A model generated the notes under the pieces. It was not told where the DNA came from. It ran no database searches and worked only from the letters and a program-made list of their open reading frames with translations. From NCBI GenBank assembly GCA_024704765.1, contig JAKMXF010000332.1:602018-666017 (forward strand): DNA of 64,000 nucleotides, given 5' to 3'. How positions within the stretch are numbered: the stretch's first letter is position 1; each line of letters starts with the position of its first letter. This stretch comes from Oopsacas minuta (taxonomy: Eukaryota; Animalia; Porifera). A program made the position numbers and the translations under genes. Shown here in pieces: positions 1-64,000 of this stretch.

Positions 1-1625
1 CTTCTAAGACCAAAAAGAATATATGTTATCCCAATCTTCAATCTGCGATTCATCCTGTTGAGCATTCTACAGAATTGGAAGTACCTAAGCCTAAGAAAGT
101 TTCCTTTGATGACGATACTGTTGAATATGCCATGTTAGATCAAGATGATGAGGAATTTATACCTCCGCCTATGCCACTTGATAAAACAAGACTTCCCCAC
201 ATCATTAATCAAAGTGAGCTGAATGATTTGGTTAGGGACTTGAATTTGACAAAAGATCAAAGTGAATTGCTTGGGTCAAGATTGAAAGGTTGGAACTTAT
301 TGGATGAAGAAACTAAAGTTTCATTTTTCAGGACCCGTCAAAGTGATTTCTCTGTACATTTTGAAATGCAGGGGTCTCTATGTTATTGTAACTATGTGGA
401 TCGTGTGATGGAGTTATTAGGTGTTCAACACGAACCATCAGAGTGGCGTCTCTCCATTGATTCTCCTAAGTACAGCCTCAAGGCGGTCTTACTTCACAAA
501 GGTAATGTATTACCATCCATACCGATAGGTCATTCAGTACACATGAAGGAGTCTCATGAGAATATGGATATCTTATTGAAACTGATCAGATATGACTCTT
601 ACAATTGGCACATCTGTGGTGATCTGAAGGTAATTGGACTTTTGTTGGGTATGCAACCTGGATACACGAAATATTGTTGCTTCCTCTGTGAGTGGGATAG
701 TAGAGCAAGGCAATCCCACTATATAGTTAAGGAGTGGCCACTACGACATCAATTAACTGCTGGTACAAAGAGTGTAAGTTGTCAGTCCTTAGTAAATCCT
801 GAGAAAATTCTATTACCACCTCTACACATAAAACTGGGTTTGATGAAAACTTTGTAAAGGCGATAGTAAAATACAATGAAGAAGGAAAAGTTTCAAATAC
901 CTCAAGGACAAATTTCCAAAGGTCAGCGATACTAAAATCAAGGAAGGGATATTTATAGGTCCCCAAATTAGAGAACTATTCAAGGATCTAAGCTTCGAAG
1001 CATGTCTAAATTCTGTCGAGAAAGCAGCATGGAATTCATTCAAATCTTTAAATGAGAACTTTTTAGGAACTAAGAAATCACCAATTTATGAAGAAATTGT
1101 TGTGACACTACTTGATGCATTCAGAACAATGGGATGTAATATGTCTCTAAAAGTACACTTTCTTCACTCACATTTGCAATTCTTTCAGGACAATCTAGGT
1201 GCTGTGAGTGATGAACATGGTGAAAGATTTCATCAAGATATAAGCTCAATGGAAAGTCGTTACAATGAAAAATTCTCTCCAAACATGATGGCTGATTATT
1301 GTTGGTCACTAAAAAGAGATATTCCTGATGCCACATACAAAAGAAAATCATATTCCAAGCATTTCTAAATTAGCATAATAAATGCTAAACCAATTGACAA
1401 TTTTCATTGTAATTAAATCATAAGTATGCATTTGATTAGCCAAGCTAAAGAGATATATTTATAGGAATACACTGGGACAATAATAAAACCAAAATATTGA
1501 ATTTTTCAAAATCGTTGCCTGATAGAAAAAAACTGATTGGATATTTGGAATCAGGGTGCTTGAATACATGAGAAACACTACAGTGTATTCCAGAAGCAAA
1601 AATGCTAAAAATTTGTTGGACAGTG
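1..1625 (+). mobile_element. Chapaev3-type (CMC superfamily) DNA transposon, 5' end outside window
   Basis: Transposase relic at 3-1368. Right terminus ...aaaaatttgttggaCAGTG ends at 1625 and is followed by TTA, fitting Chapaev3 CAC...GTG ends and 3-bp TWA target sites. The left end is not visible, so the TSD cannot be confirmed. Confidence 0.75.
3..1368 (+). pseudogene. Chapaev3-type DDE transposase, two -1 frameshifts
   Basis: Frame is open from base 3 (SKTKKNICYPNLQSAIHPVEHS). Motifs: WRLSIDS, ICGDLK, YCCFLCEWDSR, LPPLHIKLG, FLHSH, SDEHGERFHQD. One-base losses near 849 (LMK-N-FVKA) and near 890 (EGK-x-FKYLKDKFP) join three frames into one protein. Confidence 0.8.
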
Positions 1626-1812
1626 TTATTGACTATCAATTTCAAGTAGTTTTAACCATTAGTCAAGTCTTGAACTTTACCATTTTATGCTGAATAGAAT
1701 ATCTTTGTAATTCTGACCAAGCTTAAGTATTATTAAACATATCGTTTATACTTATTTATCACAAGATCACAAACATAAACACTATTCCATTATTATTATA
1801 TCCTCCGCGAAG

Positions 1813-3290
1813 TTGAACTACCCACATGACGGACAGGACGGTAAATTCTACCGAAGCAGAAGGTCAAATGGGATGGAGTGCTATACTTGTGAGAAACGAG
1901 GTCATGAATGGAAGTTTTGCCCCAATCGAAAGTGTGCAATCTGCGGTCAGAGAGGACATACGCAAGTTCGGTGCCATAAGATGAAGCCTACTAATGTGGT
2001 AGGCCCAAGGGACATCCACACGCGAGATAGAGATAGAGTTTATCAAGTGGGATCATGAGAGGAGGCAGTGACCATAGAAGTGTTAGTCAAAATCAAGACG
2101 TAGCAGCATCACTGACACGGGAGCGAAACCCAGCGTCATTGATATAGCGACGTTACAGCGGTTGGGTCATTCAGAGGATACAGGTTTTGGAGAGCCACGA
2201 AAACGTATTTTCGTTAGACAGGGATTTTCTGATCAAGAATGAAACGGTAACGTTTGATTGGAACCGACATCGAGTGCGGTTGTGAAAGAAATGGGTATCG
2301 GTAAATTCGAACTTGATTGGGGCTTCCTCTGATAAGAGCTCAAACAATCCGGGACATGGAAGTGACCGAGTCCTCACATCACATTAACTCAAGGAATGTG
2401 AACCCTCAGCTCCCACAAGCTGATTAAATCGCGATCCGAAGTCTTTTTGGAAGAGTTTACGGATGTGTTGCTCAATACTCGAAACCCCGAAAAGGACGAA
2501 GGTTAATGAGTTCGAACACGCTATCATAACAGGGGATGCCCTACCTATCAAGAATCGACCCCGTCGCGTACTTCCTAAGTGGAGAGAAAACATTGAGGTG
2601 CAGGTAGAAGAAATGTTAAGAAATGGGATTGTCAGACCTTATAAGTCCCCTTGGGCTTCAGACGTAGTCCTGGTGCGGAAGAAGGACGGTCAGATGGGGT
2701 TTGCAGTCGATTAACGCAAACTAAATGACGTGACCAATAAAGATGCATATACTGTCTCTAATCCGCAATCTATTTTGGACCAGATGGACGGTAACAAGAT
2801 CTTATCATGTATGGATGTGGCCGCTGCATATTGGTGTATGCTAGTACGTCAAGAACATAAGGAAAACATGGCATTCTATACACCTAGGGTGCAGTTCGAG
2901 TTTGAAGTACTTCCGTTTGGTCTTTGCAATTCTCAGGACAAATTCTAGCGATTTATCCATGAAACAATGAAAAAGCAAACCAGACGGAATGCTACGTAGA
3001 TGATTGTCTGACCCACTCACCAGACGTGAGGAAGCACCTAGGAGACCTCAGGACCGCCCTGCAATGTTTAAGAAGTCCGGTATTCAACTTCTTCAGGACA
3101 GATGCTAGTTCAGGTACCTGGAGGAAGTTTTTGGGACATCGATTATCTGGTGAGGGAAGCACTCCAACACAGTCATACACAGAGGGGATAGGGAGATTTC
3201 CTGTGTCAAAGTCGGTAGCAGAATTGCAACGCTCTTGGGTACTGATGGTATTATCGGTACTAATTCCAAAAAGTGATAGGAAGCAACTCA
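1813..3290 (+). mobile_element. Degenerate Ty3/Gypsy LTR-retrotransposon gag-pol fragment
   Basis: Two CCHC knuckles (CYTCEKRGHEWKFC, CAICGQRGHTQVRC) and a protease remnant DTGAKPSVID near 2115. RT motifs: SPWASDVVLVRKKDG, VD*RKLN, LPFGL, and YVDD at 2993-3004. Stops and frameshifts throughout; no LTR recognised. Confidence 0.85.
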
Positions 3291-4526
3291 ATCTGACTTA
3301 TCAACCTATAAGAAATTCACCCCGAGAAGACGATTGGCACTATTCACATATTTGTAGGGCTTCGTTGATTCATACTATGACATCATTGTTGAACAATGGA
3401 ATTGCTCTTTCTTAGTATTCTTTTTCTTGTACGCATATACCGATTTTTCCCTGGAAATATTTTTGAGATTCACTTCTAATCTATCTAGGTTTGTATATCC
3501 TGTAATTGGGTTTGTGACAATCTTTGATGTTTGCTGAATTCCTATCCATCAATATTCTACGAGAAATAAGACTAAGTTGATGATATGTTTGATATAGTGT
3601 TTAGGGCCTAGACAACTATGCAAAGGCCGAAATCATTTCCTCAGGGTGGATTCATTTGGGTAAGAATACAAAATATATTGCTATCTATATATAGTTATAA
3701 GTCAACAACCCAATAATAAACTCTATCCAAACTGCATTTTCTAGAATGACGTCATAGCATGAAATAACGAAGTCCTACAAATATGTTGATTATGTCAATT
3801 GTTTCCTGAGGGTCGATTTCATTTCAAATTTGTCGGGTCCGGCCACAAAAATTCACATAACTCATAAGGAATGTCCGGGAACCAAACTAAACAGTGTTAT
3901 ACTCAAACGTACTCATAATCTATAGAATACCCCACATAAATTTACGTTCCTGAAATATCCATAATGCTAACTCATAAGACCGGTTAGAACTTAACATTTA
4001 GACTCGGTTCCAGAATTTACAAATACAATGTCCTCAAGCCCAAACCAAGATTTTCCTAGTTCCATTGTATTCCTTGTAGTTTTACTATGATTATATAATG
4101 TAGAATATTCTAACATTAATTTCACTGTTATCACTCTTTGAAATAAAGAATATGATTGTGGTTTTTACATTTTGGGTAAATCACTTTCAAACCACGAAAA
4201 TTCCAAATTCCAAACATAGAAACCACATGAATATATGATTTTGAAATTTGACAATTAATATTGAATGGTTGGTAGCTACCCACACTACAGGAACGTCACC
4301 ACGATTTTTCATCTAAGGTGTGCAAATAAATTACAAACCCCACCTCTTGACCCGTCCCTGTTCGCCTTATTGCCAGGATAGATATTGTTATATTTGATGG
4401 TGTTAACTGTTCGAATAGTATCTTTCTCGATGAGGAACAGAAATTACACTGGGTTGGGGATGATGAACAATTGTTTTAATTTCTTTTCCCTTTTTATTAT
4501 ATTTTTGCAGGCTCATTACTATATTT

Positions 4527-6275
4527 ATGGCCAAACGTTTTCCTGATTCTCCTTCTATCCCGCCTATTGCAATTGATCATTTTGAACCACTTGATTCTGT
4601 ACCCTACAACAGTCCTTTTCCCTCGAAAGCTACGATTGAAAGACCCATTAGCAATGCACTTAAGACTATTAAACATGGAAATCTTCGTATTGCACCTGAC
4701 GGAACAATGACTTTTAAGAAAACAGAAGCTGAAGTACTTATGGCAGCCATTCAGCTTGGCATAAGTCATAGCTTAGCTAAATTGCATCCAAAACCAAAGA
4801 GGGATTTATTAGTCCCGGATTTTCAGAGCGTTGACAATGTGCATTTTCCACATGCAGGATCTGATAATACCCCTGGGCATAAATATCACGACTTCAGTTT
4901 CAAAGCTTATTCTCCTATCGCCTTTCGCCATTTACGTGACCATTTTACCATTGAGCCTCAAGATTTTATATCTTCATTGTGCTACTATCCCCTTCGTACC
5001 ATTGGAAATCCTGGCGCATCAGGCTCTCTTTTTTACGTATCACAGGATGACATTTTCATTATCAAAACTGTCTCATCAAAGGAAGCGTTGTTCCTACAAA
5101 AGTTATTGCCAGGATACTGGATCAATTTACATCAAAATAAGCGTACTCTCTTGCCTAAATTCTTTGGCTTATATTCCTACAGCAGAAAAGGGACGAAGAA
5201 GATCCGCCTTGTCGTAATGAACAACCTATTACCCTCCAATTTAGAATTCAATTTTAAGTTTGATTTAAAAGGCAGTCTACATGGGCGGAGTGCATCATCT
5301 AGGGAAATATCTAAAACTCACCCCACATTCAAAGACAACGATTATCTCTTGCATTTTGAAAACGGAATAGTGATTTCGCCTGAAAAATACGATCTTTTGA
5401 CCGAGACCATTCAACGAGATTGTCAAGTTCTTGAAAGCTTTGCTATAATGGACTATTCTTTGCTTGTAGCTATACATAATATCTCGAAAGTCAGGCGTGA
5501 TTTTGATCCTCTACTTACTGAATACACATCTCCTACAACTGAACAGCGTGCTACAGCTGCTCTCCGTCTTTCATTGTCCTTAGATGAGACAGAAATTTTG
5601 GAACACAAAGTATTCGCGATTGTTCCGCATACACAAATGGACAGCTTCACTCACGACTACATTTCTCATCTGCCAGAAGGTTATATTTTAGCTAGACTGC
5701 CATGTGGAGATTTAGCAGCAGTATATCTTGGTATCATAGACATATTACAAAGTTACGTTGTTAAGAAAAAATTGGAACATACTTTCAAATCTATTATCTA
5801 TGATGGTGATTTAATATCTGTGCATAAGCCTGGCTTTTATTCACTACGTTTTCAAAATTTTATCTGCACGAATGTTATCACTAAAGACACAAGAATACGT
5901 GATCCTAAAGCTGTTAACGGCCCCTCGCAATTGCAAAGAAGGAAGGTAAAGCGGACATCGGTTGGTAGCCGACCTGTCATTTCTAAAATGCAAAGTAATG
6001 AATACAGTGTGACTCCTCCTTCCTACCCAGTGGAATCTTGGCGGACTAATCACACCAAAGAAGAATCAAATGTTTCTCATTCAGAACAATCGATGCTCGT
6101 ACATAATGAAGATGAATTAATTCGCTATTCACAACTTGATATTGAAAACGAAGCCTCTAGGGATACAGCAGGAAGCTCAGATTTAGTATGCTCCACACAG
6201 GTTGATAAAAACGAATGTATAGCTACAAGACCAATTGAATGCTTTCCAAACATTGGCCCTAAATCTACTGATTAA
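4527..6275 (+). CDS. PIP5K1: Phosphatidylinositol-4-phosphate 5-kinase, type I (single 582-aa ORF)
   Basis: Motifs AIQLGI, FKAYSPIAFR, GNPGASGSLFYVSQDDIFIIKTV, LLPKFFGLY, FDLKGS, IMDYSLLV, GIIDILQ. Activation loop KKKLEH...ISVHKPGFYSLRF carries the Glu typical of type I enzymes. An AG acceptor at 4509-4510 leaves an upstream exon possible. Confidence 0.95.
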   Translation: MAKRFPDSPSIPPIAIDHFEPLDSVPYNSPFPSKATIERPISNALKTIKHGNLRIAPDGTMTFKKTEAEVLMAAIQLGISHSLAKLHPKPKRDLLVPDFQSVDNVHFPHAGSDNTPGHKYHDFSFKAYSPIAFRHLRDHFTIEPQDFISSLCYYPLRTIGNPGASGSLFYVSQDDIFIIKTVSSKEALFLQKLLPGYWINLHQNKRTLLPKFFGLYSYSRKGTKKIRLVVMNNLLPSNLEFNFKFDLKGSLHGRSASSREISKTHPTFKDNDYLLHFENGIVISPEKYDLLTETIQRDCQVLESFAIMDYSLLVAIHNISKVRRDFDPLLTEYTSPTTEQRATAALRLSLSLDETEILEHKVFAIVPHTQMDSFTHDYISHLPEGYILARLPCGDLAAVYLGIIDILQSYVVKKKLEHTFKSIIYDGDLISVHKPGFYSLRFQNFICTNVITKDTRIRDPKAVNGPSQLQRRKVKRTSVGSRPVISKMQSNEYSVTPPSYPVESWRTNHTKEESNVSHSEQSMLVHNEDELIRYSQLDIENEASRDTAGSSDLVCSTQVDKNECIATRPIECFPNIGPKSTD

Positions 6276-7019
6276 TTGTGAATATTATTTTTTATTTTAT
6301 CCTTTTGATTATCACATGGGTGTTGTGTTTGTTCACAGGATAGAGTTGGATCTATTTTATTACATCTAGCCCGCTTCCCTCAAAAGCTCCCTTCGCGACA
6401 TCTTTGTTGCTAAAATTTAGCTTGAGTATGAATAATTATCTCTTAGCGCTTTGGGTCGCTACTCGACATGATATACTTGGCACTACGCGCCTTGATTATT
6501 TAGAAATTTTCAAAAATTTTTAAATTTCTGAAAAGAATATTTTTGTGGACACTTTTAAGACCTAATAATCCATGACGGAATACCGGAAGAATGTGTGATT
6601 TTTGACAAAAAGTGTTAAAATCTCGTTTTTGATGTGGGAATTGGTTACAACGATGTGTTAAAATTTTGTTTTCCTTTTCATTATAGATGTAACAATTCTT
6701 CCCTAATCGGTGATAGTGGTGTAATTTGATTATAACTGTTCCATGAATCAGTCATTTTAGGCCTCTAGGTCGCATTCTCTTCGTTGCCATAGCAAACAGA
6801 GCCTCTGCCACGATAGGTTCCTTCCAAAAGTGAGCCTACTTAATATTGGCTATATTTGTCACCGAGAAGGCCATGAAATGAAGAGACCAGTTTGTAATTA
6901 CCGTTCTTGGCTATATTATACTTTAAATAACCACTAATTATACTTTATATAGGGTATTGTGCTATGGCGAGTCCAACGGAACCACTTTTGTAGTTAAGTA
7001 TTAAACATAAATTTCTTTG

Positions 7020-7410
7020 TGCTTTTGGTCGCTATATAACTCGTCCCTTCGCGCTTCGGTTATAAGAAATTCTGAAATTTTTCGAAATTTGCCAAATTAT
7101 AATTAATATGTAGTCAGGATGACGTAATAATCCCATAGTAAGCTAGCCTTGGTCAGATTCATGACGTCAGAACATGTGGAATATTGCGAGTACCTTTTTC
7201 GAAAATCCAAAGGTGACAATGTCGTCATAATTTCGTCATTGGTGTGAATTTTCGTCCAAGACTCGTAATTTTCTGAGACAGGACCAAAATCCCCCCTGTA
7301 TCCCAAAAATCACGCTAGGGTCTTTCAATTCTTCAATCAATTCTGGACATACAAACATTTTTTACATATACGCACATACAGATTAGTTGCGTTTTGATAA
7401 TATAGATTGT
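7020..7410 (+). repeat. Non-autonomous Helitron-like dispersed repeat, copy 1
   Basis: 7117-7360 aligns by eye with 22663-22960 (gtgtgaatt(t)tcgtcca, ccaaaat.cccc, ccaaaaatca, tcaatcaat.ctgg.catacaaacat). The 3' tail catacagattagttgcgttttgataatatagatt resembles Lep1-type Helitron ends. The repeat is clear; the family call is tentative. Confidence 0.5.
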
Positions 7411-9131
7411 AAGGCTTTTTTGTTGTTGTGAATGTACCAATTTCAAATTTGTGTTTCAACTCCTTCATTGTGTTTGACTATCACTATTTTGAGCCATTTT
7501 ATACTTTTATAAATTGTTCTCTGTGGTAATGTATCTGATTATATCGTATTTTGATCGGGCTCAGGACGGAAATATATGCATGTTGCGATCATGCAGCCTT
7601 TAGGTTATACCACAGCCTACTTTACGTAGCGTTCAACAGTAACTTGTGGAGTTTGGACCAGGGATACGTTAGCCTATATAATCGCAAATGACAAATGATT
7701 TCTATACTTGTAGAAACGGCGCATTTTGCCTAAATAAATGAATTGCTTATGTGGTGAGCAACAAATTATCAATCATTATTTGTTAACTTTTTTCTGTATA
7801 CTTCAAAATGTGTGTCTACTAAGCATTTATTTGTTAAAGTTCATAATTCATTCTTTGATCCCTTGTAGAGAGATAACTATTGCGTTCTTCTTTTTACAGA
7901 TAATTATATGAAATTTACTATAGATTTTATATAAAATGTCAACAATCATTAATTCAACAGTCGACTCGTTCTTGAGTTACAGTCAAGGTTTCATCCAATA
8001 TACTCGACTTCTCATACCTTAATAATACATTTTGCTATGATAACTCTTAGCAATGTGATATAATGGTGAAAATGCCCATATATGGTATTTTTTCGCAATT
8101 ATTTTAAAAGTCAAAATGTATTTTCATGGTATTTGGAGTCAGGTATTTCCTACAAATTAGCGATCTTTACCTGATAATAATTTTACCGATTTTAGTGTTT
8201 TATTTTAGATGTTCATAAAAATGTGTTATCCCTGTCGGTACTATAACTCAAGAACTAGTTAACTTTTGTATTACAAATTTTTGACCTTTTGCTTAAAATA
8301 TATTGACAATTTCATATATTATCTGTAAAATGAAAGTGGCAATATTTACGCTCTACAACGGATCAAATAATGACATATTTACTGTATAGATGATTTCTAG
8401 ACATATCAAGGCACATTCCGAATTATCTAGCCTTTAATAGTTGATATTTGTGCTCTACAAATTTGCAATACATTTAATTTGGCGAAATGCATCGTTTCTA
8501 CAGTTTGCCCAGGAAGTACTTTCCTATTCTAGTACAGACTGTATCGTACATCCTCAACTTCATTATTTTTGTTAGTTTTTCTTGCTTTTCATGGTAGATA
8601 ATTTGTTCAGTTTTTGTGATGGTAATTCTTTCCACTCTTGTTAGTAAAGAGTCAGTCCAGATCTTGTTTTTTTTGAGCGTTAAACGCGCTTATTCGTCTC
8701 AAACAGTTATTCACTGTTTGGATAGTTTTCCCTAGTTATTTAGCAACATTTGTCTCAGTAATTCCTGCTTCTAACATAGCTATCTCCTTGACACGCACAA
8801 TATCTGATCCTGGATTTGGTAAATAGGACTTTAATTTTAGAGAATATGAGATTAGTAAATTACACAATATTTGAGACAACGAACACGAGGCCCTGGGAAA
8901 AAACAATCTTATCTATTCTCTGTAAAATCCAGCGATCTACTATATATTTAGCGTAAAGGCTAACAGCTCGTGGCCACAAGACTAAGTAAACAGACCGTGC
9001 ATTGATATTTGAAGGAAAATCTTGGACCCCAGATCGTTTATCTATTACAATTTTGCAAAGAAAGTCTCAATTGATAAGCTAAGGAGCGGGCTAATCTAAA
9101 ATTCTTGGATGATGCTCCTTTCGATCTAATC

Positions 9132-11402
9132 CAGGGGTCTTCAACCTGCGGCTCGCGGGATAATTCTTGTTTTTGTTTATTTTGTCTTCACTTTGTTAAT
9201 TTTGAAATTTGTTGTATTTTATTCAACAGATATTGTGAATATACTTAAATATTAGCACTTTTTTGTTTCCCAATTCTGGAAACCTTGATGGTGTTTAAAG
9301 TGTATAGAAGACCTTTGTTGTCTTCAGTAATTAATTTAAGTCTTCAGTCAATATTCAAATACAAATACAAGTATAAATCAGAAGTATTTGACAATATACA
9401 ATTTCATTTTCGGATTTCAAATACTCTCCAAATACACATTTTTTATTATTCATTAATTATTTACGTATCCACTATGGCTACTTCTACGTCGAAAAAGCGG
9501 AAGATACAAGAAGAAAATCGGTCATTCAAGATAGAATGGGAAATAAAGTATTTTTTCGTGGAGGACAGTGGCAAGTTCATTTGTCTAATATGCCGTGAAA
9601 CAATAGCTTCCGCTAAAAAAGGAAACTTTGAAAGGCATTACAATATCAAACACCAATCAAATTTTGTGGGAATTCTTGGAGAATCACGAAAGACTAAACT
9701 AGACAATCTTAAAAGAAACTTGAAGAGTGAACAATCAATCTTTTCAAAAAATGATAATTCGGTTAAGTCTATCACAGCAGTTAGCTTTGCTATCAGTAAT
9801 ATAATCGCGAAACGTATGAAACCATTTACGGATGGTGAATTTATAAAGGAATGTCTAAATGAATTCGCTGATCAATGTTGTCCAGACAAAAAACAACTAA
9901 TACAGCAGGTATCCTTGAGCGCTACGACAGTAATGCGTCGAGTGGAATCAATTTCAAAAAATATTCATACACAACTATTGGAAAAGACAAGTTGTTTTAG
10001 TTTCTGTAGCTTGGCACTTGATGGAAGTAAAGATATTTGTGATGTTGAACAATTGGCAATCTGGATAAGAGGCGTTGATGAAAACTTCAACATTACCGAG
10101 GAATTACTGTCTCTGCGTTCTATGCATGGAAGAACTCGTGGCATTGATATTTTCGAAGAGTTTCTTAAGATTGTGTCGGAAAACAACATTCCTGCCTTAA
10201 AGTTATCTGGCATTTCAACAGATGGAGCTCCATCAATGCTTAGTACAGGCACAGGATTTAAAGGTCAAGTTCTACGATGGTTGACAGAAATATCATGGTG
10301 TCACTGTATTATTCATCAAGAGGCCCTATGTGCGAAAACACTTGGACTGGAAAATGTTATGAAGTTGATAGTAGACGTGTAAATTTTATCAGATCTAAAG
10401 GAGTGAATCATAGAGAATTTAAAGAATTTTTGAAAGATCTCGATTCAGATTACGGAGATGTATTATATTTTACAAGTGTTAGGTGGTTGAGTAGAGGAGT
10501 AGTTCTTAAAAGAGTTTGGGAATTACGAGATGAAATATCAAGTTTCTTAGCCTCAAAAGGCAAGAAAGTTCCTGAATTCGAAGATACAAATTGGATTAGC
10601 GACTTTGCCTTCCTTCTAGATATGACTACACACCTAAATATTCTAAATTCCACACTTCAGGGAAAGAACAAGTTGATTCATGAACTTTATGCCACAATTC
10701 GAAGTTTTGAGATGAAACTCGCTCTATTTAAGTTACAGCTTAAAAATAACAATTTTTCTCACTTTCCAGCACTAAAATCACAAGATAGTACCGATGGAAA
10801 CAAATATGCCGATATTATTTCAAATCTCCAAGAAAACTTTGATACTCGATTTGGAGATTTTAGAAGTCAACAACAAAGCTTCGAGATTTTTGCACAGCCT
10901 TTCAGTTTTGATCCGCAATATGCTCCACAGGAGCTTCAACTTGAACTCATAGACCTGCAGTCTAGCATAGATCTCAAGGCAGACTTCAAGGATGTTGGAG
11001 TAATTAGTTTCTATAAAACTCTTCCTTCAGATATCTATCGTGCTATTTTAAAACACGCAAGAAGGATAGCTAGTTTATTTGGAAGCACTTACACTTGCGA
11101 GGCATTTTTCTCTAAAATGAAATATATCAAGAATAAATATAGAACTAATTTGACTGATGACCACCTCCAAGACGTTCTTCGTATTTCATCGACTGATATG
11201 AAACCTAATATAGATGGCATCTTAATACAACAACAAAAACAGTACCAACCTTCACATTAATATTTTACTCTGATAAATTACTCATAATAATACAGTACTA
11301 TATTAATATATAGAATACATAATCCTTAACTTTTAATGCGGCTCGCCAATCTAATACGAAACTAATATTTGGCTCATAGAAGAAAAAGGTTGAAGACCCC
11401 TG
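9132..11402 (+). mobile_element. hAT DNA transposon, Buster/SPIN (GTF2IRD2-like) group, 2271 bp
   Basis: Perfect 16-bp TIRs CAGGGGTCTTCAACCT / AGGTTGAAGACCCCTG. Perfect 8-bp TSD ATCTAATC (9124-9131, 11403-11410) with the central TA typical of Buster elements. Confidence 0.95.
9474..11260 (+). pseudogene. hAT transposase, about 595 aa once one -1 frameshift at 10377-10379 is repaired
   Basis: BED-type CLIC...H zinc finger, ALDGSKD, STDGAP, CIIH, VRWLS and STYTCEAFFSKMK. The two ORFs join as LIVD-V-VNFIRSKG. Confidence 0.9.
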
Positions 11403-14400
11403 ATCTAATCGAACTTTCAAATCCACCAACAAATTCGGTTTGGCACAGGAATGCTGGAAATATACCTCTGGTCCTCACATCAAAATTTCTTCCTCATTTG
11501 ACAGTTTCGTGCTATGTCAGCTAAGGGTAAGAAATTGCACATTCTCCCTCAGAAATGCACTGTAACTGCGAAGAATCATTGGATAACATTAACTGGACGA
11601 TTTAATGCAAATTTGCTCCCGACAGGGACGATTCTGCACCGAGAACATTGTGAAAAGATGTAAATTTCAATCTTTCAAAAGAATGGACCCTGCTCGCACT
11701 TCAAAATTGATCCAGGAATGGTATCGATTAAATCTTCCTAGCTACTGGGCGAAAGAAACTTGGCCAGGCAATCCCTGATCTATTCCCATTGAAATTAAGG
11801 CAATCGTTAAGCAGACCTATCACTGATTTCGTCAGTGACACATCTGACAATGCTAGAAATATTCTCAAAAATGTGTGGTCTGATATCAGTCCTGGCTTAC
11901 TCTAACGATTGTTCGATGGGAGATCAGACAGAATGAGGAAGTATTTAGATGTGAAAGGAGGGTGTATTGGGTAAATTAAACCCCAATGTCACTTTATATG
12001 GTCTTTATTACATGCAACACTAAAAACTTTCGGCACATACTCTACAATATAGAAATCAATTGTCATTTGTTATATTGGCTAACGTATCCCTAGTCCAAAT
12101 TCCACAAGTTCCTGTTGGGCTTTATGTATAATAGGTTATTGTATAGTTTAAAGGTCGCATGCTCGCAACGGGTTTATATTTTTGGCCTGATCCCGGCCCG
12201 AATTTACTATAACCATATACATTACTTCATAGAATAATGTTTAGAAGTCTAAAATGGGACTCTAAAGTTGAGACACAAATTTGAAATTTGGTGCATTCAT
12301 AGATTTGTTGTATGTGTTTCGTTTTAATATATGTACCAGTTTCAACTATACAGATGAATGTCTTCATGGTCATCCATTCATCAAAGATGGAGTATTATGT
12401 GTTTTGCCAGAATTTTGAAATTTATTCACATATTTCATCTGGACCCTTTACTGAATATTGCTGAAGTTCTTGGTGATAATACGCTTGAACGGATTGGGTC
12501 ATGATAAATCAATACGTTAACATACGGGGGTGTAAAAATGGAAAATTCAAATTTTTGTTGTAAAATTGACATATAGGCATCCCTAATTATAAATGAAGGA
12601 CATTATACTGATTTTGAGTTGAAAATCGAAAGCTAGGTAGCAGATACCCAGTATGTTATTTTTAGCTTCCCATCATCCCGGAATACAAAAAATATGAGCC
12701 ACACAAAATGTTGAAGATCCAAATCGGGAGAATGTTTTGAATAATGGGAATTTTGAAGGGGTGTAATTTGTAAACGTATCGAATAATTGTTTAATATTCT
12801 GATTGAATTCTTTTATTCCATTTGGAAGTGGTTTAATGAAATTCAAGCCAAAACTGGGATGGTCACTTGAAGAGGTATGGCGTTTTGGTATTGAATGACC
12901 CTATACGGTTTCTATTCTTATATCTAATTTGTGTTTCGCTTAAACAGTCACTCTACTAAGACTCTCAAAATAATTGTGCTCAATTGGGGGCGAATCATCT
13001 AAATTCCGAATTGTACTTGATTGAACACGATGATCATAACATAGGAAATATTTAACAAATTAGGTAATTATTTAACGAATAACTTATAAATAGCTTAACC
13101 ATGTCATAGTACAGTTTTTGTGTTGCTTTTCTAGCTTCGAAGAGAGGTCATTTTTTTGAGATGAATGAAAGTTAACTTCTCCCCTCATTCGAAAATGTCA
13201 CTTAAATTAAATTTGTGGTTTTTGTATAACATCACCTGTACTATACTCAGCTTATATATAAGGAATCTCTAACCAAGTCGAAACGTTAATTATTCTATTG
13301 TTTTTATTGTGCCGACTATACTTTAAAATAGTGGCTTATTATGGAAATGGTTGCCTATTGGATTTGTTTTGTTTGTTTTGAGACTTTTTGGGTTATATAT
13401 TGGATGTGTTTGCTTAATTTAGAAGTACAAATCAGGTTGTACCTTGTTCTTTACATCTTCAACCATAATTACATTTATCAAAGGTGTGAAATATGAACGT
13501 ATAATTTTCAAAAGTTTATATTTCACACCTTTGAGGTAAAATGTAATTGTGATTTGACACTTTTTTTTAATTTAATTAGAGCTGGGTTATCAATCTTTTC
13601 CAACCTATCGATCCTATTTTGTGGGTTGTGCCTTAGATTTTTTGATTGTATTTTTGGATATACATATCTTTGGATTGTTCACTGCACACGAAACTAAACC
13701 TATTCACGGTCTAGAATTACCTGGGCCATGGCTACTTCAAGTCTAGTAATTTTTTTCAATTTTATTTTAATAACAATATAATTGGTAGATTTGGCTCGAA
13801 TATTCGCATCATTGATAATTATTCATTGTTACAGGCCATGTCATCCAAAATTACCAGTTTGGAATGACGTTATCTGTTTTGTTTACAGGGCAATATGTTG
13901 ATCACTATGCACCATTTTTATAGCTCTGATGATCGACACTACTACATCTTAGATTCCAGAATAAATGTCAAATGTTCTTAGGATGTCTTTACATAAATTT
14001 TGCAATTGTGAAGTTGTCAAGTTATTGAGTTATACTAGGTACCATAGATGGTGCATGTTTGGGAATATCCTCTTATAACTAGATAGTCGCTAGAGTTTTG
14101 ATCAAATTACTCCGAGCAATATGTACTATATACCCAATTTCCTATACCCTTGTAATATATATTTATACGATCTTAAAGCAATAGTAGGTAATCCTGATAA
14201 TTACCAAATATGAGCATATTCACAATTGCGTCACATCGGTTTGAGATAGCATATCAAAATGTATTACAAGAGTATGAGAAGTTGGGTAATTAGTGCATAC
14301 ATATTTGTTATTTGAGTCTCTAGCTACTATTGAGTTATTATCGGGTTTTACCAAATAAGTGCCATATATGGTATCTAATGTAACTCAGTTTGTTACAACT

Positions 14401-15646
14401 TTATTTTTATCACATTTTGTAATTTATGCATAAACATCCTTAGATCACTTGATATTATTTCTGGAATCAAAGGCTCACTATGATCGTTTATCAGAGTTTT
14501 CTAAACATCTAAGGATGTCAGAAATATCGCAACTTCCAACTATTTGCCACTGTGAAACACTAACAAAAAGTGATGTAAAACACCAATAATCACAGACCAC
14601 GAAACTAATGCCTATTGACGATATTTAAACGAGGATTCTTTCAAGTCTATTAAATTTGATTTGCAATTTATTTTTGCCGATGGAATAAATCGGTGCATTT
14701 TGCTCGAATAATTGTATCATTGATAGTTAATAATTTACACAAGCCATGTTATCCAACTATTCTCAGTTTGAAATGAAGTAATCTGTTTGAGTAAAAGGCC
14801 GATTTGTTGTAAGAATGCATATGTATAGAATTAATTTTATTAATTCAGAATATTCCATTTCCTAGAAAACCGGGTCATTAAAAATTGGGCGGAAATATCT
14901 CCGCCTTTCATTCAAGGTCCTGAATCTTATAGTGACCAGTTAGTTTTTACAAATGTATAGAAAGCTAAATATATTGGCTTTAATATTTTATGATTTCTAG
15001 ATGCGCCCAAAGGTGCACAAAATACACTTAGTTCTTTGTCTGCATATCACTTCTAGACTTTAGAAATTGGCTCAGTTTTAAATATATGGGTATTTGGATA
15101 AATTCGACTAAATATGGATGATCTGGGAGCAAATTGTGTTAGAATGAGCATGGATTTCTTCTATACATTTCAAAACCCTTTACCAAGCTGGCAATTCACC
15201 ATAGAGTTTGTGTAATAAATCTGGAAAGCATATGAATATGTTACATACTATGAAAACGAACTGTATCTGATTTTATATCTATTAGCTATTTTACCTTACC
15301 AATACATGTTCTAAGCTAACATCGTTGATCTTCTCATAATACAAGAGCGTGGAGATCTCTAGGTGGAAACTCTGATTAGCGAATATTCACCACATTAGTA
15401 ATTCATTTTTATAACTCATGGGTTTCCAAAATTCATGTATTATCAAACCATTGACGTTAGATGTTGTACATTTTTAGGAAATCACTAAACTTTATTAACT
15501 TATAATCGTTTTCCTATCGATTTCTTTGCTTCGATTTACTATATACACTTAGCTTCAAACGCAATGGTGCTACCTACATGCCCATTTTCCCAAAAGTGCC
15601 TGTTTTTGCCCACTGCGTGTTTAATAACACAATTCCATATTCATGG

Positions 15647-15873
15647 AGGGTTGCCAACCCTTTCCAATATAATTGAAAATCAAATTAATCAATTCATATT
15701 TTGGAAGCGTATAATTCATATTGATGATCGATAATCCGGTACTGCTATTCAATCGAAGAATTTAAAGTAATCCAATCCAAGATAATCTAGGCAATCCCAA
15801 TCGACAATCCAATTGAAGAATATCAAACAATCGGCAATTGAAAATTGTTCGATTGGATTGGATTGGCAATCCT
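15647..15873. mobile_element. Possible MITE with 11-bp TIR-like ends and internal CAATC/GATTG repeats
   Basis: AGGGTTGCCAA ... TTGGCAATCCT (10/11 match); many CAATC motifs inside; no matching TSD. Confidence 0.35.
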
Positions 15874-16545
15874 TGTTTATTTATATATAGTACCTAAGTG
15901 GTTTAATACGTCTTGAAGAGGTATTACGTATAATCCCTATTTATAGTACGTATTATTTGTTCAATCTAGGTTTCTTCTCCGTTTCTTCTACTGCGCTGAT
16001 TTCTACAATTGATATTTTACATGGAAACATTAGTTTCGAATTGATAATCCGAATTATCTGTAAAGTTAACCAATTTACACACCCTGCCCAGAAGTATTGG
16101 AACACACTACCACTTGTGACCGGGGCCGTCGGAAGCTGGGCGGCCTTAGCCGCTCCACTTTCTATCGGCCTCCTACGTCCTTGTTTGTGACGAAAGTGTC
16201 GCATTGCGAGAATTCGTTGAATATTCGTTAGCTATAGCAGAGAGTAAAGAACAAATGCCTTTTCTCAGTGTTTATGATTGAATTATATCCAAAATGTCAA
16301 TAGATTTTCAATTAATACAACTAAATTGCAAAGTATAATTGTGCCAGTGTGTTCAATGCTTTTGGCTATGGAATATAAATCCTACTTTCTACAATTGGGA
16401 TGTATATAGTTATAGCCTTCTATACTTAAGGCCTAACATTTAATTATGTATTTTGGACCAGGGATGCTCGTGTCGATCCCACTTCTTCATTGAAAATTTA
16501 TGATCTTTCCATTTTCTAAACTATTTATGTGATTCTAGAGATTGG

Positions 16546-16797
16546 ATGTCTTATTTGGATTCTATCTGTTCAGCTGTTCATCATAATTCCCATGGTTGGG
16601 GTCCAAATACCTCAGACATCTCTTTTAAACATTTACATTTTGTTAATAGTTCTCCTGACTTGATTGTAACAAAGGCAGATCAATTAGGGCATACTTCTGA
16701 CTGGTCTTATGGTCTAACTCAAGACAGGAGAACAGGAAGTCAATTCAATGGCAGGTCAAAACCAAATGATCAGTTAGCTACTATGAAAGCTTTTGAA
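16546..16797 (+). CDS. EIF3D: eIF3 subunit D, coding exon 1 (84 codons)
   Basis: MSYLDSICSAVHHNSHGWGP...TKADQLGHTSDWS...QDRR matches the eIF3d N-terminus as recalled from human (IQDNPSGWGP...FSKGDRLGKVADWT...QDKR). Ends at a phase-0 donor GAA|GTAAAT. Confidence 0.85.
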
Positions 16798-19499
16798 GTA
16801 AATACCATTTTAGTATATATTTAACTATTGTGACTTCGTATGTTCCTAGCGTAGCCCTTTTCCATATTGAGAGATGCTAATAGGCAAGGAAAGAGCGTTT
16901 AGCCATTAATTCATTCAGTATTTTTTACACAACGATTTTTAAAGCGCTCATGCATGGCATTTGATACACTAAGGCATGAGTCGGAAACATTCGGCACTTT
17001 AGCCCCTCTCTACTGGCTTCCTTGTGTCTTTGTCTACATATATTTTAAGTAATTGAAAAAGTTCATATTTAGCAATTACTATGTTATTTATTAGGGCTCT
17101 CGACCTACAACCTTAGAACCGTGACCAGTTGTGTACACGTTGCTTCGTTACTCGGTAACGGGTAATGAAAGCGAAAAGGAAACTGCAACTGAAACCGAAA
17201 CGTAATAGTTCTGCCAACTGAAAAGAAATCGCTATTATTATAGTTTCGGTAGTTGTAGCCCAATTTGTAACTTTCCCATCTTAGCCATAGTGATTCCAAT
17301 TCAAACTCACTATACTATATCATAGTCAGCACACTAAAGCGAAATGTATTAGCAATATAAAACTTTACAGTACGTGATGCGACTTTTGTATAGGTTACCG
17401 ACCACTGGCTAAGGCAATGACACTCACTCAAAATTATTTGACTATGGATTGGTTAGTGTGATATTGGTAGAGTCCAGTTCATTTATTTTCCATGTTTTTT
17501 ACTCTTGTCCAAGGATATATTATTAAGTGTATAATCGCCATCCCTACGTGATGAATTTTTGTAGTTGGCCATGATGTGGATATCCACAAGAATAGTCAAA
17601 TTATGGATTTTGGATCACCTTAACATCTATAATTTAGCTAAATACCCATTTATATCTTAAAGACATATTACGCATTTATTAAGTTTGTTTCTTACGAAAA
17701 ACATACCATAACAGCTGTAATATGTGAAAAATACTATAATCCATTATATAATGGATATCGTGAAATGCTAGAGGCACATAGATATTTGAGCCTAAATATC
17801 ACTAAATCAAATAAATTTTGAATGGGATATACTATTGACGGGGCCAAGAATCAACGAACAAAAATTGGTAAATCCAATAAATCGCTCTATCTATTATTTA
17901 TTGTATTTTGGGGCCGTAGGGCACATTCTAGCAAAATCGTGTTAAAGGCCATTTACAGGTCCGATATTTGTAAAACTGGACTGACCTAGCGACGTTGAAC
18001 AAGGGTTACTCGGTGAGATAGGACACCATTTGAGATTCCAATATAAATGTCGTTTAACTGGAGATTCTGGAGTTAATATGGAGATCCACTCAAACGACTC
18101 TTTTTCCATTGATATTTGATTATTATAATACCCCCTTATGTTGTTGGTTGAGACTAAAAATTTACAAGAACTTGAATGAAGGTGGCCCAAAATTGTCCTG
18201 CTTATAGAAGCTCCCTATTTATAAATACCCCACTTATAGAAGATGCACTGTCTACATAAAACAAAGGGGGCCGGAACTTATTATGGTCAAGGTTAGCGGA
18301 AAACAATTTGAAACTCTTATTGATACTTTAATCGCTATAAATCTTATACTAGAAACCTTTGAGTTGTCCACATCAAATTTCTAGCTATTTTCATATTCAC
18401 TATTATATTAGCCCATTAGTGTTATCTGCTACTTCGTTCTTAGATGAATTATTTGCTTAATTGACGGATACACTGAGTCATTAGCCGCTAGGGCGGTACT
18501 ACTTTGGTTGAATTTTACATATTCAAATTTGAATACGCTAAAGCATTCTAAATTGAGGATTGGGGACAGGTGGGCAAATCGTGACGGCTTTGAAATGGCT
18601 TCAGAGGACCGGGAATTTCCCTCGAACAGGGCCCCACATACCTAAATCCGGCACTGTGATTAATGCTACTATTACTAACGAATTCTTCTCCAATTTAGCA
18701 AATTCTCTCTCTGAAATCACTCGAATAAAACAAATCAATGCTAAACGAAAGGATGAGTTGAAGTAATTCAAAACCCACCAGTGTATTATCGATAAATTCA
18801 TACGGAAAAATTAACAGCAATTATTTAATTATATACTAAGACATTAAAATATAAACTGCCATTCTATATTGGCCTTGTATTCGGTAAGTTGCATAGCTAT
18901 ACTATTTATTAGGCTATGCGGGGCACGAATTGCACAGATTACTGTCCAAAAGCAACGTAGAAGCTCCAGGATCAACAAAGAAGGCGATTAAATGAAATTT
19001 GGGTGACCATGGATAATTAATTGCTAATCAAGAGTGTTTACAATTTCATAATACGTATGAATTACAGTGTTTATAAAATTAAAGACAGTGAGTTGCGGGG
19101 CCTCCTAAATGTGGGGGCCCTGTTCGGCCGCACACTCCGAACACTCCTAAATCTTTTACTGATTAATCATCGAGCGATTTTGCTAGAGTGTGTAGAGCAA
19201 ATGTAATGAGTATCCCAATCCTGCGAGATTTCATGGAGCAACCTGTGACCTAAGATTTTTTATGAAACTTCAAGATATCGTATTTGAGATTCATAAGTGT
19301 CTAATATAGCGATAGCTGTATGAATGTAATTGTTGAGAGCAGATGGTGGTAAGGTCATGCCATGGTTTAGTGGTTGTATCTAGTTATTGGTTGCAGGATC
19401 CTGCTTAGCTTTCCTTCACATTCAGTACAACTTACTTATTTCAGCAAAGAATAGGAAATATATCCTGCAACACAAGTGGTAACTTCTGCGGTATCGCTC

Positions 19500-21376
19500 G
19501 ATAATAAAATATATTCATGGGCCTCAGGGCTAGCATCTGATATTAATTTTGAGATTTGTTCATCATCCAATTCATCAGAGTATGTTTGTTCTTGAGAAAA
19601 GATTTCAAGAAAATTATCAACTCGGAGCGCATAACTTCAATTTAACTAACCAGAAATCGACCACCATTCATCTGTCTATATTGAAAAAATCCCTCTCAAG
19701 AGGATCAGTTTGCAATCTGCCTGTGAGTATATACTAATATCCAGCTGATAGGAGCTCAGGGCTTAGGTCAGCGACACGATTGATTAATGTAAAGCTTTTG
19801 CTTGGAAAGTCCGATGAATTCATTAATTGCTCGAAGAAAATCTATTTTGTCATGCGATACAAGAGCGATTCCTATTCGCGATGGGTGGAAACGTTCCTTA
19901 GCATTGACTACTAGCCACCAGACATGAATAAGTTAGAGTTATGTGATGGTAATGTACTCTTCGGGGAAATACCTACGAATCGCAGAAGTGATAGATTAAG
20001 ATACATTTGGCATTTTCTTAATAAGCATTAAAGGTTAAATCAAGTGTGTGTACTCGGTGACGATGAGAACAGATAACGAACCTTGGAGGAATGTTGGAAA
20101 CTGTATCTTGTAAGTTAAAGAGAAATTGTGGAACCTGGAAAAATCTAGAAGATATAAGTTTATTTCGAATATTCTTTACTAAATGTACCGTTCGAACATT
20201 AAGAAAATATGCTGAGCAAAATTTGATGGGTTCTTGATGCAATATTATCTATTATCAAGAGGCAAATTCTTTACCAAGACCTTATATGCTTCACGTTAGT
20301 TGAATGGTTGTCTTCGATTACTCCTCGAACGTGAAAATTCCAATCGTTTAGGGGTGAAATGCAGTTCAAGATTCCAATGTAAATATCTAGGAAAGTAAGT
20401 CTTACAATAGGTAACGCTTTTATAACATAAGGGATAGTTTTCTTAAACGAAACGACCATGAATCATAATATGCTCTTGTACATGTTTAGATCACTGTCAC
20501 TTCCGATTACACTTTTCCATCGAATTGGACTTGAGTTTGAAGATATATTCATCTAGTTGTATAACGACATCATTTCCAAATAGTGATTTATATCTAAGTG
20601 TGCAGAGAGCTTTACTCCTATCGATTGTGCTTGAGTTAAGCTTCTTGAGTAAACGTTTACCAGGCAAGGGTATCAATTTGTTGAGAAGTTTGTAAGCAGA
20701 ATTAGAAGTATACCAGAGCAGGAAAGAAAATCTTAAACCACTGAATGGTAGTGTCGGCCAAGGGGATGATTTAAGGGTAACTTTATCAACTCTTTCAATA
20801 TTTCGATAGGGTAGCGTGTGATGCATTTCAACAGTAGTTTGGAAGGTTGGTGAGTAGCCTAAGGAAGTCAATTTGCTTCCAGCTACTGTGGTTATATAGT
20901 CAGGATGGGAAGAGGAGATGATTCAAAACTGAGTATTATATGCAAATCATTCGTTACATGTACACACTCTTGAACAACGGCTATTTCTGAGTCTATCTTA
21001 ACTCGATATGCAGTAACTCCAAATTCTGGAACATCAACAAGAAAGTTCCGGTATTCATCAGCTACTTTTAAATGGGAGACAACATTTTCCTTATAAACTA
21101 CTGTATATCTATCCTTGAAGAGAGACTGCTCATCTGTTTGAAAAACACGTAGTTTGGGAGATTTTCGTACTCTGATGGGAATTATAGATTGAAGGGAAAT
21201 GTAATTACTTTGGAAGTGATCGATACAAATTTTTGAACTCTCAGTTACGACAAAATTCTTACGGTTAACAAACTCAACGCACTTCGCACTTAAGGTAGCT
21301 TTTTCTGGGAATTGAAATAATGTTTTCCTGAGCAGTATCCAGTCTTGCAATCAACAACTGCACATTTAAAACCCAT
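19500..21376 (-). mobile_element. Degenerate P-element-superfamily (THAP9-like) transposase with N-terminal THAP domain
   Basis: MGFKCAVVDCKTGY from the ATG at 21376, then LFQFPE...KICIDHF (C2CH THAP), QLDE, VI.DNHSTNV, VHLVKNIRN and RLQTDPLER (Glu codon 19695-19697) followed by YRQMNGGRF. Many frameshifts; TIRs not identified. Confidence 0.85.
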
Positions 21377-21875
21377 TATGCAGTCGCGGTTTGTTGGTTA
21401 ATATCTAATATATACAGAATTTAGGAAGGATGAGATTAATTAGTGAAATAGCATGCGTCTGAGCATTATATTGTATAGGTATTGTGTTGGGAAGTAAAAT
21501 GAGTCTTTTGTTCAGTGCGATGACAGATAATACTTGGTGAGACTCTATTACGACGTTATTATATAGGAGAGTTTAATGAGTTATCATATTGGATTTATGA
21601 AACATAATCCCACATACATTCAATCACAGACTTACAATGCCTATAAAATCCCTTGTGGGGTGGGAAAGCAACTCTGAATTTCCTATGGCCTGTAAATGCC
21701 AAAATGATTACTGCCTATCGATTTGTCACTTGAGGTCGGACAACGAGAGGACACTTCTGATCAGGGGTCATCCATGCTTTGTTCTCTGCCTTTGTTAGAT
21801 GAGGATCAAAGAACACCCAACTCTACTCCTCAGTAGCCCAACACCTTAGAAGTTCGGCTATTGAGTATTTATCAA

Positions 21876-22304
21876 TCATCTTGACGATTTCTTGAGCACA
21901 TACACCCTAGAGTCCATGTTAGCCTTAGAAAGTAGGTGTGAGATCCAGACAGAGCAGACCTTTCTCAACCCTAGTACCTCAACTAAGATGCGTCTAACCG
22001 ATTCTCTACTAATCTCAGTTGCAACAGCCCGTATTCGAACTGACTGTTTGGGTTCAGCTTCAATTAATTGACGTATCTGATGAATATGGACGTCATCTGT
22101 CGAAGAACGAGGACGCCCCACTTGGGGATCGTCCTTTAACGAAAGTCTCTCCTCATTAACCCTCTGATACCATCTAACACAGTCGCTCTTGAAGGGATTC
22201 ATCGAATTTTTCTTCCAGAAGTTGATCATGTATTTCTGACCGGCTTTTACCCGCCTAAACTCGATAAATATGTAAGTCCTGAAATCTTTGTCTAAATTCA
22301 TCAA
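21876..22304 (-). mobile_element. Mariner transposase N-terminal (HTH) fragment
   Basis: LKDDPQVGRP, ISRESVRRILVEVLGLRKVCSVWISHLL (WVPHEL-like motif); catalytic domain absent. Confidence 0.75.
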
Positions 22305-22662
22305 AGCAGCAGGAGCATATTATTTATGAGCAAATATAGTGGATTACCAGAAAAGAAATGATATGAATTGTGTATAAACCGAATTAGGTACAATCTATTG
22401 CGTAGTCTTTACAGTTATGGGGGGATGACATATATACTTTGTGATTATGCTCAAGGTACACATCGAGTCTCATTACTTTTATGTCTCACCAAGTAATAGT
22501 AGAAGTAGGGAATTTAAATTCATTATTATGGTTAGGTATAAATACATGAATTGGCCTTCTATTTTGGCCTTGTATTCGGTAAGTTTCATCGTTGTATATT
22601 TTGCAGGCTATGGTGCCGAGTATTATAAAATTATTACAATTTTGATTTTTTTGTACCGTCAT

Positions 22663-22960
22663 GATGACATAATGATTCTATGATGAGTTAGCATTTCGTC
22701 AAGTGATGACGATTTGCCATGTTAAGGGGTATCGTGATTCATTTTTCCAAACTTATGTCATGTCTATTGGGTAAATAGTGGCCATTAAAGCGATTTTTCG
22801 TGAATACAATTGGGTGACAATTACCTTATTATTCCGTAATATGTGTGAATTTCGTCCAGGACTCGAACTTGTCCGAGCAGGCCCAAAATACCCCTATACC
22901 AAAAATCAACTCTGTGGGTCTTCCAGTTTAATCAATCAATCCTGGGCATACAAACATGAG
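22663..22960 (+). repeat. Helitron-like dispersed repeat, copy 2
   Basis: Aligns by eye with 7117-7360; runs directly into the tandem array. Confidence 0.55.
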
Positions 22961-22976
22961 AAATCGACTGTGAGGA

Positions 22977-23400
22977 AACGATTGGCTTTATCAACTCACT
23001 TGTAGGCCTTCGTTGGTTATGCTATAATGTCATTGTAGAATAATGCAGTTTGAATGGAGTGCTGAAATTGATATTTGAATGATAGGAAACAACTCAATCT
23101 GTATTCTTGAGCAATAAAGAATTGATCCTGACCGAACGATTGGCAGTGTTCACATATTGTTGGGCTTCGCTATTTCATGCTATGACGTCATTGCGAAACA
23201 TTGCAGTTTATAAAGAGTGCTGAAATGGGTATTTGAGTGATAAGAAACTTCTCAATCTGTATTATTACCTATGACAATGGATCGTCAGAAAACAACTGAA
23301 TCATCAAAACATTTGTATGGGTTCCCTATTTCATGATATGAAGTCATTTTAGTAAATGTTTGGATAGGGTTAATGTAAAAAGCAACTCAATTTGACTTAG
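22977..23400 (+). repeat. About 157-bp tandem repeat, 2 copies plus a partial third
   Basis: aacgattggc recurs at 22977 and 23135; ctatttcatg recurs at 23170 and 23326. Related monomers at about 3300-3410 (+) and 3630-3830 (-). Confidence 0.7.
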
Positions 23401-23407
23401 TAACTTA

Positions 23408-24517
23408 TACGAGGATATTAACTCGGATATATGTGTGTTTTCTATTTTTGTCCTGAATTTTTAATCTATATTTCGGAAATATATTTGCTGCAAATACCCG
23501 ATATACGAGTGGCACTTGGAAAGTTTTTAGCGACATAAACGTCTTCAAGATATTGAACTCAAATTTTATATCTTCTCCAAGTATTCACCTCTAGCTTCTA
23601 TACACTTTTTCATCCTTTCATACCACTTTTCTATCATATTACACCACTGAGATTTGGTTAGGGCATCAAGGTGTTCTTTATATACGTCGACGGCTTCACT
23701 AGAAGATGAAAAACGGGAACCACGCGTAAGATCTTTGACCTTTGCAAACACAAAGAAGTCACAGGGTGCAAGGTCAGGAGGATATGGCGGATGGCCAAGC
23801 ATTTGAATGGGTTTGTCGGCAAGAAAGTCTCGGGTTGCACCGGCTGTGTGAGAGCTGACATTATTGTGATGCAAAAGTACCCCACTAAGTCCTGACTTCG
23901 GACGCTGTTCGCAGAGGTTTTTAAAGCTTCTAGAAGGCAAACTGTACTATACCATCTAGCAGTACTGTTCTTTGTTCTGGCAACAGTATAGTTGGTACAA
24001 GACCTCATTTACTAACAAAAGTGGCAACCATTTGTTTTCCAGTTGCACGTGCACGCGCAACCTTTGTTGGGGCATCCTCGCCAGGAAACACCCAAACCCA
24101 AGATTGTGTCTCTTTCTCGGCTTATATGAATATATCCAAGTCTTATCGCCTGTAACTATCTGAGAAACTCTGCTAGACCTCCCCATATCGAATTTAACTA
24201 GCATAGATTTACACCAATCAATCCTGGCTTGCTTTGGTATCAGTCAGGAGATGTGGGATCCGCCGGCTGCTCACCTTATGTAGACCAAGATCTTCATGCA
24301 ATATCTTGTTCACTGCCCATGCTGAAATCCCTAGCGTGCTGTCCAAAAATTGAAAATTTCCAAATCTTGGGAAATTCTTTATACAAGGGGCACGAAGTGT
24401 TGAGATTACTAATCAAAAACTACATAAGAGCTCTAGTATACCACAGAAGGTCGTTCAATAGAATTTCTATGCATTATGGATATGAAAAATTATAATTTTT
24501 TAAAATCTAACCTCGAA
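23408..24517 (-). mobile_element. Degenerate mariner (DD34D-type) element
   Basis: RRIPHLL, IVTGDKTW, HHNNVSSHTA and HPPYPPDLAPCD. Left end TACGAGG at 23408; weak right-end match cctcg near 24515. Confidence 0.8.
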
Positions 24518-27500
24518 ATACTTAGTGCCCAGTTTATCCCGACCCCAAAGCAGTGACAATTGGGGCAAGTTCATACTTATGTTTTAAAACTAGGGACTTG
24601 CCTCACGAATACTTCTGCCAGTCTCGCAGCGGCCTAGCTAGCACGTTAGTTATCACCAATATACGTAGCTTATCCGATATCTGTCAAGTATTTCACAAAT
24701 GGTTTCATTTAGTCAGTGTGTTCTTTGGGTACATATATAGGTGGTAATGAGTAACGAATATCGAATCGTACCTTTCGACATTCTTTGCTCGTAATTAACG
24801 TCACTTCATATTTTCCAAATGTATTGTATATCTTGTGTTGATCTACCGACGGACGTTGTGTGAATTGTATCTGTGAGTATTTGCAAGTATTATTAGCAAA
24901 ATAATACATAATTAGCAGAGCATTAAAGAAGCGCGCTCCAATTATTATTATGATCAGAAGGTGGAGCTGCGATCGATTTGTAAAGGAGCGCACACACTGT
25001 AACGAGCCCATTTAATTGTAAACAATTTACAAATTTCATCGTAATTTTGCATAAAATTCATTATTCTTGCTAAACAAGTGGTTCCTGAGACACTTTTGCA
25101 TAACTCACAACTTATTGAAATGTTTTGACGTTGTACATTTAAGAATTTCCCGAACGCACAATTGTTTGCAAAAGATCTGCTCCTGCCATGAAGTGCTCTC
25201 TTCCAAAGCATTTTTAATTGGATTAACCCATTTTACAATTTAAAAACAATTGTTCAAGCAAATTTTTGATTTTTACTTAGTAATCCCAGTTAGGATCCAA
25301 AATTTGATAAATTATTTTCAAATTTATCCCAGACAGTATTCTAATTTCAAAAACTTATACCTGCGTAACGCCTGTATTTTTCCCCAGTTTGAATTTTTCT
25401 CGGAATAAGCCCAGTTTCAGTGACGAATAACAACAATTACGTTAAATTCGGACACAATGAAAAATGTTTTGCCAAATTTCTTGAGAAAATTATGAAAATG
25501 TCTCAATTTGCGGATTTTGGTAACGGCCCTGCCGATTTTATGTTTTATTTCATTGGAATGTATGGTTTAGACTTTGTCACTGCATTTTCTATTTACCGAA
25601 TATTTTCGCCCAAATCTGTGATTATATGACGTCCAAAGTTCCTAAAATCTCTGTTTTGGTGCAGGAATTGGTAAACACGAAGTTGTAAAATATTTGTGTT
25701 CTTTTCCTAATACGAAAGTAAACTTCAGTCGTGAACGGTTAATGCTCTGATAATATAATTTGCATTTGATAATTTTCTTCAATTATAACAAAACTTGTTT
25801 CTCTGCTAATTTCTTGAATTACTCTCAGAATGATTTTTGACCAAAATTATCTAAAACGTTTCCTTACAAAAATATATATGCCATGATAAAGTTACCATCT
25901 TTCTGGGTTATCTCACACCATGGATTGCACGTGTTTTCCTAATATATATCCTCTTTTATCTCAATAATTGTAACAATTTTGATCATTTCAGCATAGCCAA
26001 TGCATAGTATATAACAGACTTACAATATCTTTATGATACATTCTCTTGATTCTCTTACCAACGTGATATAATCATGAATATCCCATAATTGTTTTGTGGT
26101 TGAGCTATAATCTTTAAAGATCATACCGAATTTTTTTACAAACTGAAGTTGAATGTATACTATAAAATGGCTATCTTGATTTGAACTTAATTTCAAGATT
26201 GTTGACAACTAAGTGGATGTTGACGCAACATTCGAACTTTAATATGAATTTTTTAGATATATTGCATAGAAATGGTTTTGGTCTTATGCATTTCAAAAGT
26301 TTTAACGATGGATTAATGATTAACGTTCAACATATACATATTTGGCGATTATGTAAATAGATGACGTCATTATTTTCTAAATATTCTTATTGTGGCCTGT
26401 GTAAATTTGTATATATTAATATTGCATTTATTCGAGTGAAAGTGTTTATCTCAGTTATCAGGTCTTATCTTTGGTATCATATGATTCAGGTAAATTTTAG
26501 GCTTGGAAACAACCAAAAGTTACAATGACTTAAGTTAGGAGAGTACCGAGGATCATCAGGTATTTGCACCCCTATTTTATCGATGTATGCGGCAACTTGT
26601 TAGTTTTATGGCTACTTGCAGTATCAAGCTACAAATTTGATTCCACGAGATCTAGTTCTAGGTCGATATTCTGTGGTGTTAATTCACTTCTGCGATAACA
26701 TGAGTGCAGTAGAAATTTCCTTTAACTTTCTGCCCCTTTGGATCGTAAACTTGAGCCACTGGGTAGAAGGATTCGAATGCAAATGCATACATTACCTTAT
26801 TTACACGGAAGTCTGGACGCGCTTTCATTGGCCTTGTTCATTCAGAAACAGCCAACTGTGTTTCATCTGAGCGTCTGAAAGTGTATAATCTCTTCACAAT
26901 GGTAACGTCATAGAATGAGGCCTATAAAGCCTAAATCAGTGCTACATGACACAGTAATATTCAGCATTACTAATCTATAACCGATTACACCGAAGTTGTA
27001 CGTTCGTAATAAAATGAACACATATTTTCCACTTACTTTTAAACAATTCCCGGGCTCAAATAGAGATTTCAGCACCTTATTGACGTCATAAATTCACACC
27101 CTATTCTTTTAATCAGTAATTCTAACTACTATAACGAATCATAATTCATGTGAATTTATAGCAAAATTTGGCATACACAAGAGCACAACATATGAATAAA
27201 CCCTGAAATCGTAGGTACTGAGATTCCCTTCGAATCAAGCCAAACCAAACATGAATTGGAGCACGAATAGTATCAGACATAAATAATGCCATAAATACTA
27301 TTAACATATGTTCTCATAGACATATATTACTTCCTTTTCTGTATTTTGTCGAAATGTAATGTTGTATAACGCACTGTTTTACGACTAGTAGTGGGAAGCA
27401 CACTCTTTATGACGAATATCACTAATCTGCTTCTTCACTGATATTTTATAGGACTAAAAACAAGTATTTTTACAAATTTGGTTATACTTCGATTAATACC

Positions 27501-28225
27501 TACTGCGGATAAAGAATACAAATCTCCACGGTTCCCCGGCGGACTTATTGACGAGGTTCTATTGTAGAGGGTGACTTTTGATTGCCTTATTGTTTTTTAG
27601 AATGACTGATTATGCATAGGCAAATACAAAAGAATTTGTCGGCACTTTTGGACCTAATCTATATCCAAGTTTCAAACAGTGAAATACACTACACAAAAAA
27701 CTTGTTTGACTTCTATCTGAATTTGTTTTTAGAGGTACAATAAATTTTCATAGAGGGTGATGAGTTTCCCAGGGGTAAAGTACCACATAGTATTATCGGG
27801 GAGTGAAATTTTCGTAGGGGAGTTTTACTATTTGACACCGTGTCATATAGTATAACTCCTCTGATGAGTGTTGGGAGGATGCAAGACTCCCCCTGGTTAT
27901 AGGTGGGTTTATTTTAAAGCGATATATATTAGCTTGCGCGGTAGTATATATATATATTTATGGAATTAATCGTTGGAGTCATAGCTATCCATGGTTAATA
28001 GAGCTAAATTAACCTGCAACTCTTTTTTTGGGCTGAACTTATAATTAATGGTTATCGAAGCAAATACAGTATTACAGGACGATAATAGAGTTCTGTTACA
28101 TTCGAATTTGCGAATAACTCCTAAACTATACAATAGATAACGTTCAAATTTTCTCTTGAACATTTTTTATATAGTACCGAATCATTCTACAAAATATTGT
28201 TCATTATAGCACCCTTATTCTTAAC

Positions 28226-29027
28226 TACGGGATGTATTCATGTCTTGAATTTTAGGACTGCGGCTAACAGGTCTTATTGTGGTATGTCATTCCATTCTCT
28301 GGTTAATCCGTTCAGTGGCGACGCCAAACCTTTATAGGGTTTAGCACAAGCCCTCTTCTCTAAATTACTCCACACAAAATAATCCAGCAGATTGAGGTCC
28401 GGGCAGGAAGATTGGCATTCCGTCTTTGACAAAACTTGATATTTTGCTCCTGAGCTTGGACTGAGTCGCATTCGAGGCATGCGCTGAAACTGAGTCCTGT
28501 TGGAATATCCATTCCTGACTTTTGAATAGGCGACGATCTGTAACTTTGACTTCCGGTTTGAGTATTAGCTTCCTGTACGTTTCTGAGTTTATTTTACTTC
28601 TTTCAGGATAAAACCAGAGTTTTCCTCCAATTATCCGTCACTCCTCTCCTAACAGATTGAGGTTTCTGGACTCGCTCAACAAATTTAATCTCTTCAGGGA
28701 TGTCTTTAGCGGTTATAGATAAAATCCACCTAGTCTCCTTGTATCGTTTTGTGGTTCGATACACCAGCATTCTATTTACTTTTTCATGTTTCAGCTTCTT
28801 CAAAATTTCAGTTAGTGTATTCCCAAACAAATAGTGAGTGATGATTTTAGACCTTGCATCTACCATGATATAAGAAAAATGTACTGGATGCTAAACAAAT
28901 CAAATGTGATTGTAGCTCGACTATAACCAGGTAAAGTTAACGAAAAAGGCTAGCAATTAGGGTTACACTGTAAACATAGTAGTTAGCGACTGTACAATCA
29001 ATGTAACAGAACTTAATTGTTACCCTG
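28226..29027 (-). mobile_element. Internally deleted Tc1/mariner element, maT/DD37D-like
   Basis: N-terminal HTH MVDARSKIITHY...RMLVYRTTKRYKET and C-terminal PDLNLLDYFVWSNLE. Terminus ...taccctg followed by TA at 29028-29029. Confidence 0.65.
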
Positions 29028-31399
29028 TACATGTCTCTATTTTGTAAAATTTCAACTAATCAGTCAGGTATTTTTCTACTTGTGATGTCACTTAATTATG
29101 ATTTTTCTCTTTAACCCTTTAATATTATATTACAATGGAGTCTCCGAATAACAGACACATTGAGGACATGGTATCTGTCCGTTGTAGAGATTTGTCCGCT
29201 CCTCGGAGACTGTTTAAGTAGTAACTACATGTTTGGCAAATTCACTTCGTGGGCCACGAGGTTTGTCCATTGTAGGGGGTTGTCTGATTCTCGGAGTGTC
29301 CGTTTTGGAGACTCTACTGTATTACCATCTCATGTTAATCACTTGAAAAATTTAAATTTTACTGTTTTAAAATTTCGCAAAATGTAATCGTTACTATACA
29401 ATTATAATTACTCCAGACCTGTATACCATTAATTTCTACATTGGATTGTCAGTTTGTGGTATATTCCACATTCACTCAATTGAAATTATTTTAGTGCAAT
29501 TATGTTGCTATTTTATAGGAATTCAACGAACATAACCAATGTATTTTAAATGTTACTGTTTATCAATTGAGTTTTCTTATTTATATAAACTTCCCTACCT
29601 GAGTAAGCTCACGCCCAAATATTCCCATTTATAAATAGTAATATTCTAGAGCTAATAATCTGCCGTAGTGTATTCACATTATACGAGATATGCATTTTGT
29701 ATTGAGAATTGTATTATAAGCATCCGAACTCATATTTTTGAAGAAGCTTTCAACTCAATTTGATATTGAATTGTTTGAGAATTATCATTCAAGCTCACTG
29801 TGAACCACTCTTTTCAATTGACACAATAGTATAATATTGGAACAAGTGGCACAAGGTAACAATGATTGATAATTATCAACTTAGGATGTAGCTATTAGTT
29901 GTTAATTGTTCTGCAATTGTCATTTCTAATATGTAAAATAGAAATCTGAAATCATAAATTGCCAAATCTCATATACATTGAATTCTTGGCTGCTAAATAT
30001 TTGACTTAGTCTAGTACTATTTTCGATGGACATTTTAGATTCTACAACACTTTTTGTCACGGAGTGTATGTAGTAAATCGTATATTGCATATTTACTCTT
30101 TATTTATCATTCATCAATACAACATGAATACATTTTCTGTCATATTATCTGTTAACAACTATGGTATCATTGGTTCAATCCTTCTGTTTCAAGATTTTCT
30201 GTGACGCAAAACATTCCTTATTGGCTAATTCAAGCTTGTGAGTTTTCAAAAGACTAGTAATTTGGAGAACATGGATTCATAAAATGTATCTGATATTATT
30301 TGTCTCCATCACCATAATCAATTTTTAAATAATTTACCAATATCAATCCATTTTATTATGACCCAATTGGACATCATATTATGAAGATAAGAAGAGAGAT
30401 TAAAAGTACTATTTATTTACGTGGTCAATATATACTGCAAATAATTTCCAAGTTCTTCAGTTCTATGAAAATTTGTAATTATTAAGATAAGGCAAATGAT
30501 TTTCTGTGCATTGACGTTGGAATTGTCTCTTGGCGTATGATATGTACACGTTGCTCTTTAGAACTGTCGAATATTCTAAATGAAATGATTCATAATATAT
30601 GCTTGAATCCTGAATCTTTTTGGATTTTAAGTCTCTATCAATTGATAGCGAGATAATTGATGAAATTCATGGGTGCGAACGGAAGTTTCACTGAATTATC
30701 TATGACATTTTGGGAAATAGTAATAGATGTAATTGACGGTGTACCAAAAGGCGTTGGAATGTCCTCTATAGAAAAACATATTCACATTCTAAGGATATTT
30801 ATGAATAAAATTCTGATGTTTACGAGATATACTACGTATAAGTGTTGTTCATTAATTAATAAGACTATATTGTATAAATCTAGAACCAAACCAACTCCTT
30901 TATGTAATCTGTGTCAAATATTTCTAAATATCCCCCTATAACTCTGTACATCGTTTCCATAGTCCTGGTACTTTTCTATCCCAGTGGCTTAGAATTCTTT
31001 GGGGTACAGATTTCCCAATTTTCATATCACTCTCCAGCCGTTTGATCTCTTTGCTCTAAGAGGTTCTTCTGAGGCGTAACTAGAGATGGCAAAGCGATGA
31101 GCCAAAATGAATAATTGCCTCACTATGATGGCGATTACATGAGGGGGATGAGGCATTGGCCAAAATTCGAGGTTGCAACTGCTTCCTTTTCCTCAATGCT
31201 TGTTACGCCCTAGCTCTTCATCTCTTCGAATAACCATCAGTCGTTGGGTGTCAGGTGTGTACTATAAGAGAGGTGCGGGAGACATTCAAGCCCAAGTCGT
31301 GAATTGCATCCATTCATTGTACTTACATGGGAGTTGCGTTTTCATGTTGGAGTAGCACTTCGCGTGGAGACTTTCCCTCCTTTCACCCTTAATAGCTTT

Positions 31400-31960
31400 G
31401 CGCTATTACTTCAATTCTTCGAAGTGGTAGTCACTATTTGATTGTGTCTTCTCTGGTTACTAATTTAAGGATTAGAATTCCTTCCATATCCCAGAGTATC
31501 TTTGCCATTCTCTTTCCAGCAGATGGTGCGGTCTTCACCTTCATGGGTCAGGTACATCGCGCCTTATGCATTGTTTCGATTTACTCTCTGGTTCATAATT
31601 ACAAAACCAAGACTCATCACATGTTACGATACGATTCAAAAAGTTACTAACTTACACATTGACAATAATTTCTTACTGACTCTAGCCCTTTCGCTTTTGT
31701 GTAAACAAACCCTTCATCTAACTCGCGAATGGTTATTTGCCTATCCTCATTCAATATCCTTTGAACTAGGTCAATATAATGGCTGTTCCTTGAAGATGTC
31801 GCACGGCCTAGACAGAGATAATCATGCATGTCATCATCGCCATTTTCAAATCGTTCAATCCATCTTTATATGGCGTCTCTTGAACGACATTCAACATCGC
31901 ATATTCTTCATGAAATACATCCTGCATTTCATTAAGAAACTGAAGAATAACTAACATATG
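31400..31960 (-). mobile_element. Mariner fragment related to the 55322-56611 element
   Basis: The reverse complement shares gaaatgcaggat, aatggcgatga, attatgaaccagagag and gaaagagaatggcaa with the 55.3-56.6 kb mariner. Confidence 0.75.
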
Positions 31961-32102
31961 AGTATCTTATTGATAAATGAATGTTAAATACAGGAAGAGT
32001 TCATCTATGGAATTTTGAAGAAGAGGATCTTCATTATCTATCTTATTTGTCACGTTTTCAGCTAGCCTATTTTTGCACAATTCTTTTGATGGCCTACTTG
32101 AC

Positions 32103-33560
32103 CACAGGTGGAACACATGATGATCTTTCTGAATTTTTCATGCAGAATTGGACAACTATCGATGTAAAGCTACATCGCTTAGCACTTGGGAAATCTTATT
32201 TCCTGCTCATATGTGTTGAGAACTCTCGGTTCAACTTATGTCCGTGTTCTAGCCCTTCTTCAGAAAGACTACACAATCCTACCCTGTCATTTCTCTCAAT
32301 AACCTGATAGACATGAGCCAAAATTGCCGAGTGTCTTGTTGATAAAGACCTAGGGGAAGATTTATTAGATATGCGAGTAGGTTTCTTGATGCAACAGGAA
32401 ATCTGTCTACATCGACAACTTTACTACTATTAGATACTCTGAGTAATGCTAATAGATTACCGTTAATCTCTGTTAGAACATCTCTATAAAAATTTGGTTC
32501 TAATGATAGAGCGATCCTATACCACGGTTTTTATATAAAAAGGTTATTCTTGCCAAGCTACCAGTGCTTGTGTTCCCACTTCCTCTTGGTTTGGTCGAAT
32601 AATAAGTTCGTTAGTTCATGGATACGCTAGCATACTAAACCTTGATAATCCCGCACCATTTGATCCTCAGCTCACTTGGACTCTCCAGCTGCAACTTGGT
32701 AGATCAGGTTCAAGAACCAATCTAAAATCCTTGGATAAGAATGTAAAAGTGCACCAGGAAAACATCAATTACACTTGCAAGTTCGTGTGTAATCCCACAT
32801 CGTGCTTTGTATTGTAGCTCAGCAGCTCTTTGATATCCTCTATCAAACAATCCAAAGGAACTTGCAACAACTTTCGTAATGCTATTTATATTACTTCGGG
32901 TTGCTTTGCAGCCAATACATTGAGCTCCTCCAAGGTTTGCCATCAAACATTGAAGCTTTTTGACTTCTACTTTAACATGCCCATTTAGGCGATCAAAACC
33001 ATTCATATTAAGTGAAACAATTTCAGAGTTTTGTAACTTGCTCAATTCTATTACAGTGTCAATAGTCTCCTTTTGGCAAATATGTGATACTGGTTGGTTT
33101 GAATAACACGAGTTAGGATGCCTATTTTCTCACAGGACATTCCCGAATCGATTTAGCGCCTGAACGGGTGAGACTATGAAGACAATACATTTTGATCGGT
33201 TTATATTCAGGTCTGACAATGATCCAGGAAAGGAATGAGATCCATAACCAGCCAGTTCATACTTGATTCTGAGTGTTAATGGGTAGAAGTGTGGTGCAGG
33301 AAAACTTAGCACACATTCTATTAACAACCGGTCAAAGAGAGAAATTACATGTGATGAATAAGACATGTAGACCCCTATAGGATTGGAATCGTTTGGATAC
33401 CAGTTAAATGTTGGAACAATTGACTTTGTAATTTCACTAATTTTTCCCAAGTTGCCAAAATGAGGCCTTCTGATTGGAGATAATATTTAAGATCTCTCCA
33501 TTTTCCTTTCCCCAGCTTAAGTTAATATGCTAAGAATGTTGATTTTTCTGGTGAAACTAT
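32103..33560 (-). mobile_element. Degenerate Transib/RAG1-like transposase
   Basis: One frame 33450-32722 with a single TGA at a Trp position: IKYELAGYGSH, VL*ENRHPNS...QP...KET, LGGAQCIGC. Later GNTSTGSLAR and GLCSLSEEGLEHGHKLNR (about 32248-32265), comparable to RAG1 ASEGNESGNKLFR. Missed as a unit by the ORF track. Confidence 0.7.
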
Positions 33561-34126
33561 GTTACTGAAGGTTGCTATCGATTTTTCGTAATATATTTTT
33601 CAAGTGATATTTGTGATGCCTTTAAAACCAAATTGTTCAACAACTACAATATACAAGAGAAGAGCAACGTATTGAATAACAGAAGTATTTCAAGTTGTGC
33701 TAACTGATTGATAGAAATATTTATCCGTTTGATCAAGCCTGATTTTTTTATAAATAACATGAATGTCATCAATTGATTTTTCCTTCTCTTATTGTTGGAG
33801 TTTCACCCTTCCCAGTTTGTAAACCCCGGGTTTAACTCAGGTTAATCAAACTATAGAAGTATATTTCCCCTTTATTAATCTCAATTTTAATATTATTTAA
33901 TATATATTTCTATTTGAATGAATGCCAAATCTCTTATCAAATTCCGTTTGGTTTTAAGTCAATTGTACGATTACAGATATTTCTTTATGCCGATCTTTGT
34001 TTAGACTTTGAATATTTAATGTGTTTACAATTTAATCTAATTCTACTCTGGAAATAACAGAATAAGAGTTTCTAACACAGTTTTGGTAGTTTACCCAATT
34101 ATATGAGGTTTAGCACTCTCTAATAA

Positions 34127-36416
34127 CACGACTCAACAAGATTTCTCATCAGAGATAACATATATTTATCTTAGCATACTTTTGAATGCTGAACTTGAAT
34201 CTGCAATCAGAATTTCTCTAGCACGTCTAGTTATTCTGAAATCCAATATCCATTTTTTTAATAGTATAGTATTACCTAGTTACTAAATTGCTATATGAGA
34301 ATGCCTATTTTGATTCAATTATCTGGAATATAAATGACTTTACTTATTTGAATTCAAGCAAATCAAATTATAAACGTGCATCGTAATTGTAGAACTCATC
34401 CGACAATTTCTGTTACGTTTGTGGTCTTTTTGCGTAAAATCACAAAGACGACCAATCACAAATCAATTAAAGAACATATACAAATTGTACTTCGAATGTC
34501 CACTTGGTGACCAAGACAAGTTGTGGGCACCACATGTTATATGCACTTCTTGTTCAAGTGGACTACGAGATTGGTTGTACAAAAGGAAAGTTTCAATGCC
34601 ATTTGCAATACCCATGGTCTGGAGGGAACAGAAATATCACCTGGATGATTGTTACTTTTGCCTTATCGACATTACCGGATTCTCAGCCAAGAATAAGCAC
34701 GCTCTCGTTTACCAAGACTTGGATTCTGCTCGCAGGCCAATTCCACACGACATCTCATTATCAATCCCAATTCCCAAGCCACAGCAAATTAAAATCGTGT
34801 CTGATATGGTGGAAGATGTTCATGCAGATTCTACAGATGCTAATTATGTCCCGGAAGATGAATTACTTGAGCCACAAACATTTACACAGGGAGAATTGAA
34901 TGACCTGTTCAGGGATATAGACTTATCTAAAGACAAAGCTGAACTCTTTGCATCCAGGCTCAAACAGAAAAACCTACTCGACAAGATGTCCTAGTATCCC
35001 ACTATCGCAAGCGAAATTTCGATCTCGCTCAATACTACACCACTGATGGTCCACTGTGCTATTGTAATGATATCGGAGGACTCTATGCAAACCTATTACA
35101 AGAACATTCTTCTTCTGATTGGCGCCTTTTCATCGACTCGTCAAAACGCAGTTTGAAAGCTGTTCTATTGCATAACGAAAATCTAAAGCCTGGCGTTCCA
35201 ATTGCTCACTCCGTCTATCTCAAAGAAACCTTCGTCAATTTGCAGGAAGTTTTGGAGGCAATATAGTATAGAACATATATATGGAATATCTGCGGTGATC
35301 TTAAGATAATCGGGCTATTGATGGGCTTGCAACAAGGTTTCACAAAGTATTGTTGTTTCCTATGTCTATGGGACAGCCGAGCAACTGGTGAACATTATAA
35401 AAAATGTGATTGGCCGAAGAGAACCTATGAAGTGGGGAAAACCAATTTACAGCATTCGCCATTGGTAGATCCAAACAAAGTTTTCTTACCCCCACTTGAT
35501 ATTAAACTTGGATTAATGAAAACATTCGTTAAAACAATGGGCAAAACAAATTCAGCAGGATTTCTGCATTTGGTAGGCAAATTTCCGAAACTAAGCGAGG
35601 CAAAGTTAAAAGAGGGAGTATTTGTAGGACCACAAATCAGACAAGTATTTAGAGTTCCAGATTTCGAGAAGACATTATCCGAATTAGAAATGAGTCCTTG
35701 GAAGTCTTTCAAATGGGTTTGTGAAAACTTTTTGGGCAACAAGAAGTCGTCCAACTACGGAGAAGGAGTGGAAACCTTGCTTAACGCATACGAGAAGATG
35801 AGCTTTCGCATGTCGCTAAAACTTCACTTCTTGCACTCTCACCTTGATTTTTTCCCTGAGAACCTTGGTGCTGTAAGTGATGAACAGGGTGAGAGATTCC
35901 ACCAAGACTTACAGGAGATGGAAACCCGATACCAAGGTTTCTGAAATGAGGGCATGATGTCCGATTACTGTTGGAGGCTCTTCAGAGATAATCCCAACAA
36001 GATATATAAAAGGAAGTCGTACTCTCAACACTTTTAATTTAGTTAGCTACCTTTATACTTCTAGATGGATATGTATTTCCTCTTACTTTGTGAGTAGTTG
36101 ACACATGCATGAATGTGAATAATTATATGTAAGAGCTAGGATAATAACTGATATTATCTTGGCATTAATCTAAAACATCGAAACATTGATTTATTTCAGA
36201 TGGCTATCATGTAAGAAGACAAAAAGACAGCCACTACCATAAAATAACAGGAAAAATTTAGGAAATACATAAAAATCGTTGACTTGTAGATGGAAAAATA
36301 CTGGACGTGCTGGAAAGAATCTGAAAGCAGATTTGAATTCAACTTAAAAAACTAGCTTAGAAAATGTCAATCTAATACTTGATGAGAAAATGAAGTTGAA
36401 TTTTGTTAACCTTGTG
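34127..36416 (+). mobile_element. Full-length, decayed Chapaev3-type DNA transposon, 2290 bp
   Basis: TAA|CAC ... GTG|TAA (3-bp TSD). Imperfect inverted ends of about 110 bp (caacaa, tttctcatca, agcacgtc). Transposase 34380-36037 with FCYVCG, WAPHVICTSC, DDCYFC, LFIDSS, CGDLK and SDEQGERFHQD; several stops and frameshifts. Confidence 0.88.
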
Positions 36417-36979
36417 TAACCAGAGTTTACCCAGTTTAACCTACTAAATGGGGTTTAACCCGGTTTAAACCATAGTTTAAACCAGGAAGGTGTGTTAAAC
36501 TTGCCAATCTTTCTCTTCTCTACATTTGGAACCAATGTAATACCGCTTTCTACATCACAACCAGAAACAGAAAGAAATTATTGGCTACTTTTGGGTTTAA
36601 CAGGGACCCATGGAATACTTGCACTCCACCACTTACCATCTAAGCTCTCAATTGATTTCTTACTCTTCCTGACATTAGATGAACCTTTTGACATTAGAGA
36701 GTGTACAGAATGTCTTTTATCTTCATCGAGATTTAGTAATCGCACCACTTCATCTGCTGCTCAATTCATATCATAGTCATGAACCTCCAATATAATAGCC
36801 AAGTCAAGACTTGTTTTTGGGCTTTCAGATAATATTGTTGTTTCAGCCGTTGTTAAATTGATAAGTAGAGTTACAATAGGTTATCAAGTTTATGAACTTG
36901 TATACTACCCAGTGATATACGGTAATTATTTATAATACTGCATTATATTTGTGTAAAATGACCATAAAATAACATTATA

Positions 36980-37290
36980 TTGTACCATAGCAACGTAGAT
37001 GTGAGAATGGAATTCAAAATTGAACATGTTGCGGAAAGGAAGCGGCATTTGTACTTTTAATGTAATCTTTATATTACTTCACAAGAATATGTACTAAAAT
37101 TCAGGGTGAAACCTAGTGGGAACAAAATTTGCTGCCAACAGGACGCCACAAGTTACAGAGAAATTTTAAAAAACTTCCATTGCATCCCACCCGTAGTATC
37201 CTAATAACTCTTCGTTCCTGAATAAAACGAATGATATATTCAATTCAGCACGCTCACTTTGCTTGGAAGGCATCTGTAAATGAATAATAG
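36980..37290 (+). mobile_element. Very degenerate hAT (Ac/ZBED1-like) transposase fragment
   Basis: DV...WNSKLNML (TRWNS-like) near 36995-37035, plus a weak C-terminal dimerisation-like remnant. Confidence 0.35.
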
Positions 37291-39172
37291 TATGCATCAT
37301 AATTTCAATAGATTACTGAAATTGCTTCTGTAATTTATATATCTGATGTATAAACATAGTATACAGCAATGAAGTCTTACATTTGACTGACCACAAAACT
37401 TGATATACTTAACTATTTCATCTGATACTTTACATATTGCTCATTGAATATATTTAGAATCTAATCCATAATTCAAATTTTGTACATTTAAGGTAAGAAT
37501 TTGGGCCCAATGCACCCCAGTAGCCCACTGTTTAAAGGTAAAAGTACATTCAGAATGCCTTGAATATGAGCAATTAGTCAAATTACGATGCAATTTAAAA
37601 GATTGACAGTTATTCAAATAGTTTAGCAATACGATATCTTATTGTTTTGTTCGAAAACAGTTGGCAATTCAGATACAAAATCCAACTCCTGATCAATGGA
37701 CCTAAAGCTATCACTTCGGCCGTAATCAGTTATGTCTAATATTGATTGGAACCAAACACATTAGTGACCAGTAGAGCACACAATAACACATGAATTTACC
37801 ACAAATCAATTAATATTCTAAGCACCCTTCACAATTGGTTTACCTAAGAATTTCTTATTATGTCGCCGTATTATGACAAAGATTGCCTTTTTGTTATGGT
37901 TAGCGAATTGTCTGAGGAAGAAGGTGATAAATAAGTCAGTTTTATATCTGAAAATAGTTGCTTTGGCCTTCACAGAAGATGTTTGCTATGTCCATCATAA
38001 TGATGTAATAGGTTATATGTCCACAACGACACCTTCAAAACTTGCAAGAAAATTGATCGTTTCAACGGATATGGAGCTAATTTCTGAATATTCTTTATAG
38101 GAATGATTTGAGTATCATCGTAAACATTTTGTTTGAGTGGATCTTTGGACTAATATACCACCAACTGAAAACATTTCTTGGATCTTTATGGGAATTTTCC
38201 GAGATATGTGTATTTGCAACCTGATAGAACAAGTTAAATACCTAATAGAATTCCACATTTACCCGAGAATTTGATTGAATATGCAACTAATAAACATTAA
38301 CTGTAACTAATACGTGAATATCTTAGAGGAAATATATGGAAACCAAATTCCACTTTCTAGACAATGAAATCTGCCTAAAACAATAATTTAACAAAGTAGA
38401 TTGAATTGTACATTTTTGCTTTACGAAAAGTAGCTGTTTATTTTTTCAAGCGATAGAGTCAACGTGAGTTGGTAATAATATATTATTAAATAATCATTGA
38501 TCAAATTGACAATTTCGAAATTTCATGACTCCACGAATTGAAAACTACTTGGCCGATTAGTTTGAAATTTTTCCAGAGTAAATACACTGAATTAGCTCGC
38601 TGCACAGCATATTTTGGTTATATCGGTTCATGATGGTGAATTCACTGGCCGACTTGAGATGGAAGTCCCCTATGTAAAGTTTCACTCAGGTAGTCGGTTT
38701 GATTCGAAACACTGGTCACCTGATAGTGTTTGGACAAATTTTGTGAATTACTGTGTCACATTTTTCTTATTCCAGAATTGTTGAGCAGAATTTTTCTAAA
38801 TTCACTCGTTAAAGTCCTGTTATGTAACGAAATTTCATGTTGATCACGAGTATTTTGTATTTTAACATTATACAATGCGCTTAAGGACTGTTCGTATAAA
38901 ATTGAACTAGAAAATTTTATTTGGTCCATAATTTTCTTATGCAATCAGTTTTATACTCATAAATTTACAATGTGGGACATCGTAAATATACTTTGTTGTT
39001 ACTGTATTGCGTATTATACTATTCGATATTTAGTATTCATAATTCCTTTCATTTCTTCGTATTAAATATTTAATGTTTTGGTGGTCTAATACTATTTTTG
39101 AATAACTTTCGTGGAATTTTCTCGGCAGCATTTTAGAAGATAATCGTTGTTTCGGTATTTGATTACCTAGAT

Positions 39173-39343
39173 CAGGGTTTCTCAACCTCTCTCGAGCTTT
39201 GACCACACTTTCGGTAAAGAATTTTCTCTGACAATATCAAGTTTGGTCATAAATCTTCAATATGACCAAAAATATCATATGAAAGTATCTGTGACCACAG
39301 TGTGGTCAATTTTGGTTAAAAGACTTCAGGTTGAGAAACTCTG
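39173..39343. mobile_element. 171-bp non-autonomous hAT MITE (Buster type)
   Basis: TIRs CAGGGTTTCTCAACCT / AGGTTGAGAAACTCTG (15/16 match). Perfect 8-bp TSD ACCTAGAT with central TA. Internal TGACCA/TGGTCA repeats. Confidence 0.9.
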
Positions 39344-40033
39344 ACCTAGATCAAGTCATTAGAAATTATCCTTTGTAATTTTTTGCCTAAATTATCCTTA
39401 GTCGTCTTGTAAAGATTTTTCGAATATGTCATCAATAATAGTCCAATCCAAAGATTATTATTACTTGAACCTGAGTATTCCCAGCTTTGGTTATATTTCC
39501 CATCATTCTGCGATGGCATCTTATTACTTAGAGTATTGTTCATATTTATACTATTGTGCGAATATCTATTGCATTCTCCCTTTTATGGTAAATTTAAGAA
39601 ACCTTCAACACTCATGAATTCATTATATGGTTCTTATAACTATTTCCAATTTAAATTCAATATATTTATCAATGGTTTAATTTTCAGGTTCATTATTTTC
39701 GTTTGATACCTCTCATAAAACAAAATTTCATGCAACTTTGCAGCACTAATTTGCATCATGTTTAACTTTACAAAAGCGAATCCCTTCCCATAGTCCTAGA
39801 AGATATAATGCTTGATGGAGCCATAAACCTCATGATTCCACCAAAATACAACTTCAGTTCTCATTATTTAATTTGCTCTGCAAGTATGAAGGTTTGCGTT
39901 ATATCTCTGAGATTCGGAAAAGTTTTGATTAGCGATTTCTCCCTATTGCAACAGTCGGCTATTTTATGTTCTATCAGAATAAATGAGGTGATCTCAATAC
40001 ATAAGGTGATCGTGAATATGCAAATTTTTTTCT

Positions 40034-40398
40034 CGTGTGAAGTCAGCAGCGAATTGCAATAGCGAAATATGAGCACAACTTAAGATTTAAGAGTTCTGTC
40101 AGTTGTCAATCAATTCAACTAAATTTGGTGGCACCTTGTCTAACGTGGTGCATTTCCTACATGTAGTAATTAACCCATAATATACCTATTCTATCCACAA
40201 TGACGTTGAAAATTTCCTTTGGGATTTGTATTATATATTTGCAACGTCATTGTTGGGAGAATGAGTGTAATAGAGATTATTTATTGAGTTTCGGGAATGC
40301 AGTCAACCAATTTCAGATAGATTGATTTACAATTGACTGAATTATTATTGTTGAGTTGTGCTTATATTTCGCTGCTAGACTTCCCTGCTGACTTCACG
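40034..40398. repeat. Inverted-repeat pair (foldback or MITE remnant)
   Basis: Arm gtgaagtcagcag...agcgaaatatgagcacaact (40034-40080) is the reverse complement of agttgtgcttatatttcgct...ctgctgacttcac (40354-40398). Confidence 0.55.
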
Positions 40399-41999
40399 GG
40401 AAAATAGATCATTATTTATCTCAAATGTGGTTGAAAACATGGTCTATTCTAAACAAATTTAATACTACACTCACTATCATTCATGTTGCTAACAGCAAAT
40501 TTTGCTAATACTAGTTGATTCCAGTCTAACACAGTCTAGCTTTGCAGTTATGAATTATAAACATTATGGTTCCTGTGAACAGCACGATTGGAGCTGATAA
40601 TAGCCAATTTGAATTGCTGACACGAGAGATAAGCATTTAAAGTATCTTTTTTCCTTTGGCTGTTAACATCTTCCATCCCCTGTTTTGTGAATGATAAACT
40701 AAATCAATACAACGTATTACAAAGTCCAATTAACCCATAAATTTATTCATTGGAAATTTTCCAAAATAGCTACTAAGACAGTGCTTGGCAAAATCAGAAT
40801 TTGTTTGTTGCTGAGCTTAGCTAATAAAGATTTATCTGCTTGCAATTTGCCACCATCTTAATTATACTAATTTTGAAACTGAGGATATAGTCTCTATGTA
40901 GTTATAGTAGTCTGGTTCAATTTATTGAATTTTAGAGTTGTTAACACTGTTGTTCCTGTTGACTTTTCGAGATAAGGAACCAGACTATATGAGCCTTGAT
41001 GTGAATGTAAATAATTAGGTCTTAACTGTGCAACTGGGATAATTTATTTGTGACTAATACAGGTAAACCCCGAGATATGGCTTCATCGGGGGATTAAATT
41101 TGGGCTGTACCTCAGAGGTTACGCTTACACACTCTTAAATACTGTTTTAGGGCCAAAATATCAGATCTTTACAAAAATTAGTATTACTAATAGTTATTGA
41201 AAACCGATTAACCGAGGAGCAAGTATTGGCCTTGAGATTTAACGGCTGTAATCTTTATGGACCCAATGGTTAGTTGTGGGGGGCCTTTTCGGCCACACAC
41301 TCCTATTACTCCTAAATCCTGTACTGCTATGTGGGATTTATACATTATATCAGATGATTGCTGCATTTCTGAGGAAATTTTGCATGAAAATTTCCAATCC
41401 GGATTTCATTAGTTACCGTATTCTGAGATTTTCGATATCGGATCTCATAGTTTCAAGAAGACTAATAGTATAGGATAATCGATCGTTGAATTTTGATTAT
41501 CACGTATCTCATAGAGTTGCTGCATCTCAGAGGTGCAGTTTTGGAAGGTTTACCTGTAACATTTGTAGTGATGATCCCCACCTAACACAGTGGCTTTAAA
41601 TGCCTATCAGTAAACATTAAGGTCTTGGGTACCTTTAAAGTGCATAAAAATGTTATCTATCTATTGGTTATTATATATAGCTAGTTGATTGACAGCAAAG
41701 GTTTTTGGTATGGTTTCTATTTTTGAGTAATGATGACGTCAACATAATTTGTGAAACATAAACGAGCGTAAAATCTATCTAGGTTGGATTTAGGGTATAA
41801 AATCTATTATTTGCTTATGGGTTAATCATTATTTAGGGTGTATCAAAAAGATTGAGAGTTACCTGTGGTTTCTATTTTCTTGTTATGATGATGTAAGCAA
41901 AATTATACAGTTTAATTCTGGTAATATCTGTGTTATTTGACTTATTTAGAAAAGTGTTCTCACTAAATTATGTACCCAAGGGATAAAGTGTTTAGATTT

Positions 42000-42480
42000 T
42001 CAATATGCCGTTGCGGGTCCCGTTTCCATTATCTAAGTTCGCCATGATTGGGATTGCGTTGCATGAATAGCCTTGGACAGAGATCCCCACAAGGTTCGAT
42101 GTACCTTACCTTTGAGCGCTTTCGAAAACTATTTGTATTGGAAGTTGAAGAAGGAAGACAAGACGCTACTCAAATATTAACGAATTGAATAATATGTCTG
42201 TATCGTTAGTCTGGTGAAGCAAATTTGTACATTTCAGCCTGCAGGTGTGTCCGATTCCTCCACATTCCTTACACTTAAGAACATTGCAAAAACCTATCAC
42301 AACTGGACCGATAGATCATTACGTTTACTGAATGCATCATGTTCAGACTTCAATTCGTTGAATCTCCTCTGAAGTGAGGAAAGTTCGCCACTAAAAGATC
42401 AAATATCTGGATGAAGGAATCGACTGCCGTTCTGAATGATGGTTGAGAGAGAAGAAAATCAAGTGCTTCTTAGTTATTCA
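42000..42480 (-). mobile_element. Possible retrotransposon gag fragment
   Basis: Zinc-knuckle-like CKECGGIGHTCRLKC on the minus strand near 42230-42280; no other domain seen. Confidence 0.3.
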
Positions 42481-43120
42481 TTTAGAATTTGAAATTGTTG
42501 CTAGAAATTTGTTTAAATTAGTAGTACAATATGAATTGCTTAAATTCTGAAATTTTAAAAATTTACTGGTCGCTCTACTAAAAATGCTTGGTGTTCATTT
42601 CGGGGAGATTGGGGAGGCTGGATTTAGTTCTAAATTATAGATAATATTATGACAAATCACCCTAAAACTTGATATTACCTGGCCACGACTGGCCACAGTG
42701 AGTTTGAGAGGTAATTAGACCAAGGTATAATGTGTCGGACACATTATGTGACGTCAAAATTAACTGAATCATGGAGAAAATATTCAAAGTGAAATACTTA
42801 GCTCTTATCATAATTGAGAAGATTATATTCTGAACCAATAGTAGGTTAAACTTCGAGCTGTCATTCTGATGAGAATATTTAGGCACAGAGAATTATATGC
42901 CTATCTATATATATATCCAAATTAGGTGAATAATGAATTCAATGTTTGCCATCCACTATGTATGCCATCTGATTACGAAGTGATAGGAATGTTCTCAAGA
43001 AATTATGATTCCTAGATTTTAGACTATGGTGGATTTAGTTATAACATTTTCGAAAGCTTATGGGATGATGAAGAATTTCCTCTAAAGCCTATGGTCAAGC
43101 CACTGTGCCTAACCACCCGA

Positions 43121-45953
43121 CACGGGTCTCTCAGAAAATCATATTGATCGAAAAAACGAGGTCCTTGAGATTTTTCATGATTCTTGTGTAGAATTTTGCG
43201 TAGAATCCGATTCTGTTGTCAAAAAATATTTCCCACACAAATTTTTTCGATAAATTTGTTTTTTTGTAAAAAAATAATTTTTTACAATTCGAATATTTTA
43301 GATTCTCATCATGACAGCGATGGCAGATGCATCACCATTGGCAATCAGATATTATTATGATATGCTTGGACATTGTTGTTTACATCTGCATGCACTTAGA
43401 ATTTTCAATAGTATTGCGGTTTTATTCTATTCTATTATGTCATTCATTTTTCTGTATGGTATCAGGTTCGAATAGTTTAACAATAGTAACAATAGTTTGA
43501 TTGCACGTCATTAATCACCTAATCGAGTCCTTTGAATACTTTTAAGTAGTTTCCATTCAGTGATAATTAGTAATTAAAGGTGTTTAACGAATATCTGTTT
43601 GCATAGAAAAACTATTTAAAGAATGCTTGTACTCATTTTCTATATAATTTTTCTGATACATAATTGTTCTGATATCTATTTCTACTGTTGGTATTTATGA
43701 GTAAGCACGAGTCTGCAAAAGACAAAATTTGTCGTTGGTGTTGTATTAAAGTTGGGAAGATAACTATTAAAATCAACAGCCTTATTTCTACTCATTTGGG
43801 TGAGCAATATTCGAAGTTTTTCGAGCCAATCGATCCGATGGACGATAATCGGCCAAATGTTTTGTGCAATACTTGCAAGCTCTATTTGGTTAATCGATCA
43901 ATGCATGATGATACTTCAAGGGAAATTCCTGTTCGATTCAATTGGCCAATTATACGAAATACTCGCTTGAATACGTGTAGTTCAGTCAATACCTGTGTAA
44001 TGTGCATGGAAAGTTCGAGATTTGGACCTAGAAATCGTGCTTCTTTGCAAATTCTCCACGAAAAACCTGGACGTCCTGCGATCAACTCTCCCAAAAAGGT
44101 TCTTAACCTTTGTAGTAAGTGTTTAAACACAATAAGTCCCGGATTTCCGCATACTTGCTCAAAACTTCTTTGGTAAATAATAGCCAATTTTTGTTAGCAC
44201 GAAAACGTTCTATTGAACCTGTCGTATGTTCCGAAATCTTACGAAAATTCCGCAGTGCAAGTGAGGACTCGCGTATAACGTTACCTAGACCATCGGGAGG
44301 CCATCCAATTCATATGCTTCCTGGTAATTTGGACCAGTTACCTCAACACAAAATGCCCAAAATGGATTTCTCTGACATCGCACAGATAAAATGCACTGGC
44401 GGAGCAATGAGTAACAAGCAACTAAAAGCTGTAACCAAAGTAATAAGGGATGCTGGCGTGGCCTGTCCATCAATGAAGGACTATTACGACGAACGGAAAC
44501 AATATTGTGATGATATATTCGAATGCGTCCAATTAGATCTGGAATGGAGCAAAGAGAAGTATTCCTCTGATATCAGAAAGACTTGGGTCGTACGCTGTTG
44601 CAACATCGACAAACTGATAGAAAAAGTCTACAACATTAGCGGAGAATCTTCAGTTTACAGTTTCAATTTTAAGCTTGGCCTTGATTATGGTTGTGGGTTC
44701 ACTAAGCTTGTCATGTGTCTACAACTGGAAAATTCTGTGCGAAATCTAATCTTCTTATGGGTATCAAGTGCTCCTGAAAATAATTACAATTTTTCTATAA
44801 TACTGAATGCCCCGGAAATTCAAAAGTTTATTCATGAGTACAACGTATCTTTTACCTTTGATCTCAAAGCCGCTGCTCTCTGTCTGGGTATTATGCTTGG
44901 ACGTTACCCATGCATTTGGTGTGTATGGGATGCTAAAAGTGGATTGGATCATGTCGAATTCAAATCAAGATCATCAGCACATCATGCAGAGATGTACCAA
45001 AAATTGTGTGAAGAATATAACTCCGACTCAAAGAATCATGCGATTGACTGTGATGGTGTAGAAGATATGGAGGCTCTTGGTGTATGGATGGTTGACTACA
45101 TGCAGATGTTCAATATTCCCGAGTTACATCTTTTGTTAGGGGTTGGTCAGAAGTTGTACAATGCGATCGTGGCTACAATGTCTGAAGAAGAGTTAGTTAC
45201 ACATGAATTATTACTGAAGCACAATAACATATCTCGAAGTTCTTACCATGGAGGCGCATTTGAAGGTAATGCAATGCGGAAAATTACATTGATGGTTGAG
45301 CAGATTGGTTTTCCAATTAGCAACTCATCCAGCATTGCTTTAAAGCGATTTTCAGAGGTAGTGAGGACATGTTTTGGGCAAAAGATACAAGGTGATTACA
45401 AACTGGCGATATTTCAATTTGAAGAAGCATTCAAATTAACTGGGCTGAATTGTTCAACAAAAGTTCATATAGTGTGCAGACATGTTATCCCATTTATCAC
45501 CAAATTCCTTCCAGTTGGTATGGGATTGGGCGCCGTTTCAGAGCAGGCAGCTGAATCAGCTCATTCTCGATTCATCAAAGTTTGGAGAAATTATCAATGT
45601 AGCGAGTCTCTAGAAAATTACGGCGAAAACCTACTAAATGCTGTCAAGGAAATTAGTTTCGTTAATTTTATAAGTACTTAATATATTCTATATGTGACTG
45701 ATGGGTGTATTATATTCAATGTATGAGTGATAACGATGATTCTAATCTGATAAATTAGCAACCCGACAACATATAAAAATGGGAACTAAAAAAATTTCTT
45801 TTTTACAAAAAAATATAAAATAACTCAAAAATTTGTGTGAGAAATATTTTTTTGGCAACAGAATCGGATTCTACGCAAAATTCTACACAAGAATCATGAA
45901 AAATCTCAAGGACCTCGTTTTTTCGATCAATATCATTTTCTGAGAGACCCGTG
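43121..45953 (+). mobile_element. Chapaev DNA transposon, 2833 bp, young
   Basis: TIRs begin CACGGGTCTCTCAGAAAAT and are near-identical for about 115 bp (looser to about 165 bp). Perfect 4-bp TSD CCGA (43117-43120, 45954-45957). Confidence 0.92.
43697..45681 (+). pseudogene. Chapaev transposase, about 661 aa once one missing A in the run at 44161-44164 is restored
   Basis: Chapa-type N-terminus H-x7-CRWC...D...P...CNTC...W...C..C, second finger CSKC...H.C. Core motifs LGLDYG, FDLK, CIWC, PELH and SEQAAESAHS. No internal stops in either ORF. Confidence 0.85.
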
Positions 45954-48174
45954 CCGAGTAGTCGAGCACTAGACCAAGACCAGAGGAGTCTAAGCGCTGG
46001 TGAACATATGCCCATAAAAGTATTCAAATAATAAATGAGCGGCCAAGGTATACATATTTCTGTAATTTGCCATGAATTGTAATTATAGACAATTTAATTG
46101 ACAATTTAATCCCGTAAAAATTATAATACTTGGTTAAATCTCGTGATTTAACTATTCATTTTGAAATTATAGTAAAATATTTTACAAAACAGACAATACT
46201 ATTCTTTAGAAAAAACATGTGGAAAGTTTTACAAGAAATATTTGGCCACTGGAATCAATTTCATAAAATCGTCTGTAAAGATCATTAAAAGGGTTGATAT
46301 TTACATAACTAGGCTCAGTCGCCTAACGGCATCCAACAAGGTGTCACTCTCTTAAGTTATGAGAATTTTGAGAATGAAATGTTGCCACTTTCCTGTCACA
46401 TTCCTGAGACATTCCCTCGTTTTTTTGTAAAAGTATTCATATTATATTCAAGTGCATTCAAACGACGAGAAATTTATCACTGATATATATCAACCTATAA
46501 TTCCTTTCGATTTGAACTTAATGAGTTTTATGTATTTTAAATCATCCAAATTTGTCTAACGGTGGCACATTTACATCTACAGGAGAGTAATTATAATTCG
46601 CTCTTATCGCAATTTCTTCTTTGTCAGACCCGATTTCTACTAGAGTAGAAAACAGTTGATTGATATATATTGGAAAATACAGGTGAGGCGCTTAATGATA
46701 GACACACAAAAAACCTATCATAGATGGATATTTGGAAGATAAACACTGTGTAAATAAGGAGTTATAGATGATAGCTGTACGCAGTGGCGAACACTAGGGG
46801 CGCTCAAGCACCCACAATAGATTCAAAGAAATAGTGTATTCATTACAGAAGGTGATAGATTGGACAAATTAAATAAGGGTTTAAACGATAAATAAAAGTA
46901 TGTATTGGGATCAACCGATCAAGTTATTTAATTCCTATACTAAGTTCCTGATAGTTATCCAATAAATAAAATACATTGTTCCCATAGAAATTCCATGTTA
47001 ATTAATACGGATTATCCGCTTTTTGAAATGTAACCATCGATCCAAAACAGCATCTAATGACACAGAATTCATTATATCCCGATTCATTGATAGTACCACT
47101 AGATCACTTGCTCTGGTATAATCAAGGCAGTTTCGATCCCAAGACAATTCCTATTCATTGTGCTGAAACTCCGTTCTACAGTAGCACTACTTACTGGTAA
47201 AGCTTTAGAAATGGAGATTAACAAGTTTAGATTTTTAAGAGTTCTAGGTCAAGGGCACTAGTGGCTTGAATTTAATAACAATACGGGCCCTTGTAGTTCA
47301 CTTCTCAAGAAATCGAGGTAAATCTCAAAGCAGCAGTCGTATCGTGAAACCAGGGGTAATAACCTGTTGAAATCCAAATAACACGATAAATACTACAATA
47401 TCAAACCAGGGTAATTTGGTCAGAGCGCTCCAATAATTAGCAAAGTATGTGCCACTACTGTACGGTATATATATATTCTCAACTTCATGGACAAGTTTAT
47501 CTCGTTATAGAGACCAAATGGGTCCACTGTCTGCATTAACCAGGTGTCCTCTTTAACTAGTTCTCTTGATTGGAATCTAATAGGACTCCTTTTAAGTGTC
47601 CGCTATTCGTTAGTGACTCATATCTTATAGAGTGAGCCGGGCCGCCACCGCAAGGACGGATTCAATTCAGAATTCACTCCTTCACTTCCCATTCCGAAGT
47701 AGAATTTTCGGACTGAATTCTCATTATCAGCCTTTTAATCACAGAAATCAAGGGCCTAATTCCCATTCCCATTCTTAGCCCTCTAAATACACAAATCAAG
47801 GGCTTAATTCCCATTCCCTTTCTTAATGGAATTATGGCTTGAAACACAAATCCCAATTCCATTCATAAATTGAACATTTTCCTGTACTTATACATAGGTG
47901 GTCGATAAGCGAGTTTAAGCGTTTTGTCTAAACACTAAAATATTATTATTTATACTTCATATCATTGAATTTATATTTCAATCTTTTTGATGGTGGCAGC
48001 AATGCTTTTTCCTCTAGAATGGGATAAATAATATTATATGCAACTATGGAGTGATAATAATATACAATTCTCCACACAGTTTGTGGAAGGCCTTGTATTC
48101 TACGATCCATCGATTTGTATTATAGTAATTTATGTGAAGCATATTTTTGGTATATAATATTCTTAATTTTATAG

Positions 48175-48471
48175 GAAGGTCCTCTTTTTCATTACGTGCA
48201 AGCTCCACGTAACAAACGGATCCCTGGGATTCAACGTAGCTTAAAACACAAACTACAGCAACAAAAGGTTATTCAAATGCAAAAGCAACAGCGTGAGGAG
48301 AAGATGCAAGCCAGCACATCACAGAATATAAGGCAAAGAAAACTTAGAGAAAGGGAATTTCAGAAAGCCGAGAAAAAATGGTTCAAGAAAAATGGAGGTC
48401 GTTACCAACAGCAAAAGCATATTAGCATGCGGAAAATTGCTCCCAGCGTTGAAATCAAGCACACATGGCAG
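48175..48471 (+). CDS. EIF3D: eIF3 subunit D, coding exon 2 (99 codons)
   Basis: AG|GAA...CAG|GTATTA. EGPLFHYV, KLREREFQKAEKKWFKKNG and PSVEIKHTWQ match human ESSFQLV, KERERIRLQKKFQKQFG and SSVEVRSDWE as recalled. Confidence 0.85.
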
Positions 48472-48944
48472 GTATTAAAGTTGCATAATTTCTGATGTCT
48501 CACATATTTAATTCTTTATTTCGCTTGCCGTGACAATCGTTATATAGGGCCTTACTACTATCCGAAACCATGGTTTCTTGAAGTCCATTATACTTGATTG
48601 GCAAAAATATTATACCCCAAAATACAAAATTGGTGCATTACAATTGGTGGTAATTCTAGAGTCGACGAAGCGATATTGATTATTGGCAAGAGCTTGAAAA
48701 ATGACTCATTTTAAAATATATTCCCGTTTATGCCAATCAGATTACGTCATTTCGACCCACTCGTCTGAGTCGGTTGAAATGACGTCATCTGATTCGCTCG
48801 TAATAATAATTAACTAACAATAGTACATTTATTCGTGCCAAAATGTACCAATTTTGTATTATCGTTAATAATATTATTGCCTATCAAAATAGTGGACTTC
48901 AAGTAATACAGGGACTACGAAATTATGGTCAGTGGTATGGCATG

Positions 48945-49500
48945 GCGTAGCCACTGTTCAGGTTGGTCAGGTTTCAACCTGGCCACTTTTTGTTACTGAT
49001 TTTCCCCAATATGGCACCACTCTGGCAGGTTAGTTAAGTTTACCTGATCACTCAGTCAGGTTTGTCAGTTTTCATCTAATTGTTAATTAACGGTATTTAA
49101 CCACTCCCGAGTATAGTAATGTAGTAAGCTCTTAGTTAGCAAGCCTTTTCTTGTATTTCTTTGCGACATACGTATTATTTTATTCCTACCTACTACTAAC
49201 CTGATCTCAACACGTTACTATCTGCTGAGATAGATTTAGATCCTTCTATCAATCTTGGTGTACTTTTAACCCACCTCTGGAATACTATTTAATAATATCA
49301 TTGACTTAGAAATTTTTCTTCGCTAGAGTCACACATGTAAATATATATCAGGCCGTAGCCATCGGTCCCGTTGGTCAGGTTTCAACCTTAACGATCTTGC
49401 TAACAAATCTTCCAATATTTCATCAGCTGGTCCAGTTGTACAAGTTAACCTAACTACCTTGTCTTGTTTATGCTGTATTCAACCAGACCACTTGTATTTT
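48945..49500 (+). repeat. Two related short repeats starting ggcgtagcc/ggccgtagcc
   Basis: cgtagcca...gttggtcaggtttcaacct occurs at about 48947-48980 and 49354-49388. Confidence 0.5.
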
Positions 49501-50042
49501 CATAGATATTTCCCTGTATGGCTTTTTATAACGGTGGTCACGCACTTGCCAATTTTGGTCAATATAAGCTGTTTCATATCTTTTGAGTTTTATGCTTCAG
49601 AATGTTCCCTCAAATGTTCTTCGGCTTTTTAAATACACTAACAATCATTTAGTAGGGAAACATTTTGGAAAAATCCAAAAACCTAAAAGTCAGGCTATTT
49701 ATGTAATTTCGTTGGGAATTGTCAGTACTTTGATACACTATATATATTGTAATAGCTTAACATACGGACTTCGAAACCCAAAATTGGCAATTCCGTAATC
49801 CAAATTTGTTACAAAAATGATCACATAGCATTTCATATTTACCTGCTAAAATGTATACAATCTGTACAATTTTAAGTGAACCCAATATATACGTCAATTT
49901 TCGGGCCGACGTACATTTTCCTTCGTTTAAGTGGTCACTTAACCATTATTTAGAGAATTCCTTCCCCTAGGACTCAAGAAAATTTTAACAAGTATTTACT
50001 GCATCGAACAGCTTAGTATCTCAATTTGTTGGTATTATTGCA

Positions 50043-50531
50043 GCTCCCATAGGGAGATTCCCTATGACATGGATGATATGTGACTTTCGTACGTACGTAC
50101 GTCCGCGCGTTCGTGCGTAATCTCGTAGTCCGATTCATATGAAAATTCATACACACATAAATTTTGGTTGGAGATTTTACCGATGTGGATGAATCTTTGC
50201 TAAAGTGGATATTTCACACATTTTGCTAATATTTCTGTACTTAGGGTAGGAAATTTGTTTCAACTGCTAGTCGAATATGTTGATTTCAAATTTCACATTT
50301 TCTAATCATATCTAGATGATTAATCATTTTCACCCTTTTTGAACATTATTCAAATTCACCCTTGAGATTTCTTCTTGACTTCTATTCAGTGGTAATATAC
50401 TAGGTATATTTCAAATTTCGCATTTATATATCTATATCTACACAATTCTTCTTATGGTAAATCACTTTTATACCTTTTGGGATATTATTTATGGTTTTGC
50501 TAGAGTTGATATTTCGTTTACAAGGCTAGTT
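50043..50531. mobile_element. HINE/DINE-1-like non-autonomous Helentron
   Basis: 5' hairpin ctccc-ata-gggag, (cgta)n microsatellite followed by atctc...ccgatt...atgaaa, and a candidate end ctagtt at 50526-50531. Confidence 0.5.
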
Positions 50532-51071
50532 AGGAGTAATTCTCAGGGGCCCCTTGGGTATGGGAAAAATTTTCTTGATATTGGAATTCCCAAGTAGAAA
50601 AACCTATGGGAAATGTTATAAATTCTCTGAACTAACCATATATATTACCGATTTTTGTCTGATTTAGATAATCCTCAAATACATTTCAAAATCCATAAAT
50701 CAGGTTTTGGGAATCATTCTCAAATCTATCAAAATTTTCAAATCGGTATGGATTTCATATCGATGTGAAAATCGATGGATTATGGATTCGATTGGATAAG
50801 GATTCTGATTCATCCGGACCCTCTGGTTTGCGTAATACCCCTAACTTTACTTGTAGAATACATCTACTGGTGCTACTAGAAAACCTACTCCCTTTGTCTG
50901 GCCCAAGATTCGAAACACATTCTTAAATACCTGCAGTAAGGTAAATTCATGTCCCATGAACATTGAAAGTTCAAGATTCGGGCTTAATCGATCTCCTTCT
51001 TCAATAATTCATGAAAATCCAGGATGGCCAAACGTTAAATCACCTCAGAAAATTTTTCATTTTATATATAT

Positions 51072-53809
51072 TATGGTGTTGTGAAAAATACTATTTCGTT
51101 CAATTTCTTTTTGTTGGGGTAATTTGGGATGTGGTTGGATGTCATTTACCCAAATATATATAAGTAACCTAACATTTGCTTCATTTTCCCCATGGAACAA
51201 ATTCATTTAGGTTGGCACAATGGAAAATGGGCCTTATTTATCCGGCTCATGACATACTTTACTTTATCCTCGATTTCTAATATCTTCCCATTGAATCTGC
51301 TTTCTGTATTCCACTATAAATAACAATTTAATGTTCTTGATTGCATTATATTAGGATTTCTATGTTGTTATTATGTGAATGTACATTAACTAATTGATAA
51401 GATAATCCATTGTAGCGTTGAAAATAGGTAAATTTTCTCGAGAAATGGCTCTATTTAGTATGTATCTATGTCGTCCTTGATGACCGCATCGCTTTATGGA
51501 TGCTTCAGTAACCTCTTTAACCCATCTTTCTGCATTCTGGGAATGACAAGGATAGGATGGAATTATCAATGGTTCATCAATGGCTGATGCAGCTCCACAT
51601 CTGTGAAATTCACCGTTAACGGTGGTTCTGTAATTGATAATCCATCTAATTCTATAAGATTTGAATTTGTTGAAGCATCAAAATTTATTTTTTGAACTTT
51701 AAATTTCCTCGTCTCGGTTGGAAGGTCCAAATTCCGTGAATTCACAACTTACCGACACTTCAGGATAGTTTCTGTGGCTCTCTTTCTTAGATCTGGGGAA
51801 TTATCTGAAAGTATAGATATAAGGATATTTCTGGATGACTCCAATACCCATTTGTTTCAAGTACTCTCTGAGCAACAATTCTGTCAGCCTCTGGTAATTC
51901 CTTAGATAGTTGAACAAGACAGCAGAAATTTTTTGCACCATCAGTTTGAGTGCAAAACCCTTTGAAGCGAAACCATCCTGGAACATACTGATTAAGAATA
52001 CAATTCACGATACGCTTTAGTTCAGAAGTTGGAGTTAATTTGGAAATATATAGCCTAAGGATTCTGTTTAGACGTGTATTCCATCTTGAATTATTGATAA
52101 ATACCAGGTTCTTTGGTTAGTTAGATCCCTGTACAATGATCTGTGCCATTTGAACAGCAAGTGCCATCTCATATAAATACTTCAGATCTGTATTAAGTTT
52201 CTTTACACGCTCAGCTGGTATATATTTTACTTTTCCGGAAACTGGCTCAAAATGAACAAGAGGAAATTTTTAAGATATTTTTTGATTTCCTTACTAATAG
52301 GCCCAGTGTATAAACTTGGTCCACTATTACTCAATTAATTTCTTTGAATATGTGCCTTAGTGGTAACTCGCTTGTATGAAGGTCACACACAGCTTGTTGA
52401 GATGGTTTTCCCAACTTAATCTCAATGAGTCTATTGATAATCCCATGAGGTCCAGTATTTACTGGAGTTCCATCGCACCCTAGTACGATTAAATTGGCAT
52501 CAGTTTCTAGGATGACAAAAAATATATCACTGGCTTTATCTATTGCTTTTCCTGATTTTGGTGATACGTTATCAATATAAATGCTTCCTGGTTCTGCCAT
52601 AATTACTTCATGGTTTTCCTTTTTAGTAATGTACTTGAATTTGCATTACATTCAACTTTTGTTAGGGCTTTATCTTCTCTGCCATCATAATAAAGTGCTA
52701 TTATAGGTTTATTTGTATTCCTGAGGATATTATCCTTCTCTGCCCTTTCCCCATCTCTCTCTTTCCCTGAGAAGTTTGCTGTGGTCGCTAATGTCATTCA
52801 GATTTACTTTTTTAAGTATATCATAATCCTGCAACACAACATTTGCAATGGAGGCCCCTGCACGGTTGCTTATGCCATATCTATCGCCCATTCGAGAGAG
52901 GTTGGGATTATACGACGATTTTGGTCAGAGAGAGACTGTGGGATGCTTTTTGATTCATACGTTTCGTCACTTTGATCAGATTGGTTAGGATCTTCTTCTA
53001 CAATCTGAAGGAAACTTTTGAGGTCTAGATAGAGTGAACTGTTATCTCCAATGTCCTTGTCCAGTACAGCTTTAATTTCCATTTCTTCTTTCCTTTTTAT
53101 CCTCTTTTTATAGATTTCTGATCTCTTTTGGTCATTTCCGGAAATAACATATTTCTGATTGTTCTCTTTACTTTAATATAATCAATTCCAAGGTCTGGGA
53201 TTCGATTCTCTATTGGGAAGCTCCTACAAGGTTTGTTATCAAGAAACTCGCGCTTACAACATAAAATATCGAAAGCCACTAAAAATTTGCTTTCATATTG
53301 TCATTCTTTTCACAATTATAGTTGTCTTTTTCTCTTATTGCCATTTGAGAAGTTTAAGACGTCTTTTCACAGTTTTTCTATATTATCAATGTCTGCTTTT
53401 TGCTTATGATATTCGACCTTTCTAGAACGTATTAGCCTTCCTCATCCAGGATAAATTTTTCGTTATGATCTAACTTCTTTTGCCAGATTGACTGCCTAGT
53501 TAAACTGCCATAAGGATACAATCTAAGAATTATGCGATAGTAGAATAATGTAAGAGGACATTAAATGGCAATTAGTAGTAGTTAAAATAAATAGAAATTT
53601 ATTAGGAATCGAATATAAAGTTAAAGTATGTCATCTATCGGACAAATAGGGCCCCTTTTCCATTGTTCCAACCTAAATGAATTTGTTGCATGGTCTCAAT
53701 GATCAAATGTTTGGTTGTTTGTATATATTTGGGTAAATGACATCCAACCACACCCTAAATTACCCTAAACGAAAGAAATTGAGCGAAATAGTATTTTCAT
53801 AACACTCTA
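51072..53809 (-). mobile_element. hAT-related element (hATx-like clade), 2738 bp, decayed transposase
   Basis: About 170-bp inverted arms (51072-51244, 53639-53809) flanked by ATATATAT on both sides. Motifs FDILCCK, LYYDGR, EPGSIYI, CDGTPVNTG, CDLH.SELPLRH and PCHSQNAERWVKEVTEAS. The clade name is from memory. Confidence 0.85.
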
Positions 53810-55321
53810 ATATATATATGACCCTTGTTAACCCTGGAGGCAGTCAAATTTGAAAGAATGATTATTGCTAACAACACATACACTAATCGGGACACCATGA
53901 AACTCTTGGTCCTTTATTTGATGATGATCTACTTCAGAGTGGCGATCAATATAACCAAAACTGATCTCATCAAATTCCCAAATCTACAGATAGTTATCCT
54001 TTGAAGAGATAACTGGTTATATGTCCATTAACCTTGGACGGCGCATGTGAGATACAGTCTCCCAAGATTCAAAATCATGTTTCCAATGTTTGAAACAATA
54101 TCTAATTTGGTACGGATTTCTTAAATGACTTATCCATCTCTTTCAATCATAAAACAACTGTGTAAAAAAATATTTTTTCAAATGATGAGTTAGCAAGGAA
54201 GATATTTGTAAATATCCATGAAAATGACATTTTTATTTCTGCATTTTCTATTTACATAGATGTTTGAAATATTAATCACTATTGTTCATAATTAATATTT
54301 TGGCCCATGGATATATTCATAGGAATATTAATATGGGCTCACGAATAATCAACTCACATACATTCACTAGGTTTACAGAATTTTATCAATTGTATCTTGA
54401 TGTGAAATCCGTCCGATGGGGATTATTCTAAGTTCCCCAAAGTCATGTACATCTTCTGGAACACAGGGAAACATGAGTGTGTGTATTTGAAATAAATATT
54501 TTCTGAAATAGACTTTCTATGTTTGCATAGGAAATGTATATTTTTTCGAGAAGATATTTGTTTTGATAAATTCAAGTTTATAGAAAGTTTGCATGCAGTT
54601 AAGTACTTGAAGTGTTGCAAATTTTGAATTGATTGTTTATAAATCTTCAAGAGTCTTAGCATTTTAAAAATATAGGCTGAAAGTGGAATTCCGTCTACGT
54701 TTAATGGATATTTCTCATAAACCAAACTTGAAGTCTTCAGCGTCAATGCCACATATACAGCTAAAGGCGGTCACTGAGATACGGATTTTGGAGTCGCTTG
54801 TCTATCAATGGATCGCTATAAAAGGGAGCATCCTTCGGTATGTAACAACGACATTGTTGAATGTGTCCAAGTTGAGTTGGATTAAACTTATCCGTTACGA
54901 GTGCTCCTGAGTGTGATTATAACTTCTTAATTATGCTTCATGATGAATAGATATAACTATGGATTAAAAATCCAATGTATCCTTTGGAGTTGATATCAAA
55001 TTTTCCAGTTATGTATGGATTAATGCTTGGACATCACGAACACAATAAATGGGCCAAGTAGTGGTGGATGGAACCACGATCACCCTTGCACCACCTTGAA
55101 ACATTTACGAAACTTTGTGATAATATCACTGAAATTCAAAATCATGCAATGCATCGCGAATTCATTTCTGCTCTTTGTGCCGGCCGCTAGCCTTATGTCC
55201 GAGTCCTTGAATATGCCTAATCGGACGTGATTTGAAACCAAAACATTATTTTGAGTCTTCGAAGTTGGGAATAGATACTTCAGGATATATTTTCGATGGA
55301 TTATGATGAATATTTGATATA

Positions 55322-56611
55322 CAAGGGTTGTTCAATAAGTAATGAGACTAATTTATCGAATTCATATTCTAGTTAATACAGCTTTAAGTCTAATTTCAGA
55401 TTACAAGCCTAACTTGATTGTCTAACCTAAATACAATATACTCTTTACTCTACTAGCATATTCTTCAGTATAAATTTTCATGTGTATAGGCTACTTTTTT
55501 CAACTAATTGATATTAGCAAAGAGGAAAAAGACAAATAATCTAGTACCAGTGGAAAAAGGGGAAGACTGGCTTCGTGAAATGCAGGATATTTTCGGTGAT
55601 GAATGTCCTATGAAAGCCACCATATATAGATGGATCAGACGTTTTGATAATGGCGATGAGGACCTCAACGATAACCTCGTCCAGGTTGTTCGACTTCCTC
55701 AAAAACCCGCAGTAATATCGAGAGGATCCAAACAATTTTGTACGAGGACAGACGAATAACCCTGCGGGAGTTAGAAGAGCGGGTAGGTATATATAAAGCC
55801 ACATTACATTTGACTATCACTGAAGATCTGGAAATGTCGAAGGTAACTACGCGTTGGGTCCCAAAACTTCTTTCAAAATAACGCAAACACGAAAGGGTCA
55901 GAGTTAGCAAAGAATTACTTTTAAGATACAAGGCAGAGGAAGACTTTTTGGATCGTATAGTAATGGGGGATGAAACTTGGTTTCATTATTATGAACCAGA
56001 GAGCAAAACTCAATCGAAGCAGTGGAAGAGACGTGATGAACCTGTACCCATCAAGGCAAAGGCCGGAAAATCAGCAGGGAAGAGAATGGCAACAGTATTT
56101 TGGGATAGGGAAGGAATTATATACCTTGACTGGTTACCTGAGAAGACCACCATAAACAGTGATTATTACGTTGACGAATTGAAAGAATTGCGTCAAGCGA
56201 TTAAACGTGAGAGGCGGGGCAGGTGAACACGTGACGTATTGCAGTATCATGACAACACAAGTCCCATGTAAGCTCCAAGACAATGGCTACAATTGACGAC
56301 TTGGGATTCGAATGCCTCCCTCATCCGCCATATAGTCCAGACCTGGCTCCCAGCGACTACTGGCTATATGGAAAGATGAGGAGACCCCTTCCAGAGAAGA
56401 GATTTCAAATGGCTTGAGTATGAAATACAACAGTGGGAAAATGAATCCCTAAAGAATTCTATACCACTGGCCTGAAAAGTTACCAGAACGATGGAAACGA
56501 TGTACAAAGTTAAAGGGGGAATTCATCGAAACATTTGATAATCAATTATGATAGGTATAGGTTTACTATATAAATTATGAAAAAGTCTCGTTATTAATTG
56601 AACAATGCTTG
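55322..56611 (+). mobile_element. Full-length decayed mariner (DD34D), 1290 bp
   Basis: TA-flanked imperfect 28-bp TIRs (caagggttgttcaataagtaatgagact). Motifs WVPKLL, GDETW, HDN and YSPDLAPSD, with 34-residue spacing after a 1-nt repair. Confidence 0.9.
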
Positions 56612-57723
56612 TACTTAACCAAACAATGTATCCATTCCATGGATTATTTCTTAAGTCCCTGTAATACCAAAAGTTCCTGGTGTATCCCGGATGCGTCGGT
56701 CGTTTACGACGACTATACATTAAACCCTTGATTGATGGCTTGTAGATTACACGCAAATGTTCAGCTTGCCTAAATTCCACTTGCTAATTGAAATCGGACA
56801 GAAGTGGGGATGACATCCTCGGCACAGCGGCTGATGGAGAAATAGAATTCCATGTATTTTAGAAATTTACAGAATGTTTCCCAATAATGGTTCATCTTAT
56901 ATCTTGATTAGTAAAAGGATTGTAGACATATCAAAATGTCAGTCTCACAATTTGAACAAGCATTAATCCAATCTGTCCTCCCCTTTTCTACAAAAGTCCA
57001 TATTGTTAGTCGCCACTTGACCCCTTTCCACTGAACTATCTTCCTGTTCTGTTGGAAAGGGCTTTGTGGTAGTTTCGGAACAAGGAACAGAATCTGCCCA
57101 TTCTATATTCGGTGAACTTGGCAGGCATTATACATGTGTAGTGAGGAAATGAAACTACCCAAGGTCTCTACTAGAACATTACCAGAGGCAGTTTTTGCAT
57201 TTTCTAGGATCCTGGGATCTAGGTTCCGGTATGATAAGGTGGACCGCAGTAGGACTTTTAGTCATGATGAAGCAATATACTTAAGTAAGAAATCAACTGA
57301 ATGAAAGAACCAAATTTTAGGAAATCTTTGGTGACTATGGCCTCTTTCCTCTGAATCCTTTTCCCTCGTGACTTTAAAATACATGCATCAGAACGCCATT
57401 TATCCAGACTTCAGCCATCTTCATGCCTATTTACCGAACGCATTTATTCTCCATCCACTAAAATTCATTATTTCTTTATCCCGAAAGCCACTAAAGATTT
57501 GACAACTATTCGCAAAGGCGTTAAGTTTTAGGGAACAAGATCAAATTGGGGGCGGGTTCCATCATCCGAAATTGTTGTTATCATACGGCTCCAAATTTTG
57601 TGGGTCCATTACTCACTTTTGCACCTAATACATTAGAATTTCTGTTATCGAACCACCGCTCGATCATGTTCGGATAACTGACGTTCTACTGTAAATTGAA
57701 TTATTTATACGCGTATATACGGC

Positions 57724-58120
57724 CAGGCTTTCATCCAGGAGCGCCACGCGCGCCTACAGGCGCGTATTGACAAAAATTTGTAGAGTTAGGAGCAAGAAAA
57801 TTTGTTATGTTACGCACCTAAACTAGTTGCGCTGTATGCGCCAATATAAGCGGATCATGTAATGGGTTACGTAACAATCATAATGGTCAGAGAGACAATG
57901 AATAAAGATAAATATGCAATGTTAGGTCAATACTTACTTATTTATAGTGAAAGATTCTAGATAACATCTCTGGAATGTAGTATTAACTGTATTATATGAA
58001 TGGAGTAATTGTTTGCTTAAAATTTGGGTTGATGGCTCGAAAATTCAAATAGTCTAGGCGCGTAAGCCAAATCGAGAACTCAGTTAGGCGCGCTACATAT
58101 AAATACTGGAAGAAACCCTG
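57724..58120. mobile_element. Possible hAT-like MITE
   Basis: CAGGCTTTCATCCAG / CTGGAAGAAACCCTG ends (13/15 match) and subterminal GGCGCG motifs. Flanks share only TATA, so the TSD is unconvincing. Confidence 0.4.
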
Positions 58121-61100
58121 TATAACCAATTTGTTTTTGGCCATGAGTCAAATTCTGTACTGTAGGATTGTTTGAAAAAATATTTTGCTTCTCGAAACCC
58201 CAGAAGAAATGCGCACCCTGATCATTTCTGAAATTTTTATTTGACATTAGGCTTGGGTAATTATGCATCATAGCATGATATTATTGTTAATTGATGTTCT
58301 GCTTCATCTATATTAATAAAATTCAATTATTATGTTTGTGTCTTTGTGTTTTTGTTTATAGTCCACTTTGTATTATAATGATAAGGGAAGATGATTTGAG
58401 TATATATTATAGGGAATATCATATCCTTCTGTTGACGATATAGGAAAAGTAAACAATTCCATTGGTATAATCAAGTACGATGAATCCGAATTTCGCATTT
58501 TCAAGTTTCTCATGTGTAAATTCATTGTAGTTTTTATGAATATGAAGTAAACAAATAATTGAAAAATCAAATATTCGTAGAGACTTGTTCTTTACAGTTC
58601 AATATGAGTATTTAGATACGCAGAGATACTATTCAAGTTTCTCAAATGAAAATTTCAAGTAAACAAATATTTGAAATTTATACTTTTTTAATTCATTTGC
58701 TAAATTCGAGGCACCAAATGCATATTCTCATGCGAACACAAAGTGTGCACATGGCGTATCACCAGCAAGCGGAGCTGCTTGTTGTAGTTAAATGCATTGA
58801 TGCAACCAGTTTGGTTAACTAGAAATTCACTTACCACATATATAGTGAATAATCTTATGAATTCTGATTGCCATTCTGATATGTTTTATAGGATAGGAAT
58901 TAACTATGAACATAATTTCTGTTTCCTAACTTGTTTCTGAGTCACATAAATCGTTTCACACAAAGTATGGCAAATAGTCTAATCGTCAAAAGATTTTGTG
59001 TGAGTCCTCATAATCTTTAAACTAAGAAATATTCAATGTCTCACCAACCATGTATATTTTCCAGGATCTTGCATTACTTATCTTTATTATCGATCCTCTA
59101 CATCATCTTTAAAGTGATTTTGAAAGATCTACCTACCTGTCTCTCAAATTTTTTATATTTCTTTCACATTTTACTTAAATACAAGATAGTGTCATCTGTA
59201 TTGTAATAATACGTGAGTATATGACCTACACCGTGCTGTATATGAATCAATTCATACCTATTACCAACAGAAGTTAACATTATTGCATGCAAATATGCAG
59301 AAAGTATCAGATAATTTATACATTATCTCAGTCGATCCTGTATAATAATGTGAAATAATTATTTAGAGAGTTAATATAGTCATAACTAAACTAAACGTTC
59401 CTAGCTAAGTCGAATATGGTGTCAGTTGATGGGGTTAGGTCAATATTTGATAATCGAATGTTGTTACAATCCTATGCTGCAAGGCCAAAAAGTAACCGAG
59501 AGTAAAATTATTGGATGGAACAACCGATTCTGCTCTTTCGAATGATGCTAATTTCGGTTAAATTTGATGAGTAGAAGCGAATCAAATTTGTGACTACAGT
59601 GACCCAGTTGAATAAATGAGCGTTATCTTAGCAGCAGATTCAGCATCACCTTTTCCTGTAAAAGAATGTGTTCAATTTTGAAAGGAACCATACCAGTGAA
59701 ATGAAGAAAGTTGGTGCATTTCATATCATCACTTATGATCACGAATTTTTTATAATGAGTATCTAATTTTTCATTACATTTTGCTCTAGGTTTTCATTAA
59801 TATCTCTTAAAATATTGTGATACAAATTGAGAATTTTTTCAAAATACAAATTAATTCACTTTATATTACAGTTTGCCTATCTATCCTTTCTGTATTGAAC
59901 TGATTGATTGACTGCTAAGAATTAAAGATTGAATTTCTCATGCATATATAGAACAGGCTAAACCTAGAAACAGGTACTATTGATGCAAAACATTTACAGC
60001 TCTATAAGGGAAGGTTAACAAATGTCTTCACCAAATAAGATTCGAAAGGACGATCTACACTTCAATCTGTAATTTGAAATGTTAGAATGGTAAAAGAAAC
60101 AAGGATTATTTCCAGGAGTTGTTTCTCCGGATGAATGCTCCATAATGTGGAGTAACTTCTTTCTGATTCAAATTAGAAAGAAGTTACATCTATGTGGCAA
60201 CAATCCTATCGACAATCAAAATTGTCTCTATTCGATTGCCATCCCTGCCGCGAAGGTTTCAAAAATAGAAGGCCAAACTTTATAGCGTTTTGACCCTATA
60301 TCTCACCACTATATTTAATGCTTGAAAGTTGTATATAATGACACAAGCTAGTAGTTTAATTGAAAAGCGAGGTAGCATGAATGGAAGGTGACACATTCCT
60401 GGGTTGCTAAGTAAATGTATTTCCGTTTGTTGAAGCTATAACTTAAAGAATATTAATAGAACCATTCATACCAACTTTTGTTTTCATTTTAACAACTCGC
60501 ATCTCTCATTATATACTACTTGTGTGTAATTACATCATGACGCTTAGAACATGATTTAATTAAACATAGTTTGTAAAGCAGCAAAGCAACTTTTTCGAAA
60601 TTGCATTATGAGATATTATATTCCAAATCCCGTATATCGCTACTATACCAATGAGCTCTATCATGTCTGCCCAGATATAGGATAAAATTATAGACTATTT
60701 GATAATATGGAATATCAACTCACATACTTGAGTTTTCAAAATCTGGGCCATTGTGATCTCTAGAATTGTCAACTGTATTGTTATTCAATGCATTACTGTT
60801 GGATAGGAAGTCATTGTTGGGAGTTGATGGCCATATTGCCTTACCAAAATATTCGTGATATGTGAGTTGTGTAGTTTTAACACTTTTCTCCATTATGTTG
60901 ATATTGTTAAAATATCGCGCTCAAATTGACATCAACTTGAGAATTGTGCTATTATACAATGAAACAGTGTTTCATCTAGCCAACCGCCATGGCTTGTCAA
61001 AAAATTGATTCATCACCTGAGGGGTGCTTAAGAAATTGATTTACCCCTTAGACGGTGGTCAAGGAATTATGTATACCTAGAGCATTTCAATTGTGTGGTC

Positions 61101-61439
61101 TTGGGGTAGATAAATCTCAAATTAAGTTGCAACAATTGAGTGCTACACAAGCCATTTAATGGTTAGAGCATGAACCTAACTGTTAACTTTCTAAATGCTG
61201 CAAAGGGCATTGCAAATTAAACCAGATTAACAAAGGTACTTGGATAAAAATACGATATACAAGCCATTCAATATATACTAATCAATGAATATTTTTAATG
61301 AAATAGCAGTTCAAAGCTAGTTTTTCTCAGTGCATTATATAGAACCTTGTTTCAACTTTCTAACAAAACTTAGAGAGAGTTGATCACTTAAATATTTCCC
61401 AAGTTTCAGATATTTTTAGAAACCTACATTTTCTTCTTT

Positions 61440-62440
61440 ACATTTTTCTTGTCTTCTTGACCAAATTTTCGGAACTTGAACAACGAACGTGCATCAAATT
61501 TCGCACCATTCCCGAAATTCCCTCCGAAGTCTATTCATGACGAGTTGGCAACGATATGTGGGGGACAAGTTCTATCGTATTCAACTGTCAGAAGGTGGGT
61601 AAGCCTATTTAGGGAAGATAGGACTTCTGTCCAAGACGCCCCTCATCCTGGAGCACCAAACTGGTGAACAACATTGACAATTTTAGTGAAGTAAAGGAAT
61701 ACGTCGAGTCTTTTAGCTTTCTTCGGTTAAGGAGGTAGCTAATTATGTTGGCATTTCTACGGGAAGTGCACACATAATTCTGAAGGCGGATTTAGAAATG
61801 AGGAAGGTCCAAGCGCGATGGATACCACATTACTTAACTTTCCCACAAACGGCCGCTAGACTTCAAATGCTAAGGAAAACCTTGAAATTTATGAAGGGAG
61901 TCCCTAGGCGGTTATTAGAGATAGTACAGGGGATGAAACATGGATACAATTTGAACCACTGACCAGAAAGCAAGATGGCAGGGCATGACTAAAGAAGGGA
62001 GCGGTACCCCCAGCTGTTTGTGTGTCCGACTTCCGTACCCTAAAGGTCTTGTAGTACATATTTTTCGATGGGCTAGGTCCTGTAGCCCAAATCCCTGTTC
62101 CCAAAGGTCAGACACTCACGGGACAATTTTACGTAGATGTGGTGTTGCCTGAGGCCGAAAAACTTTATCTTAAGCGTCGTTTAAGGACTGGAACTCGTTG
62201 TTTCAAATTTTTGCACGATAATACTAGACCACATAAATGTTTGGCTGTAAGGCAAAAAATTAAGGATATAGGTATGCACGAAGTCCAACATCTACCTTCT
62301 CCCCTGATATAGCTTCATGTGAGTTCTGGCTGTTTAGAAAACTCAAAGATAACCTCTCCGGATGCAAATTTGAGGATCGGCTCAGCTTCAGTCAGGCAAT
62401 TTACAGATACCTTGAAGTCATACCCAAGGATTAGTTTCCC
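61440..62440 (+). mobile_element. Degenerate mariner element
   Basis: LSYSTVRRWV, WIPHLL, TGDETWI, LHDN.RPH and a SPDIASCE remnant; many frameshifts. Confidence 0.8.
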
Positions 62441-63422
62441 ATTCAGTGTCGGCTTATGGAAGTTCCACTGAATTACTTAGATTAGAGACAGTATAACTAT
62501 GCTATTTAATATCAACATTCATTCAGTTATTCACCAGGAGATAAGTGCAACTACTTACTCAGAATTTTTTATAGAGATACCCCTTAGAAGAATAGGGGAC
62601 AATTGGAGGAAGTGTTAGCACACATCAAAGACGTCAGGATTCGTGGACATCATTAAATTCTGATTCATCAATCGACCATGAGTATCCTGAAGAACAAATT
62701 TTACGTTAATTGAAAGGGTATACATATTTGTGTTGTTGTGAACGAAGTTGAGTTGAGGTTTAGCGATAATACAGACGCAGTTATTAACCAACTACGATGT
62801 TTAATCAAAAATTTGATTTGATTAAGTTTGAATAGAATTACGCATCGAATCAACAACTCTGATATTGATTATAGTTTTATTCAGACCACTTATTTTGCAT
62901 CCAGTACATTAACTGCTATAGTGAGAATAGCAAACTTTGCATATATATATATATTCCTCTCCCCTGATTTCGGTCAGTCTTTTGTTAAGCCCCCTGGAAT
63001 TTAGTGACTAGATCTATCCCTAAATGTGAATTCACAAGTAACCAATCCTTTAGTCAGATTAACTTACCTGATAGCTTACTATACATAAAATCTCACTGTT
63101 AAATTGTGAAATTTGGAATAGCCATATTGTTTTGGCCTATGTATTTATATGAGGATTCTTTATTTCAGAATTAGTGCACATTTCGGAATTACCATCAAGA
63201 TTATATGGTTATAGATTAGAAACAAAACTTTATGATTGAGTACAAATAATAATGTTGGATACTTCAGGACAGTGAATGCCGATTACGATAACATCATTGG
63301 GAACTGGAGGTAATATTCTTTCATCCAGGATGCTCCTATAGCCGATATAAAATATGTAGTAGATGTCGGTTCTGAAAACACTTCATATAAATACATTTAG
63401 ATGTAGAAACCATATTAAAGTA

Positions 63423-64000
63423 TAACTGGTGTTCACAAAGTTCCTGACCCTACCCCAGATTTTTGTTAATATACAGAATACACATTTACAATTGTTGTAT
63501 TTTCTCGAAATAATCACCATTAATGTCTTTGACTCGCTGTAGACGATCTAGCCATTTAAAAAATACATTTTTATAGTCTTCGGGTGGGATGTCTTTAGGG
63601 AGCTCCAAATTGCGTTGTAGGTCGATCTGGTAACAAAATTCCTCCCTGCAAGGTCCCTTTTCAACCTTTGCAAAGAGCCAGAGATCACAAGCAGCGAGGT
63701 CAGGTGAGTAGAGTGGGTTATCTGGCTCAACAACTCTCATTCTATCCAACTCTGACTTTATGAGCTTAGTTTTATGTGGTTGTGCATTATCGTGCAATAA
63801 TCGCATGCCCCACGGTTCAGGCTTTGGCCTCTGCTCCCAGTAATGTTTTTCTACTTCTGAGAGGCAACTGTTGGCATAAAAGCCCCGGTAATTGTTTTCC
63901 TTTTGGTATTATAATCTGGGCAACTGGGCCATGTGTATCAAAGAAAATTGAGTACATGAGCTTCTGATCTCTGAAGTACGGGCCAAGATTGAGTAGAGGC
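63423..64000 (-). mobile_element. Mariner 3' half, cut by the window edge
   Basis: LLHDNAQPH and YSPDLAACDLWLF in ORF 63486-63806. Confidence 0.8.

Follow-up and report, generated by a model that had tools for sequence, protein, structure and literature searches.

An eIF3d gene with giant transposon-filled introns in the compact genome of the glass sponge Oopsacas minuta

Introduction

Enriched repeats and increased intron size are hallmarks of heterochromatic genes (PMC4981424), and the Y-linked loci of Drosophila are treated in PMC2386818. In the pericentromeric heterochromatin of Drosophila and in its Y fertility genes, active and needed genes lie in repeat-rich, gene-poor DNA, and transposons have lengthened their introns beyond those of orthologues located elsewhere. 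Glass sponges are known to combine long introns with genomes that are compact in other respects (PMC10282587), and spliced-leader (SL) trans-splicing has been described for them with an acceptor AG located shortly upstream of the ATG and multicopy SL-like genes with a GTAAGT donor (PMC10282587). The genome of O. minuta comprises 61.46 Mb in 365 contigs with a mean intron of 341 bp (PMC10280926, PMC10282587), and the mean intergenic distance is 2 kb (PMC10280926).

We analysed a window of 64,000 nucleotides of O. minuta DNA (the whole stretch presented above), in which two short open reading frames 31 kb apart had been predicted to be the first exons of a split eIF3d gene. Here we describe the complete coding sequence, its introns and its counterparts in related genomes.

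Gene structure and identity

eIF3d, also named eIF-3 zeta (Pfam PF05091), is the cap-binding subunit of animal eIF3. Its coding sequence in O. minuta spans 88,096 bp of contig C332 and consists of five exons on one strand, with exons 3 to 5 located downstream of the window on the same strand as exons 1 and 2. Within the window, the gene is arranged as follows.

16546–16797, forward strand: eIF3d exon 1, with the ATG at 16546; 84 codons; phase 0; donor GTAAAT at 16798
16798–48174, forward strand: eIF3d intron 1 of 31,377 bp, GT..AG, with a T-rich tract and the AG ending at 48174
48175–48471, forward strand: eIF3d exon 2; 99 codons; phase 0; donor GTATTA at 48472
48472–64000, forward strand: the first 15.5 kb of eIF3d intron 2 (18,223 bp)

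Exon 3 starts 2,695 bp beyond the end of the window. All five exons have the form AG/exon/GT in phase 0 with open reading frames, and their summed length is 546 codons. Introns 1 to 4 measure 31,377, 18,223, 28,552 and 8,303 bp, respectively, and none contains a single N; these transposon-filled introns are about 90 times as long as the mean intron of the genome. The donors GTAAAT, GTATTA, GTTAAT and GTTTAC are all distant from GTAAGT. The observation of a split eIF3d gene was confirmed, including the positions of the two reading frames, their GT and AG sites, their phase 0 and their combined length (84 + 99 = 183 codons), and intron 1 indeed occupies about half of the window (49%). The interpretation attached to this observation was partly supported as a whole. 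Beyond the original prediction, all four introns of the gene are giant, within a span of 88 kb, and the 5' end of its mRNA is a trans-spliced leader.

All homology searches were run per exon, with each exon as a separate query. Against PF05091 (cut-off 25.2 bits), exon 1 matched profile positions 5–56 (21.4 bits, E 1.4e-4), exon 2 positions 98–172 (12 bits, E 0.1), exon 3 positions 173–248 (61 bits), exon 4 positions 247–332 (110.8 bits) and exon 5 positions 331–532 (228.8 bits). Exons 1 and 2 taken singly score under the cut-off and exons 3, 4 and 5 over it, and the five exons cover the full length of the profile in order. The N-terminal motifs of eIF3d that had been read from the two frames (GWGP, QLG..SDW, RERE..KK and SVEIKHTW) are all present, and BLASTP against the N-terminus of the full-length eIF3d of a relative matched exon 1 with an E value of 3e-14 and exon 2 with one of 2e-28. 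The match to eIF3d thus greatly exceeds anything that chance would give. Compared by sequence only, exon 5 matched the solved eIF3d chains 9cpa_D, 6yam_m and 5k4b_A with E values of 5e-53 to 4e-44. Exon 5 is approximately 45–50% identical to the eIF3d of bilaterians, and the solved human-type chains have 548 residues compared with 546 codons in O. minuta. The N-terminal ~180 residues, in contrast, are divergent from known eIF3d, and the exon–intron architecture is extreme by the standards of this genome. A Pfam profile search of the genome contigs revealed one eIF3d locus, and exons 1 and 2 are each unique in the genome. Another eIF3 subunit, eIF3c, was found on contig C110.

Transposon content of intron 1

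Intron 1 contains no less than 53% repeated DNA, distributed over 12 or more segments, and some of these are 97–99% identical to other copies. The number of segments agrees with the earlier estimate of at least ten transposons or relics. The following segments were characterized.

19162–21532, reverse strand: old repeat with a THAP-domain ORF relic; 77–79% identical to other copies
21538–22504, reverse strand: repeat with an HTH_32 transposase N-terminal relic; at least 15 copies, 85–93%
23498–24340, reverse strand: repeat with a DDE_3 transposase relic; at least 12 copies, 81–91%
28070–29050, unstranded: ~1-kb repeat; at least 10 copies, 84–91%; ~350 bp of the other copies are absent here
31938–33789, unstranded: 1.85-kb repeat; at least 30 copies, 78–92%
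34122–36419, forward strand: 2.3-kb element; at least 39 scored copies, 94–97%; 1,679 first-look candidates
41585–43108, unstranded: repeat; at least 15 copies, 76–92%
43121–45953, forward strand: young element of 2.83 kb, bounded by terminal inverted repeats; 14 or more full copies, 97–99%

The two ORFs of the 2.3-kb element have no Pfam match. The 2.83-kb element has inverted ends of ~165 bp and an ORF of 520 amino acids, whose Atlas features resemble those of RAG1 RNase-H-type transposases; we regard this as a lead only. Pfam scans of the long intronic ORFs revealed transposase and integrase relics and family-less ORFs, and no nested host genes. The eIF3d introns come from the same clade as the large glass-sponge introns with nested host genes of Aphrocallistes vastus and O. 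minuta, but differ from these in that no host gene is recognisable among their long ORFs.

In flies and vertebrates, very long introns are known to undergo recursive splicing, and the length of intron 1 alone would speak for its stepwise removal, which had been proposed as an alternative to very long-range splicing. However, the sense strand of intron 1 contains no AG/GTRAGT site (1.0 ± 1.0 in shuffled sequences), so that a consensus ratchet site is absent where chance alone would supply about one. In all four introns, moreover, no pyrimidine tract is followed by such a site. Many animals splice introns this long in a single step. A requirement for stepwise removal was thus not upheld, and we consider its use here unlikely.

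Comparison with related genomes

An intron-free contig of 2,320 nt from a relative encodes an eIF3d of 559 amino acids, to which all five exons align in order. Exon 1 aligns from residue 1 and exon 2 to residues 92–187, and exons 2, 3, 4 and 5 abut to the base on this contig. Searches of related genomes with exons 1 and 2 (tblastn) matched both exons along their whole length, with E values between 1e-25 and 2e-48, and in four related genomes the borders of every exon found are kept. Exon 1 has 83–84 codons in these genomes, and is 51–55% identical to them and 39% to the product of the relative's mRNA. In four related genomes, exon 2 shows 67–82% identity across its entire 99 codons and is each time preceded by AG and followed by GT. 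Between two relatives, dN/dS is 0.26 for exon 1 and 0.012 for exon 2; both exons are under purifying selection.

The length of intron 1, which the original prediction had proposed to compare among relatives, is 31,377 bp in O. minuta, 2,101 bp in ERZ25072740 and 46,356 or 47,283 bp in ERZ25072730, the latter two being versions on separate haplotype contigs of one related genome. Intron 3 likewise measures 28,552 bp in O. minuta versus 971 bp in a relative, and in another relative exons 2 and 5 are ~85 kb apart. Donor, T-rich tract and acceptor of intron 1 are normal in every species examined, and its DNA shows no conservation between species beyond similarity of transposon families. Upstream synteny is not conserved in the 112 kb read, with CHGN and UQ_con in relatives versus PIP5K in O. 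minuta. Word searches with exon 1 or exon 2, the scope of which is short lengths, brought up nothing but ORF calls of single exons in related assemblies, and these gave the intron lengths.

These comparisons bear on the possibility that the 31-kb distance is an assembly artefact and that exons 1 and 2 lie closer together or on different molecules. Near-identical repeats can mislead assemblers, and intron 1 holds both the 2.83-kb element, which has 14 or more other copies at 97–99% identity, and the 2.3-kb element, which has very many copies at 95–96%; in addition, our check of DNA-contig continuity covered ~2 kb around exon 1. Nevertheless, intron 1 is free of N, and the two exons are each unique and in the correct order and strand, which makes a chance misjoin unlikely. 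The same arrangement recurs in the related genome with an intron of 46–47 kb on both haplotype contigs, and the ~85 kb from exon 2 to exon 5 in another relative point the same way. An artefact is consequently very improbable.

RNA evidence and the spliced leader

A search of sequencing runs with exon 1 listed no run registered as RNA. Run X4, the kind of which is unspecified on its record, behaves as RNA over exon 1. Its summed word depth is 7,239–17,106 inside the exon compared with 5 upstream and 17 downstream, a difference of several hundred-fold over the flanks, contig word depth being a poor measure of expression level. The edges of the X4 coverage are at 16537, the spliced-leader acceptor, and at ~16797, the predicted donor. 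Among the X4 contigs listed for exon 1, none joined it to exon 2. The DNA runs X1–X3, by contrast, are flat and contiguous across the exon 1 border. The 5' end of the transcript adds one feature.

16537–16545, forward strand: spliced-leader acceptor AG (16537–16538) and 5' UTR of 7 nt, from an X4 contig

The X4 contig that aligns from 16537 is preceded by nine foreign letters (AAAACTTAC). Together with the AG, AAAACTTAC forms the 3' end of repeated SL-RNA-like genes, present as three conserved loci on contig C10, and GTAAGT directly follows all three. SL trans-splicing is recognised by a leader of foreign sequence at a 3' splice site and by separate genes that encode the leader and carry a donor; both are found here, with identification of the leader on exon 1 resting on 11 nt. 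The leader 13-mer is not enriched genome-wide (13 versus 11 in the control); the shared SL-like gene was revealed by alignment of the loci and not by this count. In the relatives, too, an AG immediately precedes the ATG of eIF3d. The AG close to the start codon and the multicopy SL-like genes with a GTAAGT donor are shared with the SL trans-splicing described for glass sponges (PMC10282587). In eIF3d it concerns the 5' end of the mRNA only and does not account for the removal of the giant introns.

Given an active SL system in O. minuta and a leader on exon 1, exons 1 and 2 might be thought to derive from separate transcripts joined by trans-splicing between two pre-mRNAs, which would make transcription of the 31 kb unnecessary. 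This is highly improbable, as the same intron is only 2.1 kb in one relative, the size of an ordinary cis-intron, and the donor, T-rich tract and acceptor of this intron are normal in all species examined. A low-depth contig (16769–17171) also crosses the exon 1 donor into intron 1, as expected of unspliced pre-mRNA, and there is no sign of a promoter upstream of exon 2. That the pieces are a decaying pseudogene or parts of two different copies is hardly credible despite the divergence of exon 1 (39% identity to the relative's mRNA product, under the Pfam cut-off), because the five exons are open, cover the Pfam profile completely and in order, belong to a single-copy gene with dN/dS of 0.01–0.26, and include an exon 1 strongly represented in the RNA-like run X4, while the genome holds no alternative eIF3d to do the job. 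Our results support a real, single-copy and expressed eIF3d gene.

Discussion

We consider it about 90% probable that this locus is a single functional eIF3d gene with giant transposon-filled introns, a spliced leader at its 5' end and normal cis-splicing. Its pre-mRNA would be transcribed over at least 88 kb, and the leader trans-spliced to the acceptor 8 nt upstream of the start codon. The four phase-0 GT..AG introns (31.4, 18.2, 28.6 and 8.3 kb) would be taken out by normal cis-splicing to give an mRNA of 546 codons. For O. minuta itself, we infer that exons 1 and 2 are joined in cis, with transcription through all of the intron and no special splicing aid. The introns are probably old in position, and their length would result from lineage-specific and still ongoing gain of mostly DNA transposons, because the gene sits on an island of transposons that has few genes and measures at least 150 kb.

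The surroundings of the gene include two features within the window.

4527–6275, forward strand: single-exon PIP5K gene, the upstream neighbour, in the public annotation
7494–12257, forward strand: hAT-type transposon between PIP5K and eIF3d, with inverted ends of 188 nt

Between 582 and 727 kb of contig C332, PIP5K, eIF3d and Rogdi are the only host genes that could be recognised, and the remaining DNA contains MULE, hAT-like, Tc3, mariner, rve, THAP and DDE_3 relics. Gene-poor, transposon-rich surroundings and introns enlarged relative to orthologous introns elsewhere, both expected of a repeat-rich (heterochromatin-like) domain, thus occur together at this locus. The likeness to Drosophila drawn here is one of sequence. 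The intron filling of eIF3d differs in consisting mostly of DNA transposons. In further contrast to Drosophila, eIF3d lies in a very compact host genome of 61 Mb with a mean intron of 341 bp, and several glass-sponge lineages have a bloated eIF3d, its contents being unrelated between them. What the case offers is a striking instance of an already known phenomenon, not a new mechanism.

The gene appears to have escaped full-length annotation. Our protein collection, which includes the NCBI annotation of the genome, holds no O. minuta eIF3d model of at least 307 amino acids, and none of five guessable single-exon models was found in it by exact look-up. A search with the relative's 559-aa eIF3d likewise revealed no full-length eIF3d of O. 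minuta or another glass sponge, the next matches being bilaterian proteins with 40–42% identity. These absences fit the expectation that gene predictors fragment or miss the locus. The present model supplies a core translation factor gene for which no full-length model was found among the public O. minuta proteins.

The same intron measuring 2 kb, 31 kb or 47 kb depending on the species is a clean natural series. It is suited to studying the splicing and tolerance of very long transposon-rich introns, here in a genome with a mean intron of 341 bp, and why transposons pile up in particular housekeeping genes. Since the eIF3d introns are transposon-bloated with unrelated contents in five glass-sponge genomes, they might be more than passive junk, namely tolerated and preferred landing pads for transposons in strongly transcribed essential genes of these compact genomes. 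We regard this as improbable; if true, constant sense transcription might feed small-RNA surveillance in the manner of a genic piRNA cluster. In its practical version, genes in such islands would be systematically missed by annotation. The genome paper of O. minuta argues for the loss of metazoan core genes. As genes in transposon islands can escape prediction, claims of gene loss there need an exon-by-exon re-check, and artefacts could account for some of the 'missing core genes' reported in O. minuta.

Structure of the eIF3d gene

The original prediction described an eIF3d gene split by a 31-kb, transposon-filled intron. Its two open reading frame pieces with phase-compatible GT and AG sites were found as described, both in phase 0, and the motifs that it had assigned to the eIF3d N-terminus are present in them, as exons 1 and 2. 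The Pfam eIF3d model PF05091 matches these exons weakly and collinearly, at positions 5-56 (E 1.4e-4) and 98-172 (E 0.1). A whole-genome profile search gave three further matches to PF05091, all on the same contig (C332) and strand beyond the window, and no match outside these three loci. They represent exons 3, 4 and 5, covering model positions 173-248, 247-332 and 331-532 (E 2e-15, 2e-30 and 3e-66). All eIF3d searches were run per exon, not on a joined model.

Exons of eIF3d in O. minuta (L001-L003, loci on C332)
Exon 1: 16546-16797, + strand; ATG start, 84 codons, phase 0, followed by GTAAAT
Exon 2: 48175-48471, + strand; 99 codons, phase 0, followed by GTATTA; preceded by a T-rich tract and an AG ending at 48174
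Exon 3: L003:1501-1728, same strand as exons 1 and 2; 76 codons, phase 0, AG/GT-bounded
Exon 4: L002:1504-1728, same strand; 75 codons, phase 0, AG/GT-bounded
Exon 5: L001:1501-2136 plus stop, same strand; 212 codons, phase 0, preceded by AG

Summed exon by exon, eIF3d has 546 codons in a CDS span of 88,096 bp, with introns of 31,377, 18,223, 28,552 and 8,303 bp, all free of N. Exon 5 also matched solved human-type eIF3d chains at 5e-53. A genome-wide check for copies found exons 1 and 2 once each and a single set of PF05091 loci.

The assembly of the glass sponge O. minuta comprises 61,460,524 bases in 365 contigs. Published figures for it are 1.59 introns per gene, introns averaging 341 bp (194 bp on one scaffold), ~2 kb between genes, and interspersed repeats at 34%, among which DNA transposons account for 15.4% of the genome (PMC10280926, PMC10282587). 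Other genes are compact: eIF3c lies inside a single 871-aa open frame, and Rpb1-type genes have long open frames or show gaps of just 27-45 bp from one matched piece to the next. Against this background, intron 1 of eIF3d has ~90 times the length of an average intron.

Transcript evidence and a putative spliced leader

Among public sequencing runs containing exon 1, none is recorded as RNA. Four such runs from one sample (X1-X4) were compared over 15000-18000. X1-X3 showed even depth, with one contig from ~15844 past 18000 unbroken over the exon 1-intron border, and are DNA runs. At 17214, in intron 1, X1 and X2 carry T, and the assembly and X3 carry C, a variant or an assembly difference. X4 behaves as RNA: its summed word depth, which is not an expression level, was 7,239, 17,106 and 11,430 in bins over 16515-16817 versus 5 upstream and 17 downstream, and it also has Illumina adapter loose ends. 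The RNA signal over exon 1 is thus strong, and its edges fall at ~16537 and ~16797.

An X4 contig aligned from 16537 is preceded by nine foreign letters (AAAACTTAC). Followed by AG, these letters end a conserved sequence at three loci on another contig, C10, each continuing with GTAAGT.

Spliced-leader-like loci
L020:1440-1580, L021:1440-1580 and L022 (minus strand), in the O. minuta genome (G000:C10) near 47.3, 77.4 and 92.2 kb; near-identical

All three end in ...CTTCATAAAAAACTTACAG, then GTAAGTTGG, and their last 11 letters are those joined to eIF3d exon 1 in RNA. By sequence they resemble spliced-leader RNA genes; spliced-leader trans-splicing has been reported in glass sponges (PMC10282587). 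Together, the leader letters on exon 1 and these loci thus indicate that the eIF3d mRNA starts with a leader whose junction lies 8 nt ahead of the ATG.

Conservation of exon borders in related glass sponges

Exon 5 as query in an exhaustive profile search retrieved P0002, a protein of 559 aa that is 62% identical. Its coding contig from a public run, 2,320 nt with one unbroken open reading frame, is a relative's mRNA. Exon 1 aligns from residue 1 (3e-14) and exon 2 on residues 92-187 (2e-28); because the linker between them differs by only ~7 residues, there is no missing exon at this point. Exons 2 to 5 meet to the base on the contig, at 963|964, 1194|1195 and 1437|1438.

Genomic exon positions in relatives were taken from single-exon ORF calls of four ENA assemblies. 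In ERZ25072740, exons 1-4 lie inside 12 kb, separated by introns of 2,101, 7,843 and 971 bp; intron 4, longer than 10 kb, contains hAT and integrase genes. Intron 1 measures 46,356 bp in ERZ25072730, where a second haplotype contig has it at 47,283 bp. Exons 2 and 5 are ~85 kb apart in ERZ20067936, and in ERZ25069837 neither exon 1 nor exon 3 was detected within 10 kb of exon 2. Each eIF3d exon found in relatives keeps the AG before and the GT after it. Exons 1-4 have the O. minuta lengths, except exon 1 of ERZ25072730 (83 codons), and exon 5 aligns over 209 of 212 codons. No conservation of intron DNA between species was found across the relatives compared. This combination of kept borders and unconserved intron DNA means that the intron sits at an old position and that each lineage gained its length on its own.

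Between O. minuta and ERZ25072740, synonymous sites are saturated and non-synonymous differences amount to 9-32%; dN/dS between two relatives was 0.26 for exon 1 and 0.012 for exon 2. Evolution is much faster in exon 1 than in exon 2 (51-55% versus 81-82% identity to O. minuta at the amino-acid level). The far N-terminus of glass-sponge eIF3d is only loosely constrained, except for the GWGP and QLG..DW motifs.

The haplotype contigs of ERZ25072730 (L014 versus L015, L012 versus L013) differ by ~0.9 kb in intron 1; upstream of exon 1, one haplotype carries an RVT_1 relic and the other a FLYWCH-MULE gene. These differences are transposon insertion polymorphism at the eIF3d locus. A further run from a different organism in another study (X5) contained 19% of sampled exon 1 31-mers, suggesting that this organism is related to O. 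minuta far more closely than the four ENA assemblies are (DNA roughly 95% identical).

Transposons in intron 1 and its surroundings

Searching the genome with intron pieces revealed at least 12 repeated segments over at least 16.7 kb (53%) of intron 1; counts and coverage are lower bounds, as ~40 candidates were scored per search. The predicted minimum of ten transposons or relics is thereby borne out. Some repeats are old relics at 69-79% identity, and Pfam matches comprise THAP, HTH_32 and DDE_3 relics. No host genes nested in the four introns were recognised among long ORFs.

Features in and near intron 1
4527-6275: PIP5K gene, single exon, 582 aa; no other host gene lies between eIF3d and the transposon block upstream
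34122-36419: 2.3-kb repeat; at least 39 scored copies at 94-97%, 1,679 first-look candidates
43121-45953: youngest element, 2.83 kb; ~165-bp inverted ends, 520-aa ORF, at least 14 full copies at 97-99%

The ORFs of the 2.3-kb repeat (191 and 208 aa) matched no Pfam family; it may rank with the genome's most abundant elements. Given its copies, the youngest element has been mobile recently or still is, and intron 1 is still growing. Atlas features of this element resemble RAG1 RNase-H-type (Transib-like) transposases; it had originally been labelled Chapaev. Its inverted-repeat arms in the window (43088-43226 and 45848-45986) extend 33 nt past the ends set by other copies.

Across 582-727 kb of C332, MULE, hAT-like, Tc3 and mariner relics are present, and PIP5K and Rogdi are the only host genes recognised besides eIF3d. 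The surroundings are a transposon island in a genome that has, on average, about one gene every 4 kb. Local synteny is broken: upstream of eIF3d, two relatives carry a CHGN glycosyltransferase and a UQ_con (E2) gene in place of PIP5K.

Splicing of the giant introns

The simplest reading, which fits all data, is that one long transcript would cross eIF3d, a spliced leader would be added at its 5' end, and four conventional introns would be removed in cis, with the exon 1-exon 2 junction as predicted. The suggested need for recursive splicing finds no support in the sequence: the sense strand of intron 1 has no AG|GTRAGT site, with ~1 expected by chance. Separate transcription of the exon 1 and exon 2 halves followed by trans-splicing is unlikely, given that one relative has this intron at an ordinary 2.1 kb and that a low-depth contig continues through the exon 1 donor into intron 1. 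It is also improbable that misassembly created the 31-kb spacing, as both exons are unique and in correct order, and independent contigs of relatives show equal or larger spacing. The frames are intact, and the gene is expressed, under selection and single-copy, all of which contradicts a pseudogene.

Annotation and significance

The window's PIP5K protein is present in the protein collection (sources NCBI, UniRef and NCBI nr), so the public annotation of the O. minuta genome is covered there. Queried with the relative's full-length protein, this collection held no O. minuta eIF3d of at least 307 aa, and five simple single-exon eIF3d models were likewise absent. These absences fit the expectation that gene predictors miss or fragment the locus. 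The portions of the O. minuta genome paper's supplements covered here do not mention eIF3d.

Active genes with transposon-swollen introns are a familiar phenomenon; Drosophila examples include heterochromatic (PMC4981424) and Y-linked genes (PMC2386818). What distinguishes eIF3d is that giant introns occur despite a 61-Mb genome, that the swollen gene is essential and single-copy, and that the bloating recurs in several glass sponges with unrelated contents. The practical consequence of this locus concerns annotation and claims of gene loss.
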